Shown in pieces: positions 1 through 64,000 of a stretch of 64,000 bases of DNA. The translations under genes were made by a program, and so were the position numbers. Numbering within the stretch: position 1 is the first letter of the stretch; each line of letters begins with the position of its first letter. Under the pieces are notes generated by a model. The model did no database searches and was not told the DNA's origin. It saw only the letters and a list, made by a program, of their open reading frames with translations. The stretch is from Hyaloraphidium curvatum SAG 235-1. Taxonomy: Eukaryota > Fungi > Monoblepharomycota. The stretch spans positions 1 through 64,000 of the forward strand of contig JAIVFI010000006.1 in NCBI GenBank assembly GCA_025558095.1, read 5' to 3'.

Positions 1-132
1 GGCAGCAGCATGCAGTGTATCCTTTGGAATTCATCTCCCGGGACCTCGGCCGCCCGACGTTGACCGCAATCCGCGGAGGGTTTCCCCGCCCGGCCCTCGG
101 CCGACCGCGTCCCTCTAACCACGCGCCTCACC

Positions 133-1025
133 ATGCCCACCGCCCTCGCCCCGCCCTCCCCCGAATCCGAGCCGCTGATCTCCCGCGCGGACCTCGACGC
201 CCTCGCCGCGCGCGTCTCGGCGGCCGTGCCCGACGCCATCGAGGTGCCGGCGGTGTTCGCCGGGAAGGCCGTCGGGCGGCTGTTCGCGGGCTTCGGCGCG
301 TTCCTCTCCCGCGGGGTGGGCACACCGACGCGTCCAACAAAATGAAACGCGTGCTGACGCGTCGCTCGGGGGCAGAACGTGGTCGACCTCGCCATCGGCG
401 TCATCATCGGCGCGTCGTTCCAGAGCATGGTCCGCTCGCTGGTCGACGACATCTTCTCGCCCGTGCTCGGCCTCATCTCCGGCGTCGGTCTTCCGCCGCA
501 CTCTCCCCGCCCATTTCTGACCCCAGTTCCCCCCGCCCGGGCAGTCCTCGCTCTCCAACAACTTTGCCGTCATCCGCCCAGGCGTCTCGGGGAACCGCAC
601 ATACAACACCCCGCACCAGGCGAGCGAGGACGGCGCGGTGGCGCTCAAGTGGGGCTCGTTCGTGCAGTGCGTGGTCCTTTCGCGCACGGACGCGCCCCCG
701 TCGGCCGGCTGACCGCCGCCAGAACGACGATCAACTTCCTCCTCGTCGGCCTCGTCCTGTTCCTCCTGTCGCGGGCGATGCAGGGCGCCGAGGCCGCCAA
801 AGATGCGCTGATCGAGGACGACCCGGAGGCGCCGGCGTTCAAGGAGTGCGGGATGTGCCTGGAGCTGGTGAAGGGGCAGGCCAAGGTGGGTGGCGGATGG
901 CGGTAAGGCGGCACCAGGCGGCTGATGCGGGTGGGGGAAAGGCTTGCAGGCATTGCGGGCACAGGTTCGACGGTGGAGGGGAGAACAGGAGGCCCGGGGA
1001 CCTGGAGGCGGGGACGGCGCGATGA
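133..1025 (+). CDS. mscL: Large-conductance mechanosensitive channel MscL-family protein with C-terminal CxxC...CxxC zinc-ribbon (5 exons; introns ~316-375, 484-544, 667-722, 886-941)
   Basis: The spliced product reads F-x-x-F-LSRG|[32 protein letters not shown] (MscL S1/TM1 signature), then [22 protein letters not shown] (TM2), then KECGMC...KACRHCGH. All four introns are GT-AG and restore the frame. Confidence 0.9.
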
Positions 1026-1075
1026 CGGGCTCACAGCATCGCATGGGGAACGTGCACCGGCCCGCGGTCCCCGAA

Positions 1076-3376
1076 CTAAACCGGCCCCGTCGCCCCCACG
1101 ATCTTGCCCAGCTCCTCCGCGACCGTCGCAAACGCCGGCCGCTTCCCCGGGTCCTGGTCCCAGCACCGCACCACCAACCCCCACAGCGCGTCCGGCACCC
1201 CCTCCGGCCTCGGGGGCCTCGTGCCCAGCACCGCGGCATTGTAGAGCACCTGCGATGCACAGCGCGTCAGCCCCGCACCGGATGTAGTACGCACCGGAAC
1301 ACCCACCACCGCCGGGTTCCCCAGGTCCTCGAAGGGGTACTTCCCCCCGCTGAGCACCTCGTAGCACACCATCGCGAACGCGTACACGTCCGCCGGCTTG
1401 CCCAGCGGGTGGCCTGCGACCATCTCGGGGGCGAGGAACCCCGGGGTGCCGCTGACGTGCCCGCCGACGGTGCCGGCGGTGGACCGGCCGACCTCGGACC
1501 GCACGCGGGAGAGGCCAAAGTCCGCGATAAGGGATTTGCCCCCGTCAACAAGCACGTTGAGGGACTTCAGATCGCCGTGGAGGATGCCGAGGCCGTGGAG
1601 GTAGACCATCCCGCGGGCGACGTCGAGGAGGAGGCGCAGGCCTGCGTCGCGGGGCCAAGAGCGCGCGGAGAGGTATTTGCGCAGGTTGCCGTCGGGGACG
1701 TAGTCGGTAACCATCATCGGCGGGTCGGCGGAGTATGCCATGAGGGGAAGGACTGCCAACACGGAACGTCAGCCGGCTCGCCGGAAGCCGTCGCGTATCG
1801 GCCACCACCCACCGTTCCGCTGAACCAACCCCTCCCACGTCCCGACCTCCCTGAAGAACGCCTGCATCACCTTGTCGTCCGCCTCCCCCTTCAACGACTT
1901 GACCGCTACCGGGATCGTCCCCCGCAGCAAGCCCTGGTGCACCACGCCGAAGCTCCCCTCGCCGATCTTCTTGTCCCGGAGGACGGTGATCTCGGAGGCG
2001 GGAACGAGGAGCTTCGAGACGTGGGGGGGTTGCGGGGGGGAGGAGGTGGAGGTGGGGTCGGTGGCGGAGCGCGCGGGGGTCGGGGACGAGGCCGCGGCGG
2101 CCACAACGAGCACCGAAGCCGCCGCGGCCGCTTGGGCCGCCGGGGTCGCCAGGGGCGGAGGAGCAGGCAACGCTGCCGGCGCCATCACATCGTGTGCCGC
2201 CGCCGCCCCGTGGCGCTCCCACGGTACCTCCGATCCCGGGCCCAGATCCTCCACCGCGGCGTCGAGGTACGGCACCGACGGCGCGGCCGTGTTCCAGGGC
2301 ACCGAAGCCGAGCCGGCGGCCGCGACTCCGGCCGGGATGGCGAGCGAGGCGGTCGGCGCGGCGGGCACGGGCGGCGGGACCGGCAGCGACGGCGGCGCGG
2401 CGTTGAACACCTCCACCGTCGACTTTGCCCCGGGGTCGTCCGTCGGGACGGTGTAGTTTGGGTTGCCCTTTGCAGCCTCCGCCTCGCGCGCGCGCTTCCG
2501 CCACCAGAAGAAGAGCCCGGCCAGCAGCCCAAGGGCAACGACCCCGCCGAGGACGCCGCCGACGATGGCGCCGATGTTGGGCCCCGCGGGAGGTGGGGGA
2601 GGGGGCGGGGCCGGCGGGGCGACGGGGAAGGCCATGATCTGGCCGGGAACGTTGGGTAGGCATTGGAAGTAGCGGGTGAAGTTGCGGTTCACTGTGGGCA
2701 GGGCTGCACGATCAGAGTGGGGAAGCGGGCCGAGCGCCCGACCCACAGGAGGCGTCGTAGAAGGGCAGGCAGACCCCCAGCTGTGTCTGCACCGGGGCCA
2801 GGGTGGACGCAACGGTGCACGCGGCGTCGGTGAAGTAGTTGAGCACCGCGTTGGTGGGGTTGCAGGAGAGCACGCCGTATTGGTTCGTGCCTGTGCCCAG
2901 CGGAACGCAGGTCCGGGCGAGGCTGGCGGTGCCGGCGTAGACGGAGGTGCCCGAAGTACAGGTGGTGCTGGTGGTGGCCTGCCAGTACGAGGCCGCGAGG
3001 TACGTCGACTGATGTGGCGGGGAAGGGGCCCGGAGTCAGCGGGTCATGGGAGCGCACCCCGCCGACCCACGGTGGTGTTCCCGAGCGCGAATCCCGCGGC
3101 GTCCGGGAAGCACGCCCGCGAGCCGTCCCAGTTGGGCAGCCCGGGGTTGATCCCGGCGGCGCACTGCACGGCGGGGCACGAGTCGACGACGAGGAGGTCC
3201 TGCCCGAGGGGCGTGCCGCCGCACGACTCGCCGCGGGGGAAATACGTGATCTGGCTGACCACGCTGGCCGCCGCGGGGCACACCAGGGTCGCCGGAAGGG
3301 CGAGGAGGAGGAGAAGTGCCGGGACCGCTGTTCGTCGCGCCCGGCGAAGCGGGGGTTCGGGCCGTCGGCCGCCCAT
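1076..3376 (-). CDS. Single-pass receptor-like TKL protein kinase RLK1 (signal peptide, Cys-rich ectodomain, poly-Pro, TM, non-RD kinase); multi-exon
   Basis: Features in order: signal-like ALLLLLALPATLVCPAAA, Cys-rich ectodomain, PPAPPPPPPP, TM GAIVGGVLGGVVALGLLAGLFFWW followed by RKR stop-transfer. Kinase motifs are GEGSFG, VAVK, HGDLKSLN, DFG, APE and DVYAF. Introns are ~3009-3070 and others with GT-AG ends. Confidence 0.9.
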
Positions 3377-4240
3377 CGCGGAGCCCGCGGGGCAAGCACG
3401 GAGGAGAGTGCCTCAGGCGAGGAGGTCGGGTGCCGCTCTTGGCCCTCAGAAGCAGCAGTTGGCTGCACGATGTCGTGAGTCAGGAAGATTGGGGGACCTC
3501 GCAAGGGATCGGGCAGGGTCCAAGCGTCCCAATTCGCACCCGAGTGTCGTTGCCGGGATAACCGACCTGGCCCCGTCCCTCGCCCGCCTCCAGAGCGGCC
3601 GTCCTAGAAGCCGTGCCGGGCGGGGCGCTGTCTCACGAAGTTTGTCGGTCGGCACCCGGTGGCGCCGGCCCGTTGCGCCGCGGCTCCCGACCCCCCGCAT
3701 CCCGGTAGATGGCGTCAGCTCACTCAATGAGGACACCGGTGCGGAGACGAGGGAGACGACTCCCAGCAAGCACCGGGAGCCCGCATCCCGCTCGGCGCCG
3801 GCTCCCTCCGAAGCCGCCCGTCCGGCTCCCGGCCTCCAGATGCGCGTGCAAAGGTATTCTCTTGCCCAAGCGCTCTTGGGCGGGAGCACCGCGGGAAGCC
3901 GGCGCCAGCTAGATTCTCCTGTCGGCCGTCTCGCGGCGGCGTGCATGCTCCCTGCGGCTCCGGCTCCCACGGCAAGCTGCAGGAACGCTCCCCTTCCCGT
4001 CCGATGCTTGCAAGCAATTGGCCTGCCCCGATCGACCGCCCCGGCGCCGGCACGGCAAGCGACTCAAAGACTCGCGGCGCGTACCGCGAGCCCGCGTCGG
4101 CCGCCGCGCCGGCTCCGTCCCGCAGTCTCCTCGGCTGCGAAGCGCACGCAAAAGGCTTTCGAAATGGTAGTGTTGGCGGTGCCGGCAAACCGCCTCCCGA
4201 AGGACTCTCGTCTCTGGCGGGAGCTCCGCGGCGGGGCGCG

Positions 4241-5705
4241 ATGCCGGCTCCTTCCCGGTTCATCCTCGCGTGCCGGGCCAAGCGGTCCGAGGTGGTCTCG
4301 GCGCTGCTCCGCCGGGCAGACAGGGTCGACGTGATGCGGAGGAACAAGGCCGGGGAGACAGGGGTGGATGTTGCCCGTGCCGTGCGGGAGGCGGAGGCCG
4401 AGGCCGCGAGGGTCGCGGAGGAAGAGAGGAGGCGCGCGGAGGAGGAGCGCCTGAAGAAGGAGGCCGAGGTCGCGGCTTTCGCACGCGCGCTGGCGGAACT
4501 GGGATTGCACGCCGACGATAGGGACGGCGGGCCGGTGGAGGTGCCGCCACAAGCTCTCGCAGCTCCCGTCGGCGGGGCCGCGGGGCGCGCGGACAGCGCA
4601 TTTGAGCCGAGCACGAACCCGCCCCTCGGTCGCGTCCCCGACGCCCCCGCGCCTTCGCCTGCACCCGCACCCCCACCTCCCGTCGAGCGGCCCAGCGCAA
4701 CCAGCAGCTACGAAATCGACCCGAAGCACCTGCAACAGGGCGGCTTCCTCGGTCGGGGCGGCTTTGGGATGGTCATGGAAGGGACCTACCAGAAGCACAC
4801 CAAGGTCGCGCTCAAGATGATCAACGACGGCGCCGGGCTCTCGGGACGGCAGCTGCAGAAGGCCGTCGCGGGGCTGGAGCAGGAGATGGAGGTGTGGTCG
4901 CGGCTGCCGTACCACGCGAACGGTGGGTTGTCGCACGCCGAGCTGCTGGTCTGCCATTTCGCTCACCCCGTGTTCGACAGTGCTGCCGCTGATGGGATGG
5001 TGCCGCGAGCCCCTTTGCCTAGTCACGTTGCTCATGTCGGGCGGCACGGCCAAGCGGTACCTCGGCGGCCTCCGCCCGACGCCCTGGGAACCGCGTGCCG
5101 TGCACCGCCTTTTGTTCCAGGTGGCCCTGGGGATGCACCACCTGCACTCGCGGCCGACACCGATCCTGCACGTCGATCTCAAGGGCGACAACATCCTCGT
5201 GGACGAGAATGGCGTGGCCAAGGTTTCGGACTTCGGGATGTCGAGGATCCGCGCGACGGCGTCGCTGCAGTCGACGAAAGGGCAGGGCGGCACGCCCATG
5301 TACATGGCCCCGGAACGTGGTTCACCTGGCGGCGCGATAGCAGCGACCACACTGACCGGCGGCCCCGCCTCCGCAGTGTTCGTCCGCCCCCGCCCCAAAC
5401 CGGGCACGCCCACCGACGTCTACGCCTTCGGCATGACCATGTGGGAGCTCCTCTCCGAAGGCGACACGCCCCTCCTGGACGAGATCATGGACGAGGACAT
5501 GATGCTCCCCGGCCGCGGCGGCATCGACATGGAGCTCTTCGGCGCGCGCGTGCGGGACGACCCCGAGTTCAGGCCCAGGCGGCCCGACGGGTGCAACGGC
5601 GCGGCGTGGGAGCTGATGAGGAGGTGCTGGGCGGCGGACGCGGCGAGCAGGCCGGGGTTCGGGGAGATCGCGGACGAGCTGCAGCGGATCGTGGCGTCGC
5701 TTTGA
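4241..5705 (+). CDS. N-terminally truncated (LRR-less) ANK-remnant/coiled-coil/TKL kinase, copy E (introns 4923-4980, 5317-5376)
   Basis: An ATG at 4241 is in frame with FILACRAKRSEVV (partial ankyrin) and an E/R/A coiled coil. Kinase motifs are GRGGFG, VALK, HVDLKGDN, DFG, APE and DVYAFG. Homology to copies A/B starts abruptly at ~4257. Expression is unproven. Confidence 0.7.
4257..4826 (+). repeat. 570-bp inverted repeat, left arm (pairs with 7880-8449)
   Basis: Reverse complement of 7880-8449. Near-identical from ~4390 to 4826 with only isolated substitutions seen. Similarity ends right after AAGATGATCAACG. Confidence 0.9.
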
Positions 5706-5889
5706 TGCGGGCTTGCCCTTTGGCGTTGGAGCATTGCATGGAGTATTGTTACGATGCTTACTTTATGAAGCTTTCCACTATTAACGAGGAGAGGGAGCGG
5801 GTCGAGGGCGGGCTGGTGCCGGGAACTTCCATCGCCCCGGCCCCCGACGCGTGTCTCCCCCCGTGACCCTACGAATCCAACCTGCCGCC

Positions 5890-6829
5890 ATGCCGACCGC
5901 CAGCAACGCCGCCGTCAACCTCGTGTACGAGGTCCACGAACCCGCCCCCGGCGCACCCCCGCTCGGCGCGCTCCTGCTCCTCCCCGGCCTAGCGTGCTCC
6001 CTCGCCCTCTGGGACCCCGCGTTCCTCGGCCGCCTCACTCAATCGGGGTTCCGCGTGGTGGCGATGAACAACCGCGGCGCGGGCGGATCGACGCGCCCGG
6101 CGGGGAAGTGGACGCTGGGGGAGATGGCACGGGACTGCGCGGCGGTGCTCGACGCCGCCGGCGAACGGCGGGCCGCCGTCCTCGGGCACTCGATGGGGGG
6201 CATGGTGGCCATGCGGTTCGCGTGCGACTTTCCGGGGCGCGTCTCCTCCCTCCTGGTCCTCGGCGCGGGGGCGGGTGCAAAGTACGCGAAGTCGCCGGGG
6301 GCCGCGCTGGCGGGGTACTTCCTCGCGCTGCAGGCGTGCTCGTGGCTGCACCCCTGGGCATCCTGGGCCTCTTCCTCCGCGGGCGCATGGGTGCGCGACG
6401 CGGAGCGCGGGACGATCCAGAAGATGTTCGCGGCCATCTCGGTCTCCTCCGCGAACCCAGGCGGGGCGGCGGCCAACGCGGGGGAGCTCTGGGCGAGGCA
6501 CTGGGAACGCGCGGGGGACGGCCCGGCACTGAGCGAAGGCCAGGTGTGGGCGACCTATGTGGATCTGCTGGAGGACGTCAGGAAGCTATCGTGCCCGGCG
6601 GCGGTGGTGTGCGGGACGGAGGACTGCTTCCAGCCGAAAGAGGCGATCGAGGCATTGCACGGGGCGATCCCGGGGTCTGAGCTCGTGTGGCTGGAAGGGT
6701 GGGCTCCCGCGGAGTCGCTCCGCGGCGGGGTTTGGCTAACTGGCCCCCAGGTACAACCACTGGTACCCGCCCGACGTATGGGTCCGGATCGCCGAGATCG
6801 CGGCGCGCACTGCCGAGCGCGGCAGATAA
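5890..6829 (+). CDS. Alpha/beta-hydrolase fold protein, copy 1 (intron 6699-6750)
   Basis: Motifs are LLLLPGL (oxyanion region), NNRGAGGS, nucleophile GHSMGG, acid in GTEDC and His in GYNHW after splicing. Confidence 0.88.
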
Positions 6830-7012
6830 AGTCCGCCACGTGTCTATCATGACCTGTAATGTATCGGTATATTCTGTGTCGCGGGCTCCTATATGCTAGG
6901 CGCCAGACGACGCGTTTCTTCTAGAAGGAGTCAAAGGAGCTATTTTTCGTTCAGAAGAAGGGTCGACGGAGAACGTTTTGCCCACAAAGTACACGGCAAA
7001 CGCTCTCGAGCT

Positions 7013-9452
7013 TCACAGCGCATCGAGGATCCGCTTCATCTCGTCCGCAACCTCCCCGAACCCCGGCCTCGCCGCCGCATCCATCGCCCAGCACCTCTGC
7101 ATCAGCGCCCACGTGGCGTCCGGGATCCCCCGCGGCCGCTCGGGCCGGAAGTCGGGGTCGCTCCGGATGCGCGGCTTGAACTCCTCGAAGTCGATGCCGT
7201 GCCCGGGGATGATCATGCCCTCGTCCAGGAGCTCCTGCATGAGCGGGGTCTTGCCCTCGGAGAGGAGCTCCCACATGGTCATGCCGAAGGCGTAGACGTC
7301 CGTCGCGGTGCCCGGTGTCGGCCTGGGCTTCCTGAAAGCTGCCGGACGTGGGTGAGCAAAAGGGAAACTGCCCGAAACACCGGGTACACTCACACTCGGG
7401 GGCCATGAACACCGGCGTCCCTCCACCCGAGATGGTCGAGCGAAGCGAGGCCGTGGTCCTGATCTTGGCCAGCCCGAAATCGGATATCTTCGCCACGCCG
7501 TTCTCGTCCACCAGCACGTTCTCGCCCTTGAGGTCGAGGTGCAGGATCGGCGTCGGCAGCGAGTGCAGGTGGTTCATCCCGAGCGCGACCTGGAACAGCA
7601 GGCGGTGCACCGCGCGGATCTCCCACGGCGTTGGCTTGAGCTTTCGGAGGTAGTCCTTGGCGGTGCCCGCCATGAGCAGCGTGACGAGGCACAGGGGCTT
7701 GCGGCACCATCCCATGAGCGGTAGAACTGCGCGATCGTACCTCGTCAGCTGTTGAAACCCCACAGGCCCGCGCCGGAAGGGCTCACCGTTGACGTGCGGA
7801 GGCAGTCTCCCCCAGACTTCCATCTCCTTGTCAAACTCCGCGATCACACCTCCGCCTTCGAGGTCCGCGGCATCGATCCCGTTGATCATCTTGAGCGCCA
7901 CCTTGGTGTGCTTCTGGTAGGTCCCTTCCATGACCATCCCAAAGCCGCCCCGACCGAGGAAGCCGCCCTGTTGCAGGTGCTTCGGGTCGATTTCGTAGCT
8001 GCTGGTTGCGCTGGGCCGCTCGACGGGAGGTGGGGGTGCGGGTGCAGGCGAAGGCGCGGGGGCGTCGGGGACGCGACCGAGGGGCGGGTTCGTGCTCGGC
8101 TCAAATGCGCTGTCCGCGCGCCCCGCGGCCCCGCCGACGGGAGCTGCGAGAGCTTGTGGCGGCACCTCCACCGGCCCGCCGTCCCTATCGTCGGCGTGCA
8201 ATCCCAGTTCCGCCAGCGCGCGTGCGAAAGCCGCGACCTCCGCCTCCTTCTTCAGGCGCTCCTCCTCCGCGCGCCTCCTCTCTTCCTCCGCGACCCTCGC
8301 GGCCTCGGCCTCCGCCTCCCGCAAGGCTCGGGCAACATCCACCCCAGTCTCGCCCGCCTTGTTCCTCCTCATCACGTCGACCCGATCGGCCCGGCGGAGC
8401 AGCGCCGAGACCACCTCGGCCCGCCTCGCCCGGCACGCGAGGATGAACCCCGTGTCGCCCTGCGCGTCGGCGGCGTCGGCGTCCACCCGCGGATCGCCGA
8501 GAAGGAGCTCGACGCAGGCGAGGTGGCCCGCGTCGCAGGCGAGCATGAACCCGGTACGGTCCTCGGGATCGCAGACGTTGGGGTCCAGGGAGGGATCTGC
8601 GAGGGCAGCGACGACCTTGGTGAGCTCGCCGTCGCGGCAGGCGGAAAAGAAAGCAACGCGAAGGGCAAGCAGGCTCCGCTCTTCCGCCTCGCGGCGCTGA
8701 CGCTCCCGTTCGGCCTCCTGCCGGCGGGCTTCATCCTCGCGCTGCACACGGGCGCGCTCGGCTGCCTCGGCCTCCTGCCGCTTCTTCAGCTGCTCCCTGC
8801 GGGCGGCGGGATTCCGCGCGGCCGTCTCGACCTCCGAACGCAGATTCTCTAGAACGTTGTTTCTGCTAAGGTCGAGTTTTGATAGCGTCGAGTTGTGGGC
8901 GAGCGCCTCCGCAAGCGCGTGGGCGCCCTCGACCCCGATGGAGTTGTTGTCCAGGTACAGGGTCGTCAGCGTTCTGTTGCCCTTCAGCGCCTCGGCGAGC
9001 GCGCGGGCGCCACCGTCCCCGATGGAGTTGGACCCCAGGGACAGTGTCGTCAGCGCCTCGTTGCCCTTCAGCGCCTCGGCGAGCGCGCGGGCGTCCCCGT
9101 CCGAGATGGAGTTGCTGTACAGGTACAGGGTCGTCAGCGTTCTGTTGCCCTTCAGCGCCTCGGCGAGCGCGCGGGCGCCCTCGACCCCGATGGAGTTGCT
9201 GCCCAGGTACAGGGTCGTCAGCGTTCTGTTGCCCTTCAGCGCCTCGGCGAGCGCGCGGGCGCCCCCTTCCCCGATGGAGTTGTTGTGCACGTCGAGGGTC
9301 GTCAGCGTCGAGTTGCCCTTCAGCGCCTCGGCCAGTGCCCGCGCCCCGCTGTCCCCGAGTGACTGCCCGTCGGCATTGAGCACCGTGTTCCCCGCGAGCT
9401 CTTTCCGCCAGTACGCCGCATCGTTCTTCGCGCGGCCGAACAGCTTCTTCAT
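7013..9452 (-). CDS. LRR-ankyrin-coiled-coil-TKL kinase, copy A (introns 7727-7786, 7339-7393)
   Basis: Starts MKKLFGRAK and has 28-aa RI/NLRC3-like LRRs (LAEALKGNxxLTTLxLxxNSIGxxGARA), a coiled coil and ~3 ankyrin repeats (GFMLACDAGHLACVELLL; GDTGFILAC). Kinase motifs are GRGGFG, HLDLKGEN, DFG and APE. No signal peptide or TM. Confidence 0.9.
7880..8449 (-). repeat. 570-bp inverted repeat, right arm (inside copy A; pairs with 4257-4826)
   Basis: Direct sequence comparison with 4257-4826. Confidence 0.9.
8860..9390 (-). repeat. 84-bp coding tandem repeat array (LRR units of copy A: 5 internal units plus degenerate first and last)
   Basis: The recurring + strand block CCCTTCAGCGCCTCGGCGAGCGCGCGGGCG...CCCGATGGAGTTG appears at 84-nt spacing. 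Confidence 0.92.
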
Positions 9453-9507
9453 TGCCGTACAGCGGCGACCCGCGGCGCTCCACGCGGCCCCGCGCGGGAG
9501 GAGACCC

Positions 9508-9526
9508 GACTGACTGACTGACTGAC
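9508..9526 (-). promoter_or_regulatory. (TCAG)n tract upstream of copy A; homologous to putative tandem 3' splice acceptors of a 5'-UTR intron
   Basis: GACTGACTGACTGACTGAC on the + strand. The same element precedes copies B, C and D. In copy A the CTAAC branch-like motif is altered to CTCGC. Confidence 0.45.
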
Positions 9527-10014
9527 GAGCGGGGCGAGGGATTTCCCGTCGCCGCGAGCACCCGCAACTGCCCCCCGCGGCAGACACGCTCCCGACGCGC
9601 CTGCCGATGCCGACACGCGGAGGGACGTGCCCTCATGGCGGAGCTCCCCCGCGGGCCGCTCCCACCGCAGCAGAAGTGCGCGATGCTCACCGTGACGGTC
9701 GCCGTGCGGATGTACGACCTGCGCCCCGAGTCCTTCGTCGCGCTCGGCGAACGCGAGTTCCGCGCCCTGCGAACCTCGCTCGCCGCCTTCCGGGGACTCA
9801 CCTTCAGGTCGCCCCCCACCGCGACCCGCACGTGGCGCCCGTATCTCCTTCGCGGACCCACCGGTCGCGTCGGGCTCGTGGAGCTGCGTCAGGTGTGACT
9901 AAGCTGATGACCCGAACACCGGGTAGCGAGGCGCCGGCAAGCAAAAGTTGATACGTCGAGGCCGATATGAGGACGAGGACATGCAGATGGACGACGATGT
10001 TCGTTCCCCGGACT

Positions 10015-10360
10015 TCAATTCATCAAGTTGCGCCTCCTGCCCAACGAATCGAGACTGTAGCCGTTCCTCCACCTGTGCCTTCTTCCATGTCCCAGCAGCT
10101 CCTCCCGCGCCCTCTTCCACGGAGGACGTCCGCGCCGCGCCCCACTCGCCTCACGCGACGTGGCTCAGCCCGACCCACCTGATCCGCGTCGGGTACCTGC
10201 CACGGACTTGCGTCAGCCCCGCGTACACCTCCTCCGGCAACGAGAAACCCACCTCCCGCACACGGCCAGGTACACGCTCCCCGGGAACCCGCGGATCGAA
10301 GTCCCGCAGTCGACCCCGTTGCGCCGGAACCCGAGCGTGCGCGCGTCCAGGTCGAGGTCG
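10015..10360 (-). pseudogene. Duplicated 3' end (SPRY tail and last exons) of the BTB-SPRY gene at 25363-27919
   Basis: Aligns with ~25363-25705: DLDLDARTLGFRRNGVDCGTSIRGFPGSVYLAV...GYSLDSLGRRRNLMN* versus GYSLDSLSSRRNLMD*. Homology stops abruptly at 10360. Confidence 0.8.
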
Positions 10361-11186
10361 GCACCAGAAGGTCGTGCTCCCGGAGCGTCTTCACGATGCG
10401 GATCCTCCAGTCCGTGCCGGAGCGCAGCTTGATGGGCAGGAACTTCTGATCTTCCAGAGTCTTGACAAACTGATCCCGGTCGGCGAGCGAGCCCTCCGTC
10501 GGGATGAGGTACAACCAGGGGTACCCGTTCGGCCCGAATCGCAGCTTGGCGACCCAGGTGAAGCGGGCGTCCGCGGCCATGCCAAGGCAGGTCTTCAGCA
10601 CCGGCCCCACGAGGCTCTGCGCCATGTGGAGGGACATGTTCTCAGGGCGCCTGCCGAGGTCCAGCGCCACCATGGGCGCATCGTGAAGGCGAGGTAGGTA
10701 CGGCGCCCCCGCGCCGAAGGCGGAGTCGGGGAGCTTCGCGGGAGCACCGCACTTCATGAGGTGCGATTCCTTGAGGAGGGACATGGCCGTCGCCGGTGCG
10801 GCGAAGGAGATGATGCGCGACGTCGGGTTGAGAGTTGCGGCGTAGGTGGGCTGCGCGGGGGGCAGCGTAGGGCCCGCGACCGGGCGGCGGTCGCCGGTGG
10901 CGGCGTTGGGGGCGGGAGCCCCGGCCTGCGCGGCGGCTGCGGCGGCTGCGCTGGCGGGTGCGACAGGCTGCGCGGTTGCAGCGGTCGGCACGGCCGCCTC
11001 AGCCTCGGTCGGCTGCGCGGCGAGGGGTCCCTGAGTGGGGGATCCGGCGGAGGGTTGGGGGACCTTCGCGGCTTCGGGCATCGCGACCCCGGATTCGATC
11101 GAGGTGACTTCGGTCTGCTTGACAGCGCTTGCTGACAGCGCTGCCGCCATGTCCGCCGTCCCGCCAGGGGGAGGGGGGTCGGACAT
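10361..11186 (-). CDS. Orphan ORF (Ala/Pro-rich N-terminus plus ~150-aa globular-looking region), joined out of frame to the SPRY fragment
   Basis: ATG at 11186 (MSDPPPPGG...) opens a stop-free frame with protein-like composition (PTYAATLNPTSRIISF...GYPWLYLIP). No recognised family. Confidence 0.4.
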
Positions 11187-11269
11187 GTTTCGTCTGAATA
11201 GGCTGTTGCAGGGACGTCCATCGACCCAGCCCCGAAGCGTGCCTCCCCACAGAGGATCCGCCACGCGCG

Positions 11270-12190
11270 ATGCCGACGGCGCAGAACGGCCCCGCCTCCC
11301 TCTTGTACGGGGTCCGCGAGCCCCCCCGCCGCACCCCCGCTCGGCGCGCTGCTCCGCCTCCCCGGCCTCGCGTGCTCCGTCGCGCTCTGGGACCCCGCGT
11401 TCCTCGCCCGCCTCACACAACCGGGGTTCCGCGTGGTGGCGATGGACAACCGCGGCGCCGGTTCGTCGGCGAGATGGCGCGGGGCTGCGCGGCGGTGCTC
11501 GACGCCGCCGGCGAACGGCGGGCCGCTGGCCTCGGGCACTCGATGGGGGGCATGGTGGCCATGCGGTTCGCGTGCGACTTCCCCGAACGCGTCTCTTCCC
11601 TCCTGGTGCTCGGCGCGGGGGCGGGTGCAAAGTACGCGAAGTCGCCGGGGGCCGCGCTGGCGGGGTACTTCCTCGCGCTGCAGGCGTGCTCGTGGCTGCA
11701 CCCCTGGGCATCCTGGGCCTCTTCCTCCGCGGGCGCATGGGTGCGCGACGCGGAGCGCGGGACGATCCAGAAGATGTTCGCGGCCATCTCGGTCTCCACC
11801 GCGAACCCCGGCGGGGCGGCTGCCAACGCCGGGGAGCTCTGGGCGAAGCACTGGGAGCGTGCGGGCGAAGAACCGGCGCTGAGTGAGGGGCAGGTGACGG
11901 CGACCTATGTGGACTTGCTCGAGGACGTGGGGAAGATAAGCTGCCCGACGGCGGTGGTGTGCGGGACGGAGGATTGCTTCCAGCCGAAGGAGGCGATCGA
12001 GGCCCTGCACGGGGCAATGAAGGGGTCGGAGCTCGTGTGGTTGGAAGGGTGGGTAGCCGCCGCTATCCCCGGTTCGAGGGCTTGCTCAGCTGATACAACT
12101 CGGATCCGAAGGTACAACCACTGGTACCCGCCCGATGTATGGGTGCAGATCGCGGAGATCGCGGCGCGAACTGCCGAGCGCGGCAAGTAA
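11270..12190 (+). pseudogene. Alpha/beta-hydrolase copy 2 with compensating -2 and -28 nt deletions near the 5' end
   Basis: Paralog of 5890-6829 with GHSMGG, GTEDC and YNHW intact. Two deletions (~11325 and ~11467) scramble about 45 codons but restore the frame. Confidence 0.7.
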
Positions 12191-12394
12191 AGTCCGCCAC
12201 GTGTATCATGGCCTGTAATGTATCGGTAGCTGTGCCCCGAAACAGAGTCGCGGACCCCTCTATACCATGCGCCAGAGGACGCGTTTCTCCCCGAAGGGGC
12301 CAAAAGAGCTATTCTTTGCGAGTATAGGAAGAGTCGACGGAGAACGCCGCGAACCGGCTTCCCCAGAAGGTACACGGCAACCCGCTCTCGAGAT

Positions 12395-14884
12395 TCACAG
12401 CGCATCGAGTATCCGCTTCATCTCGTCCGCCACCTCCCCGAACCCCGGCCTCGCCGCCGCATCCATCGCCCAGCACCGCTGCATCAGCGCCCACGTGGCG
12501 TCCGGGATCCCCCGCGGCCGCTCGGGCCGGAAACCGGGGTCGCTCCGGATCCGCGGCTTGAACTCCTCGAAGTCGATGCCGTGCCCGGGGATGATCATGC
12601 CCTCGTCCAGGAGCTCCTGCATGAGCGGGGTCTTGCCCTCGGAGAGGAGTTCCCACATCGTCATGCCGAAGGCGTAGACGTCCGTCGCGGTGCCCGGTGT
12701 CGGCCTGGGCTTCCTGAAAGCTGCCGGACGTGGGTGAGCAAAAGGGAAACTGCCCGAAACACCGGGTACACTCACACTCGGGGGCCATGAACACCGGCGT
12801 CCCTCCACCCGAGATGGTCGAGCGAAGCGAGGCCGTGGTCCTGATCTTGGCCAGCCCGAAATCGGATATCTTCGCCACGCCGTTCTCGTCCACCAGCACG
12901 TTCTCGCCCTTGAGGTCGAGGTGCAGGATCGGCGTCGGCAGCGAGTGCAGGTGGTTCATCCCGAGCGCGACCTGGAACAGCAGGCGGTGCACCGCGCGGA
13001 TCTCCCACGGCGTTGGCTTGAGCTTTCGGAGGTAGTCCTTGGCGGTGCCCGCCATGAGCAGCGTGACGAGGCACAGGGGCTTGCGGCACCATCCCATGAG
13101 CGGTAGAACTGCGCGATCGTACCTCGTCAGCTGTTGAAACCCCACAGGCCCGCGCCGGAAGGGCTCACCGTTGACGTGCGGAGGCAGTCTCCCCCAGACT
13201 TCCATCTCCTTGTCAAACTCCGCGATCACACCTCCGCCTTCGAGGTCCGCCGCATCGATCCCGTTGATCATCTTGAGCGCCACCTTGGTGTGCTTCTGGT
13301 AGGTCCCTTCCATGACCATCCCAAAGCCGCCCCGACCGAGGAAGCCGCCCTGTTGCAGGTGCTTTGGGTCGATTTCGTAGCTGCTCGTCGCGCTGGGCCG
13401 CTCGACGGGAGGCGCGGGCACGGGTGAAGGCGTGGGCGCGGGGGGTTCGGGGTCGCGATCGAGGGGCGGGTTCGTGCTGGGCTCGAACGCGCTGTCCGCA
13501 AGCCCCGGATCCCCGCCCGCGGCAATCTGGGGCTGCACCTCCACCGGCCCGCCTTCCCGATCGTCGACGTGCAGTCCCAGTTCCGCCAGGGCCCGCGCGA
13601 CGGCAGCGATCTCCGCTTCCCTCGCCCGGGCGGCGGCGGCGATCTCCGCCTCCCTCTTGACGCGCTCCTCCTCAATGCGCCTCCGTTCTGCCTCCGCAAC
13701 CCTCGCGGCCTCCGCCTCGGCCTCCCGCACCGCACGGGCCACATCGACCCCCGTCTCCCCCGCCTTGTTCCTCCTCGTGACATCCACGCGGTCGGCCCGC
13801 CGCAGTAGCGCCGAGACCACCTCGGACCGCTTTGCCTGGCACGCGAGGATGAACCCCGTGTCGCCCTGCGCGTCGGCGGCGTCGGCGTCGACCCGCGGAT
13901 CCCCGAGAAGCAGCTCGACGCATGAGAGGTGGCCGCCTGCGCAGGCGAGCATGAAAGCAGTGCGGTCTTCGGGATCGCGGAGGTTGGGGTCCAGGGAGGG
14001 GTCCGCGAGGGCGGCCGCGAGCTTGGGCGGGTCGCCGTCGCGGCATTCGGAGAGGAGCGAGGTGCGAAGGGCCTTCAGACGCTGCTCCTTCGCCTCGCGG
14101 CGTTGCTGCTCCCGTTCGGCCTCCTGCCGGCAGGCTTCCTCCTCCCGCTGCACGCGGGCGCGCTCGGCTGCCTCGGCCTCCTGCCGCTTCTTCAGCTGCT
14201 CCCTGCGGCCGGCGGGATTCTTTGCGGCGGTCTCGATCTCCGAACGCAGATTCTCTAGAACGTTGTTTCTGCTAAGGTCGAGTTTTGATAGCGTGGAGTT
14301 GTGGGCGAGCGCCTCCGCAAGCGCGTGGGCGCCCTCGTCCCCGATGGAGTTGTTCTGCAGCCAAAGGGACGTCAGCGCCGAGTTGCCCTTCAGCGCCTCG
14401 GCGAGCGCGCGGGCGCCCCCGTCCCCGATGGAGTTGCTGGGCAGGTCCAGCCTTGTAAGCGCCGTGTTCGCCTTTAGTGCCTCCGCGATTGCGCGGGCGC
14501 CCTCGACCCCGATGGAGTTGTTGTCCAGCCAGAGGGTCGTCAGCACCGAGTTGCCCTTCAGCGCCTCGGCAAGCGCGCGGGCGGCCCCTTCCCCGATGGA
14601 GTTCCTGTGCAGGTACAGGGTCGTCACCGCCGAGTTGCCCTTCAGCGCCTCGGCGAGCGCGCGGGCGCCCCCTTCCCCGATGAAGTTGTTGTCCAGGCTC
14701 AGGGTCGTCAGCGCCGAGTTGCCCTTCAGCGCCTCGGCCAGTGCCCGCGCCCCGCTGTCCCCGAGTGACTGCCTGTCGGCATCGAGCCGCGTCTTCCCGC
14801 GAGCTCTTTGCGCCAGTACGCCGCATCGTGCTTCGTCGGCTCGGCAGGGGGCTTCGCGCGACCGATGCCAAGCAGCTTCTTCAT
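12395..14884 (-). CDS. LRR-ankyrin-coiled-coil-TKL kinase, copy B (1-nt frameshift at ~14797: pseudogene or sequence error)
   Basis: Same architecture as copy A, and the kinase region including introns is near-identical to A. The frame from ATG 14884 (MKKLLGIGRAK...ELAG) is broken by GGG where the paralogs have GGGG. Confidence 0.8.
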
Positions 14885-14940
14885 CGCTGCGCAGTGGCGG
14901 CCCGCGGCGCTCCGCACGGCTCCGCGGGGGAGCGGCACTC

Positions 14941-15011
14941 CTGACTGACTGACTGACGAGCGGGGTTAGGGATTTCACATCGCCGAGCCATCGAAAGCAC
15001 GCCGTCCCTAC
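14941..15011 (-). promoter_or_regulatory. Putative 5'-UTR intron of copy B with four tandem TCAG acceptors
   Basis: The minus strand reads AG|GTAGGG...CCCTAAC CCCGCTCG TCAG TCAG TCAG TCAG. The distance to the first AG is 59 nt, matching the typical intron size in this window. Confidence 0.55.
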
Positions 15012-15379
15012 CTCGCCCTCCCCCGACGCGTCCCGCCGGGGCAGATACCCTCCCGACGCGCTTGCCGTCGCCAACAGTGTGGACGGACGAGCCCTCGTGG
15101 CGGAGCTCACTCCCTCTCGAGCGTCTGCAACGCGCCCTGCGGGTGCCGCGTTCCCGCGCCGTGTCCCGCCTGATCGATGCGGGCCTCGCGCGGCGCGTAC
15201 GAGCTGCTCCTGCAGGTACTGATGAGGGACTTCGACCTCCGCGCGGGCGTCCGACACGACAAGACTTGGGAGCGCCCGGCGCCGGTTGCAGTTCGCGGGT
15301 GGTCCGGCGGGGGTCGGCAAGCTCTCCCCGGTGAAGAAGCTCCGCCTGTCGGGCTCCTTTCCCGTCGAGCGGGACCCCT

Positions 15380-16181
15380 GGCGATTCTCCCGCGGCGGAC
15401 ACGCTCTCCGACATCCGCAACCGCGCCGTCTCCCTCGTCCGTGACTACGGCATCGAGCACGCCATCCTCGGTCTGGAATGCCTGTCGCGCCTTCTCGGCG
15501 CGGAGGCCCGCCGCTTCCGCCCCGCGAGGGTGGTCGACCGCCCGCGGCACCACGACACCGCCATCCGGAAGCTCCTCTCGTCGGGGAGTTTCGGGTGCAC
15601 GGAGCCGTCGGCGATGTTCTCGGACTGCCTGGACTGCCGCCTCGGCCGCGGGACGCGCGCGGGGGATGGAGACGAGCTGGCTCCGCGGGGACGAGCTGCG
15701 CAGGATCGCCGGCTAGACGAGGGAGATCAACAGTGACCGTGCTGCGGGATGCGGAGGATTGGGGACGGGAGATGGGTTTCTCGAGGGTGTTTGTGGTCGA
15801 GGAGATCCGGAACGGATGTTGTCTGCAGCTGGGGTCGAGAAGCCACCGGCCCACGCGTCCGCCACGCCATCCGCCATCGGGTCGGGCCCCACCGTCCGAC
15901 CAGCGGTCCAGCGACCACCCCAAGAAGGACGGATTCGCGCGGTGCTCGAGGTGCAAGCGGGATCATTACTGCTCAAAGCAGTGCCAAGTGGCTGCGTGGC
16001 CGAAGCACAAGGTGGTTTCCCCGGCGATGGCGGCGCTGAACCCGGCGACGTAAATCGGTGCGGCACGAGGCGGCCATCTTTTGCGCGCCTTCTGACAGTG
16101 CTCCCGCGGCAGATCCCCCATCACACCGTGGAAAGGCCGGAGTACGCGTTGCGATGCCTGGAAAGGACGAGCGAAGGGTAG
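15380..16181 (+). pseudogene. Degenerate MYND-type zinc-finger gene, copy 1 (5' boundary uncertain)
   Basis: FARCSRCKRDHYCSKQCQVAAWPKHKVVS is the MYND C-terminal half with the last Cys replaced by Ser. Upstream frames are fragmented. Confidence 0.55.
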
Positions 16182-16557
16182 GTGCGAAGGGAAAGGTTGT
16201 TGGAGGCGTCGGTCGGACGCAATCTATGGTGGTGATGGGCTCCACAAGGCTCTGATGCCTCAATAGACAACGGTCTTTGGCAATGAGCTGCTTTTGTTTT
16301 CACGCGCCCGTGGCGTGGCGCTTGTCACGGGCGTGGGCGATGCCCGATCTGATCGAGTCAGCGGTCGAGTCGCGAACAGCCCGCGCGCCCACCGCAACTC
16401 GTTCTGCCTTGCACGTTCCCCCACGCTCCCCGGCCCAATCTCCACCTTCCAACTGCCCCGCGCGCCTCGTCCTCCTTTTCCCGTGGGCCCGCGCGCCGCC
16501 GCCCCGCGCCCCCCGCCGACCGCCCGTCCCGCCCCGCAGGAGCCCCCGCCGAACGAT

Positions 16558-17260
16558 ATGGCGTCCTTCTTCTCCGCGCTGCGCTCCCGCTTCCACGCTT
16601 GCTTCGACGGCGACCGCGACGCCCTCCCCGCCCGCCCCCGCGTCCCCGCCCCCGACGCCGCCGAGCTCCCCCCGCTCCCGTCGTTCCGCCGCTCGCTTAC
16701 GGTCCCCGTCGGCGACGCTCCCGACGACGTCCGACAGCTCTTCGAGGGCATGGGGCTGCCGGCAGATGCGACGGCCACCCTCCTCCTCACCATGTGCGTC
16801 CCGTTCTCCATCCCGCGGTTTGGCACCCGGATGCTGATCTCGATCCGATCCCCCGATCTCCCGCGTTTCAACCATCTCACAGGCTCTGCGATGCCGCGTG
16901 GACCGCCGGGACGATGGGCCGCGAGACGGTGCTCGTCGCTGGGAAGGGCCGGGCATTCGTGCAGGTGTGGCAGGCCGGTCCGCGGGACGCCAAGATCCTC
17001 GGGGTCGAGCTGATGGGGAAGTTCGGCCAGGCCAACATCACCGTCGAACGTGCGTTCGGTCCGCTCCCTGCGTCGTGCAGCCGCTTACCATGCACCGCCC
17101 TCGATCCGCAGTCGACGCCTCCCTCCTCGCCAAGTTTCCCGCCGCCCGCACGCACATGTTCGCCATCGCCGGGGTGGAGCTGGTGCCGGACAGGAGGGGC
17201 GACGTGGGGAAGATGAGGCGGGTGGTGGAGGAAGCGGGGTTGAAGATCGACGAGTGGTAG
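16558..17260 (+). CDS. Hypothetical protein (orphan family), copy 1, 3 exons
   Basis: MASFFSALRSRFHACFDG...LLLTM|LCDAAWTAG...NITVE|LDASLLAKF...EEAGLKIDEW*. Two GT-AG introns give a continuous frame, and a conserved duplicate starts at 21417. Confidence 0.65.
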
Positions 17261-17494
17261 ATCCGCCGCAGGTGGGCTCGGCTCTCGGATGCGGATGGAG
17301 GATATGGGAGGCGACGGAGAGGGGATGATTGATCAGCTAGAGGAGAACGGGTGATTTGTATTCCGTGTTGCGGCGCGGGTGCCGGCCAAGGTGTCTACAG
17401 ATACCTTTCGATCGACGCCTCCCCTTTTCCGCGCTCGGAGCGTTGCGGGTCCGGGCCTAGCCGGAATCGCGCTGGGTTCCAGGACGGCACATGG

Positions 17495-19485
17495 CTACCA
17501 CGCCTCCATTTCCGCGCAGACCTCGACGAACGTCGGCCTGTCCGCCGGGTTCTGCGCCCACATGCGCTCCATGAGGTTCCACATCCTGTCGTCGACGTCG
17601 TCGGGGCGCTCGGGCCGATCTCCTTGCTTGACAGCCTCCCGAAGCTGTCCAATTCCGTGAAGACCCAGTCGGACCAAGGCGGGTGCGAGCCACCCACCAA
17701 CAGCGCACCCAGCCCTTGAAACGGGTAGCCGCCCTCGTCGACGACCTCGTAGCACACCATGGCGAACGCGTACACGTCCACGGGCGGGCGGAGCTTGCCG
17801 CCGCGCCAGAGTTCCGGGGCCATGAACGGCGGGGTGCCGCTTGCGGAGCCCCCGGCATCGCGATCGCCGCTGGTGGTGCCCAGGGAGAGGTGCGTGCGGA
17901 CCTTGGCGAGGCCGAAGTCGGCGATCTTGGGGATGTCGTGGTCTGCAGTGGCCGGGGGTTAGATGCGCATGCACCCCCGGCCCGAGGGCCGCGCGAGCCC
18001 ACCGATCATGATGTTGGCGCACTTGAGGTCCCCGTGGAGCACCTTGTACGAGTGCAGGTACGCCATTCCCGCGGCCGTCCCACGGAGGTACCTGAGCCCG
18101 ACTGTCTGGTCCCAGCGCAGTTGTTCGAGCCGCGCACGCATGCTGCCGTCGGTCAGCTCCGAGATCAGAAGGGGCGGAGACTCGCAAAAGGCGAGGAGGG
18201 GGAGCACTGCGGCAAACGTTGAGCCGGGACGGCGAAAGTGCGAGATGAGAGGCCCACCATTCCGCTGGTTCAGCCCATCCCACACCGCAATCTCCTTCAG
18301 GAACATCTGGACCGTCTCGGGGGTCACGTCGCCCTTGACGGTCTTGACGGCCACACGCGTCGCGCCCCTGAGCACGCCACGGTAGACCGTGCCGAAGGAG
18401 CCCTGGCCGAGGATGGACGCTTTCTCGGTGGAGTAGGCGACCTCGTCCTTGGCGATGCGGAGCTTGGAGAGGAACGCCGAATGGTCCGATTTGGTGCTTC
18501 CGGGGGAGGCATGCGATCGGGACGGATCCGAAGGGAGCTTTGTCACCTGTGACGAGCTCCAGGAAGAAGCCGCCGGCGCGGCCGGGGCGCGCTTGGCCAT
18601 CTCCGCCGCTTCGGCCAGCCTGGGCTCCACCTCTTCCTCCCTCAGCCTCAGCTCCTGCAGACGACGTGCGACCTCGGCTTCCTGCTCCCGCACGCGGGCG
18701 GCCTCGTCCGTGAGCCGCTGCTGCCTTTTGACCTCCTGCTGCTGTCGCTGACGGAGGGCTTCTTCCTCGAGGCGATTGCGTTCCCGCAAGGCAGTCTGCC
18801 GCCGCCGCTCTTCCTCCTGCTGCTGCCGCGCGCGGGCGCGCTCGGCTGCCTCGGCGTCCTGCCGCTTCCGCATCTGCTGCCTGCGCCCGGCGGGATTCCT
18901 CGCGGCCGTCTCAATTTCCGAAAGCAGATTCTCGGGAAGGCCGTTCTCCCTGATGTCGAGGTCCGAGAGCGTCAAGTTGTGAACGAGCGCCTCCGCGAGC
19001 GCGCGGGCTCCCTCGACCCCGATTGAGTTGTGGTACAGGCCCAGGGTCGTGAGAGTTGTGTTTCCCCTCAGCGCCTCGGCAAGCACGCGGGCGCCCTCGA
19101 CCCCGACGGAGTTGTGATGTAGGTACAGGGTCGACAGAGCCGAATTCCCCTTCAGCGCCTCGGCGAGCACGCGGGCGCCCTCAACCCCGATGGAGTTGCT
19201 GCCCAGATTAAGGGTCGACAGAGCCGAATTCCCCTTCAGCACGTCGGCGAGCGCGCGGGCCCCCCCGTCCCCGATGGAGTTGCTGGCCAGGAACAGGGTC
19301 CTCAGCGCCGAGTTCCCCTTCAGCGCCTCTGCAAGCGCGCGGGCCCCGCTGTCCCCGAGTGATTGCTCGATAACAATGAGCTCCGTCTTCCCCGCGAGCT
19401 CTTTCCGCCAGTACGCCGCATCGTCCTTCGTCGGCTGGCGCGCACTCTCCTCCGTCGCGCGGCCGATGCCCAGAGGCTTCTTCAT
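17495..19485 (-). CDS. LRR-coiled-coil-TKL kinase, copy C (no ankyrin; 4 internal LRRs; 3 kinase introns)
   Basis: Starts MKKPLGIGR, followed by 28-aa LRRs and a Q/E/R coiled coil. Kinase motifs are GQGSFG, VAVK, HGDLKCAN, DFG, APE and DVYAF, ending AEMEAW*. Confidence 0.9.
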
Positions 19486-20286
19486 CGTGGCACGCCGGGG
19501 GGCCCGCGGCGCTCCGCAACGGCCCGCGGGGGAGTGGCACTGTCCTGACTGACTGGCGAGCGGGGTTAGGGATTTCCCCATCGCCGAGCCCTCAAAGCAC
19601 GCCGACCTCCCCGCTCCGCCGACGCGTCCCGCGGCAGACACCTTCCCGACGCACCTGCCGATGCCGACAGTGTGGGTGGACGGGCCCTCGCGGCGGACGT
19701 CCCCCTCGAGGTCGCGGCGCGGCCTCCGCGCTCCGGCCGACCGCCCGGCCCGCGCCGCCCTGTCCCGCCTAATGCGGGCCTCCCGCGGTGCCTACGCATG
19801 GCCGCTGCCCGCATTAATGCCGGAACTCGACCCCGCACGGCCATCGGGGACGAGGAAGCCCGGGAGCGCCCGGCGCGCGTGGCAGTTCGGGGCCGGCCCG
19901 GCGGGTGGCTTCAAGTTCTCGCCGGTGAAGAAGCTGCCTGTCTGGCGCCCTTCCCGTCGAAGGGGAATCCCACCTACTGCGCGAATCTCGAGCACCTCGA
20001 CTGCGTGGAGCTGCCACTTCGGCGTGCTGCTGGCCACCATCGAGCCCGCCGCGCGGAACCTGCGCTTCCGGGCCTTCCGCGACGCCGGCAACGACTTCAC
20101 CGCTGCCGATAAGGACGCAGCGGACCGCCGGTACGGTGCCCTCGACGTGGGCGGGCCCGCGCCCGGGAGCTGCAGCGCGCGGAAATCCGGACCGTCGGCC
20201 ACGCGAGATCGATCCACCTGCTCAACTTCATCTCGGACGGCGCCCAGCAGCCATGGGCTTCCTTTGAGACGGCCGCGACCCCGTTG

Positions 20287-21030
20287 ATTCCCCGCGGTGG
20301 ACACGCTCTCCGGCATCGGCAACCGGCCGTCTCCTTCATCGGGGACTACGCCATCGACCACCGCGTCCTCGGCCTGCAATGCCTTTTCGGCCTTCTGGGG
20401 CACACAGTCCGGCCGGTCCGCCCCCAGGAGGGCGCTCCTCGGCCGAGCAGGTTCCGCGAAGGACCCGGACGCCCGCCTGCAAGTGTGGCACTGCGATACC
20501 GCCATCCGGAAGCTCCTGTCGTCCGAACGGCTCGGGTACGCGGAGCTCTCGGCGATGTCCGCGGAATGCCTGGACTGCCGCCTCGGCCGCGGGACGCGCG
20601 CAGGGGATGGAGACGAGCTGGCTCCGCGGGGACGAGCTGCGCGGGATCGCCGGCGAGACGAGGGAGATCGTGACCGTTCTGCGGGATGCGGAGGATTGGG
20701 GACGGGAGATGGGTTTCTCGAGGGTGTTTGTGTTCGAGGAGATCCGGGACGGATGTTGTCTGCAGCTGGGATCGAGAAGCCACCGGCCCACGCGTCCCCC
20801 ACGCCATCCGCCATCGGGTCGGGCCCCACCGTCCGACCAGCGGTCCAGCGACCACACCAAGAAGGCCAGACTCCCGCGCTGTTCGAGGTGCAAGCGGGAA
20901 CACTACTGCTCAAAGCAGTGCCAAGCACAAGGTGGTTTGCCCGGCACTGGCGGCGCTGAACTCGGCGACGGACAGATCCCCCATCTTGCCGTGGAGTACG
21001 CGTCGCGATGGCTGGAAAGGACGAGTGAGG
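20287..21030 (+). pseudogene. Degenerate MYND-type zinc-finger gene, copy 2
   Basis: Paralog of 15380-16181. RCSRCKREHYCSKQCQ is followed by a ~17-nt deletion (removing most of VAAWPK) that frameshifts before HKVVCP. Confidence 0.55.
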
Positions 21031-21416
21031 GGCGGTGCGAAGGGAAAGGTTGTTGGAGGCGTCGGCCGAACGCGATCTTTGGCGGTGATAGGTGATAGTT
21101 CCACAAGGCTTCTGAGGTCACAATAGACAACGGACTTTGGCAACGAGCTGCTTTTGCTATCATGCGCCCGTGGCGCTTGTCACGGGCGTGGGCGATGGGA
21201 TCCCGATCTGATCGAGTCAGCGGTCGAGTCGCGAACAGCCCGCGCGCCCACCGCAACTCGTTCTGCCTTGCACGTTCCCCCACGCTCCCCGGCCCAGTCT
21301 CCACCTTCCAACTGCCCCGCGCGCCTCGTCCTCCTTTTCCCGTGGGCCCGCGCGCCGCCGCCCCGCGCCCCCCGCTGACCACCCGTCCCGCCCCGCAGGA
21401 GCCCCCGCCGAACGAT

Positions 21417-22138
21417 ATGGCGTCCTTCTTCTCCGCGCTGCGCTCCCGCTTCCACGCCTGCTTCGACGGCGACCACGACGCCCTCCCCGCCCGCCCCCGC
21501 GTCCCCGCCCCCGACGCCGCCGAGCTCCCGCCGCTCCCGTCGTTCCGCCGCGCGCTTACGGTCCCCGTCGGCGACGCTCCCAACTCCGTCCGCCACTTCT
21601 TCGGAGCCATGGGGCTGCCGGCAGATGCGACGGCCACCCTCCTCCTCACCATGGTGCATCCCGTTCTCCATCCCGCAGTTCTCCATCCCGCAGTTTGGCA
21701 CCCGGATGCTGATCTCGATCCGATCCCCCGATCTCCCTCGTTTCCACCATCTCACAGGGTCTGCGATGCCGCGTGGACCGCCGGGACGATGGGCAGCGAG
21801 ACGGCGCTCGTCGCTGGGAAGGGCCGGGCATTCGCGCAGGTTTGGCAAGCCGGACCGTGGGACGCCAAGATCCTCAGGGTCGAGCTGATGGGAAAGTTCG
21901 GCGAGGCCAACATCACCGTCGAACGTGCGTTCGGTCCGCTCCCTGCGTCGTGCCGCCGCTGACCATGCACCGCCCTCGATCCGCAGTCGACGCCTCCCTC
22001 CCCGCCAGCAAGTTCCCCGCCGTCCGCACGCACATGTTCGCCATCGCCGCGGTGGAGCTGGTGCCGGACAGGAGGGGCGACGTGGGGAAGATGAGGCGGG
22101 TGGTGGAGGAAGCGGGGGTGAAGATCGACGAGTGGTAG
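21417..22138 (+). CDS. Hypothetical protein (orphan family), copy 2; first splice site appears shifted by 1 nt, possibly defective
   Basis: Close paralog of 16558-17260. It has an extra G at the first donor and a 15-bp duplication (TTCTCCATCCCGCAG x2) in intron 1. The frame stays open if intron 1 is retained. Confidence 0.55.
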
Positions 22139-22313
22139 ATCCGCCCCAGGTGGGCGCGGCTCTCGGGTGCGGATGGAAGATAAGAAAGGCGACGGAGCGG
22201 GGATGATTGATCAGCTAGAGGAGAACGGGTCATTTGTATTCCGTATTGCGGCGCAGGTGCGTTGCGGGTCCGGGCCTAGTCGGAATCGCGCTTGGTTCCA
22301 GGACGGCACATCG

Positions 22314-24477
22314 CTACCACGCCTCCATTTCCGCGCAGACCTCGACAAAGGTCGGCCTGTCCGCCGGGTTCTGCGCCCACATGCGCTCCATGAGGTTCCA
22401 CATCCTGTCGTCGACGTCATCGGGGCGCTCGGGCCGATCTCCTTGCTTGACAGCCTCACGGAGCTGCCGGAATCGTCTGTCGAGACCAAATCGGAGCAAG
22501 GCAGGTGCGAGCCACCCACCAACAGCGCACCCAGCCCTTGAAACGGGTACCCACCCTCGTCGACGACCTCGTAGCACACCATGGCGAACGCGTACACGTC
22601 CACGGGCGGGCGGAGCTTGCCTCCGCGCCACAGTTCCGGGGCCATGAATGGGGGTGTGCCGCTTGCGGAGCCCCCGGCATCGCGATCGCCGCTGGTGGTG
22701 CCCAGGGAGAGGTGCGTGCGGACCTTGGCGAGGCCGAAGTCGGCGATCTTGGGGATGTCGTGGTCTGCAGTGGCCGGGGGTTAGATGCGCATGCACCCCC
22801 GGCCCGAGGGCCGCGCGAGCCCACCGATCATGATGTTGGCGCACTTGAGGTCCCCGTGGAGCACCTTGTACGAGTGCAGGTACGCCATCCCCGCGGCCGT
22901 CCCGCGGAGGTACCTGAGCCCGACCGCCTGGTCCCAGCGCAGTTGTTCGAGCCGCGAACGCATGCTGCCGTCGGTCAGTTCCGAGATCAGCAGGGGCGGG
23001 GACTCGCAAAAGGCTAGGAGGGGGAGCACTGCGGCAAACGTTGAGCCCAGGACAGTGAACGCGCGAGGAGCGAGGGCGGCCCACCGTTGCGCTGGTTCAA
23101 CCCGTCCCATACCGCGATCTCCTTGAGGAACATTTGCACCGTCTCCGGGGTTACGTCGCCCTTGATGGTCTTGACGGCCACCCGCGTCGCGCCCCTGAGC
23201 ACGCCGCGGTACACCGTGCCGAAGGAGCCCTCGCCGAGTATGGACGCTTTCTCGGTGGAGTAGGCGACCTCGTCCTTGGCGATGCGGAGCTTGGAGAGGA
23301 ACGCCGAATGGTCCGATTTGGTGCTTGCGGAGGAGGCATGCGATCGGGAGGGATCCGAAGGTAGCTTGGTCACCTGTGACGAGTTCCAGGAGGTAGCCGC
23401 CGGCGGGGCCGGACCGCGCTTGGCCATCTCCGCCGCCGCTGCCATCCTGCGCTCCACCTCTTCCTCCCTCAGCCTCAGCTCCCGCAGACGACGTGCGATC
23501 TCGGCCTCCTGCTCCCGCACGCCGGCGGCCTCGTCCGCGAGCCGCTGCTGCCTTTTGGCCTCCTCCCGCCTGCGTGCATCCTCGTCGAGCCGTTTGCGCT
23601 CCCGTTCGGCGGCCTCCCGCCGCCGCACCTCCTCCTCCTGCTGCTGCTGCTGCGCGCGGGCGCGCTCGGCTGCCTCGGCCGCCTGCTGCTTCTGCATATG
23701 CTCTCTCCGGCCGGCAGGATTGTTGACGATCGTCTCGATTTCCGAAAGCAGATTCTCCGGAACGCCGTTCCACTTGAGGTCGAGGTCCGAGAGCGTGAAG
23801 TTGTGGATAAGGGCTTCGGCGAGGGCGCGCGCGCCGTCAACTCCGATGGAGTTGTTGCGCAACCACAGGGTCCTCAGCGTTGAGTTGACCTTCAGCGCCT
23901 CGGCGAGCGCGCGGGCACCCTCGACCCCGATGGAGTTGTTCCCCAGGTGCAGGGTCGTCAGCGTCGAGTTGTCTTTCAGCGCCTCGGCCAGCGCGCGGGC
24001 GCCCTCGACCCCAATGGAGTTCCTTGGCAGGTCCAGCCTCGTAAGCGCCGAGTTCGTTTTCAGCGCCTGCGCAAGCGCGCGGGCGCCTTCGACACCGATG
24101 GAGTTGTCGTCCAGCCAAAGGGTCGCCAACGCCGTGTTCACTTTCAGCGCCTCCGCGAGCAGACGGGCCCCGCTGTCCCCCATGGAGCTCCTGTGCAGAA
24201 ACAGGGTCGTCAAGGTCAGGTTCCCCTTCAGTGCCTCGGCGAGCGCGCGGGTCTCCTTGTCGCTGGCTGACTGCCAGCCGGCATTGAACGTCGTCTTCCC
24301 CGCGAGCTCGTTGCGCCAGTATGCCGCGTCACCCTTCGTCGACTCGGGAGCGGCCTTCGGGGCCTGCGGCGCCGGGGCGGGCTGCACCGGGCGGGGAGCG
24401 GGGGCCGCGGCGGGTTGCTGCACCACTCGCGCATCCCGGTCCTCCTTCGTGCGGCCGATGCCAAGCAGCTTCTTCAT
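22314..24477 (-). CDS. LRR-coiled-coil-TKL kinase, copy D (no ankyrin; 5 internal LRRs)
   Basis: Starts MKKLLGIGRTK, followed by 28-aa LRRs and a poly-Q/E coiled coil. The kinase is near-identical to copy C (GEGSFG, HGDLKCAN). Confidence 0.9.
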
Positions 24478-24533
24478 CGCTGCGCAGTGGCGGCCCGCGG
24501 CGCTCCGCACGGCTCCGCGGGGGAGCGGCACTC

Positions 24534-24604
24534 CTGACTGACTGACTGACGAGCGGGGTTAGGGATTTCACATCGCCGAGCCATCGAAAGCACGCCGTCC
24601 CTAC
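24534..24604 (-). promoter_or_regulatory. Putative 5'-UTR intron of copy D with four tandem TCAG acceptors
   Basis: Near-identical to 14941-15011: GTAGGG donor, CCCTAAC branch and (TCAG)4. Confidence 0.55.
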
Positions 24605-24660
24605 CTCGCCCTCCTCCGACGCGTCCCGCCGGGGCAGATACCCTCCCGACGCGCCTGCAG

Positions 24661-25335
24661 ATGTGGACGACGCGGCCGAGTGCGCCCTCCCGCCCGAGAG
24701 CTCCTCCTCGGGGCCGCGGCGCGTCTCCCGCTGGTGGAAGCGCCCAGCGGAGGCCGGCCGGGGCGGAGCACGCGCTGCAGCTCCCCGCGTTCACCGAGGC
24801 GAAAGCCGGAGGAGAGGATCGGGCGCATCGCCCGCGCTCGGACAGCGCTACGTCGTCTTTGGCGCCGCGTCATGTTGCAAGAGAGACTGTGTCCATACCG
24901 CGCGGTGCCGTCTCGGCATGGCCTGCGCCGTTCCGGAACCCAACCGGACGCAGCACGACGAAGCTGGGACAACGGCACTCGGAAAAGTGCCCGTCGACTT
25001 GGTGCTCAGCTAGCTTCCGTCTGGGCAAAGGGGACGGGGCGACGTTCAAGGTGGAATCGATCGTCGGGGCCGACACTGGCGGATTCGCGCCCATGAGAAG
25101 GCACCGGGGGGCATGCTGGACGCCGGCGTCATCTGCGGCAGGAACGTCGTCTCGGCGGCCGGGACGCAGGCGCTCCTGCTCAAGCACATCGCCTTCTCCC
25201 GCTGCTCGACGTGCAAGACCGCGTTGTACATATCGTTGTCTGCGCGGCAGTGGCGGCGCTGAGCGCGGCGAAGTAGATCGGTGCTGCGCGACGAGTTGCA
25301 CTCGCATTAGAACCCTCGCTGCATCCGTCGACTAG
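24661..25335 (+). pseudogene. Possible third, more diverged MYND-like remnant
   Basis: A frame at ~25190-25230 reads AFSRCSTCKTALY. It sits in the same position relative to the LRR-kinase 5' end as the other MYND copies. Confidence 0.3.
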
Positions 25336-25362
25336 TGCCAAAGTGGCTCTGTCGGTTCGACT

Positions 25363-27919
25363 TCAATCCATTAAGTTACGCCTGCTGCTTAACGAATCGA
25401 GACTATAGCCCTTGCTCCCCCTGCCGCCCCTTCCATGTCCCAGCTCCGCTCGCGCCCTCTTCCACGGAGGACGTCCGCGCCGCGCCCCACTCTCCTCACG
25501 CGACGTGGCTCAGCCCGACCCACCTGATCCGCGTCGGGTACCTGCCACGCACTTGCGTCAGCCCCGCGCACACCTCCTCCGGCAACGAGAAACCCACCTC
25601 CCGCACACTGCCAGGTACACGCTCCCCGGGAACCCGCGGATCGACGTCCCGCAGTCGACCCCGTTGCGCCGGAACCCGAGCGTGCGCGCGTCCAGGTCGA
25701 GGTCGACGACGATCACCTCGCCGTCCTTGAGCGGGCCGCCGCGGGAGCGGGGGTACGGGATCGGCATCGAGTTGACGCACTGCGGGTAGGGTGAAGCGGG
25801 GTGAGCGGGATCGTCGGCGGGAAGCGGCGACGGGTTGACCCACGATGCTGTCGCGCCCGTCCCAGGTGCAGCAGTTGGGCTGCGACCGCAGCGCCTGCCT
25901 GGGATCGAAGGTTTCGCCGATCATGATGCCGATGTCCGGGAAGTGCAGGGCGTGGGAGCCGCTCCCGACCCTCGGTCTGCCGCGCGGCATGATCGTCAGC
26001 TTTCCCCACGCGGCGGCACGCGACGCAACACCCACGCGATCCGCTCGACCATGATCACCCATCTCCACTGCCCCCTGCTGATGCTCGCTGCGCTCCTGCA
26101 GCTCCGCACGCTCTCGCTGTTGAACGCCAGGTTCATCCTCGACGCCGCCACCTCCCCCCGGGGGACGACCCAGCCCTCGAACCCCGCCGAGATGTCGCCG
26201 CCCATCGACGGGCTCGGCTGCACCGGCGCCGCGGGCGCGGGCGGGATGTCGTCCATCGGGGGTGCCGGCTCCCGCGGGGCAGCGGGCGCTGGCTCGCGGG
26301 GTTCCCTCCGGCGAGATTTCTGCGAGGCGTTGGAGGGGCGCGGTTGCGGCTGCTCCATGGAGCGCTCGAACGCGCGCGGGGGAGGCGGGCCGTCGGCCTG
26401 CACCGCGGCGGCGGCAACGGCGGGGACCACCGCGGTGGGGTTGGGCGCGGCGGCGGCGATCGAGACGGAGCCGGGCGGGAGGGTGTTCATGACGACGCCG
26501 TTGGTCCCGACGACGGCGGTTTGGCCGTTGGCGAGTGTGACGATGTTCATGGGCTGCCCGTTGTTGAGCAGGCCGTTCGTGGAGGGCGGGAGGCCGGTGC
26601 CGGGGGGGATGACGAGGGAAGGGGGCTGCTGGAAGATGACGGACTGGGGAACCATGCCGGGCTGGCCAGGCATCATGACCATCGGCTGGGGAGGGGCGGG
26701 CGCAGGGGCAGGCGCCGGAGCGGGGGGTTGCGTTGCGATGGGTGGGGGGAGGGGTTGCTGCGTGGGGAGTTCCGGCATCGAGCTGGTCCCACCAACGCCT
26801 CCGAGGCCCATCTGCTGTCGCAGCGAGACGTTGGGCCCGGTGCCGATCGGCAGGCCCGACTGGGCCCGCAGCCGGCGCGCAACGATGGTGTACTGTTTCA
26901 TGAGCTTCTGGATTGGGATGAGGCCCGAGGGCTGGAGGAAAGGGGGGTAAGCGAGGAGGGAAGGTTGCCGACAAAGGTCACCCACCTCCACCTCCTTTTC
27001 CAGATCGTCCAGCGTGATCTTCTCCAGGTCGATCAGCCGCGCCAGCTGCGCCACCTGCTCCGGCGTCGCCCTGTTGACCTCAGCCCACGCGCGGATGATT
27101 CGGAACTTCTGCATCTCCCCTCCGGGCCACTCGGCGCCCCGGACGGCCGGCAAAAAGGCCCCGAATTCCATGCCCTCGAGGAGGCCGACAACCTTGCCGG
27201 TGTCGTTCTTGGCCGCCTGCATGAAGATGGGCAGGCAGGCTTCGAACGTTTCCCGCATTCCGTAATAGTTCATCCTCGCGAGGCCACGTGCTGCCGCCTC
27301 GGTCCCCATAGCCTCGACCAGCTGCGCCTCGACGGCCCTCCTGGCCGACCTCATCCGGGAGACATCGGTCTCCTCGGCAGCAAATGCCTCGATGGTGTGC
27401 AAGGTGTCCACGGCGAGCACGGGGTCGCCGACGCAGTCCATGGCCGCGGGGAGGCCAGTGTAGAGGTAGCGGAGGAACACGCGCACCGCGGGCGCGGGGA
27501 GGTCCGGGAGGTCGATCCGGGAGGGGAGACCCGAGGTGGTGGTGTGGCGGTTGCGGAACTGGGCCGACTGCGAGATCAAGACGGCCCTGAGCGGAGCAGG
27601 AGGGGGTCAGCTCGAGAGTCCGTTCAGGTAGGTTCCAGCAGACGGCCCACCTATGGCACAGCACCTCCGCCCCGTCCGTCCCGCAAACCAGCGTCGTGTC
27701 CGTTGCAACAGCGTTCTCGAACAAGGCCAACCAGTTGCTCCGGAACGGCTCCATCCCCGCCGCGGCTGCGGCCACCGGCCCGGGCAGCGCCTGCGGCGGC
27801 GGCAGCGCCGGGAGCGCCGGCAGCGCGATGGGCAGCTGCGGCGCCGACGTCCCCGGTCGGAGGGCGCCGCCGGGGGGCAGCCGGCCGTCCGGAGGGGAGT
27901 AGCCGCCGTAGCCGGCCAT
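25363..27919 (-). CDS. BTB/POZ - BACK-like - Pro-rich - SPRY-like domain protein (multi-exon)
   Basis: BTB: TDTTLVCGTDGAEVLCHR|AVL...AVRVFLRYLYTG. BACK-like: KFRIIRAWAE...LIDLEKI. SPRY-like: GEVIVVDLDLDARTLGFRRNG...VYLAV. Confidence 0.8.
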
Positions 27920-28683
27920 GTCCGACCGGCGCGGGGTTCCTCCGGGTTCCCGGAGGGCAGGAGCTCGCTACGCCCGGGCAAACAAGCACGTGCTCCGCAC
28001 GGCGCGCGGTCCGTCGCGCAAGGGAGTCATCTCGCGGCGCGCCGGGTTGCCGGCCGCGGTGTAGGGACCGTCCGGGGGACTCTGTTTGCAGCGCCGCAGC
28101 GCTTTCCGATCCCGCCGCCTGCCCGAAACTCAGACTTGGAACTAAGAAATGGGGTCCGCAAATGTCCGGAACTCTTTGTAAATCCAAGCCGCAAACGAAT
28201 TGCCCCATTTCAGGGGTGGATTCGTCGAGGCGAGGGCTGCAGCGCTGCTCCTCCATGTTCCGTAGCAGTCAAGAAAGAGTGACCCCTGCAAACGCTCCGG
28301 AACCGCGAAACTCGCCGGTTGTTTCCTCCGCTGCAAAGCGTGCTGCACGTGTGGAATGCATTCCGACGGAAAACGGTCCCGATCGGCTGCAGGTGGTGGG
28401 TTGGTAGGCCCGCCCGACGGCGGCCCGCCGCGGCAGCTCGGCGGACCCAGACGCAGCACTCTTGGGGACGCCGGCGTGTGCCGCGGCAGATCACGGAGGA
28501 AGCTCAGTAACTGTTGGTCAGTCGGCACTTCAGATGCTAGATGGAGTGAGCAGGGTGAAGAACATCATCGGTGGTGCGCGGGCAAGCTACATCTCGCAAT
28601 CGAATTCAGATTTCAGAACAGATCTACAGAATGGTATCGCAAGATCCGCAGGTTCTCGTTCCCAACACCCCGCCCGCCCGCCT

Positions 28684-31600
28684 TTAGTGGCTCGGGTTCT
28701 TGGGGAACCCGCCGGCCCACTTGTTCACATAGCCGTGCGCCGGCAGCGTCCCCGTCCCTCCGCGCGCGGCCGCACGCTTCTCCTTGCTAATGTACTGGTT
28801 GGTCAAATCCTGCCGAGAACCGGGGTTAGGCATCGGCGTGGAAGCAGTCGAGCACAAACGAACCTCCTCCCGACGACGGATACCGGCCTTGAAGTCGTCC
28901 ATGCAGTCCGCCAGCAGGGTGCTGAGGGCGAACTCGCGTTCTCCCCGGGGGTTTAACCACCTCATGAGCTCGTCGACATCTCCCTCCGTCTCGATGAAGG
29001 TCCACTCTTTCGACGGCGCGTCCAACATCCTGGGGTTGTCCGAAATCCTCTGCCACGTCGGGTCCCGGATATCTTCCAAAGAATGTCAAAGACCGCTTGA
29101 CGGCCAACCATAGCCACAACCCACCCTCGGGCCCGACCACCTCGATCCACAGCTTGCCCGACGCCCAGCGCTGCAGCGGACCGCCGTCGGTGCTGGCATC
29201 CTTCTTCCCCTTCACCGCCCCGTCCGTCTGCACCATGTCCGCGACGCCGCCGCCGAACCAGCTGTCGAAGTTCCAGTACCTGTTAAACCAGCGATCCCTA
29301 CCGATCGGCCGGCCGTGCGAGACCGCAGACCACCCCCGGATCTGCCTCTCTACGAGGGTTTCCCTCCGCTGCAGGTGCTTCTCCTTCTCCTCCATCCGCT
29401 TCCGCTCGTCGGCGCGGGCCTTGAGCGTCTTTGCCCGCTCCTTCTGCGACTTGGCGATGGCCGCGCGCTGCTGCTTCCGCGCGCGCTCGTCGGCCTTGCG
29501 CTGCGCCTGGGCGGCGGCCAGGTCCGTCTGCCGCGCTGAGGGGATCGCGGGCACCGCGGCGGCGGAGGAGCCGCCGCCATCGGAGTCCGTGTCGGAGGAA
29601 TCCGAGTCTGACGAATCCGAGTCCTCGAACGAGATCTCCTCGTCCTCGTCCGACGACACGCCGCCGGCGGCCGAGCTGGAGCCCGCCTTGGCCTTGGCCG
29701 GGCGGCGCCGGGACGTCGAGGCGTTGGAGTCCGTGCCGTCCAGGTCGTCCTCCGTATCCTGATCCATGGGGTCGGGGGCAGGGGGTGCGGCGGGTTCGGA
29801 AGCGGGCGCGGATTCCGGCGCGGGGGTCGAGGCGGGCGCCGCCTCCATCGGCACGGGGTCCTGCTCCTCCTCGGCCTGGAGGCGCTCCTCCATCTCCTCC
29901 TTCTCGTTCATGCTGGAAGGGAAAGCAGGTGTCAGCATCACGCGCTCGACGTCAGAAGCAGAAACCTCACAGGTCCTGCCTCTCCTGCGCGAGTTCGAAG
30001 CGGATCTTGCGCAGGTTCACGACCTCGTCGTGTGCCTGCTCCTGGTACCGCCTGTAACGCCAGGGAATCAGCACTCGTCGTGGGTTACGGCGGCGTACGA
30101 GCAACCAACCTGATCTCCTCCCACCCAAAGACGATCTCCTCGATCAGGAACTTGAGCAGCCCCAGCTTCTCCCGGATCTTGAGCCTGTTCCACCCCCTCT
30201 CGCAGATGTGCAGGAACTCCAAATCCGGCATCGTCTTCTTGGTCGTCTTGCGCGTGGACAGCTGCTGCGGCTTCTCCGCCGCCAGCGTCACGGCCACCAG
30301 CGACGCCACGCCGGGCATTACCGCCGCGCGCGACTCGTCGTACATGCCCGCGCCCAGGCGGCGGCGCTTGGTCGGGTCGTGGAACGGCTCGTCCATCGCG
30401 GCGGCGGGCACGGCCGTCGGCGCGGGCCGCTTGCCCTTGCGGAGCTTGCGCCCCGTGGGCCCGTACTCGGCGTCCGATTCCTCCGACGCCGGCACGCCCT
30501 CGGCGTCCACGTCGTCAAAGATCGACATGTCCGCCTCGTCGGCCGCCGACGCCGACGCCGCGTCTGCCTGCTGCGGCTGGATCGGCTCGGGCGGCAGCTG
30601 CGCCAGCACGGGGTCCTGCTTGGGCGGCGGGTCCAGCTTGAGCAGCGTGTCCACTCCTTCGTCCTCCTCCTCGCGGTCCGCCAGCTCGAGCATCTTGCCG
30701 ATGATGCGCCAGTACCCCGGGATGAACACCTCGGGGTCCTTGGCGCCGGGCAGCAGCCAGACCAGGTCCACGACGGCGCTCATCAGCGCCGCCTGCCACC
30801 CCTTGAGCCGCACGCACGGGTGCGCGGGCAGGCCGCGGGCCGAGGGGTGCGTCGACCACGCGGACCAGGGGAAGTTGGTCCACGAGCGCACCCAGGTCAG
30901 GTGGCGGTCGATCTCGAGGTTGACCAGGGCGTGCTCGTCGATGGGCGTGAGCGGGGACGAGGAATCCTTGTCGGAGCCATCGTCCACAGGCTCCTTCTTG
31001 GTCGAGGTGTCGATCTTGAGCGCCGGCTTGACCCCCGACGGCGCCGCGCTGCCCGCCGCCGACGGCGTGCCGACCTCGGCCGGCGGCGTCCCCGACCCGT
31101 CGCCGGCATCTGTCCCGTCCTCCCCGGCACCGCGGTCGAGGTCGCGCAGGGCCGCGGCGGCCTTTTCGGCGGCGAGCGCGGCGGCCTTGGCCTTTTCGGC
31201 GGCCTTGACGAGGTTCTCGCGCTCGCGACGGGAGACGCGGAGCAGGGAAAAGACGGTCTCGCTCATGACCTCGTTGCGGTAGTCGAGCGTCGTGAGGGCG
31301 TTGACAAAGTCGTCGAACGTGAACGGGTACAGGTTGAGCGGTTTGCTGTTACGCGTGGAAGGAAGGTTAGCCCGCGACACCGTTGCAGGCGAACGGCGCC
31401 GCCCACCAGTAGACGGTCAGGAAGTTCCACACAAACAGCACGTCCGCCACGACCCCCTGCGGCAGCGGCACCCTCTCGCTCGGCACCTTCTTCCCCTCTG
31501 GCCTCTTGCCCAGCGTCCTCTGCTCGTCCGCGATCGCCGGCGCCGCCCCCGAGGACCACGGCAGGTCGCCGTGCTTGGCGAGGAACTGCGGGTCCTCGCG

Positions 31601-32797
31601 CACGAGGCGGTGCAGCTGCGTGTCGTCGACGGGGAAGCGGGTGGGGAACTCGGGCTCGGCGTGGAGGGTGCGCGGGGGCCGGTAGTCGGGGCCCTCGATG
31701 CGCTTGCGGTAGAGGTCCTGGATGCCCGGGGGCATGTCGGTGGGGATGCCCAGGCGGGCGGCGACCTCGGGCTGCAGAGTCGGGGGGAATCGGACGTCGG
31801 CGCGGTGTCCTTCCGCGCGCCCCGGAGAGCAACCCACCTTGATGACGAGCGGGCTGCCTGCCCAAAGCTCCCTGGTCATGTTCTCCTTGAGGAACCGCTT
31901 GAAGTTCTGCTTGCTGAACGCGATCCGGTCCCGCTTGATCCTTTTTGTCGGGATGACCTCCGCCTCGCCCTCGGGCTCGCCGAACTGGTTGAGCCAGCGG
32001 ATGCGGACCTCGCCCGCCTTGAGCGTGGGCTCGGCGAAGCGCGCGTCGGTGGTGTCGGGGGGCTGCACCACGCGCGCCATGTGCGAGGTCCACTGGGTGA
32101 TCTCGATGTTGACGTCCTCGTCGACAAAGGCGTGCTGCCGGAGGGCGTCGTGGACAAAGTCGACGACGTGGTCGAGGCGCTCGGTCGCTGGCATGTCGGG
32201 TGGTCAGGCGGGGAGCGCGCAGCACATAGAATGTGCCCCACAAAAGTTGGCCTTGAGCAGCAGCGCCTTCTTCCAGATGTCGGGCAGGCCCTCCTCGATG
32301 AGCCGCCGGGCCTTGCGCTCGCTCAGCAGGGCCTCCTCGTAGGTCAGCTGGGTCTTGCCGGTCGAGGAGCACATCCAGGTGTGCTGGCGGTACAGGTTGA
32401 AGCGGTGGAAGTACGCCCTGGAGCAGGCACGCGACGACGATGCGAGCAGGAGGTCGTGCGGGCGATTCGAGGCGGATGGCGGGCGGAAAGGGGGGAAAGA
32501 GGGCGCCGGGGTCAGAGAACGCCAGGGGCGGTCCGACAAGGCGGATGGGACGCAGGCCGGGCCCGGGAACGCCTCAGCCGGCCATTCCGAGCCCCCGGAA
32601 GCCATTCAGGCCGCCCTGCGCCCGACCCGGGCCGGCCATCCCCCCAGATCCGCGCCGGCGGCCGCAACCCACTCGTAGTTGTCGAAGACCTCGCCCGTGA
32701 TCCGGCAGAGCCATACTTCGCGCTCCGGCTCCTTTTCGACGTCCGCCTTGTCGGGCGGCGGCAGCAGCGCCCACGGCTTGCGCTTGAAGGTGGGCAT
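28684..32797 (-). CDS. ITC1: ISWI chromatin-remodelling complex subunit, Itc1/ACF1-like (WAC, DDT, WHIM1, WSD)
   Basis: WAC: MPTFKRKP...EVWLCRITGEVFDNYE...WMCSSTGKTQLTYEEALLSE. DDT: VLFVWNFL...LNLYPFTFDDF. WHIM1: WNRLKIREKLGLLKFL. WSD: PIGRDRWFNRYW...LMRWLNPRGERE. No PHD or bromodomain, as in fungal Itc1. Confidence 0.85.
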
Positions 32798-34300
32798 TTT
32801 CTATAATGGCGAACGGCGAGCGGAGCGGGGAGCGGGCGGCGGGACGGGCGTCGCGGCGGGCGCAGCGGCGGCGCCTCTCCTCTCCGGCGGCGCGGCAGGC
32901 CCTCCGGTGCTCTCAGCGCCGCGCCGGCCGCGGTGAATGGCGATGGGCGGGCGGGCGTGGCCCCGCGGGCCAAAGCCAAGGCGGCAAACGGGCGGCGGGC
33001 GGCGCAAACACGAACACGGCGCAAATGCCGGCCCGGCTGCCGCGGGGACGGCCTCGCGCGCGCGGGAAACGGAGGCGGCGGTGCCCGGCGGCACGCGATG
33101 CGGCGGCGGAGGCGGCGGCGGCCCCGCCGTCCGTGCCCCGGACCCGGACGTCGCCGCGGTCGCGCCCGCGGCCGGGATGACCCGCCGCCGGCCAGATCAC
33201 GGCGATCTGTGGGCTTTAATGGCTCGGGAGAACGCGAATCTCATCGATCGGCCGGTCGGATACCGCGGACCTTGGCCGGCTTGACCTCGACCGTGGACTC
33301 GGCCATCTTCCTGGACCTGGCCGCTGTGTGACCTTGTCGACACCTCTTCGGCCCTCTTTTCCATCAGCGACACCTCCATATCTTGTCGGAGGCCGGCGAC
33401 GGCCTCGACGCGCGGCACCGTCGCCTTCCGACAGGCCTTTTCCAGACGCCGCGGACACTCGGGCCCTGCTCGCCACCGATTCCACGAAAGCTCCCTTGTT
33501 TGGAAATTGCGGCCCCGCGGTCCGTGTAAGCATTGTCGCCTCGCTCCTCCTGGCGCCTTGTGCGCTCCTAGGCGACGCCGTCCGACAAATCAATCCTCTG
33601 GGACCTTCGCCCTCAATCGGTTTGCCGCCGCACGTGCTCCAAGCCAGCAGCTTCGCCTTTTGCGCCGCTTTGGGCTGCTGCGGACGTTGATCTCTTGGTA
33701 TTGCGACTTGGGAGCAGGGTCGCCAAGCGGACGGAGCCCATCCCGACGGCTCCGACGGCATAAAACGGACACAAACGGACAACCGAACGAAGCTGCGCGC
33801 GGCACTCGCTCGTATTCGATCGTTTGCGGCGGCCAACGGAGCACTTCGGTGGTTCTACCCGCGCGACGTATGCCCCGTCTGCGGGCCAATCTCCAGATAG
33901 AGGCCGGTCCAACGACCGGCACTGATTGTCCGTGTTCGCAGATTATCCGCGGTGGTTTGATCCTCGCTCAGGGAGTTTCGGACCGGATCGAATTATCCCG
34001 TGGCCCGGCCACCGATCCGATGTGCACCGGGGCACCTCCCGGCCGCAAGCACGCCGCCGCGAGACCGGTTCCGCAAAGGTTAAATATTGTATTGCTGGTA
34101 TCTGCTTTTGCCGAGGATGCTTGTGCGCCCCGGTTTGCGAATCTCGCGGCGGGAGCGGCGAGCGGCGGAACTGCTTCGGGCGGAGGGACGGTTCTGCCGC
34201 GCACGGAGGATTGGCCTTTCCCCCGAGCCGCGGTCCCTGATAACACCACGATGCGGGCCCGGGACCCTTTGCAAACCGCGTCCAACTCTTTCGACTCTCG

Positions 34301-37300
34301 ATGGAACACGAATCCGATACCAAGCCCGACCCCGCCCGCATGGAGCCGCCCCGCGTGCCCGCCTCCAAGCGCGCCGCGTCGTCGCTCCCGCCCGCGCGCT
34401 CGGCGGTGCTCGTCGACGCGACGCACCTCGGCACCTTCGACGACGGCGCCGCGGTGACCGCCGATGCGCCGGCCTTCGACGCCGGCGCGTTCCCCGCCAA
34501 GCTGCGCGCCGAGGACGAGGCGTCGGGCGCCGTGCGCGACGCGTCGCTGGTGTGGGAGCACCTCACCGTGCGCACGGCCCAGGGCGCCTCGCAGGAGGGC
34601 ATCCCGCCCTTCTGGGAGCCGTTCCGGCAGCTGGCCATGGCCCCGGTCGAGATCGGGAGGAGGCTCGCGCGCGGGAGCAAGGTGGCACCCGAGGCGGACA
34701 AGACCGTGCTCGCGGACGCCTCCGGCTTCGTCAGGGGCGGCGAGATGCTGCTCGTGCTCGGCAAGCCCGACTCGGGCGCCTCGGCGCTGGTCCGCACCCT
34801 TGGCCAGCAGGGCCGCTACTTCAAGTCCGTTGAGGGCCGGATGGCCGTCAACGGCATCCCCGCGGACGACTTCATGAAGGCCTTCGGCAGCGAGCTCTAC
34901 TACTCGGGCGACGAGGACCGGCACCTGCCCAGCCTGACGGTCTCGCAGACCCTCGACTACGCACTGCGGTACCGCGAGCGCGACCCCGCGCGCCGCGCCG
35001 AGTGGCTCGAGTGGCTCGTCACCTGGCTCGGCCTCACCAAGGCCAAGGACACCATCGTCGGCGACGCCTTCCTGCGCGGCGTTTCGGGCGGTGAACGGCG
35101 CCGCGTGTCGGTGGGTTTCGGCCGCATCGCCGCGCAGCGATCGGATTCTGATGCCCTCCTTGCCTTTTAGGTCGGGGAGCAGCTCGCCGCCAACGCCACG
35201 ATCAACTTCTACGACCAGTGCACCAAGGGCCTGGACAGCACCTACGCGCTCGTTGTCATCAAGGGCCTGCGGCTCGTCACCTCGGCGCTCAACAAGACCA
35301 CGGTCGTCTACCTCAACCAGGTCTCGGACGCGATCTACGACCTCTTCGACCGGGTGCTCGTCCTCCACGAGGGCAGGGTGATCTACCAGGGCACCCCGGA
35401 CAAGGCCAAGGAGTACTTCACCAAGCTCGGCTTCGATGCCCTGCCCAGGTCGGTCTCCCCCCGGCTACCCTCGCCTCTACGCCCAGCTGACCCCGTTTCC
35501 CCCCACCAGGCAATCCGTCCCCGACTTCATCACCCAGTGCATCGAGCCCAAGGAGCAGAACCCCCGCGCCGGCGTCCGCAACGCCCCCCGCACCCCCGCG
35601 GACTTCGAATCCGCGTGGCTCTCCTCGCCCGAGCACGCGGCGTTCGCGGCGTCCATGGCCGCCGTCAAGGCCGAGCTCGAGGCGGCCGGCGCCGCGGCGT
35701 CGTTCGGGGAGGCCGTGGTGCGCAGGCGCGAGGCGAGCAGCTCCGCGGGGGCCGGCTCGGTGCTGCCGACCACGGGATGGGAGCAGTTCGCGACGACGGT
35801 CAAGGTGATGCATCCGGCCGGCCGATCGGGTCCGGGTGCTGACGGATGCGGCCTCCCCAGCGCGAGTTCACCCTCCTCTCGGGCCAGAAATTCATGGTCG
35901 TCGCAAAGTGGTTCTTCAACCTCGCCGTCAGCCTCATCGTCTCGTCCTTTGCCTTCCAGGCGCCCGACACCGGCGCCGGCTCCTTCGCCAAGTCGTCCGG
36001 CCTCTTCTTTGCCCTGCTCATCAACGCGCTCAACACCAACGCTGACATCCCCGACGTCGTCAACGCCCGCCCCGTGATGTACAAGCAGAAGAACAACTTC
36101 TTCTTCCGGCCGGCCTACTACTGTGGGCGCTTCGTCGCAGCGCCCTCATCGTGCCTTGCTCACCGCCCTTTTCGCCCCCGCAGACCTCGCCACGATCGCC
36201 GCCGACCTCCCCATGCGACTCCTCTACGTCGGGACCTTCGCCATCGTTTTCTACTGGATGGTCGGCTACAAAGCCACCGCCCCGGCCTTCCTCATCTTCG
36301 TGCTGGTCCAGTACTGTGCCGGCGTCGCCTGTGGGTTCCCTCCCGCCTTCCGATCCCGCGCCGCTGACCGTGCCCGCCAGACTCGGCGCAGTCCCGCTTC
36401 CTCGTCGCCCTGTCCAAGGACCAGGACACCGCCTTCCGCACCGCCGGCGCGCTCCTCATCCCAACCATCCTCTACTCCGGCTGGGCGCTGCCGTACCAGA
36501 ACATGCGGCCCTGGTTCATCTGGCTCTACTGGTGGGCTTCCTTCCGCCGCCGCCGGCCTCGTCCCCGGAGCTGACTGACCCCGCACCCCCGCAGGATCAA
36601 CCCGCTCGCCTACGCGTACAAGGCCGTCATGATCAACGAGTTTGCCGACGCCGCCATCTCGTGCGAGGGCAACCTGTTCCCGCCGTACCCCGGCGTCTCG
36701 GTCGACTACCAGTCGTGCACCGTCCCGGGCGCCCAGCCGGGCTCGGACGTCGTCTCGGGCGCGGACTGGCTGTGGGCGACGTACAGGATCACGGACAACA
36801 CGGCGTACATCTGGTACAGTGGGTGTCGGCGCCGGCGAAGGGGATCGGGCTCGGGCTGACCGACGAATGCAGACTTTGCGGCCATCATCGGGCTCACCAT
36901 CATCTACACCGTGCTCGCCACCGTCGTCACCAGCTTCGTCGAGTTCGGCAAGGGCGGCGTCGTCACCAACGTGGGCTAATTCGCCGCACCTCTCCCGATC
37001 TTCGCTGATCTTTACTCCGCCGCAGATCTACAAGAAGGGCTTCGCTCCCCGCGCAGCTGCTGCCGGCACCGCTACGACTTCGGAGTTCGACGACGCCGAC
37101 AAGGCCAAGGACGCAGTCGTCGTCGAGCTCTCGGGCTCGAACCCGCTCAGCCTCGACACCCTCGACGGCACCTCGGACCCGAACCGGCTCAACCCGACGG
37201 CGCACAAGAAGAGCACCGCCGACATCGCCCGCACCAAGGCCTTCGACGCGCCCACCATCACCTTCCGCGACCTCTCCTACCACGTCGCCATCTCCCGCGG

Positions 37301-39398
37301 CACGGAGCGCCAGCTCCTCGACTCGATCTCGGGTCGCGTCGTCCCCGGCCGCCTCCTCGCGCTCATGGGCTTCACGGGCGCCGGCAAGACCACGCTGCAG
37401 GACGTGCTGGCGCGGCGTAAGACCGACGGCAGGATCGAGGGCACCGTGCTCGTGGACGACCGGGCGCAGGACGACTCGTTCAAGCGGATCGCGGCCTACG
37501 CGGAGCAGTCGGACGTGCTCAACCCCAACTTCACCGTGCGAGAGGCGCTGCGGTTCAGCGCCTACACCCGGCAGCCGGCCGACGTGCCCAAGGCGGAGAA
37601 GGACAGCTACGTGGAGGAGATCATCGGCATCCTCGGCATGGACGGCGTCGCCGAGGCCCTCGTCGGCTCGCTCGAACTGGGCGTCGGCATCGGGCTCGTG
37701 GACCGGAAGAAGCTCAACATCGGAATCCAGGTGAGTCTCCCGCTGGTTCGTGAGCTTGAACGGGACTGACTCTTGCTCCTTCAGCTGGTCGCCAAGCCCA
37801 AGGTCCTCATTCTCGACGAGCCTACGTCTGGGCAGGACAGCTACGCCGCGTTCCAGATCGTCCGCCTCCTCCGCAGCCTGGCCGACCTCGGGCTCGCCAT
37901 TTTCTGCACCATCCACCAGCCCAGCGCCCTGCTGTTCGAGTACTTCGACGACCTCATGCTGATCGGCAACGGGTGAGTTACTTTGGTTCGGAGAGGTCTC
38001 GATCGGCGGCTGACCCGTTTCCTCCGCTCCAGCGGAAAAGCGGTCTACTACGGCGAGATCGGCCCCGAGGGCAAGACGGTCACGGACTACTTCGCCCGCA
38101 ACGGCGCCCTCCCGATCGCCCCCGGCGAGAACCCCGCCGAATACGTCCTGGACGCCGGCAACGGCCTCCGCGACGCCAAGCCGGCCCGCACCGCCAAGTG
38201 GCCCGAGATCTGGCTCGCCTCGCCCGAGTACGCCGAGCTGCGCAACGTGATCGACCACGCCGTGGAGCACCAGAACCTTGACGCCCCGTCGGGCGATTCG
38301 AGCCGCGCCTTTGCTCTGTCGACCGCCCAGCAGATCCCCCTCGTCGCGGAACGCACCCTCTTGGACTATTACCGAGATGGGCCGTACAACTTCGGAAGGA
38401 TCGCGCTCGCCATTCTGCAGGCGGTCATCGTCGGTTTCACGTACTGGCAGCTGCCCGATACATCGTCGGGAGCCGTCGTCCAGATGCTCGCCCTCTTCAC
38501 CATCGCTACGTTGGGCATCCCGTTCGTGATCCTACCCCTGAACCCCTTCGACGCCCGCCGCAAGTACTTCCTCCGCGACCAGGCCTCGGGGATGTACAAC
38601 TGGTTCGCCTGGTGCCTGGGGATCACCGTCGCCGAGATCCCCTTCACCGTCATCGCACCGACCATCTTCTTCCCCATCATCTACTTCACCTACGGGCTGC
38701 AGTTCGGCCACCTCGCGCCGCTCATCTTCTGGGCTGGCCTGATCGTCTACCACATGTGGTGAGCTTCTTTGGCGCCGCGCTGGCCGACCTCTGCTGACCG
38801 AATCCTTCCAGGGCCAACTCCTTCAGCCAGTCGATCGCCGCCTTCACTCCCAACGCCGGTCTCGCCACCCTGCTCGTCAGCTTGACCACGACGATCATGC
38901 CGGCGTCCAGCGGCGTCCCCGTGCCCTATTCCGTTCTGGTAAGGTCGCCTTGCTTCCCTCTTGGAGCTCTAGCTCACGCGACCGCCCTCCCAGGTGCCCT
39001 TCTGGCGATTCTTTTACTGGGTGAACCCGCAGCACTGGGCCTCCGAGATCTTCGTCACCAACCAGCTGCACGACCTGAACCTGAGCTGCTCGGCCGCGGA
39101 GGCCACGATCTTCAACCCGCCGGCTCCCGCCACTTGCGCCCAGTACATGGCGCCGGCGTTCGCCAACGGAGCTCCGGGCCTCCTCCTCAACCCGAGCGCC
39201 ACGTCGGGCTGCGAATACTGCCCGATCACCAACGGCGACACCTTCCTCGAGTTCCAGCTCGGGTGGTCTTTCAGCAACATCGGACGCGCATTCGGCGTGC
39301 TTCTCGCCCTCTACGTCTTCGACCGCATCATGATGAATTTCTTCATGTGGTGGCGGACCGGGAGGTCCTTGACGGTGCGGAAGAGGAAGACCGCCTGA
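34301..39398 (+). CDS. Full-size PDR/ABCG transporter (NBD-TMD)x2, many introns
   Basis: NBD1 has a degenerate Walker A GKPDSGAS and signature [13 protein letters not shown]2 has GFTGAGKTT and ILDEPTSG. Both TMDs carry the PDR W-x-Y-W-I/V-NP motif and Cys-containing extracellular loops. Confidence 0.92.
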
Positions 39399-39629
39399 AC
39401 CAGATAGCTCTCTTCTGACTTCTCCCATGTTGCGACTGTCTCCGAATGAACATCTCCATCTATCTTTATCTGAAGCAAAGCTATCTACTCGTCCTTCCAG
39501 ACTGAACCAGACCGGCTTTATTTGGGAAGTTTGGATGGTGGAGGAGTCAGATTCGGGAGCTGGAGGAGGCGGAGGGGAGCGGCGGCTGTGCGCGGGGGGC
39601 GGGTCTCTCGTTCACTTCAACTGCTGACG

Positions 39630-42600
39630 ATGGACGCTAGCGGCGCCGACGATGAGGCAGCAGCGAAGCACAATATTCCCTTGGAGAGCGTCGTGCCCGT
39701 CGAAGGCGATGCGACGGCGGCCGGCCGGCCGAACGGCGATGGCGTTGCGGAATCCCCGTCCCCGACGAGGGAGGGAGGACTGCGGCGCCGCGTCGTGGAC
39801 AGCCTGAAAGACAGCTATGCGGAGGCGCGAACGATGCAGTTTGACCATACGCTGGTCGAATCGTTGGACCTGGAGGGTGGGACCGGCGCCCGACGCTATC
39901 TGGCCCTGCGTCTGACCTATGGCTCCGTTGGGCAGAACCGGACCTTTACTACCGATATGCTGTCGCCAAGCGCGGTGGACGATCGCCTGTGCCTTCTCCT
40001 GCGTCGGATACGGTGCCGCCCACGGCACCGCACACGGCGGCTGGGGGTCGTGGGAACGGCAACGGGTCCATCCCCCTTCCGACCTCTCCAAAGGAGGACG
40101 AACCCGAGGTCCCTTATCCGTTGATGAGGAATGGCTCCTTTGCGGCGAAGGGAACCCACAACACCCTTTCCTCGACCGTAACTGTTCGCCCGGAGCGCAG
40201 CACCCGCGACAGACTTGCCGAGGGCCTTTTGCGTTTCCTCGACGACTTTGCACGCTACTTTCTTATTCTCTTTCTGGCCACGCTCGTCGCCTGCATGTAC
40301 AAGTTCATCTTCTTCAGCTCCGAAGAGGGCTTGGAGTGGCGGATTCATCTGATGGAAGGCTATCTCGGCATTGGACACGGCGGTGGCGGCGAGAAGCACC
40401 GCCGCGCTCCCGGGTCGGAAAGCACCCCCGACTCGGGACAGCTGCACGATCCGAACTACGCCGCCGCGTACTTCGTCTCCGTCGGCACCTCCCTGCTCTT
40501 TGCTCTCCCTCCCGCCCTCTTGATCGTGCTCTTCAAACCGGCCGCCGCGGGAGCCGGGATGCCCGAGGTCATCGCCCTGCTGAACGGCGACCTGCAAACC
40601 CGGGCCTTCGAATTCGCGGCGCTGGTTCTCAAAATCTGCGGATCCATAGGGATCGTGGCCAGTGGCTTGTTCTCCGGCTTCGACGGACCCATGATTCAGA
40701 TCGGCGCCGTCATGGCTTACCTCATGATCAGCGTGCTCTGGGGCCCGACGGAGGTCGCTCGCCACGTGGGCTTGCGAAACATGGGCCTGGGCACGGCCGT
40801 CTCGGAAATGCCGAAGGTCAAGACCTCTTCGGGTTCCAACATGGTGACCTTGCACAACACCTTCCGACGGCGCGCCATCGCCCACGAGGTGGACGAGGTC
40901 CGGCACTCGGAGAAGCAGAAACGTACGCTGGACTTTGCGACCCTGGGGGCGTGCGCCGCCATCGGCTCTGCTTTCCGCTCGCCTCTTGCCGCGGTCACTT
41001 TTGCGCTCGAGGAGGCCATCACCCATTACGATCCTTCTTTCATTTCCCGGGCGATGCTCGTGGGAATCTGGGCCTTCCTCATGCTTAGTTTCCTCAACAA
41101 AATCGACTGGTTCAACCCGTACAGCTTCTCCATCTTCTCCATTAACGGGCATTGCACCATACGTACCGAGTACTTGGACTTGCTTCTGTGGACTGCTATG
41201 GGTTTCGTGGCCGGCGTTGCTGGTAAGCATTGCGAGTTCCCGCGTCTTGCGCCAGCTCAATCCCGCTGTCAGGGCACCTTTACAATCTCGCAATCACGAA
41301 GATTCGGACCCTGCGGACGCGTCTCACGTGGCCGGCCAAACCCGGTCGTGCCATCGTGGACCTCGTCGTCGTGGTCCTCATCTCCATGGCCGTCGTCGTC
41401 TTCCTGCCCCTGGCCTTCGACACCTGCACGCCTTTGCGGCAGTCGCTGGACCACGTATCGGACCTGAGGAATGCCTGCGACATCATTTGCAACACGACGG
41501 CAGAACCGCCGGTGACGTACCTCAACTTCGAGTGCCACCTCTTCCTCGACGAGAGCATCGCAGGGGACAAGATCTGCCTTCCCGACGATGTCCAGACCAA
41601 CGTCTTTGCGGTGAGCAGATCGGCGCCGGTGTTACACTTTTCGCCTATTCTGATTGCGCGTGACAGACGATTGTGATGATGCTCGACAACGTCAGCACCA
41701 ATGCCTGCGCGACCCTGCCCAAAAACGCAACGTACCGGTTCGACCCTTTCAGCGCGACTTCACGCCAAGAACTTGCGGCCGGTACACGTCTACCCTACAT
41801 CAAGAAGGGCACGGTTGTGGACCCTGCGACTGGTCAGACCGTGGAGTGTGTCTGGCAGATGAGGTGGGGGGCCTTCGGAACCGAGCCCGTGCACGATCCA
41901 TCTAACGACCATTCAGGTCCCTGCTTTGGGACATTCCAGAACGGGTCCTACAGAATCTGTACCTTCGTGGCCTGTACTACCTTTTCGACTGGCAGGTCCT
42001 CCTCACCTTCTCCTTCGTCTACCTGGCCCTCTCGATGATGGTCAACGGAATCTGCCTGCCAACCGACATGGTCATTCCGAATCTTGTCATTGGTGCGAGT
42101 TTCGGCAGATTGTGCGCTTTGGGCGTCAACGTCCTGAAGGCCAACTCCGGTGCGACGCTCGTGGATCCGGGACTATATGCAGTTTTGGGCATGGCGGCCT
42201 TTTGGTCTGGGACATCGCGGATGAGCATAACCATTGCCCTGATCGGTGAGCGGAGCCGCACGGTGGCTGGTCTTTTTGCGCTGACAGCACGTCGCAGCTA
42301 TCGAAACGACCTTCGAGCTCACCTACCTTCCCGCGATCCTGGTCGTCGTGACAGTGGCCACGATCGTGGGCAACTCCCTCGGCCCGTCGCTCTACCACAT
42401 GGAGATCCACAACCGGCAGATACCCTACCTCGACATCGAGCCGCCGCAGCAGTCCAAGGACGTGCTGGCGAGGAAACCCGTCTCGGAGATGATGTCGCGG
42501 CCCGTGCACGTCGTTGTCGGGTTGCGGCCGACCCAGGGCGAGATCAGGCGCGTTCTGGAAGAGCCGAACAGTTTCGCCGGATATCCTGTCGTCGACCAGG

Positions 42601-42902
42601 AGGGAGGCCTGATTGGCCTCGTTCTGCGGCAGAGGCTGGAAGCTCTCCTCGCTTCCGCCGTCGTCTCGGACGATGAGGCCACCATGGACCTCTCTTTCGT
42701 GATGAACCCGACCCCGACATGCGTGCCGGCCACGATGTCGGTGCTCAAGGCGTTCGCCACCTTCCGCAGCCTGAAGCTCAGGCACATGGTCGTAGTGGAC
42801 AGCTTCGCTTCGGGCCGGGTGGTGGGTTTGGTGACGAGGCGCAATTTGGTGGATGCAGAGCACACAGCTGCACATGTCGGTCACGAGGCGTCGCATCAAT
42901 GA
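39630..42902 (+). CDS. CLC-family anion channel/transporter (CLC-6/7-like, two C-terminal CBS domains) with non-canonical pore motifs
   Basis: Motifs GAGMPE, GFDGPMIQIG, AFRSPLAAVTFALEE, DMVIPNLVIGASFGR, PGLYAVLGMAAFWSGTSRM and SLYH. CBS pair: FAGYPVVD...LIGLV and FRSLKLRHMVVVD...VVGLVTRRNL. Confidence 0.88.
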
Positions 42903-43067
42903 TGTATATTGACGGCATACATCATCGCCGGCGAAAAGGATTGCGTGAAGGGACCGGAGTCCCTCCGACGCAATGCCACCCGTGGCGATTTCGCCTTTCC
43001 CCGAGCAAGTCCTCCTTAGACGCAGGCCTTCTGCGAGCGCTGCAATCGTGGAACAACGGCCTTGGGG

Positions 43068-43533
43068 ATGACGAACACCGTCACGGGCAGCTGCCTCTGC
43101 GGCAACGTCTCGTTCTCGGTCGCCGGCAGTCCGGCGTATCCGCACTACTGGTTGGATCTTCAACTTCCTTCCCACACGTCAAAACTAACTGCACCCCTAC
43201 TACAGCTCGTGCACGATATGCCAGCGGGCCCACGGCGCCCCCCTCGTCGCCTGGACGGGCTTCGAAGGCCTAGACTGCCTGCAGTTCGCAAAGGCCAAGC
43301 CGACGTGGTACCGCTCGTCGGAAAAGGCTGAGCGCGGGTTCTGCCCCACGTGCGGGTCGCAGATCGCGTTCCTGGCCGAGGAGCACGGGATGACGTTCGT
43401 CGCCACGGCGACCATCGACGGCGCGGGCGGGGATGGTTACGCGCCCGAGTTCTGGACCTTCGAGGAGTCGAAACCTGCCTATCTGAAGGCCGAGCTGCCT
43501 GCTGGGCCGAAGGAAGCTAATGGCCAAGCTTGA
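43068..43533 (+). CDS. GFA/CENP-V (Mss4-like) zinc-binding protein (one intron ~43150-43205)
   Basis: TGSCLCGNV...C|SCTICQRAHG...RSSEKAERGFCPTCGS matches the GFA CxC...CxCxxC...FCxxCG pattern. Confidence 0.88.
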
Positions 43534-43715
43534 CGCGGACTTCTTGGACTGTTCCGGACCTCATTCGACGGCATTGAGGCATGGACCGCAGGCTCGCTGC
43601 CATACTGAACTATCGATCGAACGTAGATGAAATACAAGTGCTGGATCATCCTCTGGATATGCTTCGCCTTGTCTTTTGCCCCCTCCTGTATCGGTCCGCC
43701 CCGACGTTGCTCACG

Positions 43716-44385
43716 CTACAGCGCCACCTCCACCTTGACCTTGGCCTCCCTCAGAATCATCCTCAGCCCGGCGACCTTGAGGTTCGGCTCGTCGAGGATC
43801 AGCCTGACCCCGTCCTGCTCGTCGACCCGGAAGAGAACCTCGCCCGGCGTGATCTTGGCCGCGAAGCTCGTGGCCGACTTCGGGTTGGGCACTGCGGGCG
43901 ACCCAAATCAGAACATTCTGCGCGCAAACATGCAAGGTCGTCATTAGGTTTAGGGGACGTGAGAGTAGAGGGTCAGCACGAAGACGGGCGTGAGATCGAT
44001 CTTGGTGGCGATGAAGATGTCCAGGCGGGCCGGGCCGTTGCGGGCGGGGTGGTTGGGGTCGACGATGATCCCAGCGCTGCCAGATCCAGTATCAGCACGT
44101 GCGAGCAGGCACGATCGGGCGGCGGAACCCACGCGCCGAAGGGGTGCAGCCTGGGGATCCCGTCCGCGTCGCACGCCCCGGGGGAAAGCCCGAGCTTCAT
44201 GATCGCCTTGGGAACATGCTCTCCTTGGCCATCTTCCGCCTCGGCAACGTCTCGGGGGCGACGGAGTTGATCTGCCCGGGCAACGCACGGTTGATCTCCA
44301 GTTCGTAGTCGGCTCTCGGAGAGAAGGCAGCGGGCTGGCGGGCGAACGGAGAGGGGCGCCGGGGAGGGGCGAAGCAGTTTCCCAT
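43716..44385 (-). CDS. Hypothetical protein, exon structure unresolved (possibly degenerate)
   Basis: Fragments are MGNCF..., MKLGLSPG..., AGIIVDPNHP...LTLYSH and ...VRLILDEPNLKVAGLRMILREAKVKVEVAL*. I could not join all pieces with consistent intron phases. Confidence 0.3.
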
Positions 44386-45020
44386 TTTCGCGGAGAGGTG
44401 GTGGGAGTGGAAAAGGCGGAGAGCTGGGCTGCCTGGCGGCGAATCGGGCGGGCGAGGCCGGTGAGAAGCCTGTAGATAGCTGCGGTCGGCACCGGCGCGG
44501 ACCTCGTGGAACGTGCCGCGCGTCAATAGCGCCGGCAGCGAAGGCCGAAAGAGCGAAGAGGTGCAGGAATCCGCGGTGCGAGGCCGCACGGGAGAGGGTG
44601 CGAGGAGAGGCGGCGGACGGCGCGCGCGGGGCGTCGAGCGCGGAGTCGGAAGTGACGGGCGCGGCAGGTCCCGAGCGAGACCGTAGCCGTGGTTCGGAGG
44701 GCTGCTGCCTGTGGTCAGCGCGCCGACCGAACGCGGTGCGGTTGTGGGCGTCGACGCGATCGATCGATGACCCATCCTGCTCCCAGCTCGCCAAGACAAC
44801 ACCGCCGCTCAAAATCCAACACCCAGGACGCAGAAAAGGGGAAGTGGGGCGATCGCATTCGAAGCAATCATACAGCAACATTCATGCTTGGAACTCGACG
44901 ATCTGGCTCGCCTCCCCCGTCTGAATCGAGGACATTCGGGCGGTCTGATCGCGATCCGCCCGGCACGGCCAAGCCTCGACAAACATCTATCTCGGCTCGC
45001 CGGTGCGCGACCTCGGCGCC

Positions 45021-46762
45021 ATGCGGTGGCTCTCTGCCGCGCTCTTTTGTTCTTCCGCATGTCTTTTTGCGGTGGCCGACGCTGCCCAGCGCCGCCCACC
45101 GCGGCAGGCCCCGGCGCAAGTGCCGCCCGGCTATTCCCTGGACAATGCCACTGCGGGTCTGCTGGACCTGGTCGCAGGCCCGGGCTACGATGCATCGACA
45201 CGGCCGCTGTTTGGCCGCGCCGAGACGGTCGTGGAGGTGCAGCTGCGCGTGAACCAGCTTTACGCGCTCGAGCCCGACTCGTCGACGTTCACGATGGACG
45301 TGCGGCTCCGTCTGTATTGGAACGACCCGCGCCTCGTCGCTCCGCCGGACTGGCCGTCGTCCAACGGCTCGCACTATCGGCTGCTGGGCATGGTGGAGCT
45401 AGGTAACGGACACGACGAGCCGTACCGAATATGGACCCCCGACATCGCCTTCTTCAACCAGGTGGAGTCGACGCTGCTCGACAGCGTCGTCAAGCTGGAT
45501 CCGCTGACGGGCAACGTCTTTTGGAGCCGCCATTTCGTGTGCAAGCTCTCCAACTCCTTCTTCTTCGCGGCGTTTCCGTTTGACAAGCAGAACCTGACGA
45601 TGCGGATCACCTCCTTCAGCTACAACAAGGAGCAGATGACCCTTTCCTTCCGTTCGCCACCGGTTTACCCTGAAATCGACCCCGCGACCTACTCGCAGGG
45701 CACATGGGACTTTGACTCGTACTCGATCGGAAACTACCTGTACCTGCAGACCGATGACGGGGTGCTCTTCGAGATGCTGACGTTCAGCATGCTCGTCTCG
45801 CGCAAATCGGGGAGCTACTACATTAAGACGGTGCTACCGCTGTTGCTCCTCGTGGCATTGACTTGCGTTTCCTACTGGCTGTCGGCCGACGCGATCCCGG
45901 AGCGCTTGGGTCTGACAATCACCCTGGTCCTGACCATCGTGTCGTTCTACAACTCGACCAGCTTTATGCTGCCGCCCGTCAACTACGCGGTAACGCTGGA
46001 CTGGTGTAGGTGCCTTTCGTGGTTCGATCGATCCTTGCCTGACTTCCCATTGCCTTTGCAGACGTGTTCGTGGCGTTCCTCGTCTCCTTCTTTGCCCTCG
46101 TCGAGGTTGCCATGGTGCATCACCTCGTCCGGCGCCAGCGGAACCACATCGTTGCCTCGGAGCTGGATTTCTTTTGCCGCCGCTTTGTGCTTCCCTTCTG
46201 GGCCTTGTTCAACGTCGGGATCCTCGTCCAGCTGCCACCCGGCTCGTTCCCGTACGTCTGGCTCATCTGCGGGATCCTCATATTCCTGCTCCTCTTTGCC
46301 AACGCCTGGCTCTTTGCCTACTATATCTACAAGCGCTACGACCTCCGGATGAAGCTGGAGGCGACCGCGTACGGGAAGGAGAAGCTGGAGGACTATGGCG
46401 AGTACGTCGCGGGCAACGTGGACATCGGCCGCCCGGGCACGCTCCGGCGGCGGGCACACGACATTATCATCAGCTCGACAGAGGGCGTGTTCGACCTGCT
46501 GCACATCCCGCGGCCCGGGGGGAAGCAGCTCCGGCGGCTCGCCACGGATGCGGACGGAGTAGGGCCGGACGCGAAAGGGACAGAGCGGGAGAAGATTGAC
46601 CGGCTGAGCATCGATGAGGACCTGGAAAAGGCACGGAGGGCGAGGCGGGCATCGGCTTTGGGCGACGGTGGGGAGCGCGGGGACGGGAACGGGTCCGTTT
46701 CCTCGAGGGGGAAGAAGAGCGTGGCGGACGACTCGGACGTGGCGGACGGCGAGATAGTGTAG
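45021..46762 (+). CDS. Cys-less pentameric ligand-gated ion channel (Pro-loop receptor) subunit 1, with extra C-terminal TM helix and tail (intron 46006-46061)
   Basis: Signal peptide, then YDASTRP, YWNDPRL, IWTPDI, FPFDKQ and pre-M1 R (SRKSGSYY). TM segments are M1 with Pro (VLPLLLLV), M2 PERLGLTITLVLT, M2-M3 LPPVNY, M3 TLDWY...LVE and M4 RFVLPFWALFN. Confidence 0.92.
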
Positions 46763-46974
46763 GACTTGAGCCTGTTGCTCTCTGGATGCTATTGCTTCGG
46801 ACATCACTGGCCGTGAGCGATGTTCCCCGTCCGTCGATCAGCTCCACCCGTCTATGTCAAGCCACATGACGGAGAGCAGGATTAGCAGAGCACAACGGAT
46901 TGCGTTCTGAGCCCGATCCCAAGCCCCGCCAAATATCCCGCCATATCTCCTTCTCGATCGGCGCCCTGGGGGCC

Positions 46975-48693
46975 ATGCGTTGGCTCTCTGCCGCACTCCT
47001 ATGCTCCTCCGCATGCCTTCTTGCGGTCAGTGGTGCGGCCGCGTCGCGCCGCCCGCCTCGGCAGGCCCCGGCACCGGTGCCTCCCAGCTACTCCCCGGAC
47101 AATGCCACGGCGGCCGTGTTTGACCTCGTTGCCGGCCCGGACTACGATGCGTCGACGCGGCCGCTCTTTGGCCGGGCGCCGACCGCCGTGCAGGCCCAGC
47201 TGCGCGTGAACCAACTCTACGCGCTCGATCCCGACTCGTCGACCTTCACGATGGACGTGCGGCTCCGTCTCTATTGGAACGACCCGCGCCTCGTCATCCC
47301 GTCGGACTTTCCCTCGGCCAATGGCTCCCATTATCGCCTCCTCGGCATGGTGGAGCTCGGCAATGGCCAGGAGGAGCCGTACCGAATATGGACGCCCGAC
47401 ATATCTTTCTTCAACCACGTCGAGTCCACCCTTCTCGATAGCGTCGTGAAGCTGGATCCTCTTACGGGCAACGTCTTTTGGAGCCGCCACTTCGTGTCCA
47501 AGCTTTCCAACGCATTCTTTTTCGCGGCGTTCCCCTTTGACAAACAGAACCTCACAATGAGGATCACGCCCTTCAGCTACAACAAAGAGCAGATGACCCT
47601 TTCCTTCCGTTCGCCACCGGTTTACCCTGAAATCGACCCCGCGACCTACTCTCAGGGCACATGGGATTTTGACTCGTACTCGATCGGAAAGTACTTCTAC
47701 CCGCAGACGGACGACGGGGTGCTCTTCGAGATGCTGACGTTCAGCATGCTCGTCTCGCGCAAGTCGGGGAGCTATTACATCAAAACGTTCCTGCCTTTGA
47801 TGCTCCTCGTGGCGCTGACCTGCGTCTCGTACTGGCTGTCAGCGGACGCGATCCCGGAACGGCTGGGTCTGACCATCACCTTGGTCCTCACCATCGTGTC
47901 GTTCTACAACTCGACCAGCTTTATGCTGCCGCCCGTCAACTATGCCGTCACTCTCGACTGGTGTGGGTACCTTATCGCTTTTGCTCCGAGTCGGACCGAG
48001 TCGGACCTAACTTGCCAATCTGCAGATGTGTTCGTGGCCTTTCTCGTCTCCTTCTTCTCGCTCGTTGAAGTGGCAATGGTGCACCACCTCGTCCGGCGCC
48101 AGCGGAACCACATCGTCGCTTCGGAGCTGGACTTTTTCTGCCGTCGCTTTGTTCTACCCTTTTGGGCCTTGTTCAACGTCGGGATCCTCGTGCAGCTCCC
48201 TCCTGGCTCCTTCCCCTACGTCTGGCTCGTGTGCGGCATCGTTATGTTCCTGCTTCTCTTCGCCAACGCCTGGCTGGTCGCGTACTACGTCTATAAGCGC
48301 TACGACCTCCGTGTCAAGCTGGAGGCCACCGCGTACGGCAAGGAGAAGCTGGAGGATTACGGGGAGTTTGTCGCCGGTAACGTGGACATCGGCCGCCCGG
48401 GCACGCTCAAGCGGAGCGCGCATGACTTTGTGATCCGATCAACCGAGAGCGTTTTCGACCTTCTGCATATCCCGCGGCCGGGAGGGAAGCAGTTGCGGCG
48501 ACTCGCAACGGATGCGGACGGAGGAGGGACAGAACGAGAAAAGATGGACCGGCTGAGTATAGACGAGGACCTGGAAAAGGCGCGAAGGGCGAAGAGCTCG
48601 TCTGCCTTGCCGGACACCGGTGGGTCTGTGGGATCGAGGGTCAAGAAGAGCATGGCGGATGACGCGGACTTTATGGAGCGAGACGTGGTGTAG
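46975..48693 (+). CDS. Cys-less pentameric ligand-gated ion channel subunit 2, tandem paralog (intron 47963-48025)
   Basis: Same motifs and same intron position as 45021-46762, with many synonymous differences. Confidence 0.92.
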   Translation: MRWLSAALLCSSACLLAVSGAAASRRPPRQAPAPVPPSYSPDNATAAVFDLVAGPDYDASTRPLFGRAPTAVQAQLRVNQLYALDPDSSTFTMDVRLRLYWNDPRLVIPSDFPSANGSHYRLLGMVELGNGQEEPYRIWTPDISFFNHVESTLLDSVVKLDPLTGNVFWSRHFVSKLSNAFFFAAFPFDKQNLTMRITPFSYNKEQMTLSFRSPPVYPEIDPATYSQGTWDFDSYSIGKYFYPQTDDGVLFEMLTFSMLVSRKSGSYYIKTFLPLMLLVALTCVSYWLSADAIPERLGLTITLVLTIVSFYNSTSFMLPPVNYAVTLDWCGYLIAFAPSRTESDLTCQSADVFVAFLVSFFSLVEVAMVHHLVRRQRNHIVASELDFFCRRFVLPFWALFNVGILVQLPPGSFPYVWLVCGIVMFLLLFANAWLVAYYVYKRYDLRVKLEATAYGKEKLEDYGEFVAGNVDIGRPGTLKRSAHDFVIRSTESVFDLLHIPRPGGKQLRRLATDADGGGTEREKMDRLSIDEDLEKARRAKSSSALPDTGGSVGSRVKKSMADDADFMERDVV

Positions 48694-49127
48694 CTTTTGT
48701 TTGTTGGTAGTGATTTACTGCGTTGATCGGATGAAGAGTCATGCAGTGCGCCAACCGGTCTGCGCGGGCTGAAACAGTCCGCCCCAACAGCAGACGGTGC
48801 CACGCCGTTACGCCGGCGTCGACTAGGGAGAGATCCGCAAACTCCCAGGAGCAGGGGAACGTACCGGCGCGCCTCGGCAGCCCGACCTCGGCGGCGGCGA
48901 CCCCGTAGACCAAGACCCCAGACCCGGACCACGCGAGAAGGTACTAACCTGTTGAGCGTTGCCGTTGTTCATGGTTGGCGCGGAGAGTCACGATGACGTT
49001 TTCGGGATCCCGACCCTTGGCTCCTGGTCTCCTGACTCACTCCCAAACGGAACTGATTCAACGGCTCCCTCTCTCCTGGTTACTATTCACAGTCACAAAG
49101 CATTCCTTTCAACGGCATTCTTCCGCT

Positions 49128-51538
49128 ATGCGCCCTGCGATGGGTGCTCCGCTGCCGGTACGGCGAATGCGCCGGGCGCACCCCGACGCGCTCCTGCTCC
49201 TCCTCCTTCTTGCGTCGGCCGTGGTCGCCCCGGCACCGGCGGTGGCCAGCGTGGTCAGCCAAATGACATACTACCCCCATGGTGCTTCTTGCACCGGCGT
49301 GCCGGTCGGCCAGGATCTCGTCGTGGCAGACTCTTGCCCTGCCGCCCGGTGCACCGCCGGGCTCGCCAACTCTCTGCCCAACTGGGACGCTTCGCGCTCG
49401 TGCTGGGCAGACGCCAGCGGGTTCAATCTTGGAAACACAAATGTGGGCCCTTGCGCAGCTTCTACAAGCTTATACTCCTGAGGTGTTCCCCTCAAAAGGC
49501 CACATTCTTGGCTTCCTCATTTTGGACCGGAACCACGAAATGCGACACGTCTGCCATGGTCTATGCCGGTACCGCCACGCTCGCCAACTCGTGCCTGCCT
49601 TCCGGCTCCAACAACGGCTCCATGATCGTCCGTTGCTACGCCAACTACGCCGTCTTTAACTACTTCTCTGATGCTCAATGCACCGTGACGTCTTCACAAA
49701 CGCCACAAGAGATGCCTCTGGCAACCTGTGGGACCTTCTTTGCAACTGCGCGTGAGTAGGCGCCGATGGGCGGTGCATCCAGCACCGAACCTCATCCGTC
49801 CTTACCGGTCTTGACTTCCTCCAGTCAATAGGACCTTGACGCAGTACAGGCTCTGTCTCCGGAACGAGCCCGGCGAGACGATGATCTTCCCCGCAGTGGC
49901 TTCGCCCTCGCCCCCGCCCCCGCCGCCTCCGCCCGAGGGGCCTCCTGTCGGTGCCATCGTCGGGGGCGTCGTGGGCGGACTAGCGGCAATCGGCTTGCTT
50001 GCCGGCTTCCTCATCTGGCGCCGGAAGCATAGCCGGACAGTGGAGGCGAAAGACCCTTCCTACCATTCATCTTCGCCCCAAGTCTCCTCATTGAAGGCCA
50101 CCCCCTTGGACTCTCACAAAAACACCTTCGTGCCCGTTGCCGTGCAGGAAGCTTATCTTCCAACCCCTACTCCGGCCGTGATCGAGATCGCGGGGCCCGG
50201 GAAGCCATCCGTCCCTTGGAATGAAGCTGCCATGGAACTCGCTGGGGCTCCCGTCAGGCAAAAAGCGCAGGTGCCCTACCTGGAGGTTGCAATGCACGCA
50301 GTGACCCCTGCAGCAGCATCTGCGACCTCATTGGAGACGACCCTGGCAGCGGATCACAGCGACGGGGCTGCACATCACGACGTCAGGCCGCCTGTGCCCC
50401 TGCCGGCTCCACCATCTGAAGATATCACGGACGCATCGGCCGCATCGGCCTCACCAAACGTTCTAGCCGGCTCAGCTGCTTCGGCGGCATCGGCACCCGC
50501 CGTCGTTGTTGCTTCCGCCTCTGCCGAAAAAGCCCCACATGCCCACCCCATCCGCTCCTCTACCGATCCCGCTTCTTCTGGCTCTCCCCCTCAACCTCCG
50601 CACGTCTCCAAGCTCCTCGTGGCCGCATCGGAGATCACTATTCTCCGCGACAAGAAGATCGGCGAGGGCAGCTTCGGCGTGGTCCACCAGGGCCTGCTGC
50701 ATGGCAACATCCCCGTGGCCGTCAAGTCCCTCAAGGGAGACGCGGACAGCAAAGTGCTAAAGGCTTTCTTCCGGGAGGTCGGGACGTGGGAAGGGTTGGT
50801 GCAAAGAAACGGTACGGGATTACGGTGCGGAGAAGCCCGAGTTCCTGCTCACGAACTGTCGGACCGCCAGTCCTGCCCCTCATGGCCTACTGCGCCGACC
50901 CGCCCATGATGGTCACGGACTACTGTCCGGACGGCAACCTGCGCAAGTTCCTTGACTCCCGCTCCTGGCCGCAGGACCTCGGCCTGCGCCTCCTCCTCGA
51001 CGTCGCGAGGGGGATGGTCTACCTCCACGGCCTCGGCATCCTCCACGGCGATCTCAAGTCGCTCAACGTGCTGGTCGACTCGGGAAAGGCTCTAATCGCG
51101 GACTTTGGCCTCTCCAAGGTCCGCTCCGAGGTCGGCCGATCCACCGCCGGCACCGTCGGCGGCCCGGTCTCGGGGACGCCCGGGTTCCTCGCGCCAGAGC
51201 TGGTGGGCGGCTCGGCGCTGCATAAGCCCGCGGACGTGTACGCTTTCGGGATGGTGTGCTACGAGGTCGCCAGCAAGGGACGCTTTCCGTTCGAGGAGCT
51301 GATGAACCCGGCTTTGGTGGGCGCCTCCATCGTGGTTGCCAGTGCGCACCTGATCGATTCCGTTCCGTGCGCGCAGGTCCTCTACAACGTCGCCGTGAAG
51401 GGTGTCCGTCCCGAGAGGCCCGACGGGGTACCGGATGCACTTTGGCACCTCATGGAGCGGTGCTGGGACCAGGACCCGAAGAAGAGGCCAGCCTTCGGCG
51501 AGGTCGCGGACGAATTAGCCAAGATCGTGGGTTCCTAA
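49128..51538 (+). CDS. Single-pass receptor-like TKL kinase RLK2, paralog of 1076-3376
   Basis: Signal-like ALLLLLLLASAVVAPAPAVA, then SVVSQMTYYP...Cys-rich ectodomain, poly-Pro, TM GAIVGGVVGGLAAIGLLAGFLIW followed by RRK. Kinase motifs are GEGSFG, HGDLKSLN, DFG and APE. Intron positions match RLK1. An alternative ATG is at 49140. Confidence 0.9.
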
Positions 51539-51570
51539 GGCAAAGCTGGAAAAGATTACAAGAGCTCTAG

Positions 51571-52998
51571 CTAGCTCCGCCGTAAGCGAAAGCAGGGAGA
51601 ACACGAATCGCCGTCCTCGCTCTCTGTTTCGTCTGCATCGAGGGCAGCCGAAAGCTCTGCCAGACTCGTCAGGTCGTCGTTCCGCGGCCCATGCCCAAAG
51701 ACGAACACGCGCGTGCGTTCAAGTGCTCCGATCTCCCTCCAGACATTGAGGTCGCGAATCAATGCACGCCAGTCTGAAGTGGTCCAATCCCGGCCGCCCA
51801 TGCAGAGAAGAAGGTCGATCCTCGGGGTGATCATCGGATACTGATTGAGCAGCCTGATCCGCAATCTCTTGAGGTCAGCACCCCTGCGACCGAAAGCATT
51901 CAGGCTCGAGATCGATAGCTTCCGAAGGAAGGGCGGCAATTGGATCATTCCGATCTCGTCAGGTGTCACGTAGTCGTCGTGAATGCCCAGCTCCTCGACC
52001 CAAGAGAAGGCGGTAAGCAGGTCCTCAACCATGCCCAGAACGAGCTCGTGCGCAGGACGCCCGTAGAGCTCAAGATGTCCTGGCCTGAAGCTTTCCAAAC
52101 CGGCGACGTTCCGAAGTTCGGCAAGTGAGGAGATCTTCCATGATGCCGTAGCGGCCTGGAGCCTCCTCGGAAGCTGAGCCGCCGGAATGTTGCTCATGAA
52201 AGGCCAAAACAACCACCAAATCTTCTGGAGGAGAGGTGCAGCATTGTCTATGGCTTCCACGGGCTGCAAGTGAATCTCCGGCGTTGAGTAATGCAGGCGC
52301 TCGAGAGCCGGGAGAGTTGGGAAACGCCTGAACGGTACAGATACCGGGGCCAACAGCACATAAAGCCACAGGTCTTTGAGCGATCTCGTGTCCGAGGTCG
52401 CGAAGGCTTCCGCGCTTATGGGCGAACATACCAAGAACTTGAGCTTGGTCGGAGACAGCTGACGAAGCACGCGGGACGCGACTTGGTCCCGCAGAAGATC
52501 GGCATCGCTCTCCATGATCATATGCGCGACCCCGTCAAAGTCCTTGATCAGGACCAGGGCCCCATTCCTCTCCATCGCGTCGACGGTCTCGACCATGCGC
52601 TCAGGCTTCAGCCAGAAAAGACGGAAGCGCGACATGAAGTGCGGCAATAAGAGCGCCTGCATCCGCTTCGAGCACAGCATCATCTCCCGTAAGCCTCTTG
52701 AGCCCGGCTCCAGGTGCGAGCCCACGGCGAGCAGCAGTTCCGGCGGACGCCTCGGGCGGCCGGCGGGGACGCCTTCGCGAGAGCGCGAGCCCGCGGGGCG
52801 CACTCCTGCGAGGGCGACTAGGAGCCAGCTACTCGACTCGCTCGGTTGAGAAGGCGGCCGAGGAGAGCTGCGACCCAGCGGTCGCAGGAGAATCGGACGC
52901 GCGTCGGCGCAGGCGGCCGAGTTCTGCGGGTCCCGCGCAATCTCCTTCGGCAACGCGGCGGCGGGCGGGCACGCAGTTTCCCACTGGTTAAGATCCAA
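51571..52998 (-). CDS. F-box-like protein with degenerate LRR-like C-terminus (start uncertain; first ATG 52683)
   Basis: PPELLLAVGSHL...LREMMLCSKRMQALLLP resembles an F-box. LPALERLHY and LPPFLRKLSI resemble degenerate LRRs. The stop-free frame is long and lower in GC. Confidence 0.45.
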   Translation of the reverse strand: MDLNQWETACPPAAALPKEIARDPQNSAACADARPILLRPLGRSSPRPPSQPSESSSWLLVALAGVRPAGSRSREGVPAGRPRRPPELLLAVGSHLEPGSRGLREMMLCSKRMQALLLPHFMSRFRLFWLKPERMVETVDAMERNGALVLIKDFDGVAHMIMESDADLLRDQVASRVLRQLSPTKLKFLVCSPISAEAFATSDTRSLKDLWLYVLLAPVSVPFRRFPTLPALERLHYSTPEIHLQPVEAIDNAAPLLQKIWWLFWPFMSNIPAAQLPRRLQAATASWKISSLAELRNVAGLESFRPGHLELYGRPAHELVLGMVEDLLTAFSWVEELGIHDDYVTPDEIGMIQLPPFLRKLSISSLNAFGRRGADLKRLRIRLLNQYPMITPRIDLLLCMGGRDWTTSDWRALIRDLNVWREIGALERTRVFVFGHGPRNDDLTSLAELSAALDADETESEDGDSCSPCFRLRRS

Positions 52999-53145
52999 CG
53001 AGAACCAGGTTGTCGGCGAAGCAGATTGTTGGGATGGCCAGACGTGGTCGACTCATCAGACGATTCACAGTCACTGTAAGAGCCAGAGCTTCCTACTCTA
53101 CATTCCCAAGTCTCTAAGCTACGTTTCATCTCCAAAGTGTTTTCC

Positions 53146-54824
53146 TCATCCCACCGTCCTGATCGCCCCCGGCTCGAACGCCTCCCAGCTGTTCCTCAGC
53201 ACGACCTCGAACTCCCCCAGCATCTCCGCCGCCACCCCCGCCGCCGCATCTTTCCCCAGCACCGTCAGCTTGCGAGCCTTGCCGATCCACGCGGGCTCCT
53301 CCGTGACCCCGGCGGCGCGGCGCGCGTGCAGATCGGCGATCGCGGATTCGGGGGCGTGGAGGACGGCGTGCAAGGCCGAGTGCCGGAGCATGAGACGTTG
53401 CCTAGACGGTGGAATTAGACCGACGCACGGCGGGGAAGGAGACGCAAGTGTACCATTGCACTTCGATGTAGAAGATCTGCGGCTATCGATGAGTTCGTGA
53501 CGTGCGATCGGAGAGGAAGGCTCACCCCATCGTCCCAGCTCGCGCCGAGTACCTTGTCGATCTGCAAGAGCATGATCAGACCGAAACAGTAACCGAAGAC
53601 GAGCAGCGATCGCACCTTGGCCCCAGGCGGCTCCGTCCGGGTCGGGTACTTTGGCTCGTAGACTTCCCACGAGTTGCACCTGTGGGCGAGAACGATTGGA
53701 TTGCGGCTTGGTTAGCAACGAATCAGCACGCGCACCGCATTTGCGCCCACCAGAGCACCAGGTACTCGTCCTCCTTTGCCTCCAGCAGCCTCGCCACCTT
53801 CCACACCTCCACCGCCTCCATCTGCGCCCCCAACCCCGCGGCCTCCTCTTCCTCCGGATCCCAGAGCGCGAACCCCCTCTCCTTCCTCCTCGGCCTCCTT
53901 GCCGTGAACGCGTCGACTTGCGCCTGCGCGGCGGGGTCCCGCGCGAGGATGGAGGGGAGGGCGTGCCACGTAGGGTGCCACATGATCTCGAGCTGGAGCT
54001 GCTGCGGGGACGTGAGCGGAGGAGAGGGTGGGAGGGTCGCCCGGGCGGGACGTACGCCGGATCTCCAGCGGCTCCCGATGACGTCCTTCATCTGCGGTAA
54101 GCCGAGTCAGGGACGGCGAAGCGTGGCTGGAGGGTGTCGAACTCACGAGGCGGTCGCCGATGGGGATCGGGAGCGGCTCCTTCTTGGGCTCTTCGATCTT
54201 GACTGCGGTCTCGGCGGGCTTTTTGGACGTGCGGCGCCTCTTCTTGGCCGACCCCTCGTCCTGCTGCACAGCCTCGGTGGCTCCGGTGTCGAGCTTCAAC
54301 ACGACAGGCCGGGCCTTTTTCGTGTCGTCAGCTGGCACGTCGGGCAGCGGATCGTCGTCGGCGATGGTGCCCGCGATGGTGTCGACCGACGGCGCCCGAG
54401 CGCTGGCTTCCGGCTGCGCACTTCCCGCCGCGGGGCCCAAGGCTGGCGGCGGCTGCACCGGCGGAAAGGGCGCCACAGTGATCACGGGCACGACGGGCGT
54501 GGGGGGCGGGGAGAGCTGCTGCGTGGCCTTCGGTGCCACGTAAGCGGGGCCCGCAAGTTCCGCGGGTTGCCCCGGCCCCGTCCCTGCCCCGAGTGCCGCT
54601 ACGACCTCCTTGGCAAGCCGCTCGACATGCACTCCACGCAGATAGGCGTCGCTTTTGAGCTCTCCGAGGCGGCACGCGTGCTCAGCGAGCTCCTTCAAGC
54701 GCGACGCGGGGAGCTCCAGAAGCGCAGGCCGGAGCGCCCGGGCGTTGGCCGCCGCACCGCTCAGCGCGAAGGCGATCTGCTTGGCCAACGCGGCGGGGTC
54801 GGTAGAGTCGCCGATAGCCTTCAT
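53146..54824 (-). CDS. Multi-exon protein with Pro/Lys-rich linker and ~4 chromodomain-like segments
   Basis: The inferred splice product contains MKDVIGSRWRSG|LQLEIMWHPTW, VWKVARLLEAKEDEYLVLW|CNSWE, IDKVLGASWDDG|IFYIEVQW and FEVVLRNSWE. It also has an NLS-like KKRRR. Confidence 0.5.
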
Positions 54825-55145
54825 CGCGCGGTGTGGGTGGGGAACGGAGGACGCCTCAGTGGACTCTACGCGCCGCACCCATCAAGACGAGACTTTGGAA
54901 ATTCGCATCCTCAACAACCAATCAAGAAGGATACAAGTAGCTTGCGTATTCCCTAGTCTAGATACAATACTCATGATGGAGCAAGCTGTTACGGTCGTCT
55001 TGAAGTCGGCTCTCGAGATGAGTCGGGTGGACTCGAGTGCCTACTGCGCCACGACTCTGCCGCACTCCACAACGACCCCCGACTTTAGCGGCAGTGAGGA
55101 CCCGCAACCCCCGGATCTCCCGCGGCCACAACGCTATTGACCGCG

Positions 55146-56417
55146 ATGACCGGCCCCGGGGTCCCAACGGCGTGGAATCGTCCGGGTTCCCCACCAAGAC
55201 CCCGTGACAGCCTGCGCCGCAGCGGCACCCTGAGCCGCTCCGCACCGACATTCGGCGGCCCTTTGGCCGCAACCTGGCGCCCCATACGAGCAACGGCGTC
55301 TTTATTGGCCATCGCTTGGTGTCTAGCGGCCCCGATTCCGGCGGCCGACGCCCAGCTCGCGCCCAACATAATCAACGGCACCCCGGCCCCGGGACGGACA
55401 TACCCCTTCATGGCCGCCCTGCAGTACCACATGCCCGCCGACGGACTCGACCGCCAGATCTTCTGCGGCGGCACCATGATCGCGCCCAACCTGGTGCTGA
55501 CCGCGGCGCACTGCACGACCGGCCAGGTCGCCGCCAACATCCGCGTGTCGTCGCGGCGGCGGGACATCACCCTGGCCTCGAACGACCCGCGGGAGATCGC
55601 CGAGACGGGCGGCGGGATCGACTTTGAAGTGCTTTCCTTCCATGTGCACCCCGGTTTCGATCCGAACGCCGTCAACCAGCGGTACCGCAACGATGCCGCC
55701 GTCTGGGTGGTCAAACCCCTCCTCCCCCTCTCCTACGACCCCACTTTTCGCGCCTCGGACGTGCCCACCGTCTCCCTTTCCGCTGTGCGCAACCGCAACC
55801 CGCCCGCCGGCACCCTGGTCCGCGCGCTGGGCTGGGGCGTCACGGACAACGATGCCCACGAACCCTCGGCGCTCTTGCGCTACAACCAGATGAACACCAC
55901 CACCCTCTCGTACTGCGCCACCCAGCTGGCCGCCGTGCTCAACTACACCGTCGTCTGCGCGCTCGGCGTCGGGACCGACACGTGCTACGGCGACTCGGGC
56001 GGCCCCCTGGTGGTGCCCAGCGCCCCCGAGGACTGCTCCCTGGGGCGGACCAACTGCGGGGCGTCGCAATGGACGCAGGTGGGCATCACCAGCTGGGGCC
56101 CCAACATCTGCGCGGCGGCGCGGCAGCCGGGGGTGTACACCTCGGTGGCGTGGTTCGCGGACTGGATCGAGGGGATCGCGGCCGCGAATCCCGTGGAAAG
56201 GGGGCTCGCGACTACGCGGAGGAGGACGACGAGCGCGAGGCGGTCGACGAGCAAAAGGAGATCGACGTCGAGGAGAAAGACGACGTCGAGGAGAAAGACG
56301 ACGTCGAGGAGGCGGAGATCGACGACCCGGAAGCGGATCACGACGCGGAGGAGGCGCACCACCTCGCGTAGGCGGGCGACGTCGGCCGTCCGGAAGAGCA
56401 CGACTCGACGGACTTGA
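55146..56417 (+). CDS. Secreted trypsin-like serine protease (S1A) with polybasic Arg/Thr/Ser C-terminal tail; intronless
   Basis: Motifs IINGTPA, FCGG, LTAAHC, ND(A)A, DTCYGDSGGP (Asp189-type S1 pocket), GITSWG and PGVYT. Confidence 0.92.
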   Translation: MTGPGVPTAWNRPGSPPRPRDSLRRSGTLSRSAPTFGGPLAATWRPIRATASLLAIAWCLAAPIPAADAQLAPNIINGTPAPGRTYPFMAALQYHMPADGLDRQIFCGGTMIAPNLVLTAAHCTTGQVAANIRVSSRRRDITLASNDPREIAETGGGIDFEVLSFHVHPGFDPNAVNQRYRNDAAVWVVKPLLPLSYDPTFRASDVPTVSLSAVRNRNPPAGTLVRALGWGVTDNDAHEPSALLRYNQMNTTTLSYCATQLAAVLNYTVVCALGVGTDTCYGDSGGPLVVPSAPEDCSLGRTNCGASQWTQVGITSWGPNICAAARQPGVYTSVAWFADWIEGIAAANPVERGLATTRRRTTSARRSTSKRRSTSRRKTTSRRKTTSRRRRSTTRKRITTRRRRTTSRRRATSAVRKSTTRRT

Positions 56418-56854
56418 GTTGTACTTGAGTTAGCTACTTATCGTTCTACTCGTGGTCCGTGAACCCAAGACTATCTCCAGCCCAACGAGCCCGCTTCGGA
56501 TGGACATCTTCCCGTCCGATGTCACTTGTTTCCCATTGGTTAGCCGTCCGTGTTATGTGGAAGCCCTCGGCTACATTCGGCGCCGAGAAGGAGCGCCTTG
56601 GGCGACGGCTGGAGCTACGTCGTCCGCCACATTCCTCTGCCTCCCAACCCACGATGGCGACCGGTGAGCAGCCTTAAGCGCCGCCAGCACCGTCTATGAA
56701 CCGCAATTGACGCCGACGCCGTGTCCTTTGCCCCACTTCTCCCGCGCTCGCCCCGGTTCGCGGCCTTGCCACCGGCTCCCCCCGTCTCCCTCCGGTCTCC
56801 CCCCTCTCCCCAGCCTCTCCCGCCCGCATCGAGCAGCAGCACGCGCTGCTGCCC

Positions 56855-59120
56855 ATGTCGCAGGCGCCCGTCGTGGTGCTCATCGGCACCGGCGCCGGCG
56901 GCATCTGCGGCGGCGTCAACCTGCGCGCGCGGATGGGGTTCAAGAACTTCGTCATATTGGAGAAGGCTAGCCGCGGCTTCGGCGGGACGTGGAGGCACCA
57001 GCGGTATCCTGGTATCAGCTGCGATATTCCGGCGCAGTGGGTGGCTGCCCGTGTCCGCGTTCGGGCGGTCCTTGACAACTCTTCCCGCACCCTCCTCATT
57101 CGGACCTTTCTTTCGCTCCTGTCCCCGGATCCTCCCTCGTTCGCGCCTTCTGTGCTATGCCTCCACCTTGTTTCTTGCTCTACAGCTACTACAGCTACAG
57201 CTTCGAGCCCAACGCGGAATGGTCTAGCGAGTACCCGCCCGCCGCGGAGATCCAGCCCTATCTCGAGCGGATCAGCCTCAAGTACGGCCTCGACGAGCAC
57301 ACGTCCTTCAACACCGAGATCGACCACGCCCGGTGGAACAACACAGCCGACTGCTGGGACGTCCATTATAATGTGCTCGAGCCAGCAAAGGAGGGTAAGG
57401 AGGCGGGCCACTGGAAGGGCGACCAGGCCGACAAGGCCGGCCGCCGCGTGCTGCGCTCGGGGGTGCTCAAGGCCAACGTCATCATGAACACCTCGGGTCC
57501 CTTCACGCAGCCGTACTGGCCCGACTACCCCGGCCACGAGACCTTCAAGGGCACGCAGATGCACGCGTGCGAGTGGGATCCGGAGGTGCCGCTGCAGGGC
57601 AAGCGCGTGGCCATCGTCGGATCGGGGCCGACGGCGATCCAGATCGTGCCCGAGATCGCGCACCTCGTGGGGCAGCTGGACGTGTACCAGCGGACCCCGA
57701 ACTGGATCCAGCCGTTCAACAACGCGCCGATCCCCGAGGCGGACAAGGCACGGTGGAGGAAGGACCCCGTTGCGCTCAAACAGAAGAGGCTGCAGACCAT
57801 GAACAACGCCGAGTCGACCTGGGTGGCCATCGAGACCCCCGGTTCCACGGGCGCTCTCCGGTACGTTCGCCGACGACTCGGGTCGTCAGGAACCTCATTT
57901 CTCCCTTCCTTCAGGTACCAGAACATGTGCATCGACTACCTGAAGAAGACGGTCAAGAGGCAGGAGCTTTGGCCGTACCTGACCCCGGACTACCGTGGGC
58001 CGTCTCGTATCGTTTCCATGGCCAATCCTAATCTTCGCTCCCCAGCCATCGGCTGCAAGCGCATCTGCGTCGACCCCGGCTACCTCCCCTGCCTGAACCG
58101 CGCCAACGTCGACCTCGTCTGCGACCCGATCGTCCAGATTACCCCCAGGGGCATCGTGACCGAGGGCAAGCAGGCCGGCGGGCGCAAGGAGCGCGAGTAC
58201 GACATCATCGTTTACGCTACGGGTTGGGGCCAGTTCACCTTCGGCCGCGGGTTCCCCGTGTACGGACGCGACGGGAAGGAGGTGTGGGAGCAGTGGAAGG
58301 ACATCGGCATTCCGCGGTCGTTCATGGGACTCGGGTGGGTTCCGCTGGGAGGTCTCTGATGGCTTACATTGACCTCTTGCTGTGCACATCGACAGGATGG
58401 TCAACTTCCCGAACCTGATTATGTCGGTTGGGCCGCAGGGCAACGTGTGGACTTCGTTCATCGAGCGTCGGTGTGGTGCTCGGCTCGGACGGCTCCAGGC
58501 TTACCCGTCCGCTCCGCAGTCGAAGAGCAAGTATCCGACTACATGGTCCGCATGCTCACGTACATGATCAAGAACGACGTTTCGTCCTTCGAACCCAAGC
58601 TCGCCGCCGAGACGGGCTGGGCAGACTTCTGCAGCAAGTACATCCCCAAGACCCCGTACGTCGCCAACTGCGTCTCGTACTACGTGGGTCACGGATGTGG
58701 ACGCTGGTGGGCTCCTGAGTGGCTGATGCCGTCTTTGCGCAGAAATTCTCGTGGGAGCACAAGGACGACGGCGGGAAGCAGGCCGAGACCTACGCTCCCG
58801 GTACCTTCTCCAACCCGGCGTAAGTAACGTGACGATGTCTGTGCCATCCCTCTGACGCCGCCGGCCGCAGATGGTTCCCCGGCACCCCGAAGGAGCTCCG
58901 CATGTCCCGCGAGAGCATCAAGCTCGACGACCTCGAGCTCCGCCCGAACCGGGCCCGCTCCTGGAAGGCGTTCGAAGCCGAGCTGCGCCCCGACCCGCGG
59001 TTCGCGAAGCAGGATAACCCCGAGGCGTCGACGTTCCGGATGTGGGCGACCAAGAGCAGGAGGGGGGCGCCGCCGCCGGGTTTCGAGGGGCTGGAGAACA
59101 GGGTGTGGAGCAAGCTCTAG
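56855..59120 (+). CDS. Baeyer-Villiger/FMO-type flavin monooxygenase (multi-exon)
   Basis: First Rossmann motif GTGAGG, GGTWxxxxYPGxxCD, BVMO fingerprint FKGTQMHACEWD, second Rossmann GSGPTAIQ, VYQRTPNW, GCKR and YATG. Confidence 0.9.
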
Positions 59121-59226
59121 TTGGATGTTCCTCAAATGTCAACGTTCTGGAGTACAATGGATTGGTTTTGGTCTTCCAAGCATGTTTCCAGCAAGCAATG
59201 CAGAACCAACGGCAGAGTCACTTCCC

Positions 59227-59940
59227 TCAGGCGTATGTGGCCAGCGCGGTGAAGGTCATCGTGGGCGTCGCGCCGTTGGCCGCCGAAATGGAAACCGTAG
59301 CTGTCACCGTCACCGAGCTTGTGAACGTGGCCATGGAGTAGAGAACCTGGCCCGCCGGCGGGATCTCGGTCGGGAACGAAGGGGAGCCGAACATGTTGAG
59401 CTTGGTGACAGACACGGTGGCCAACGTCAGCGTGGCGTCTCCTGAGTTGGATACGGTGATGGTCCGGAACAAGCCCGCGGCACCGAGATCGGCAGTGCCG
59501 CCGTCGGTTACGGGGGCGTTCCCGGCAATGACCACCATGGCGGCTCCCTGCGTGGGTCGGCGGTCATCAGCACGAAGCAGGGCTGCCACCGAGGATCGGT
59601 CTACCCACAGAGGGGGCGTAACGGCGGTAGAGGTTCTGGATGCTGGATCTCTTGGATTGGTCGACGCAGGCAACTTGGCCGTCGGGTGCCCCGGGGAATG
59701 CGAACTCGCAGAAATCCTGGACACCGCACTCGACACACGAGCGGCGAAAAACAACGCCGGAGAGTTCTGTTTCCTGTCCATCGACCTCTGCTGCAGCGGG
59801 GAGGGCGCTGGAGGGCGGACGGCCGGCGCGTCAGGGTCCGCCCCAAGGGAGGCGCGGTGCTCTCACTTGGCGAGCGGTGGCGGCCCAAGAAGAAGCAGGG
59901 CGCAGAGCGCAAGAACGACAAATGCGGAGGTACGGACCAT
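59227..59940 (-). CDS. Small secreted protein with C-terminal Ig-like beta-sandwich (ASH/choice-of-anchor-D-like)
   Basis: Signal peptide MVRTSAFVVLALCALLLLG, a Cys-containing middle exon, and RTITVSNSGDATLTL...TEIPPAG matching the Ig-like N-x-G-x-x-x-L motif. Confidence 0.5.
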
Positions 59941-60805
59941 GCTGGGCGCGAGAGGGCAAGGACAAGCGGGTTGCGATCGATGGGCAGGGGCGTCCTCAGT
60001 CCTCGCCTCGATTCCGCAGTTCCGCCCGCCCACGGCCGACGAGCCGCCCGCCTTTGAACCTCGCGCCGCCCTGGGCGTCAATGTCGTCAAAGCAGACTCT
60101 CCAGTCAATAAATCCAGCCCGAGCCGCCTCCCGGACGCCTGCGGCGCCGTCTAATGCGCATGCAGTTTCGTCCCTCGTTTCCCTGGGTGACCCTGGAATC
60201 CTGCTCCCCTCGAATGAAAGAGGCATCCCTCGGCACTTTATGTCGAGCTTACGCCTTACAGCTCATCCCCACGCCCCCGTGGATTCGTAGCCAGAGATTC
60301 TCCGCGCCCCAAGCTGCTGCCAGCACTTCGTTCTGGTTTATACACTGGAACCGCCTCGCCGACCGCTCCCTGACTAGAACCCTGGTTCGGCAGGCAGCCC
60401 TCTCGGCCGACCGACCTTACCTTTTCCGTGCGCGACCATGTCATCGAGGACCAAGGACCAAGGCGGCAAAACGGAAGTCCTTCATCTGGACGAGGAAGGA
60501 AGAGGCGCTGGAACCCAAAGCTCGAGACGATCGTCGAGGCCATGCCACGGCGTTCTCCAATCCCGGCAGAGCCAGAACAATGGTTCGGAATTTCCATACC
60601 GTGGTGACATGACGTGGATCGATCGGCCGGGGCGCGACGAAATTGATTGCGGCTGCACCAACGCGATCGGCCGTTCATCGAGTCCGCCGACGTCGCTTCA
60701 CAAACAATCTGTCCCCGATCACGATACATCGCGATCTAGCTCTTCGACCGCCCTCTAAGCACCCTTGCCCACTCTTCTGTCCTCTTTTCTTGCGCATCGG
60801 CCGGA

Positions 60806-62069
60806 ATGGTCGACGCCAACGGCCTCCCGGCCTCCAACGGCGGCGCCACCGACGCGACCGCGATCCTGCTCCTCGTGTGCCCGGACAGGCAGGGGATCAT
60901 ATTCAAGCTCGCGAGCTTCGTGTCGGGAAACAACGGGTCGGTGGCCTGCCCGGTGCTTCGGGCGATATGGGCGATGTTGACGCGGGGGTGGCGGGGATAG
61001 GAACATCGTTGACAACGACTTTCACAACGACAAGACGGCCGGTGGGTCTCTGCCCGCAGTTTCTCCCGCGTAAGCTGTCCTACCCTCCGCCCCGCTCCAG
61101 GTCTTTTCCTCGGCCGCCTCGAGTTCTCCCTCGCCGGCTTCGCCATCACCTCGCGCGAGCAGATCCGCCACGCCGCGCTGGCCGTCTGCGCGCCGCTGGG
61201 CGGCTCGGCGCAGCTGTTTTTCTCGGACGAGCCGCAGAGGGTGGCCATCTTCTGCTCGAAGCAGGACCACTGCCTGCTCGACCTGTGGGCGACGTGCCGC
61301 GCGCCGTGTCGGTTCGCTGGACCATTGACGGCGGCCCGGGCCCCCCTCCAGGCTTTGGCGGTGGAAGCAACGGGAGCTGGGCCCGTGCGAGGTGTCGCTG
61401 ATCGTCAGCAACCACGAGGACCTGCGGCCGCACGCGGAGCTGTACGGCGTGCCGTTCCGGGTGTTTAAGGTGACCAAGGACACCAAGCGGCAGGTGGAGC
61501 GGGAGGAGCTGGACCTGCTGAAGCAGGAGGGGATCAGCCTGGTGGTGGGTCGACGTTTGGGGCCCAAGGTGCTGTCCTTCTGATCGCGTCCGCTGGCAGA
61601 TCATGGCCAAGTACATGCAGGTCGGCCTCCTCGCCGAATAGCCCCTCGTTCAAGTCTCACGTTCACCATCGTCCCCGCCAGATCCTCTCGGACGAGTTCC
61701 TGACCGAGTACCCCGCCGTTGTCAACATCCACCACTCCTTCCTCCCCGCCTTCATCGGCGCCAAGCCGTACCACCAGGCCCACGCCCGCGGCGTGAAGCT
61801 GATTGGCGCCACGGCGCACTACGCCACCGCAGAGCTGGACGCCGGGCCGATCATCGAGCAGGAGGTTGTGCGGGTGAGTCATAGGGACACGGTGGACGAT
61901 CTGGTGCGCAAGGGGGCCGAGTGCGAGCGGCAGGCGCTGAGCAGGGCAGTCAGGTGGGTGCCCCGTGTGTGGTGGGGGATCAGGCTGCTGATGGGGGACG
62001 GGTGGCAGATGGGTGCTGCTGCACCGGGTGCTCAAGTTCGGGAACAAGACGTGCGTGTTCGGGTCCTAG
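60806..62069 (+). CDS. purU: Formyltetrahydrofolate deformylase (ACT + formyltransferase), multi-exon
   Basis: Motifs CPDRQGII (ACT), [20 protein letters not shown]|[45 protein letters not shown] and NKTCVF. Confidence 0.93.
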
Positions 62070-62785
62070 ACTGGCAGACTGCTGGGTCCGGGCCATCTTC
62101 TGCATTTCCTGGTGTATAGGGCATGGATCGCACATAGAGGGGTGGTCGAGGGCTAATTGGAGGGGCAGTCGAAAGCCGCACCGCACATTGGCCGGGCGGG
62201 GAAGCCTGAACGGCGAACCAATCCCGCCCTAGACAGCCATCACAGGCAAGAGCTCGGCGAGAGGGAAATGTTAATGATGATTTCCAGATACGTCGGTCAC
62301 TAAGCCGCCTCGGTAGCCGATCCCCCCTCAGTTCGGTCACGAGACGGTTCTCGCGACGCCGCAGCAGGAATCGGAGGACCCGAAAGCGCGATCCGTCCCT
62401 CCGGTGTACAGTTCGTGCAGCTCCAGCGCCCCGGAAAAACTCGTCCGGCGAGACCGCGTCCTGCCGGCCGTGTGCACGGCCGTGCGGGAGCTGACGGTTC
62501 TCCCGCCCGGAGCGGCACGGTGGGGCTGAGCAGCGAGGCTGGTTACCACACATCCGACACCGAACACACGCAAGGTGGGCCTCGTGGGCGGGTGCGGACG
62601 CCTGGAGTGTGCTAGGAAGAACCTCCCGAGGCCATGACCGGCTGATCCCGCGGCGGCGGGGGCTGCCGGCCGGCGGGTGGCGTCGTGTGCCCTTTCGCGG
62701 CGTGACTCCATCGAACGATGCCTGACCGCCTTTTCCCCCTTTCGCAGGCGTATTGGCGCTTCTTAAAGCGCTTACTGCGCTGCCA

Positions 62786-64000
62786 ATGATACCCCGTATG
62801 CGGCTTCCGCGGCCGGCGGCCCTCGCCGCCGCCGCCACGCTGCTGCTGCTCCTTTCGGCGCCCGCCCGCGCCTTTCCCGGCGCCTCCCCCGCGGCCCCCG
62901 CCGATGCCATCGACTCGGACTTTCTGAACTTCCACGCCGGCGACGCCGGCGCCTTCCCCCTGTTCCCCCGCCGCGACCTGGCCGACGAGTTTGCCGAGGC
63001 GGAGCCCGACGCCATCGCCGATGTCCAGGCCGACTTCGACCGCGCAGAGAGGGAGTATTTCCAACTCCGCAGGAGGCAGATCGAGGAGACGTGCACTGGA
63101 AAGAACGGTGCCCGAGTGTGCGGGCCGCAGTGCGGCACCTGCCCCGAGGGGTCGTGCTGCCGGGGCACAGACATGACGTGGGTCGCCGGACGTGCTCGTT
63201 TCCCCGAAAGTCGGCTGACATGTCTTTGCCAGCTGCGGCACGGGTCCCGCCTACTGCGCCAACAAGTGCACGCCGCAGTTCTCGATCGGCACCTGCGCGG
63301 CCGGCTCGGTTCTCAACAAGAACTACGACTGGTGGGAGGCCCACGGGCCCGGCGGTTCCTCCGCCGGCCGCATCTTCAACGCCTCGGACGTGCCGTCCGT
63401 CAACGGACCCAACACGTTCCCCGCCGCGGACCCGCTGCCCGGCGCCACCACTACGGCGGCGCAGACGACCACCAAGGCAGCGACCAGGACCACCACCAAG
63501 GAGGTCATCCGCCCCACCCTTTCCATCGGGGCGCGCTGCACCCCCAGCGCCTCCAATCCCTGGGGCCGCTGCGCGTCGTCGTGCTGCCGGAACGGCCGCT
63601 GCGACTACTGCGAGCGGTGCAGCCGCAACTACCTGACCGACTCGCGGGCGTGCAGGAACTGCATCGCCGCCAACCGCACCGTCCACCCGGACGGGTGCTT
63701 GCTCCTCGGGGACACGTGCACGCTGCCCAAGGGGGCGCCCGGGATCAGCAAGCTGTCCAAGTGCAAGACGGGCTGCTGCAGGAGCGGCAAGTGCACATGG
63801 TGGGCCCCCGCCGGCGATCTCTCCCCGCGTCCTTCAATGCTGACGCCATCCCGCGCACAGGTGCGAGCAGTGCATGTACGGCTGCAAGTGCGGCGCGATG
63901 GGCTACCCCCTCAACCCCAACGGGCGCTGCGTGACCCGCACGAGGACCAAGACCCGCACCCGGACGACCACCCGCACCACCACTCGCCCGCCGCCGCCGC
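62786..64000 (+). CDS. Secreted Cys-rich protein with hevein/CBM18-like domain, Thr-rich linkers and further Cys-rich modules (runs off window end)
   Basis: Signal peptide, an acidic pro-region with RR sites, and spliced CGPQCGTCPEGSCCRGTDMT|CGTGPAYCANKCTPQFSIGTC. Further CxSxCC modules follow. Confidence 0.7.

Follow-up and report, generated by a model that had tools for sequence, protein, structure and literature searches.

Tandem LRR-kinase genes in the early-diverging fungus Hyaloraphidium curvatum: a putative family of cytosolic sensor kinases with a diversifying repeat surface

Hyaloraphidium curvatum (Monoblepharidomycetes), a chytrid-related, early-diverging fungus, carries a tandem array of four LRR-kinase genes, A to D, all on the minus strand, within the window analysed here (the first 64,000 nucleotides of contig JAIVFI010000006.1, assembly GCA_025558095.1). 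We put at about 0.55 the probability, judged from sequence, that the genes of the array arose by tandem duplication within a family of cytosolic sensor kinases specific to Hyaloraphidium. In these proteins an N-terminal horseshoe of ribonuclease inhibitor (RI)/NOD2-type LRRs was shown to be joined through a long, rigid, charged helix and a disordered segment to a kinase. Comparison of the repeats showed nearly identical 84-bp units that have been swapped among paralogs, with three surface codons per unit diversifying; unit exchange and surface-codon change would therefore vary the predicted binding specificity while the signalling chassis stays constant. The initial annotation of this DNA had placed an architecture independent of a nucleotide-binding domain in an early-diverging fungus, and both points hold.

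The features of the locus are listed in Table 1. For A, B and E, the analysis and the searches used the individual exons of the spliced models. Gene D has a 28-codon N-terminal insertion and one extra degenerate LRR unit; NCBI model P0100 maps to it but begins later, at 24183. The array lies 4-25 kb from the contig end, and the contig begins within a gene; a telomeric repeat was looked for at the contig start and none was found, so a subtelomeric position is without support.

Table 1. Coordinates of the LRR-kinase array and its neighbours in the window
Feature	Position	Strand	Description
E	4257-5705	+	LRR-less kinase gene, 5'-truncated, inverted; self-BLAST, Pfam
E exons	4334-4921, 4980-5315, 5379-~5702	+	
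Alpha/beta-hydrolase copy 1	5851-6852	+	Intact; co-duplicated with A; Abhydrolase_1 E = 5.5e-23
Gene A	7013-9452	-	LRR, charged helix, ANK, linker, kinase; intact
Gene A parts	LRR 9389-8802; ANK ~8666-8268; kinase ~7958-7016	-	
Gene A introns	7786-7727, 7393-7339	-	
84-bp LRR unit array of A	8902-9358	-	5 core units, 83% mean nucleotide identity
Alpha/beta-hydrolase copy 2	11200-12190	+	Deletions of 8, 2 and 28 nt relative to copy 1
Gene B	12395-14884	-	Layout as in A; frameshifted; transcribed
zf-MYND gene copy 1	15478-16053	+	Co-duplicated with C
Gene C	17495-19485	-	NCBI protein P0038, 608 aa; LRR, 92-residue helix, disordered linker, kinase; intact
Gene C exons	19485-18259, 18207-18004, 17943-17698, 17644-17498	-	
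zf-MYND gene copy 2	20379-21095	+	
Gene D	22314-24477	-	ORF intact from ATG at 24477

Two segmental duplications had been proposed for this locus, and both are real, at 87-92% identity: self-BLAST aligned 5811-9430 with 11201-14835 (87%) and 15546-19356 with 20487-24180 (88-92%), and each duplication carried a neighbour gene along. An inverted match (4257-5690 on the plus strand to 8449-7028 on the minus strand, 82%) corresponds to E, the previously reported LRR-less copy, which is indeed present and starts inside the last ANK repeat. The description of the intergenic DNA as strewn with pseudogenes had to be abandoned; what lies there are alpha/beta-hydrolase and zf-MYND genes, duplicated along with their neighbours, and no scatter of family pseudogenes. 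The second hydrolase copy, judged by its reading frame, is a probable pseudogene with continuing transcription, its intron at 12048-12110 being spliced. Birth and death of copies within the array was borne out, B being frameshifted and E truncated. In B, the loss of 1 nt (GGGG to GGG) at about 14798 shifts the frame approximately 86 nt past the ATG, and an independent DNA contig (X2 record 15), gapless across the site, confirmed it. The first 138 codons of E are nearly identical to those of A (dS 0.058); over the remaining kinase, dS was 0.55-0.74 (kinase part of exon 1, exon 2) and 0.36 (exon 3), with omega of 0.2-0.8.

Spliced transcripts were seen for both A and B, with GT-AG joints at the predicted introns. 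The introns of A are backed by spliced contigs placed on the homologous sites of B; the high-depth RNA contigs carry A's base at 11 of the 11 sites that differ from B, and B-specific RNA contigs align to 13335-14184 with 0 mismatches. These contigs derive from a run of unstated culture condition and library type, in which A is deep, and have no bearing on induction by challenge.

Pfam scans recovered LRR_6, Ank and PK_Tyr_Ser-Thr in A and B, and LRR_6 and a kinase in C and D. NACHT, NB-ARC, Roc and COR were absent from the scanned exons of A-D, as were NACHT and NB-ARC from the family member P0024. No signal peptide or TM helix was found in the hydropathy profiles (the maximum KD19, 1.42, falls inside ANK and kinase cores, and the N-termini are hydrophilic), so that hydropathy and Pfam agree with the earlier report that signal peptide, TM and NACHT/NB-ARC are all lacking. 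Arrays of 84 bp (28 aa) in 4.3-5.4 copies were detected by TRF in each of A-D, and the best solved match of the LRRs is NOD2 (5irm, 1e-36), with ribonuclease inhibitor and NLRP5/14/3 also matched. In the AF2 model, the LRR strands end at unit position 5, pLDDT throughout the LRR being >90; a helix occupies 198-289, and the kinase follows. The initial annotation had described A-D as LRRs linked through a coiled coil to TKL kinases; the 28-aa RI/NLR-type LRRs and the TKL kinase stand, but the coiled coil has an equal or better competitor. The linking region is rich in E, R, Q and A with 9-14% hydrophobic residues and forms one 92-residue helix in AF2; judged by its composition and the AF2 monomer only, it is no less likely to be a single charged helix than a coiled coil.

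The Gly loop (GxGxxG), the VA(L/V)K Lys, the catalytic Asp and Asn, DFG and APE are present in all of A-E, and from these intact motifs the TKL kinase is predicted to be catalytically competent. The Arg preceding the catalytic Asp is replaced throughout (HLD, HGD or HVD; copy E reads HVD, with DFG and APE), making these kinases non-RD. Dardick and Ronald are said to have tied non-RD kinases, as a class, to innate-immune signalling in 2006. The best solved relatives of the kinase are RIPK4/3/2 (1e-18 to 1e-23), CTR1 and ABL; plant CrRLK1L and RLK-Pelle kinases, at about 30% identity, appear alongside RIPK3, ANKK1 and Mycena TKLs. None of the RIPK accessory modules sought (RHIM, death, CARD, C-terminal ANK) was found, and the ANK of A and B sits N-terminal. 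Between C and D, the kinase segments (N-lobe part of exon 1 plus exons 2-4) differ by 34 synonymous and 4 nonsynonymous changes; kinase omega is 0-0.09, and by this estimate purifying selection on the kinase exons is strong.

Mean nucleotide identity between LRR units was 0.83 in A, 0.74 in B, 0.74 in C and 0.71 in D; it was 0.44-0.69 at the other 24 loci, near-identical units being confined to the A-D array. Within the LxxLxLxxN motif, positions 5, 7 and 8 had entropies of 2.8, 2.8 and 2.0 bits; positions 25 and 27 reached about 2.0, several others 1.2-1.5, and the invariant scaffold positions 0-0.6 bits. W, Y, F, H, D and R, all typical of binding hot spots, abound among the hypervariable residues. 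Between A and B, codons 5, 7 and 8 gave Nd 20, Sd 1 and omega 5.1, the remaining LRR codons 0.64 and the ANK repeats 0.19, and between C and D omega was 1.4-2.2 at the three codons and 0.21-0.28 elsewhere in the LRR, these omega values, like those that follow for the LRR units, being NG86 estimates only, from a small sample in which gene conversion and codon bias act as confounders. Across all 19 core units, dN at codons 5, 7 and 8 was 0.95 against a scaffold dS of 0.375, a ratio of 2.5 (bootstrap 1.9-3.6), where NG86 gives too low a dS given a genome of approximately 68% GC with strong codon bias. Inside the three codons alone, omega was 1.8 with a bootstrap CI (0.9-3.5) that spans 1 and is not significant by itself. 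The diversification proposed in the initial annotation was upheld to this extent: variation is concentrated on the LRR face predicted to bind ligand, dN there exceeds scaffold dS, and the kinase is strongly conserved.

The regions of these genes have separate histories of exchange. Between A and B, dS is 0 to 0.027 in the kinase and 0.50 in the ANK repeats; between C and D, LRR dS is 0.55 against about 9% divergence of the flanks. Single units match best across paralogs in places (A3 with D5, 92%; B5 with D4, 88%), and the LRR module is found on two kinase clades. Gene conversion or the shuffling of units among paralogs can also produce what looks like rapid point substitution at positions 5, 7 and 8.

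The LRR-then-kinase order recurs across the genome, in 21 or more genes spread over 13 or more contigs, and LRR, ANK or Sel1 sensors are paired combinatorially with related kinases. In the kinase tree, E (P0006) falls inside a clade (support 100/99) whose every other member is an LRR-kinase, and the kinases of A and B are of the same type as E. The kinases of C and D nest among ANK-, Sel1- and repeat-less kinases, beside the ANK-kinase P0121 in a weak pairing (85/77). Intron positions common to the array and the family lie at kinase HMM positions 80 and 191. Members annotated by NCBI as 'kinase-like domain-containing protein' (e.g. P0024, P0021, P0007, P0077, P0078, P0031) have the same order of RI-type LRR, helix and non-RD TKL kinase; the array differs from them by the ANK insertion in A/B and by the C/D kinase, which comes from the ANK/Sel1-kinase clade. 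In Gonapodya P0090 the order is reversed (kinase-Sel1-LRR).

Several known systems resemble the array in part. Animal NLRs (NOD2, NLRC3, NLRP) and ribonuclease inhibitor share its LRR type in 28-aa units and are likewise cytosolic, but the array lacks NACHT/NOD, CARD and PYD and has a fused kinase output rather than oligomerisation-driven adaptor recruitment. The LRRK/ROCO proteins (LRRK1/2, Dictyostelium Roco) are also cytosolic with (ANK-)LRR N-terminal to a RIPK-related TKL kinase; the array, by contrast, has no Roc or COR, interposes a charged helix (plus ANK in A/B), uses RI-type LRRs, is much shorter and is tandemly expanding. RIPK4/ANKK1 and RIPK2/3 are the nearest solved kinases, combine ANK with kinase and, in RIPK4, share the non-RD H-L-D loop; identity, however, is only about 30%, the ANK of the array is N-terminal, and RHIM, CARD and death domain are missing. 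Plant LRR-RLKs and RLCKs couple an LRR sensor to a TKL kinase, form birth-and-death clusters and are non-RD in many immune members, but the array has no signal peptide or TM and its LRRs are 28-aa RI-type, not 24-aa plant-specific. Membership in the NLR, ROCO or plant RLK families was rejected for want of NACHT/NB-ARC, Roc/COR and signal peptide/TM, respectively. Fungal NLR-like WD40/ANK/TPR proteins offer near-identical units, few hypervariable surface positions, shuffling and combinatorial domains; the array repeats, however, are LRRs, and NACHT/NB-ARC is lacking. Work by Paoletti and Saupe and by Dyrka (2014) reportedly describes fungal NLR repeats as combining high internal conservation with hypervariable surface sites.

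Fungi have been said to lack LRR-based pattern-recognition receptors, their NLR-like proteins carrying ANK, WD40 or TPR (PMC2939053, PMC9119436, PMC10197012). The initial annotation made the latter point for described fungal NLR-like receptors. Untyped LRR+kinase proteins without TM have, however, already been listed in chytrids: four in Batrachochytrium dendrobatidis in 2010, with no TM helix reported (PMC2939053), and high-copy orthogroups in a Lobulomycetales MAG in 2026, for which host sensing or immunity was offered as speculation (PMC13618815). To say that fungi have nothing of the sort is therefore an overstatement. By their published descriptions these proteins, like those of the array, hold LRR and kinase in one chain; none from B. 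dendrobatidis or Lobulomycetales appeared among the close matches. A search of the literature library returned no paper on Hyaloraphidium kinases, and the kinome papers contained no chytrid LRR-kinases.

If the array encodes sensor kinases, the concave LRR face would bind a protein or small ligand, binding might relieve autoinhibition of the kinase by the LRR or cluster the molecules, and the kinase would then phosphorylate downstream targets. Candidate ligands are non-self (microbe, virus, parasite, conspecific) or environmental or endogenous proteins, and the data are equally compatible with each. That the proteins are innate-immune or non-self (including allorecognition) receptors without a nucleotide-binding domain, a fungal counterpart of NLRs or RLCKs, is the reading of the initial annotation; it is supported in part and is possible, though on the unlikely side. 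This reading shares with the sensor-kinase explanation the conserved chassis, diversifying LRR face and mosaic exchange, and the non-RD, RIPK-like kinases, NOD2-like LRRs, clustering with pseudogenes and combination of LRR, ANK or Sel1 sensors with related kinases all point the same way, as may, by analogy with fungal NLR repeats, conserved repeats with hypervariable surface sites. Against it, Pfam found no death-fold, TIR, HET, RHIM or pore-forming domain in the chains scanned, the RNA run of unstated condition says nothing on challenge-induced expression, and the 2026 chytrid paper only speculates on such roles (PMC13618815). The bolder proposal, that NOD2-type LRR-kinases free of a nucleotide-binding domain form a non-self repertoire through 84-bp cassette shuffling and re-pairing of LRR, ANK or Sel1 with RIPK-like non-RD kinases, and thus an independent fungal LRR immunity, is unlikely.

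Alternatively, these may be ordinary lineage-specific signalling kinases in which the LRR is a generic scaffold, its exposed positions relaxed and its young repeats evolving in concert, without selection for new specificities. Positions 5, 7 and 8 are the least constrained in any RI-type LRR; positions 3, 5, 7, 8 and 25 are the most variable family-wide, omega in codons 5/7/8 is not significantly above 1, gene conversion is rampant, and TKL-type kinases are matched at least 158 times in the genome, in combination with many repeat partners. We consider this explanation quite improbable, as dN at the three codons (0.9-1.2) exceeds both scaffold dS and the divergence of noncoding DNA in the duplicated blocks (9-14%), these codons are precisely the ones that escape homogenisation, and the hypervariable residues are of the hot-spot kind. 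An assembly artefact, or a dead, decaying locus, could be suspected from the damage to B, E and the second hydrolase (frameshifted) and from the nearness of the contig end. Artefact was ruled out, however, by copies that differ by 8-25% and by DNA and RNA contigs that match individual paralogs with 0 mismatches; three of the genes (A, C and D) are intact, kinase sequence remains constrained and splicing was observed. Such an origin is extremely improbable overall and, for A, C and D, effectively refuted.

As would be expected of recognition receptors, the evolution of the array combines a constant chassis with a diversifying face, exchange of cassettes, and birth and death of copies. If non-self is what these putative sensor kinases detect, LRR-based intracellular immunity would reach the fungal kingdom, with a route from sensor to kinase that bypasses NOD oligomerisation, and the family would be a natural source of modular, retargetable LRR binders. 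If something else is sensed, the array would still illustrate with unusual clarity how proteins of a small eukaryotic genome evolve as mosaics, domain by domain.

The array that the initial annotation had described, of LRRs fused to TKL kinases within segmental duplications, was confirmed by Pfam, TRF and self-BLAST. Genes A and B combined the Pfam domains LRR_6, Ank and PK_Tyr_Ser-Thr, and genes C and D combined LRR_6 with a kinase; 84-bp arrays of 4.3-5.4 copies were present in each of the four. A Pfam scan of A-D returned no NACHT, NB-ARC, Roc or COR domain, and neither a TM helix nor a signal peptide was found by a 19-residue hydropathy scan and inspection of the N-termini, which were hydrophilic. 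Hydropathy peaked at 1.42 in the cores of the ANK or kinase domains, and the earlier statement that signal peptide, TM, NACHT and NB-ARC are all lacking holds. Among solved structures the LRR domain matched rabbit NOD2 (5irm; 1e-36), ribonuclease inhibitor (1e-27 to 1e-30) and also NLRP5, NLRP14 and NLRP3, and the label 'RI/NLRC3-type' is therefore correct. An AlphaFold2 (AF2) model of C (LRR pLDDT >90) predicted a single helix at residues 198-289, with a disordered stretch separating it from the kinase. The description of this linker as a coiled coil was downgraded on the basis of the model and of linker composition (45-50% E+R; only 9-14% hydrophobic residues), and a charged single alpha-helix is at least as likely.

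All copies, including the truncated copy E, retained the Gly loop, the VA(L/V)K lysine, the catalytic Asp and Asn, DFG and APE. The Arg of HRD was replaced throughout (HLD in A/B, HVD in E, HGD in C/D), making these non-RD kinases. The nearest solved kinases were RIPK4, RIPK3, RIPK2, CTR1 and ABL (E 1e-18 to 1e-23).

Features of the LRR-kinase array and its surroundings, with the handles of the four NCBI proteins that place on the window
Feature	Position	Strand	Structure or state	NCBI protein
Gene A	7013-9452	-	LRR-kinase	no model among protein-search matches
Gene A introns	7786-7727, 7393-7339	-	two short GT-AG	
Gene B	12395-14884	-	LRR-kinase	P0003 (fragment of B)
Gene B introns	13168-13109, 12775-12721	-	homologous to those of A; removed by splicing in X1 contigs	
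Gene C	17495-19485	-	LRR-kinase	P0038
Gene D	22314-24477	-	LRR-kinase	P0100 (annotated start 24183)
Copy E	4257-5705	+	starts within last ANK repeat; without LRRs	P0006 (partial)
Alpha/beta-hydrolase copy 1	5851-6852	+	intact	
Alpha/beta-hydrolase copy 2	11200-12190	+	8-, 2- and 28-nt deletions relative to copy 1	
Intron of hydrolase copy 2	12048-12110	+	GT-AG, spliced in run X1	
zf-MYND genes	15478-16053 and 20379-21095	+	co-duplicated with C and D	
Shared 5' segment, B and D	14852-15065 and 24445-24658		214 bp around start codons and 5' regions, 98% identity (self-BLAST)	
Repeat	10011-10360 and 25359-25705		350 bp, 93% identity	
Further TKL kinase pair	1094-1996 and 50582-51531	- (first copy)	77% identity, without RI-type LRRs	
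Additional tandem duplication	45007-46643 and 46961-48592		84% identity	

Genes A, C and D had intact reading frames, the true start of D being 24477 rather than the annotated one; the spliced products of A, B and E were analysed one exon at a time. In gene B one nucleotide was missing from a G run at ~14798, some 86 nt past the ATG, and a DNA contig of independent origin, from a different study, crossed this site without gaps. Gene B probably represents a young pseudogene or else makes use of an alternative start. Three sequencing runs had contigs aligned to the window; canonical spliced joints were observed in X1 and in neither X2 nor X3, which identifies X1 as the run that holds transcripts. 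High-depth contigs aligned on B carried the base of A at 11 of 11 differing sites, and B-specific contigs covered 13335-14184 with 0 mismatches at a depth of ~50. A and B are both transcribed, and A appears more abundant than B, although contig depth is a poor gauge of expression level.

Both segmental duplications were upheld by self-BLAST, as was copy E in its inverted orientation. The intervening DNA had been described as strewn with pseudogenes; a scan with our own HMMs for the LRR-kinase family detected no family fragments between the kinase genes, and co-duplicated neighbour genes were found instead, of which the second alpha/beta-hydrolase copy is still transcribed. At 10360, the edge of the repeat, RNA and DNA contigs terminated in one common unmatched sequence, suggesting either a dispersed repeat or a boundary unlike that of the assembly. 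The contig (909,727 bp, of which the window is the first 64,000 nt) opens within a gene whose peptide resembles a mechanosensitive-channel segment (window 1-600), and no telomeric repeat was found there.

Protein searches bore out the suggestion of an early-diverging fungal host: Hyaloraphidium curvatum belongs to the Monoblepharidomycetes, Chytridiomycota. Its genome (31.9 Mb, 55 contigs, ~68% GC) encoded at least 21 genes with an LRR-then-kinase order, spread over 13 or more contigs, as counted by intersecting genome-wide PF07714 and PF13516 matches and scanning 26 fetched loci. One cluster lay at 490-532 kb of another contig, C33. Family genes held 2-14 full-length scored LRR units, with up to 16 unit matches at one locus (L011). 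Within-gene unit identity was 71-83% in A-D as compared with 44-69% in other family loci; units this alike are peculiar to the array. In the kinase tree, E, with which the A/B type goes, fell in a clade (100/99) whose other members were all LRR-kinases, whereas C and D nested among host kinases that carry ANK repeats, Sel1 repeats or no repeats, pairing at weak support (85/77) with the ANK-kinase P0121 (73% identity). One LRR module is therefore carried on two kinase clades. Hyaloraphidium proteins P0121-P0131, with ANK, Sel1 or no repeats, had kinases 50-73% identical to those of C/D, and the genome harbours a modular repeat-plus-kinase superfamily. Beyond Hyaloraphidium both kinase clades dropped to 38-54% identity or below, and no match there joined LRR_6 to either. 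RI-type LRRs and a TKL kinase do occur together in Gonapodya sp. JEL0774 (P0090; kinase-Sel1-LRR) and in 'Eukaryota sp. GEM-RC1' (P0069; kinase then LRR), but in the reverse order, which points to independent fusions.

Variation among the 19 core units of A-D, aligned in a 28-aa register (L1-x-x-L4-x5-L6-x7-x8-N9), was concentrated at positions 5, 7 and 8 (entropy 2.8, 2.8 and 2.0 bits), as compared to 0-0.6 bits at invariant scaffold positions; positions 25 and 27 reached ~2.0 and several others 1.2-1.5. Since the LRR strand ends at position 5 in the AF2 model, these three residues are predicted to map to the concave face together with its exit loop. Nei-Gojobori comparisons, in which samples are small, units are non-independent, unit exchange is a confounder and NG86 is applied to a genome with strong GC3 bias, gave an omega of 5.1 at positions 5, 7 and 8 between A and B (Nd 20, Sd 1) against 0.64 in the rest of the LRR, and 1.4-2.2 against 0.21-0.28 between C and D. 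Over all unit pairs, dN at these positions was 0.95 and scaffold dS 0.375, a ratio of 2.5 (bootstrap 1.9-3.6); the concave set chosen a priori (positions 2, 3, 5, 7, 8) gave 1.6, and omega inside the hypervariable codons alone was 1.8 (CI 0.9-3.5).

Constraint was seen elsewhere in the genes: the C-D kinase segments (exons 2-4 and the kinase N-lobe portion of exon 1) differed by 34 synonymous and 4 nonsynonymous changes, and omega in the A-B ANK region was 0.19 at a dS of 0.50. Synonymous divergence shifted from region to region: A and B showed no difference across the 330 nt of kinase exon 2 and a dS of 0.027 in the N-lobe; LRR dS between C and D (0.55) far exceeded flank divergence (8-9%); and E nearly matched A in the first 138 codons (dS 0.058), after which dS was 0.55-0.74 in exon 2 and the kinase part of exon 1, and 0.36 in exon 3. 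Units were also shared across genes (A3 and D5, 92% identity; B5 and D4, 88%, both with a D-L-P motif). The 5' identity of B and D, which belong to separate duplication blocks and different kinase clades, suggests recent conversion of a promoter or 5'UTR. Taken together, these patterns indicate that every domain has followed a history of its own, with frequent gene conversion between members of the array.

Soanes and Talbot (2010) reported no LRR receptors in fungi, but listed four genes of Batrachochytrium in which LRRs accompany a kinase domain and a TM helix is lacking (PMC2939053). Reviews describe ANK, WD or TPR repeats, not LRRs, in fungal NLR-like proteins (PMC9119436, PMC10197012). A 2026 paper found LRR-kinase orthogroups most abundant in a Lobulomycetales genome and speculated on host sensing or immunity (PMC13618815). 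No treatment of Hyaloraphidium kinases was found in the literature searched. The window adds an array of near-identical units, an ANK variant, a chassis drawn from two kinase clades and a domain-wise mosaic. The locus is best read as a diversifying array of cytosolic LRR sensor-kinases, a reading to which we assign a probability of about 0.55. Its main rival is that an ordinary signalling family has undergone relaxed constraint plus concerted evolution. Within the preferred reading, a role specifically in immunity or non-self recognition would be an attractive sub-case, though a rather unlikely one.

What the first reader, a model, noticed from the sequence alone, without database searches (positions are those of the whole stretch)
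8860..24300. Hypervariable residues confined to the LxLxxN concave face of otherwise near-identical 84-bp LRR units
Seen: the scaffold (NSIGxxGARALAEALKGN) is almost invariant at DNA level, while the exposed x/xx positions differ in nearly every unit. A: D/HN, Y/GS, Y/YS, S/GS, Y/DN. B: S/DN, Y/HR, W/DN, D/PS, W/QN. C: F/AS, N/GS, Y/HH, G/YH. D: F/HR, W/DD, D/PR, H/GN, W/RN. They are enriched in aromatic, His and charged residues. Known: these positions form the ligand-binding beta-sheet in LRRs (plant NLRs, lamprey VLRs), and conserved repeats with a few hypervariable codons parallel Podospora HET-E/HNWD WD40 arrays. Inference: diversifying selection on a binding surface.
Basis: partly seen in the sequence, partly recalled or inferred. 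Interest (0 to 1): 0.8.

Follow-up and report, generated by a model that had tools for sequence, protein, structure and literature searches.

The report
Variable binding-face residues in fungal LRR-kinases
Four neighbouring genes of the early-diverging fungus Hyaloraphidium curvatum fuse a small NOD2/ribonuclease-inhibitor-type leucine-rich-repeat domain to a kinase, and three surface positions per repeat change far faster than the rest. This is the familiar signature of an evolving ligand-binding face, seen here in a fungal lineage where it had not been described.

Summary
In 19 in-register 28-aa units on the minus strand, positions 9, 11 and 12 of GNxxLTTLxLxxNSIGxxGARALAEALK are the most variable (30 of 84 inferred amino-acid changes, P=1e-9).

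Two descriptors are overstated:
- The scaffold is 71-84% identical at DNA level, not near-identical.
- Positions 1, 3, 4, 17, 18 and 28 also vary.

The genes are cytoplasmic LRR / coiled-coil / (ankyrin) / non-RD TKL kinases of Hyaloraphidium curvatum. They belong to a dispersed family that the scan has already reported on another contig. An AlphaFold model (pLDDT 94) puts position 9 at the end of the concave beta-strand and 11-12 in the loop after it. The closest solved folds are the LRR domains of NOD2, ribonuclease inhibitor and NLRPs.

Selection is real but episodic:
- A versus B: omega at the three codons is 3.4 (LRT P=0.003), and nearly all change lies on A's lineage (16 versus 1 nucleotide changes, D as outgroup).
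- B versus D: the same residues are conserved in collinear order (omega 0.13).
- C versus D: saturated, uninformative.

I found no donor cassettes and no sign of somatic diversification. Gene B carries a 1-nt frameshift. Verdict: a new member of a known kind, of moderate interest.

The parts
7013..9452 (-). Gene A: intact LRR / coiled coil / ankyrin / TKL kinase. Exons 9452-7787, 7726-7394 and 7338-7013.
   Evidence: ORF and Pfam domains LRR_6, Ank_2 and PK_Tyr_Ser-Thr. GT..AG introns of 60 and 55 nt, with each exon open in frame. The same joints appear in spliced contigs of run X1 on the identical B sequence.
8814..9401 (-). A LRR domain: N-cap unit 9318-9401; units A1 9234-9317, A2 9150-9233, A3 9066-9149, A4 8982-9065, A5 8898-8981; C-cap 8814-8897. 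In a unit lo..hi, codon 9 = hi-26..hi-24, codon 11 = hi-32..hi-30, codon 12 = hi-35..hi-33.
   Evidence: Register. AlphaFold2 pLDDT 94, with strands at unit positions 7-9 and a helix from position 17.
12395..14884 (-). Gene B: same architecture as A, but the conserved start (ATG at 14884) is out of frame with the LRR.
   Evidence: The G-run at 14796-14798 has 3 G where A, C and D have 4. The frame from the ATG stops after 52 codons. No indel was reported there in the laid contigs, but coverage of the exact place could not be confirmed.
14220..14807 (-). B LRR domain: N-cap 14724-14807, B1 14640-14723, B2 14556-14639, B3 14472-14555, B4 14388-14471, B5 14304-14387, C-cap 14220-14303.
17495..19485 (-). 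Gene C: LRR (4 units) / coiled coil / TKL kinase. It is the NCBI protein P0073 (608 aa) of Hyaloraphidium curvatum. LRR domain 18898-19401, with units C1 19234-19317 to C4 18982-19065.
   Evidence: The N-terminal 260 residues of P0073 are identical to the window translation. Sequence; tblastn mapping.
22314..24477 (-). Gene D: LRR (5 units) / coiled coil / TKL kinase, C-type kinase. LRR domain 23722-24309, with units D1 24142-24225 to D5 23806-23889.
7023..7923 (-). Tract 97-100% identical in DNA to 12405-13305 of gene B (kinase exons and both introns). This indicates recent gene conversion or duplication.
   Evidence: Sliding identity of the A/B alignment.
14901..15001 (-). 5' leader of B, 100% identical to 24494-24594 upstream of D.

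Best explanation
The variable positions are the ligand-contact residues of a small NOD2/ribonuclease-inhibitor-type LRR horseshoe. The horseshoe has an N-cap, 4-5 units and a C-cap, and forms the N-terminal sensor of cytoplasmic LRR / coiled-coil / (ankyrin) / non-RD TKL kinases in Hyaloraphidium curvatum.

The four genes are a tandem birth-and-death cluster with mosaic gene conversion. Within each 84-bp unit the helix-coding half and the Leu/Asn skeleton are kept by purifying selection, strong GC3 codon bias and some homogenisation. Codons 9, 11 and 12 carry the specificity, and codons 3, 4, 17 and 18 do so more weakly.

These residues are selected, not free. They are conserved between B and D, were rapidly replaced on the lineage of A after duplication (episodic positive selection, helped by copying of half-units within A), and differ again in C.

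Inferred, not shown: ligand binding on this face regulates the kinase, probably through the coiled coil. All variation seen is germline variation between paralogues.
For: Organism and family:
- P0009 is 100% identical to G000:C6:874569-876380, and gene C is the NCBI protein P0073.
- The genome holds at least 55 RI-type LRR matches.

Domains:
- Pfam finds LRR_6, Ank and PK_Tyr_Ser-Thr.
- The kinase of paralogue P0049 is closest to CTR1, TAK1 and Raf, and its LRR to ribonuclease inhibitor.
- The catalytic motifs HLD/HGD, DFG and APE are present.

Structure:
- pLDDT is 94 and the strands fall at unit positions 7-9.
- Foldseek matches NOD2 at 38% identity and rmsd 1.6 A, then RI and NLRP.

Selection:
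- A/B omega is 0.15 for the core, 1.13 for semi-variable codons and 3.41 for the variable codons, LRT P=0.003.
- B/D omega at the variable codons is 0.13, P=8e-5.
- The relative-rate test with D as outgroup gives 16 A-unique against 1 B-unique nucleotide changes in the variable codons (P=0.0003), and 21 against 16 elsewhere.
- The collinear B/D match has a shuffle P of 0.001.
- The variable codons have GC1/GC2 of 0.44/0.42, against GC3 0.93 and non-coding GC 0.60-0.73, and use a restricted alphabet. This argues against neutral drift.

Mosaicism is shown. No donor for A's units exists elsewhere in the assembly; the best match is B at 84%.
Against: - The positive-selection signal rests on one paralogue pair of 140 codons. 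B may be a pseudogene.
- Synonymous divergence is a poor clock here. GC3 is about 0.9, and scaffold pS (0.15) is lower than in the adjoining ankyrin region (0.27-0.43), so homogenisation or codon selection inflates omega.
- Against the higher benchmark, omega at the variable codons is only about 1.5-2. The tree-based parsimony estimate is 1.6 (P=0.02).
- Half-unit copying inside A (the shared R-T...Y block in A2, A3 and A5) makes some changes non-independent.
- The B/D register was chosen partly by likeness of the variable residues themselves.
- No ligand, no population data, no orthologues from other strains or species.
Confidence: 0.6

Rival explanations
1. There is no positive selection. 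Exposed x-positions are simply weakly constrained, as in every LRR protein. The scaffold looks unusually uniform because of strong codon bias, closeness to the family consensus and gene conversion, and the apparent omega above 1 is an artefact of depressed dS and saturation.
For: - Family-wide, positions 9, 11 and 12 are also the most variable (3.3-3.5 bits in 87 other units).
- A unit on another contig (C33:522591) is only 8% different in scaffold DNA from D4, so similarity does not need recent duplication.
- pS within D (0.45) looks saturated. C/D omega is 1.2, not significant.
Against: - The variable codons are far from mutational equilibrium: GC1/2 of 0.43 in a 68-70% GC genome, 35% Y/W/F/H, no aliphatic residues and no K, E or T.
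- The residues are conserved between B and D while synonymous sites are near saturation (omega 0.13).
- Change is concentrated on one lineage, 16 against 1, which uniform relaxation does not predict.
Confidence: 0.25
2. The LRR domains bind conserved endogenous partners as scaffolding or regulatory modules, like the axonemal or RanGAP-type RI-like LRR proteins. The differences between paralogues reflect subfunctionalisation to different cellular partners, not recognition of non-self.
For: - Foldseek's top matches include axonemal LRR proteins as well as NLRs.
- The B/D conservation fits a stable partner.
- There is no signal peptide or NTPase domain, and nothing links the genes to immunity directly.
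Against: - The family is large, clustered and mosaic, lies near contig ends, and has a frameshifted member.
- The kinase is non-RD.
- The variable codons turned over rapidly in A.

These are traits typical of recognition families. All are circumstantial.
Confidence: 0.12
3. The diversity is generated by a programmed or somatic mechanism, either VLR-like cassette insertion or mitotic repeat shuffling within clonal cultures.
For: - Units are tandem and in register, and C has 4 units where D has 5.
- One contig of run X1 joins B (14360) to A (9391).
Against: - All significant unit matches in the 64-kb window lie inside the four complete arrays, with no orphan cassettes.
- No near-identical donor exists elsewhere in the assembly.
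- The X1 joint is out of unit register with only 32 letters on its short side, as expected of a k-mer assembly chimera.
- Genes A, C and D are complete germline genes.
Confidence: 0.03

Closest known systems
Plant resistance-gene LRRs (NLR and Cf/RLP clusters), with diversifying selection on solvent-exposed xxLxLxx residues and birth-and-death evolution with sequence exchange
   Same: - Variation is concentrated on the exposed residues of the beta-strand and following loop.
- The paralogues form a tandem cluster with mosaic conversion tracts and a decayed member.
- Ka/Ks exceeds 1 at those codons in a recent pair.
   Different: - The units are of the 28-aa RI type, not the 24-aa plant type.
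- There are only 4-5 units.
- There is no NB-ARC and no ectodomain. The output is a fused cytoplasmic TKL kinase.
- The organism is a fungus.
- The signal is episodic and seen in one pair only.
Animal NOD2/NLRC3 LRR domains and ribonuclease inhibitor
   Same: - They share the fold and the repeat type: NOD2 at 38% identity and rmsd 1.6 A over about 180 residues, with RI and NLRP among the matches.
- Sequence hits to NLRC3 reach E of 1e-100 and below.
   Different: - No NACHT domain is present.
- The array is much shorter.
- The kinase is fused in cis rather than recruited, as RIPK2 is by NOD2 (that comparison is from general knowledge).
Podospora HET-E/HNWD and other fungal NLRs with highly conserved WD/ANK/TPR repeats (Dyrka et al. 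2014, PMC4986451)
   Same: - A fungal, paralogous family.
- Its repeats are more alike than is usual for the family.
- A few surface positions carry the variation.
- Exchange occurs within and between genes.
   Different: - These are LRRs. That study found no LRR motifs in fungal NLRs.
- Internal identity is 64-76%, against the threshold of more than 85%.
- There is no NOD domain.
- No repeat-number polymorphism data exist.
Cytoplasmic LRR-kinase fusions of protists (oomycete, amoebozoan TKL/LRRK-like kinases)
   Same: The architecture is LRR plus a TKL-group kinase. The nearest named Atlas clusters carry Pkinase plus LRR_4, one of them oomycete.
   Different: - Those carry LRR_4-type repeats, and often ROC-COR.
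- Here the repeats are RI-type LRR_6, with a coiled coil and, in A and B, ankyrin repeats.
- Among the 120 listed hits, LRR_6-plus-kinase proteins all come from H. curvatum.
Lamprey variable lymphocyte receptors
   Same: An LRR concave face carries the diversity, and aromatic residues are enriched there.
   Different: VLRs are assembled somatically from flanking cassettes into an incomplete germline gene. Here the genes are complete and no cassettes exist.

Membership tests
RI-like leucine-rich repeat (Pfam LRR_6, PF13516) | A 28-29-residue unit with LxxLxLxxN followed by an alpha-helix, forming a beta/alpha horseshoe | tested here: met
   PF13516 E values of 3e-22 to 4e-12 in A-D. AlphaFold2 pLDDT 94 with alternating strand and helix at a 28-residue period. 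Foldseek matches NOD2, RI and NLRP.
NLR / STAND receptors | A central NACHT or NB-ARC NTPase domain | tested here: not met
   The Pfam scan of A-D shows only LRR, Ank and kinase families at E<=0.01.
TKL-group protein kinase, non-RD subtype | A kinase domain closest to TKL members; catalytic Asp, DFG and APE present; the residue before the catalytic Asp is not Arg | tested here: met
   PF07714. For paralogue P0049 the best solved relatives are CTR1, TAK1 and Raf. Motifs HLDLK in A/B and HGDLK in C, with DFG and APE. Kinase activity itself was not tested.
Fungal 'highly conserved repeat' class (Dyrka 2014) | Over 85% identity between repeats over at least 100 aa | tested here: not met
   Mean within-array protein identity is 0.76 (A), 0.64 (B), 0.70 (C) and 0.68 (D). 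It is 0.70-0.82 without the three variable positions.
Fungal 'highly conserved repeat' class (Dyrka 2014) | Concerted evolution or repeat shuffling within and between genes | tested here: inconclusive
   Nearest scaffold neighbours are a mix of within-gene pairs (A2-A3, B1-B2, C2-C3) and between-gene pairs (A1-B1, A5-B5, B4-D3). A2, A3 and A5 share a block. C has 4 units and D has 5.
Receptor LRRs under diversifying selection (plant R-gene type) | dN/dS above 1 at solvent-exposed x-positions and below 1 in the scaffold | tested here: inconclusive
   Met for A/B (omega 3.41 against 0.15, P=0.003). Not significant for C/D. Reversed for B/D (0.13). These are paralogues only; there are no alleles or orthologues.
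VLR-type somatically assembled LRR receptors | An incomplete germline gene flanked by donor LRR cassettes | tested here: not met
   An nhmmer scan of the window finds units only inside the four arrays. A genome search finds no closer copy than B, at 84%. A, C and D are complete genes.

The most novel reading that the evidence does not exclude
The cluster is part of an LRR-based intracellular recognition system of an early-diverging fungus. A three-residue-per-repeat code on the concave face sets ligand specificity. The same code (B and D) is wired to two different kinase/ankyrin outputs, and new codes (A, C) arise after duplication under positive selection. This would be a fungal counterpart of LRR immune receptors, which fungi are thought to lack.
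Probability: 0.25. Interest if true: 0.75.

Novelty: new member of a known kind. Interest (0 to 1): 0.45.

Why it matters
Surveys of fungal NOD-like receptors found WD, ANK and TPR repeats but no LRRs (PMC4986451). Here a Monoblepharomycota fungus has expanded NOD2-type LRR domains fused to non-RD kinases.

In one recent pair, the predicted contact residues evolve faster than synonymous sites. In another pair the same residues are conserved. Together this gives a small, explicit set of candidate specificity residues: 3 per unit, about 21 per protein. These can be swapped between paralogues to look for ligands and to ask whether LRR-based recognition exists in fungi.

As a pattern it is what LRR receptor families show elsewhere, so the advance is one of taxon and architecture, not of principle.

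Tried and rejected
- **Ancestral reconstruction.** I did not attempt it by other means. I used treekit's minimum-change counts, pairwise NG86 and my own two-sequence codon likelihood with fixed site classes.
- **Nearest-neighbour pairs.** Choosing pairs by scaffold distance gave omega 3.6. I discounted this as biased by how the pairs were chosen, and replaced it with positional pairs.
- **Public reads.** Only Logan contigs of three runs of the same organism were available. They show spliced kinase joints, but they cannot show polymorphism, strand or per-paralogue expression. No differences were listed inside the A or B arrays.
- **Odd joint.** The joint from 14360 to 9391 in X1 was judged an assembly chimera.
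- **Telomere repeats.** None at the contig start.
- **Orphan LRR cassettes or external donors.** None.
- **Literature.** No paper holds both Hyaloraphidium and leucine-rich repeat. The genome search returned mitochondrial papers only. The TKL/fungi search found nothing specific.
- **Spliced proteins.** Exons were translated one at a time, and the deposited proteins P0073, P0049 and P0009 served as full-length proxies.
- **Left unused.** The big representative search and complex prediction were not used, because no claim here rests on them.


Full report
**What is there**

Tandem Repeats Finder reports four 84-bp arrays at 8902-9358, 14308-14764, 18986-19344 and 23816-24251. All lie on the minus strand, inside long ORFs. 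Cut in register, each protein has an N-terminal cap unit, 5 (A, B, D) or 4 (C) canonical 28-residue units of the form GNxxLTTLxLxxNSIGxxGARALAEALK, and a C-terminal cap.

**Organism and genes**

The window is the first 64 kb of contig 6 of a 31.9-Mb, 55-contig assembly. A deposited protein of Hyaloraphidium curvatum (P0009) is 100% identical to another place on the same contig. Gene C is the deposited protein P0073. The organism is therefore this Monoblepharomycota fungus.

- Pfam finds LRR_6, ankyrin repeats (A and B only) and a Tyr/Ser-Thr-type kinase. It finds no NACHT or NB-ARC domain.
- For paralogue P0049, the solved kinases closest in sequence are CTR1, TAK1 and Raf, which places the kinase in the TKL group. 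Its LRR is closest to ribonuclease inhibitor.
- The catalytic loop reads HLD in A and B and HGD in C, a non-RD kinase. DFG and APE are present.
- Gene A is intact, with three exons and two GT..AG introns of 60 and 55 nt. The same joints occur in spliced contigs of public run X1 laid on the identical B sequence.
- Gene B has a one-base shorter G-run at 14796-14798. This puts its conserved start codon (14884) out of frame with the LRR, and that frame stops after 52 codons. B is either a young pseudogene or an assembly error.
Exons were read one at a time, and deposited proteins served as full-length proxies.

**Is the variability concentrated, and more than chance?**

Yes.

- Entropy over the 19 canonical units is 2.76, 2.77 and 2.04 bits at positions 9, 11 and 12. 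It is 1.74 at position 3, about 1.4 at positions 17 and 18, and at most 0.8 at most other positions.
- On a maximum-likelihood tree of the units, the fewest amino-acid changes are 10, 11 and 9 at these three positions, out of 84 in all. The binomial P is 1.2e-9.
- Between A and B, 47% of nucleotides differ in these codons, 28% in codons 1, 3, 4, 17, 18 and 28, and 7% in the other 19 codons.

- The scaffold is not almost invariant in DNA. Its p-distance between units is 0.05-0.27, and units within an array are 71-84% identical.
- The variation is not confined to the three positions.

The window's arrays are nevertheless clearly more uniform (64-76% protein identity) than the other arrays of the family in this genome (36-59%).

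**Where the positions sit**

An AlphaFold2 model of A's LRR domain has mean pLDDT 94. It shows a strand at unit positions 7-9 and a helix from position 17 in every unit.

- Position 9 is the last strand residue.
- Positions 11 and 12 lie in the loop between the strand and the conserved Asn13.
- Positions 17 and 18 open the helix on the same rim.

From general knowledge of LRR structure, strand positions that alternate with the core leucines face the concave side. In ribonuclease inhibitor complexes many contacts come from these strand-to-helix loops. I did not compute accessibilities, because the tool returns no coordinates. Foldseek's best matches are LRR domains of NOD2 (38% identity, rmsd 1.6 A), NLRX1, ribonuclease inhibitor, NLRP1/3/14 and axonemal LRR proteins.

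**Selection**

*A versus B.* Comparing A and B unit by unit, NG86 gives pN 0.52 at the three codons, against a pooled pS of 0.15 in the LRR. pS is 0.27 in the adjoining coiled-coil/ankyrin part, ranging from 0.16 to 0.43 by window. I also fitted a two-sequence codon likelihood model (F3x4, shared time and kappa, three fixed site classes).

| Comparison | omega core | omega semi-variable | omega variable | Test of variable class against omega=1 |
|---|---|---|---|---|
| A/B, positional | 0.15 | 1.13 | 3.41 | LRT 8.7, P=0.003 |
| C/D, positional | 0.06 | 0.22 | 1.2 | not significant; synonymous sites near saturation |
| B/D, collinear register | 0.06 | 0.34 | 0.13 | P=8e-5, below 1 |

*B versus D.* The variable triplets line up collinearly: YHR/FHR, WDN/WDD, DPS/DPR and WQN/WRN, with 8 identical residues. 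A shuffle gives P=0.001. The B4-D3 pairing is independently supported by the scaffold tree (91-95).

*Relative rates.* With D as outgroup, the variable codons show 16 A-unique against 1 B-unique nucleotide changes (P=0.0003). The rest of the units show 21 against 16.

The picture is therefore this. B and D keep an old code, A replaced it quickly after splitting from a B-like gene, and C carries a third code.

*The positions are not drifting freely.* Their first and second codon positions are 44% and 42% GC, in a genome with GC3 of 0.93 and non-coding GC of 0.60-0.73. Y/W/F/H make up 35% of residues there, against 5% downstream. None of L, I, V, M, C, T, K or E occurs. Aromatic residues are four-fold enriched relative to the same positions in the rest of the family (P=0.0008).

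**Caveats**

- Synonymous divergence is a weak yardstick here. Codon bias is extreme. Scaffold pS is lower than in the next domain. A unit on another contig differs by only 8% from D4 in scaffold DNA. Closeness to the family consensus therefore explains part of the DNA likeness.
- Against the higher benchmark, omega at the variable codons is about 1.5-2. The parsimony estimate on the tree is 1.6 (P=0.02).
- A2, A3 and A5 share an identical block over codons 3-10. Some of A's changes therefore spread by copying within the array and are not independent.
- The genes are mosaics. The kinase part of A and B is 97-100% identical including introns. The leader of B is identical to that of D. The LRRs are 71-90% identical.
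- All comparisons are between paralogues of one genome.

**Mechanisms excluded or untested**

- A profile scan of the window finds units only inside the four arrays.
- A's array has no closer relative in the assembly than B, at 84%. There are thus no donor cassettes and no external donor for A's new residues.
- The public runs are kept as contigs and cannot show polymorphism or somatic variants.
- A joint between 14360 and 9391 in one run is out of unit register with a 32-letter side, and is best read as an assembly chimera.

**What it is like**

The pattern is the one long known from plant resistance-gene LRRs: exposed x-positions, tandem clusters, exchange between copies and decay. It is carried here on an NOD2/RI-type repeat fused in cis to a TKL kinase. 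LRR-kinase fusions as such are widespread.

The genes are not NLRs, because they have no NTPase domain. They do not meet the 85% internal-identity criterion of the fungal highly-conserved-repeat class, and they are not VLR-like.

What is new is the taxon and the repeat type. The survey of fungal NLRs found no LRR motifs (PMC4986451), and no paper in the library links Hyaloraphidium with LRRs. The scan has already reported this LRR-kinase family on another contig of the same genome (s1-699354). The present report adds the site-level analysis.

**Verdict**

- Observation: partly confirmed.
- Interpretation: partly supported. Selection on a binding face is episodic rather than continuous, and germline rather than somatic.
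- Class: a new member of a known kind.
- Interest: moderate.

Noticed in passing
window 14796-14798 (gene B): The G-run has 3 G where A, C and D have 4. B's conserved start codon at 14884 is therefore out of frame with its LRR-kinase body and stops after 52 codons. B is a young pseudogene or an assembly error.
   Followed up: partly
window 7023-7923 and 12405-13305: The kinase exons and both introns of A and B are 97-100% identical in DNA, while their LRR and linker parts are 72-93% identical. This points to a recent conversion tract.
   Followed up: partly
window 14901-15001 and 24494-24594: The 5' leaders of B and D are 100% identical. All four genes share a leader with (TCAG)3-4 about 60-70 nt upstream of the ATG.
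   Followed up: no
window 4310-5693 (+ strand): Kinase exons similar to P0009 (45-78% identity) lie head-to-head upstream of gene A, with no LRR array of their own. This may be a kinase-only relative or a remnant.
   Followed up: no
G000:C6:874569-877155 (P0009) and the C33:515-518 kb region (P0014): Some family members carry two complete small LRR modules in tandem before the kinase, each with a cap, 2 units and a cap.
   Followed up: no
G000 contigs C7:27916-29277 / C54:6021-7382 and C1:548372-549181 / C52:14768-15577: Pairs of kinase matches have identical scores on a large and a small contig. They may be haplotigs or very recent duplicates, and could give allelic comparisons.
   Followed up: no
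window 9391 / 14360, run X1: A contig of a public run joins B's last unit to A's N-cap, out of unit register. It is most likely a k-mer assembly chimera between repeats.
   Followed up: partly
one search hit list: The strongest non-self hits of the LRR domain are long RI-like LRR proteins of Mortierellomycotina (Mortierella, Linnemannia, Podila), ahead of vertebrate NLRC3. RI-type LRR expansions may be common in early-diverging fungi.
   Followed up: no

What the first reader, a model, noticed from the sequence alone, without database searches (positions are those of the whole stretch)
45021..48693. Tandem Cys-less pentameric ligand-gated ion channels in an apparently fungal genome
Seen: two intact, intron-bearing pLGIC genes. 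The Cys-loop position reads SN(S/A)FFFAAFPFDKQNL, keeping the invariant Pro but lacking both cysteines, and the M3-M4 loop is short (~15-20 aa) as in prokaryotic ELIC/GLIC. Known: pLGICs are well known from animals, some prokaryotes and scattered protists, and are generally regarded as absent from fungi. Inference: retained ancestral or horizontally acquired neurotransmitter-receptor-like chemosensors in an early-diverging fungus.
Basis: partly seen in the sequence, partly recalled or inferred. Interest (0 to 1): 0.85.

Follow-up and report, generated by a model that had tools for sequence, protein, structure and literature searches.

The report
Neurotransmitter-receptor-type ion channels in a fungus
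An early-branching freshwater fungus carries and transcribes a small family of genes for the channel type that animal nerve cells use as GABA, glycine and nicotinic receptors, a family that reviews still describe as absent from fungi.

Summary
Window 45021-46762 and 46975-48693 (+) hold two intact paralogous pLGIC genes of 561 and 551 aa. Each has one short GT..AG intron, and public RNA-derived contigs skip both introns exactly.

- **Fold.** Pfam finds both pLGIC domains. The AlphaFold model matches GABA-A and glycine receptor structures (TM 0.89).
- **Cys-loop.** Both cysteines are missing (Asn178 and Leu192 in gene 1). The invariant FPFD proline is kept.
- **Host.** The host is the fungus Hyaloraphidium curvatum (Monoblepharomycota). 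GenBank already holds both proteins under automatic names.
- **Family.** The pair belongs to nine paralogues on five contigs, plus one divergent copy.
- **Relatives.** The nearest named relatives come from at least ten chytrid fungi. A choanoflagellate protein sits in the sister clade.
- **Origin.** Inheritance within opisthokonts is favoured and not rejected (AU p 0.37 and 0.13). Transfer between eukaryotes is not excluded.

Two features go beyond the finding. A fifth membrane helix after M4 carries a conserved, roughly 130-residue tail back into the cytoplasm. The pore motif reads PER where chytrid and animal anion channels read PAR, which predicts cation permeability.

I found no paper describing fungal pLGICs. 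Ligand, selectivity and assembly are untested. This scan's first readers had separately noted the fifth helix and PER on this same stretch.

The parts
44980..46803 (+). Approximate transcript of gene 1
   Evidence: RNA-derived contigs of run X1 start at 44980, next to a sequencing adapter, and end at 46803. Depth is zero at 44800-44936.
45021..46005 (+). Gene 1 exon 1: signal peptide, extracellular ligand-binding domain, M1, M2 and the start of M3 (residues 1-328 plus the first base of codon 329)
   Evidence: ORF and sequence. PF02931 at 1.6e-24 and PF02932 at 2e-10. Translation equals P0001 residues 1-328.
45552..45596 (+). Gene 1 'Pro-loop' (Asn178-Leu192), the stretch equivalent to the Cys-loop but without cysteines. 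FPFD is kept.
   Evidence: Column-by-column comparison with a glycine-receptor alpha-1-like sequence. F185, P186, F187, D188 and Q190 are invariant or nearly so among relatives.
45894..45962 (+). Gene 1 pore helix M2 (residues 292-314), with the selectivity motif Pro293-Glu294-Arg295 at 45897-45905
   Evidence: AlphaFold helix 292-314. The HMMER alignment to glycine receptor shows PER opposite PAR, with 2' Gly, 6' Thr and 9' Leu kept and 19' Arg replaced by Ser.
46006..46061 (+). Gene 1 intron (56 nt, GT..AG, phase 1, inside codon Tyr329 at the start of M3)
   Evidence: A contig of run X1 skips 46006-46061 exactly. The split codon reads TAC.
46062..46762 (+). Gene 1 exon 2: rest of M3 (to 46132), M4 (46145-46225), extra helix M5 (about 46247-46327), cytoplasmic tail (46328-46759) and stop codon
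   Evidence: Equals P0001 residues 330-561. AlphaFold helices at 325-352, 357-383 and 391-429, then a helical tail. Two hydrophobic segments follow M3. The tail is conserved in paralogues.
46932..48741 (+). Approximate transcript of gene 2
   Evidence: Contigs of run X1 carry adapter sequence at 46932 (start) and 48741 (end).
46975..47962 (+). Gene 2 exon 1 (residues 1-329 plus one base). Pro-loop at 47509-47553 and PER at 47854-47862.
   Evidence: PF02931 at 1.3e-22 and PF02932 at 5.9e-10. Translation equals P0002 residues 1-329. Sequence read directly.
47963..48025 (+). Gene 2 intron (63 nt, GT..AG, same position and phase as in gene 1; stays in frame without a stop)
   Evidence: A contig of run X1 skips 47963-48025 exactly. 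The split codon reads TAT.
48026..48693 (+). Gene 2 exon 2: M3, M4, M5, cytoplasmic tail and stop codon
   Evidence: Equals P0002 residues 331-551. It is 86% identical to gene 1 exon 2, with dN/dS 0.11.

Best explanation
These are two functional, transcribed subunit genes of a pentameric ligand-gated ion channel (Pro-loop receptor, Cys-less type) in the fungus Hyaloraphidium curvatum. They arose by an old tandem duplication inside a family of nine or ten genes. The family most likely descends from the opisthokont ancestor. The predicted protein has a secreted N-terminal beta-sandwich that binds a small ligand at subunit interfaces. M1-M4 then form the usual pore module, with M2 lining the pore (9' Leu gate, 6' Thr, 2' Gly). 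A very short M3-M4 link follows, then a fifth membrane helix that returns the chain to the cytoplasm, and a conserved helical tail of about 130 residues. That tail probably does the job of the animal M3-M4 intracellular domain, such as regulation, anchoring or trafficking. The pore mouth reads Pro-Glu-Arg where animal anion channels and the chytrid relatives read Pro-Ala-Arg, so the channel is predicted to pass cations. The ligand is unknown. The kept loop-D arginine and the glycine-receptor-like loop B suggest an amino-acid-like compound. The two copies differ in loops A, B and C but have identical M2 helices, so they probably differ in ligand or in their place in a hetero-pentamer. Shown here: gene structure, transcription, splicing, fold, family membership, host and relatives. 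Inferred: pentamer formation, gating by a ligand, cation selectivity, M5 topology, tail function and vertical descent.
For: - **Domains and fold.** Both Pfam pLGIC domains score above cut-off. The AlphaFold model has mean pLDDT 81.6 and above 90 across the extracellular domain and M1-M4. The best Foldseek matches are GABA-A and glycine receptors, with E 4e-26 and TM 0.89 by target length. The best PDB sequence match is glycine receptor alpha-Z1 at 2.6e-27, and ICD-deleted constructs align through residues 379-380, which identifies helix 357-383 as M4.
- **Expression.** Both introns are spliced out exactly in run X1, and the two genes give separate transcript ends.
- **Selection.** dN/dS is 0.09 for exon 1 and 0.11 for exon 2, at dS 0.6-0.8.
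- **Host.** NCBI names the identical proteins as Hyaloraphidium curvatum, on a 909,727-bp contig. Taxonomy places it in Fungi.
- **Family.** Nine loci on contigs C1, C6, C37 and C39, plus a divergent one on C4.
- **Relatives.** Named relatives come from Blyttiomyces, four Boothiomyces or Terramyces strains, two Globomyces, Podochytrium, Zopfochytrium and Obelidium. The choanoflagellate Mylnosiga sits in the sister clade.
- **Descent.** AU tests do not reject a single opisthokont clade (p 0.373) or a single fungal clade (p 0.132).
- **M5 and topology.** The whole 48-sequence Cys-less clade typically has two hydrophobic segments after M3, while other Cys-less groups have one and Cys-loop groups have at most one at the C-terminus. 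Basic residues sit on the M3-M4 link and after M5, and none on the M4-M5 link.
- **Tail.** It has 18 invariant positions across ten family members.
- **Pore.** PER is seen in eight of nine paralogues, and PAR in most chytrid and choanoflagellate-clade relatives. The single change A-1'E made glycine receptor cation-selective, with PCl/PNa 0.34 (PMC2233820).
Against: - No current, ligand or pentamer has been observed.
- Cation selectivity is extrapolated from one mutant animal receptor.
- M5 has lower model confidence than M1-M4 (pLDDT 74-82), and a monomer model cannot show where it packs.
- The tail folded alone gives a poor model (pLDDT 59.8) and matches no Pfam family or Atlas cluster.
- In the reduced tree the Hyaloraphidium clade groups with a clade holding a chrysophyte rather than with the chytrids (SH-aLRT 91). 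That clade sits on a very long stem (1.71).
- Only about 30 of the 7,044 homologues were named, so the taxon labels of the clades rest on few sequences.
- Run X1 is recorded only as 'RNA?'. Its RNA nature is inferred from the spliced contigs.
Confidence: 0.8

Rival explanations
1. The Hyaloraphidium family was acquired by gene transfer from another eukaryote, for example a stramenopile alga sharing its freshwater plankton habitat. It then expanded, independently of the chytrid pLGICs.
For: In the reduced tree the Hyaloraphidium clade is sister to a clade containing the chrysophyte Epipyxis and an MMETSP transcript (SH-aLRT 91; names). Forcing all fungal sequences into one clade costs 13.6 log-likelihood units. 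Identity to chytrid proteins is only 27-35%.
Against: The AU tests do not reject opisthokont monophyly (p 0.373) or fungal monophyly (p 0.132). The partner clade has a very long stem (1.71), so long-branch attraction is likely. In the larger tree the three clades form an unresolved trichotomy. The pore and M2-M3 region of Hyaloraphidium resemble the chytrid and choanoflagellate type (P-x-R, LPxVNY), whereas the other clade lacks the proline stretch. The genes have host-like GC content and several spliceosomal introns.
Confidence: 0.17
2. The proteins have the pLGIC fold but are not gated by an organic ligand. They could respond to pH or ions as GLIC and DeCLIC do, or they could signal mainly through the conserved cytoplasmic tail.
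For: The tandem pair has lost the loop-A aromatic residue that nearly all relatives keep (Ala or Ser where others have Tyr). Loop C is short and variable. The conserved tail is unusual for the family. Prokaryotic relatives gated by protons or calcium depletion are known (abstracts listed).
Against: The loop-D arginine, the loop-B S-F-S-Y motif and the loop-E GNVFWS motif match glycine-receptor binding-site positions. The pore keeps the 9' Leu gate and polar 2' and 6' rings. Strong purifying selection acts on the extracellular domain.
Confidence: 0.15
3. The genes do not belong to the fungus. The contig is a contaminant or a chimera, or the genes came recently from bacteria.
For: None found.
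Against: Paralogues lie on five large contigs of the same assembly. GC content is uniform at 61-73% across the window. Spliceosomal introns are removed in RNA-derived contigs. The neighbours are eukaryotic LRR-ankyrin-kinase and CLC genes. The nearest named relatives are eukaryotic, and at least ten other chytrid assemblies hold homologues.
Confidence: 0.02

Closest known systems
Cys-less eukaryotic 'Pro-loop receptors' of unicellular opisthokonts and other protists (Jaiteh et al. 2016, PMC4795631)
   Same: Both lack the Cys-loop cysteines, keep the Pro-loop proline and have a short M3-M4 link. One named choanoflagellate protein (Mylnosiga) falls in the sister clade of the chytrid proteins.
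   Different: That survey found none in Fungi. Here the host is a fungus with nine or ten copies. [quoted passage not shown] The pore motif is PER.
Animal anion-selective Cys-loop receptors (glycine, GABA-A, GluCl)
   Same: They are the best sequence and structure matches among solved structures. They share the loop-D Arg, the loop-B SF(G/S)Y motif, the loop-E GNV motif, 2' Gly, 6' Thr, 9' Leu and the M2-M3 LPxV(S/N)Y...D(I/W)(W/Y) motif.
   Different: The fungal proteins have no Cys-loop disulfide, no long M3-M4 intracellular domain, Glu instead of Ala at -1', Ser instead of Arg at 19', and an added M5 and tail.
Chytrid pLGIC homologues in GenBank (Blyttiomyces, Boothiomyces, Terramyces, Globomyces, Podochytrium, Zopfochytrium, Obelidium)
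   Same: They are fungal, Cys-less and share the FPFD Pro-loop and short M3-M4 link. Most have two hydrophobic segments after M3.
   Different: Identity is only 27-35%. Most carry PAR (anion type) rather than PER, keep the loop-A Tyr, have short tails without the conserved domain, and form a separate clade.
Prokaryotic pLGICs GLIC and ELIC
   Same: They also lack Cys-loop cysteines and have a short M3-M4 link.
   Different: They are not the nearest relatives by sequence or fold search. The best matches are animal anion channels and eukaryotic Cys-less proteins. The pore-mouth motif and the M2-M3 motif are of the eukaryotic anion-channel type. GLIC and ELIC sequences were not placed in my tree.

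Membership tests
Pentameric ligand-gated ion channel superfamily (Pro-loop receptors) | Extracellular beta-sandwich ligand-binding domain (Pfam PF02931) | tested here: met
   87 and 80.8 bits against a cut-off of 26. The AlphaFold model shows beta strands with pLDDT above 90.
Pentameric ligand-gated ion channel superfamily (Pro-loop receptors) | Four-helix membrane module M1-M4, with M2 lining the pore | tested here: met
   PF02932 at 41.8 bits against a cut-off of 28.1. Helices at 264-286, 292-314, 325-352 and 357-383. TM-score 0.89 to GABA-A chains. The M1 Pro273, 0' Arg295 and 9' Leu are kept.
Pentameric ligand-gated ion channel superfamily (Pro-loop receptors) | Conserved proline in the beta6-beta7 loop (FPxD) | tested here: met
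   F185-P186-F187-D188 are invariant or nearly so in the alignments.
Pentameric ligand-gated ion channel superfamily (Pro-loop receptors) | Assembly as a pentamer and opening on ligand binding | not testable with these tools
   This needs expression, electrophysiology or a solved structure.
Cys-loop receptors in the strict sense | Two cysteines 13 residues apart that close the beta6-beta7 loop | tested here: not met
   Asn178 and Leu192 stand at the two positions in gene 1, and Asn179 and Leu193 in gene 2. No C-x13-C was found in any Hyaloraphidium or chytrid member.
Anion-selective class (glycine, GABA-A, GluCl type) | Pro-Ala-Arg at -2' to 0' of the pore mouth | tested here: not met
   The motif is Pro-Glu-Arg in eight of nine Hyaloraphidium paralogues and Thr-Asp-Arg in the ninth. 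Most chytrid relatives do have PAR.
Animal-type pLGICs | Long M3-M4 intracellular domain, with M4 at the extreme C-terminus | tested here: not met
   The predicted M3 and M4 helices are 4 residues apart, and about 180 residues follow M4.

The most novel reading that the evidence does not exclude
A eukaryote-wide clade of Cys-less pLGICs, including those of fungi, has a five-helix rather than four-helix membrane domain, and M5 puts the C-terminus in the cytoplasm. In the Hyaloraphidium lineage this end gained a conserved regulatory domain of about 130 residues, a different solution from the animal M3-M4 intracellular domain. The pore also switched naturally from the anion type (PAR) to the cation type (PER). 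Fungi would then have kept, diversified and rewired a 'neurotransmitter receptor' family for environmental sensing.
Probability: 0.45. Interest if true: 0.72.

Novelty: new variant of a known kind. Interest (0 to 1): 0.62.

Why it matters
Reviews of this receptor family state that it is missing from fungi. That statement shapes ideas about how often the family was lost and where synaptic receptors came from. This locus, its paralogues and the chytrid homologues show that early-branching fungi kept the family, and that one non-swimming planktonic fungus expanded and transcribes it. This moves the loss within Fungi to after the chytrid-grade lineages branched off, and it strengthens the case that the opisthokont ancestor had Cys-less pLGICs. 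The fungal proteins are also compact natural variants. They have no disulfide and no long loop, they carry an extra helix with a C-terminal cytoplasmic domain, and they have a natural A-1'E pore. That makes them attractive for structural work and for testing selectivity and gating rules. Other follow-ups in this scan report expanded insect-type chemoreceptor channels and DEG/ENaC channels in the same genome. I did not test those reports, but together they would point to an unusually rich ionotropic sensing repertoire in this fungus.

Tried and rejected
- **Word-indexed protein searches.** The searches with alignments scored only 8,000 candidates each and returned few hits. They gave species names but no census of fungi. 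Whether Blastocladiomycota, Mucoromycota, Zoopagomycota or Dikarya have pLGICs is not answered.
- **AU test on the full tree.** The test on the 116-row tree did not finish in two runs. I repeated it on a 53-row subset.
- **Tail domain.** There was no Pfam match and no Atlas match. The tail-only AlphaFold model was too poor (pLDDT 59.8) for a fold search, so I ran none.
- **Literature.** The searches 'pentameric ligand-gated' + chytrid, 'Cys-loop' + early-diverging fungi, and pLGIC + 'fifth transmembrane' returned no papers. The searches pLGIC + fungi, PF02931, and 'ligand-gated ion channel' + chytrid returned papers, but none reports a fungal pLGIC. The library lacks most subscription journals, so absence there is not proof.
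- **Bacterial origin and contamination.** Both were considered and rejected (see rival explanations).
- **Helix 357-383 as an amphipathic loop helix.** I rejected the idea that M5 is the true M4, because solved ICD-deleted receptors align through residues 379-380.
- **Exon joining.** The joined step was left out, and the spliced proteins used in searches are the database records P0001 and P0002, which I checked exon by exon.
Full report
**What is there**

The region holds two same-strand open reading frames whose translations are 88-90% identical.

- Gene 1 starts at ATG 45021. A 56-nt intron (46006-46061, GTAGGT..CAG) splits the Tyr329 codon. The gene ends at TAG 46760-46762 and encodes 561 aa.
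- Gene 2 starts at 46975. It has a 63-nt intron at the same position and phase (47963-48025). This intron happens to stay in frame, which is why the ORF list shows one long frame. The gene ends at 48693 and encodes 551 aa.

The word-indexed protein search with exon 1 returned two database proteins, P0001 and P0002. A script confirmed exon by exon that they begin and end with the window's exon translations, that the single middle residue is the split codon, and that the lengths add up.

**Transcription and splicing**

The one public run that holds the stretch (X1, 87% of sampled words) is stored as contigs. Laid on 44800-48900, its contigs skip exactly 46006-46061 and 47963-48025, both GT..AG. 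They carry sequencing adapters at 44980, 46932 and 48741, and depth is zero upstream of 44937. The run is therefore RNA-derived. Both genes are transcribed as separate messages, and both introns are removed as modelled. Contigs cannot rank expression levels.

**Family and fold**

- Pfam finds the neurotransmitter-gated channel ligand-binding domain (87 and 81 bits, cut-off 26) and the membrane region (42 and 40 bits, cut-off 28) in both genes.
- An AlphaFold model built on a 130-sequence alignment has mean pLDDT 81.6, with most 10-residue blocks above 90 through the beta-sandwich and M1-M4.
- The best Foldseek matches in the PDB are GABA-A and glycine receptor chains (E about 4e-26, TM 0.81-0.89 by target length).
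- The best sequence match among solved structures is zebrafish glycine receptor alpha-Z1 (2.6e-27).
- Aligned to a glycine-receptor alpha-1-like protein, the Cys-loop cysteines correspond to Asn178 and Leu192, while F185-P186-F187-D188 are kept. The cysteine at residue 174 of gene 1 is not at a Cys-loop position and is a serine in gene 2.

**Host**

NCBI names P0001 and P0002, which are 100% identical to the window, as proteins of Hyaloraphidium curvatum on a 909,727-bp contig. The taxonomy copy places this species in Fungi, chytridiomyceta, Monoblepharomycota. Earlier follow-ups of this scan named the same organism, and I confirmed that independently through the NCBI records.

Several results make contamination or a chimera very unlikely:

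- GC content is uniformly high across the window.
- The neighbours are eukaryotic LRR-ankyrin-kinase and CLC genes.
- The introns are spliceosomal and are removed in RNA.
- Paralogues are spread over five contigs.

**The wider family in this genome**

Six-frame searches of the whole assembly found nine loci:

- the tandem pair studied here;
- three head-to-head pairs, at C6:861.1-864.4 kb, C1:279.2-283.3 kb and C37:165.3-169.0 kb;
- a single gene at C39:458.8-460.6 kb.

A tenth locus is a divergent, intronless ORF of 375 aa on C4. It passes the PF02932 cut-off and has an FPFD loop.

Many paralogues have an additional intron inside M2 that the tandem pair lacks, and they share the intron after the D-W motif at the start of M3.

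Between gene 1 and gene 2, dN/dS is 0.09 (exon 1) and 0.11 (exon 2) at dS 0.6-0.8. The duplication is therefore old and both copies are under purifying selection. Their M2 helices and M2-M3 links are identical. The differences cluster in the signal peptide, the N-terminal part, and loops A, B and C of the binding site.

**Relatives elsewhere**

An exhaustive HMMER scan of 1.84 billion representative proteins gave 7,044 hits. Hyaloraphidium-type proteins score 44-57% identity, and then there is a drop to 37% or less.

Cluster look-ups and a profile search named the nearest non-Hyaloraphidium proteins as chytrid fungi:

- Blyttiomyces sp. JEL0837
- Boothiomyces sp. JEL0838, Boothiomyces sp. JEL0866 and B. 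macroporosus
- Terramyces sp. JEL0728
- Globomyces pollinis-pini and Globomyces sp. JEL0801
- Podochytrium sp. JEL0797
- Zopfochytrium polystomum
- Obelidium mucronatum

Several carry automatic names such as 'Glycine receptor subunit alpha-3'.

A tree of 117 sequences over the extracellular domain to M3 recovers a Cys-less group of 48 (SH-aLRT 91). It is made of three clades:

- the Hyaloraphidium clade (99);
- a clade joining the chytrid proteins with a clade that contains the choanoflagellate Mylnosiga (97);
- a clade containing the chrysophyte Epipyxis and an MMETSP transcript (99).

Animal anion-type Cys-loop receptors lie on the other side of the tree.

The three-way relation is unresolved. 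On a 53-row subset, Hyaloraphidium joins the chrysophyte-containing clade (91), which has a very long stem. AU tests do not reject one opisthokont clade (p 0.373) or one fungal clade (p 0.132).

Two unnamed public samples (SRR26194948 and SRR23967301) hold 52-56% identical full-length relatives with the same tail. One of them groups with a specific Hyaloraphidium paralogue, so the family diversified before those organisms split.

I read this as retention from the opisthokont ancestor (about 0.65) over eukaryote-to-eukaryote transfer (about 0.17). Bacterial origin is excluded for practical purposes.

**Features beyond the finding**

*Extra helix.* After M4 (helix 357-383) the model predicts a further long helix at 391-429 whose first 25 or so residues are hydrophobic.

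- The identity of M4 is fixed by sequence alignment to M4 of solved receptors that lack the intracellular loop.
- Basic residues lie on the M3-M4 link and just after M5, and none on the M4-M5 link, as the positive-inside rule expects.
- A simple hydropathy scan finds two hydrophobic segments after M3 in most of the 48-member Cys-less clade. The other Cys-less groups have one, and the animal Cys-loop proteins have at most a single C-terminal M4.
- This scan is crude and some members score only one segment.

*Conserved tail.* In the Hyaloraphidium-type family the 130 residues after M5 are conserved, with 18 invariant positions across ten members. The identity to paralogues (55-62%) is as high as in the extracellular domain. 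The tail matches no Pfam family or Atlas cluster and folds poorly alone.

*Pore mouth.* It reads Pro-Glu-Arg in eight of nine paralogues, whereas most chytrid and choanoflagellate-clade relatives and animal anion channels read Pro-Ala-Arg. In human glycine receptor the single A-1'E change was sufficient to make the channel prefer cations (PCl/PNa 0.34), and removing the 19' arginine raised calcium permeability (PMC2233820). The fungal proteins have Ser at 19'. Cation, and perhaps calcium, permeability is therefore predicted but not shown.

**Binding site**

- The loop-D arginine that pairs with the ligand carboxylate in glycine receptor is kept in genes 1 and 2 and in most chytrid proteins.
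- Loop B reads S-F-S-Y, against S-F-G-Y in glycine receptor.
- Loop E keeps G-N-V-F-W-S.
- The loop-A tyrosine, present in nearly all relatives, is Ala in gene 1 and Ser in gene 2.
- Loop C is short and variable.

This fits a small amino-acid-like ligand with specificities that differ between paralogues. That is an inference from alignment only.

**Comparison with what is known**

The closest described group is the Cys-less 'Pro-loop receptors' of unicellular eukaryotes. The paper that defined them reports none in Fungi, and a 2021 review repeats this. Ten full-text searches found no paper describing a fungal pLGIC or a fifth helix in the family. The library lacks most subscription journals.

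The sequences themselves have been public in GenBank under automatic names. The novelty lies in recognising and analysing them, not in the data.

**Verdict**

This is a genuine, expressed fungal branch of a well-known channel superfamily, with an unusual membrane topology, an added cytoplasmic domain and a cation-type pore motif. It corrects a textbook-level statement about taxonomic distribution. It does not reveal a new kind of system.

I score interest at 0.62 and class it as a new variant of a known kind.

Noticed in passing
G000:C4:69946-71073 (-), which is L025:2447-3574: A tenth, divergent pLGIC-like gene: an intronless ORF of 375 aa with an FPFDRQ Pro-loop and no obvious signal peptide. 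PF02932 scores 30.2 bits (cut-off 28.1). Identity to gene 1 is only 27%.
   Followed up: partly
G000:C6:861103-864387; C1:279176-283254; C37:165319-169010: Six of the other paralogues lie in three head-to-head pairs. The '+' partners of the C6 and C37 pairs group together in a family tree (92/83). This hints at an ancestral two-gene unit with a shared promoter, perhaps two subunit types of a hetero-pentamer.
   Followed up: partly
Database proteins P0003 (C37), P0004 (C1) and P0014 (C6:863 kb): The GenBank models of three paralogues look truncated or mis-spliced. They run into the intron inside M2 or the intron after the D-W motif, and end in low-complexity read-through. The genome encodes M3-M5 and the tail downstream for at least the C37 (P0003) and C1 (P0004) loci.
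   Followed up: partly
L023:1-1708 (sample SRR23967301): In an unnamed relative, the orthologous-type pLGIC gene sits next to a gene with an ionotropic glutamate receptor channel domain (PF00060).
   Followed up: no
window 6951-9587 (-), 12309-15956 (-), 17959-19641 (-): A cluster of large genes combining leucine-rich repeats, ankyrin repeats (in two of the three) and a protein kinase domain.
   Followed up: no
window 39989-41467 (+): An ORF with a voltage-gated chloride channel (CLC) domain (PF00654, 5.3e-24), about 3.5 kb upstream of the pLGIC pair.
   Followed up: no
window 49836-50909 (+): An ORF with a proline-rich N-terminus, one hydrophobic segment, a long Ser/Ala/Pro-rich linker and the start of a protein kinase domain. 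It is probably a receptor-like kinase that continues past an intron, directly downstream of gene 2.
   Followed up: no
Database proteins P0019 and P0175 (Boothiomyces): Two chytrid pLGIC models carry an extra N-terminal region with a precomputed PF07986 hit. This may be a fused gene model rather than a real domain fusion.
   Followed up: no
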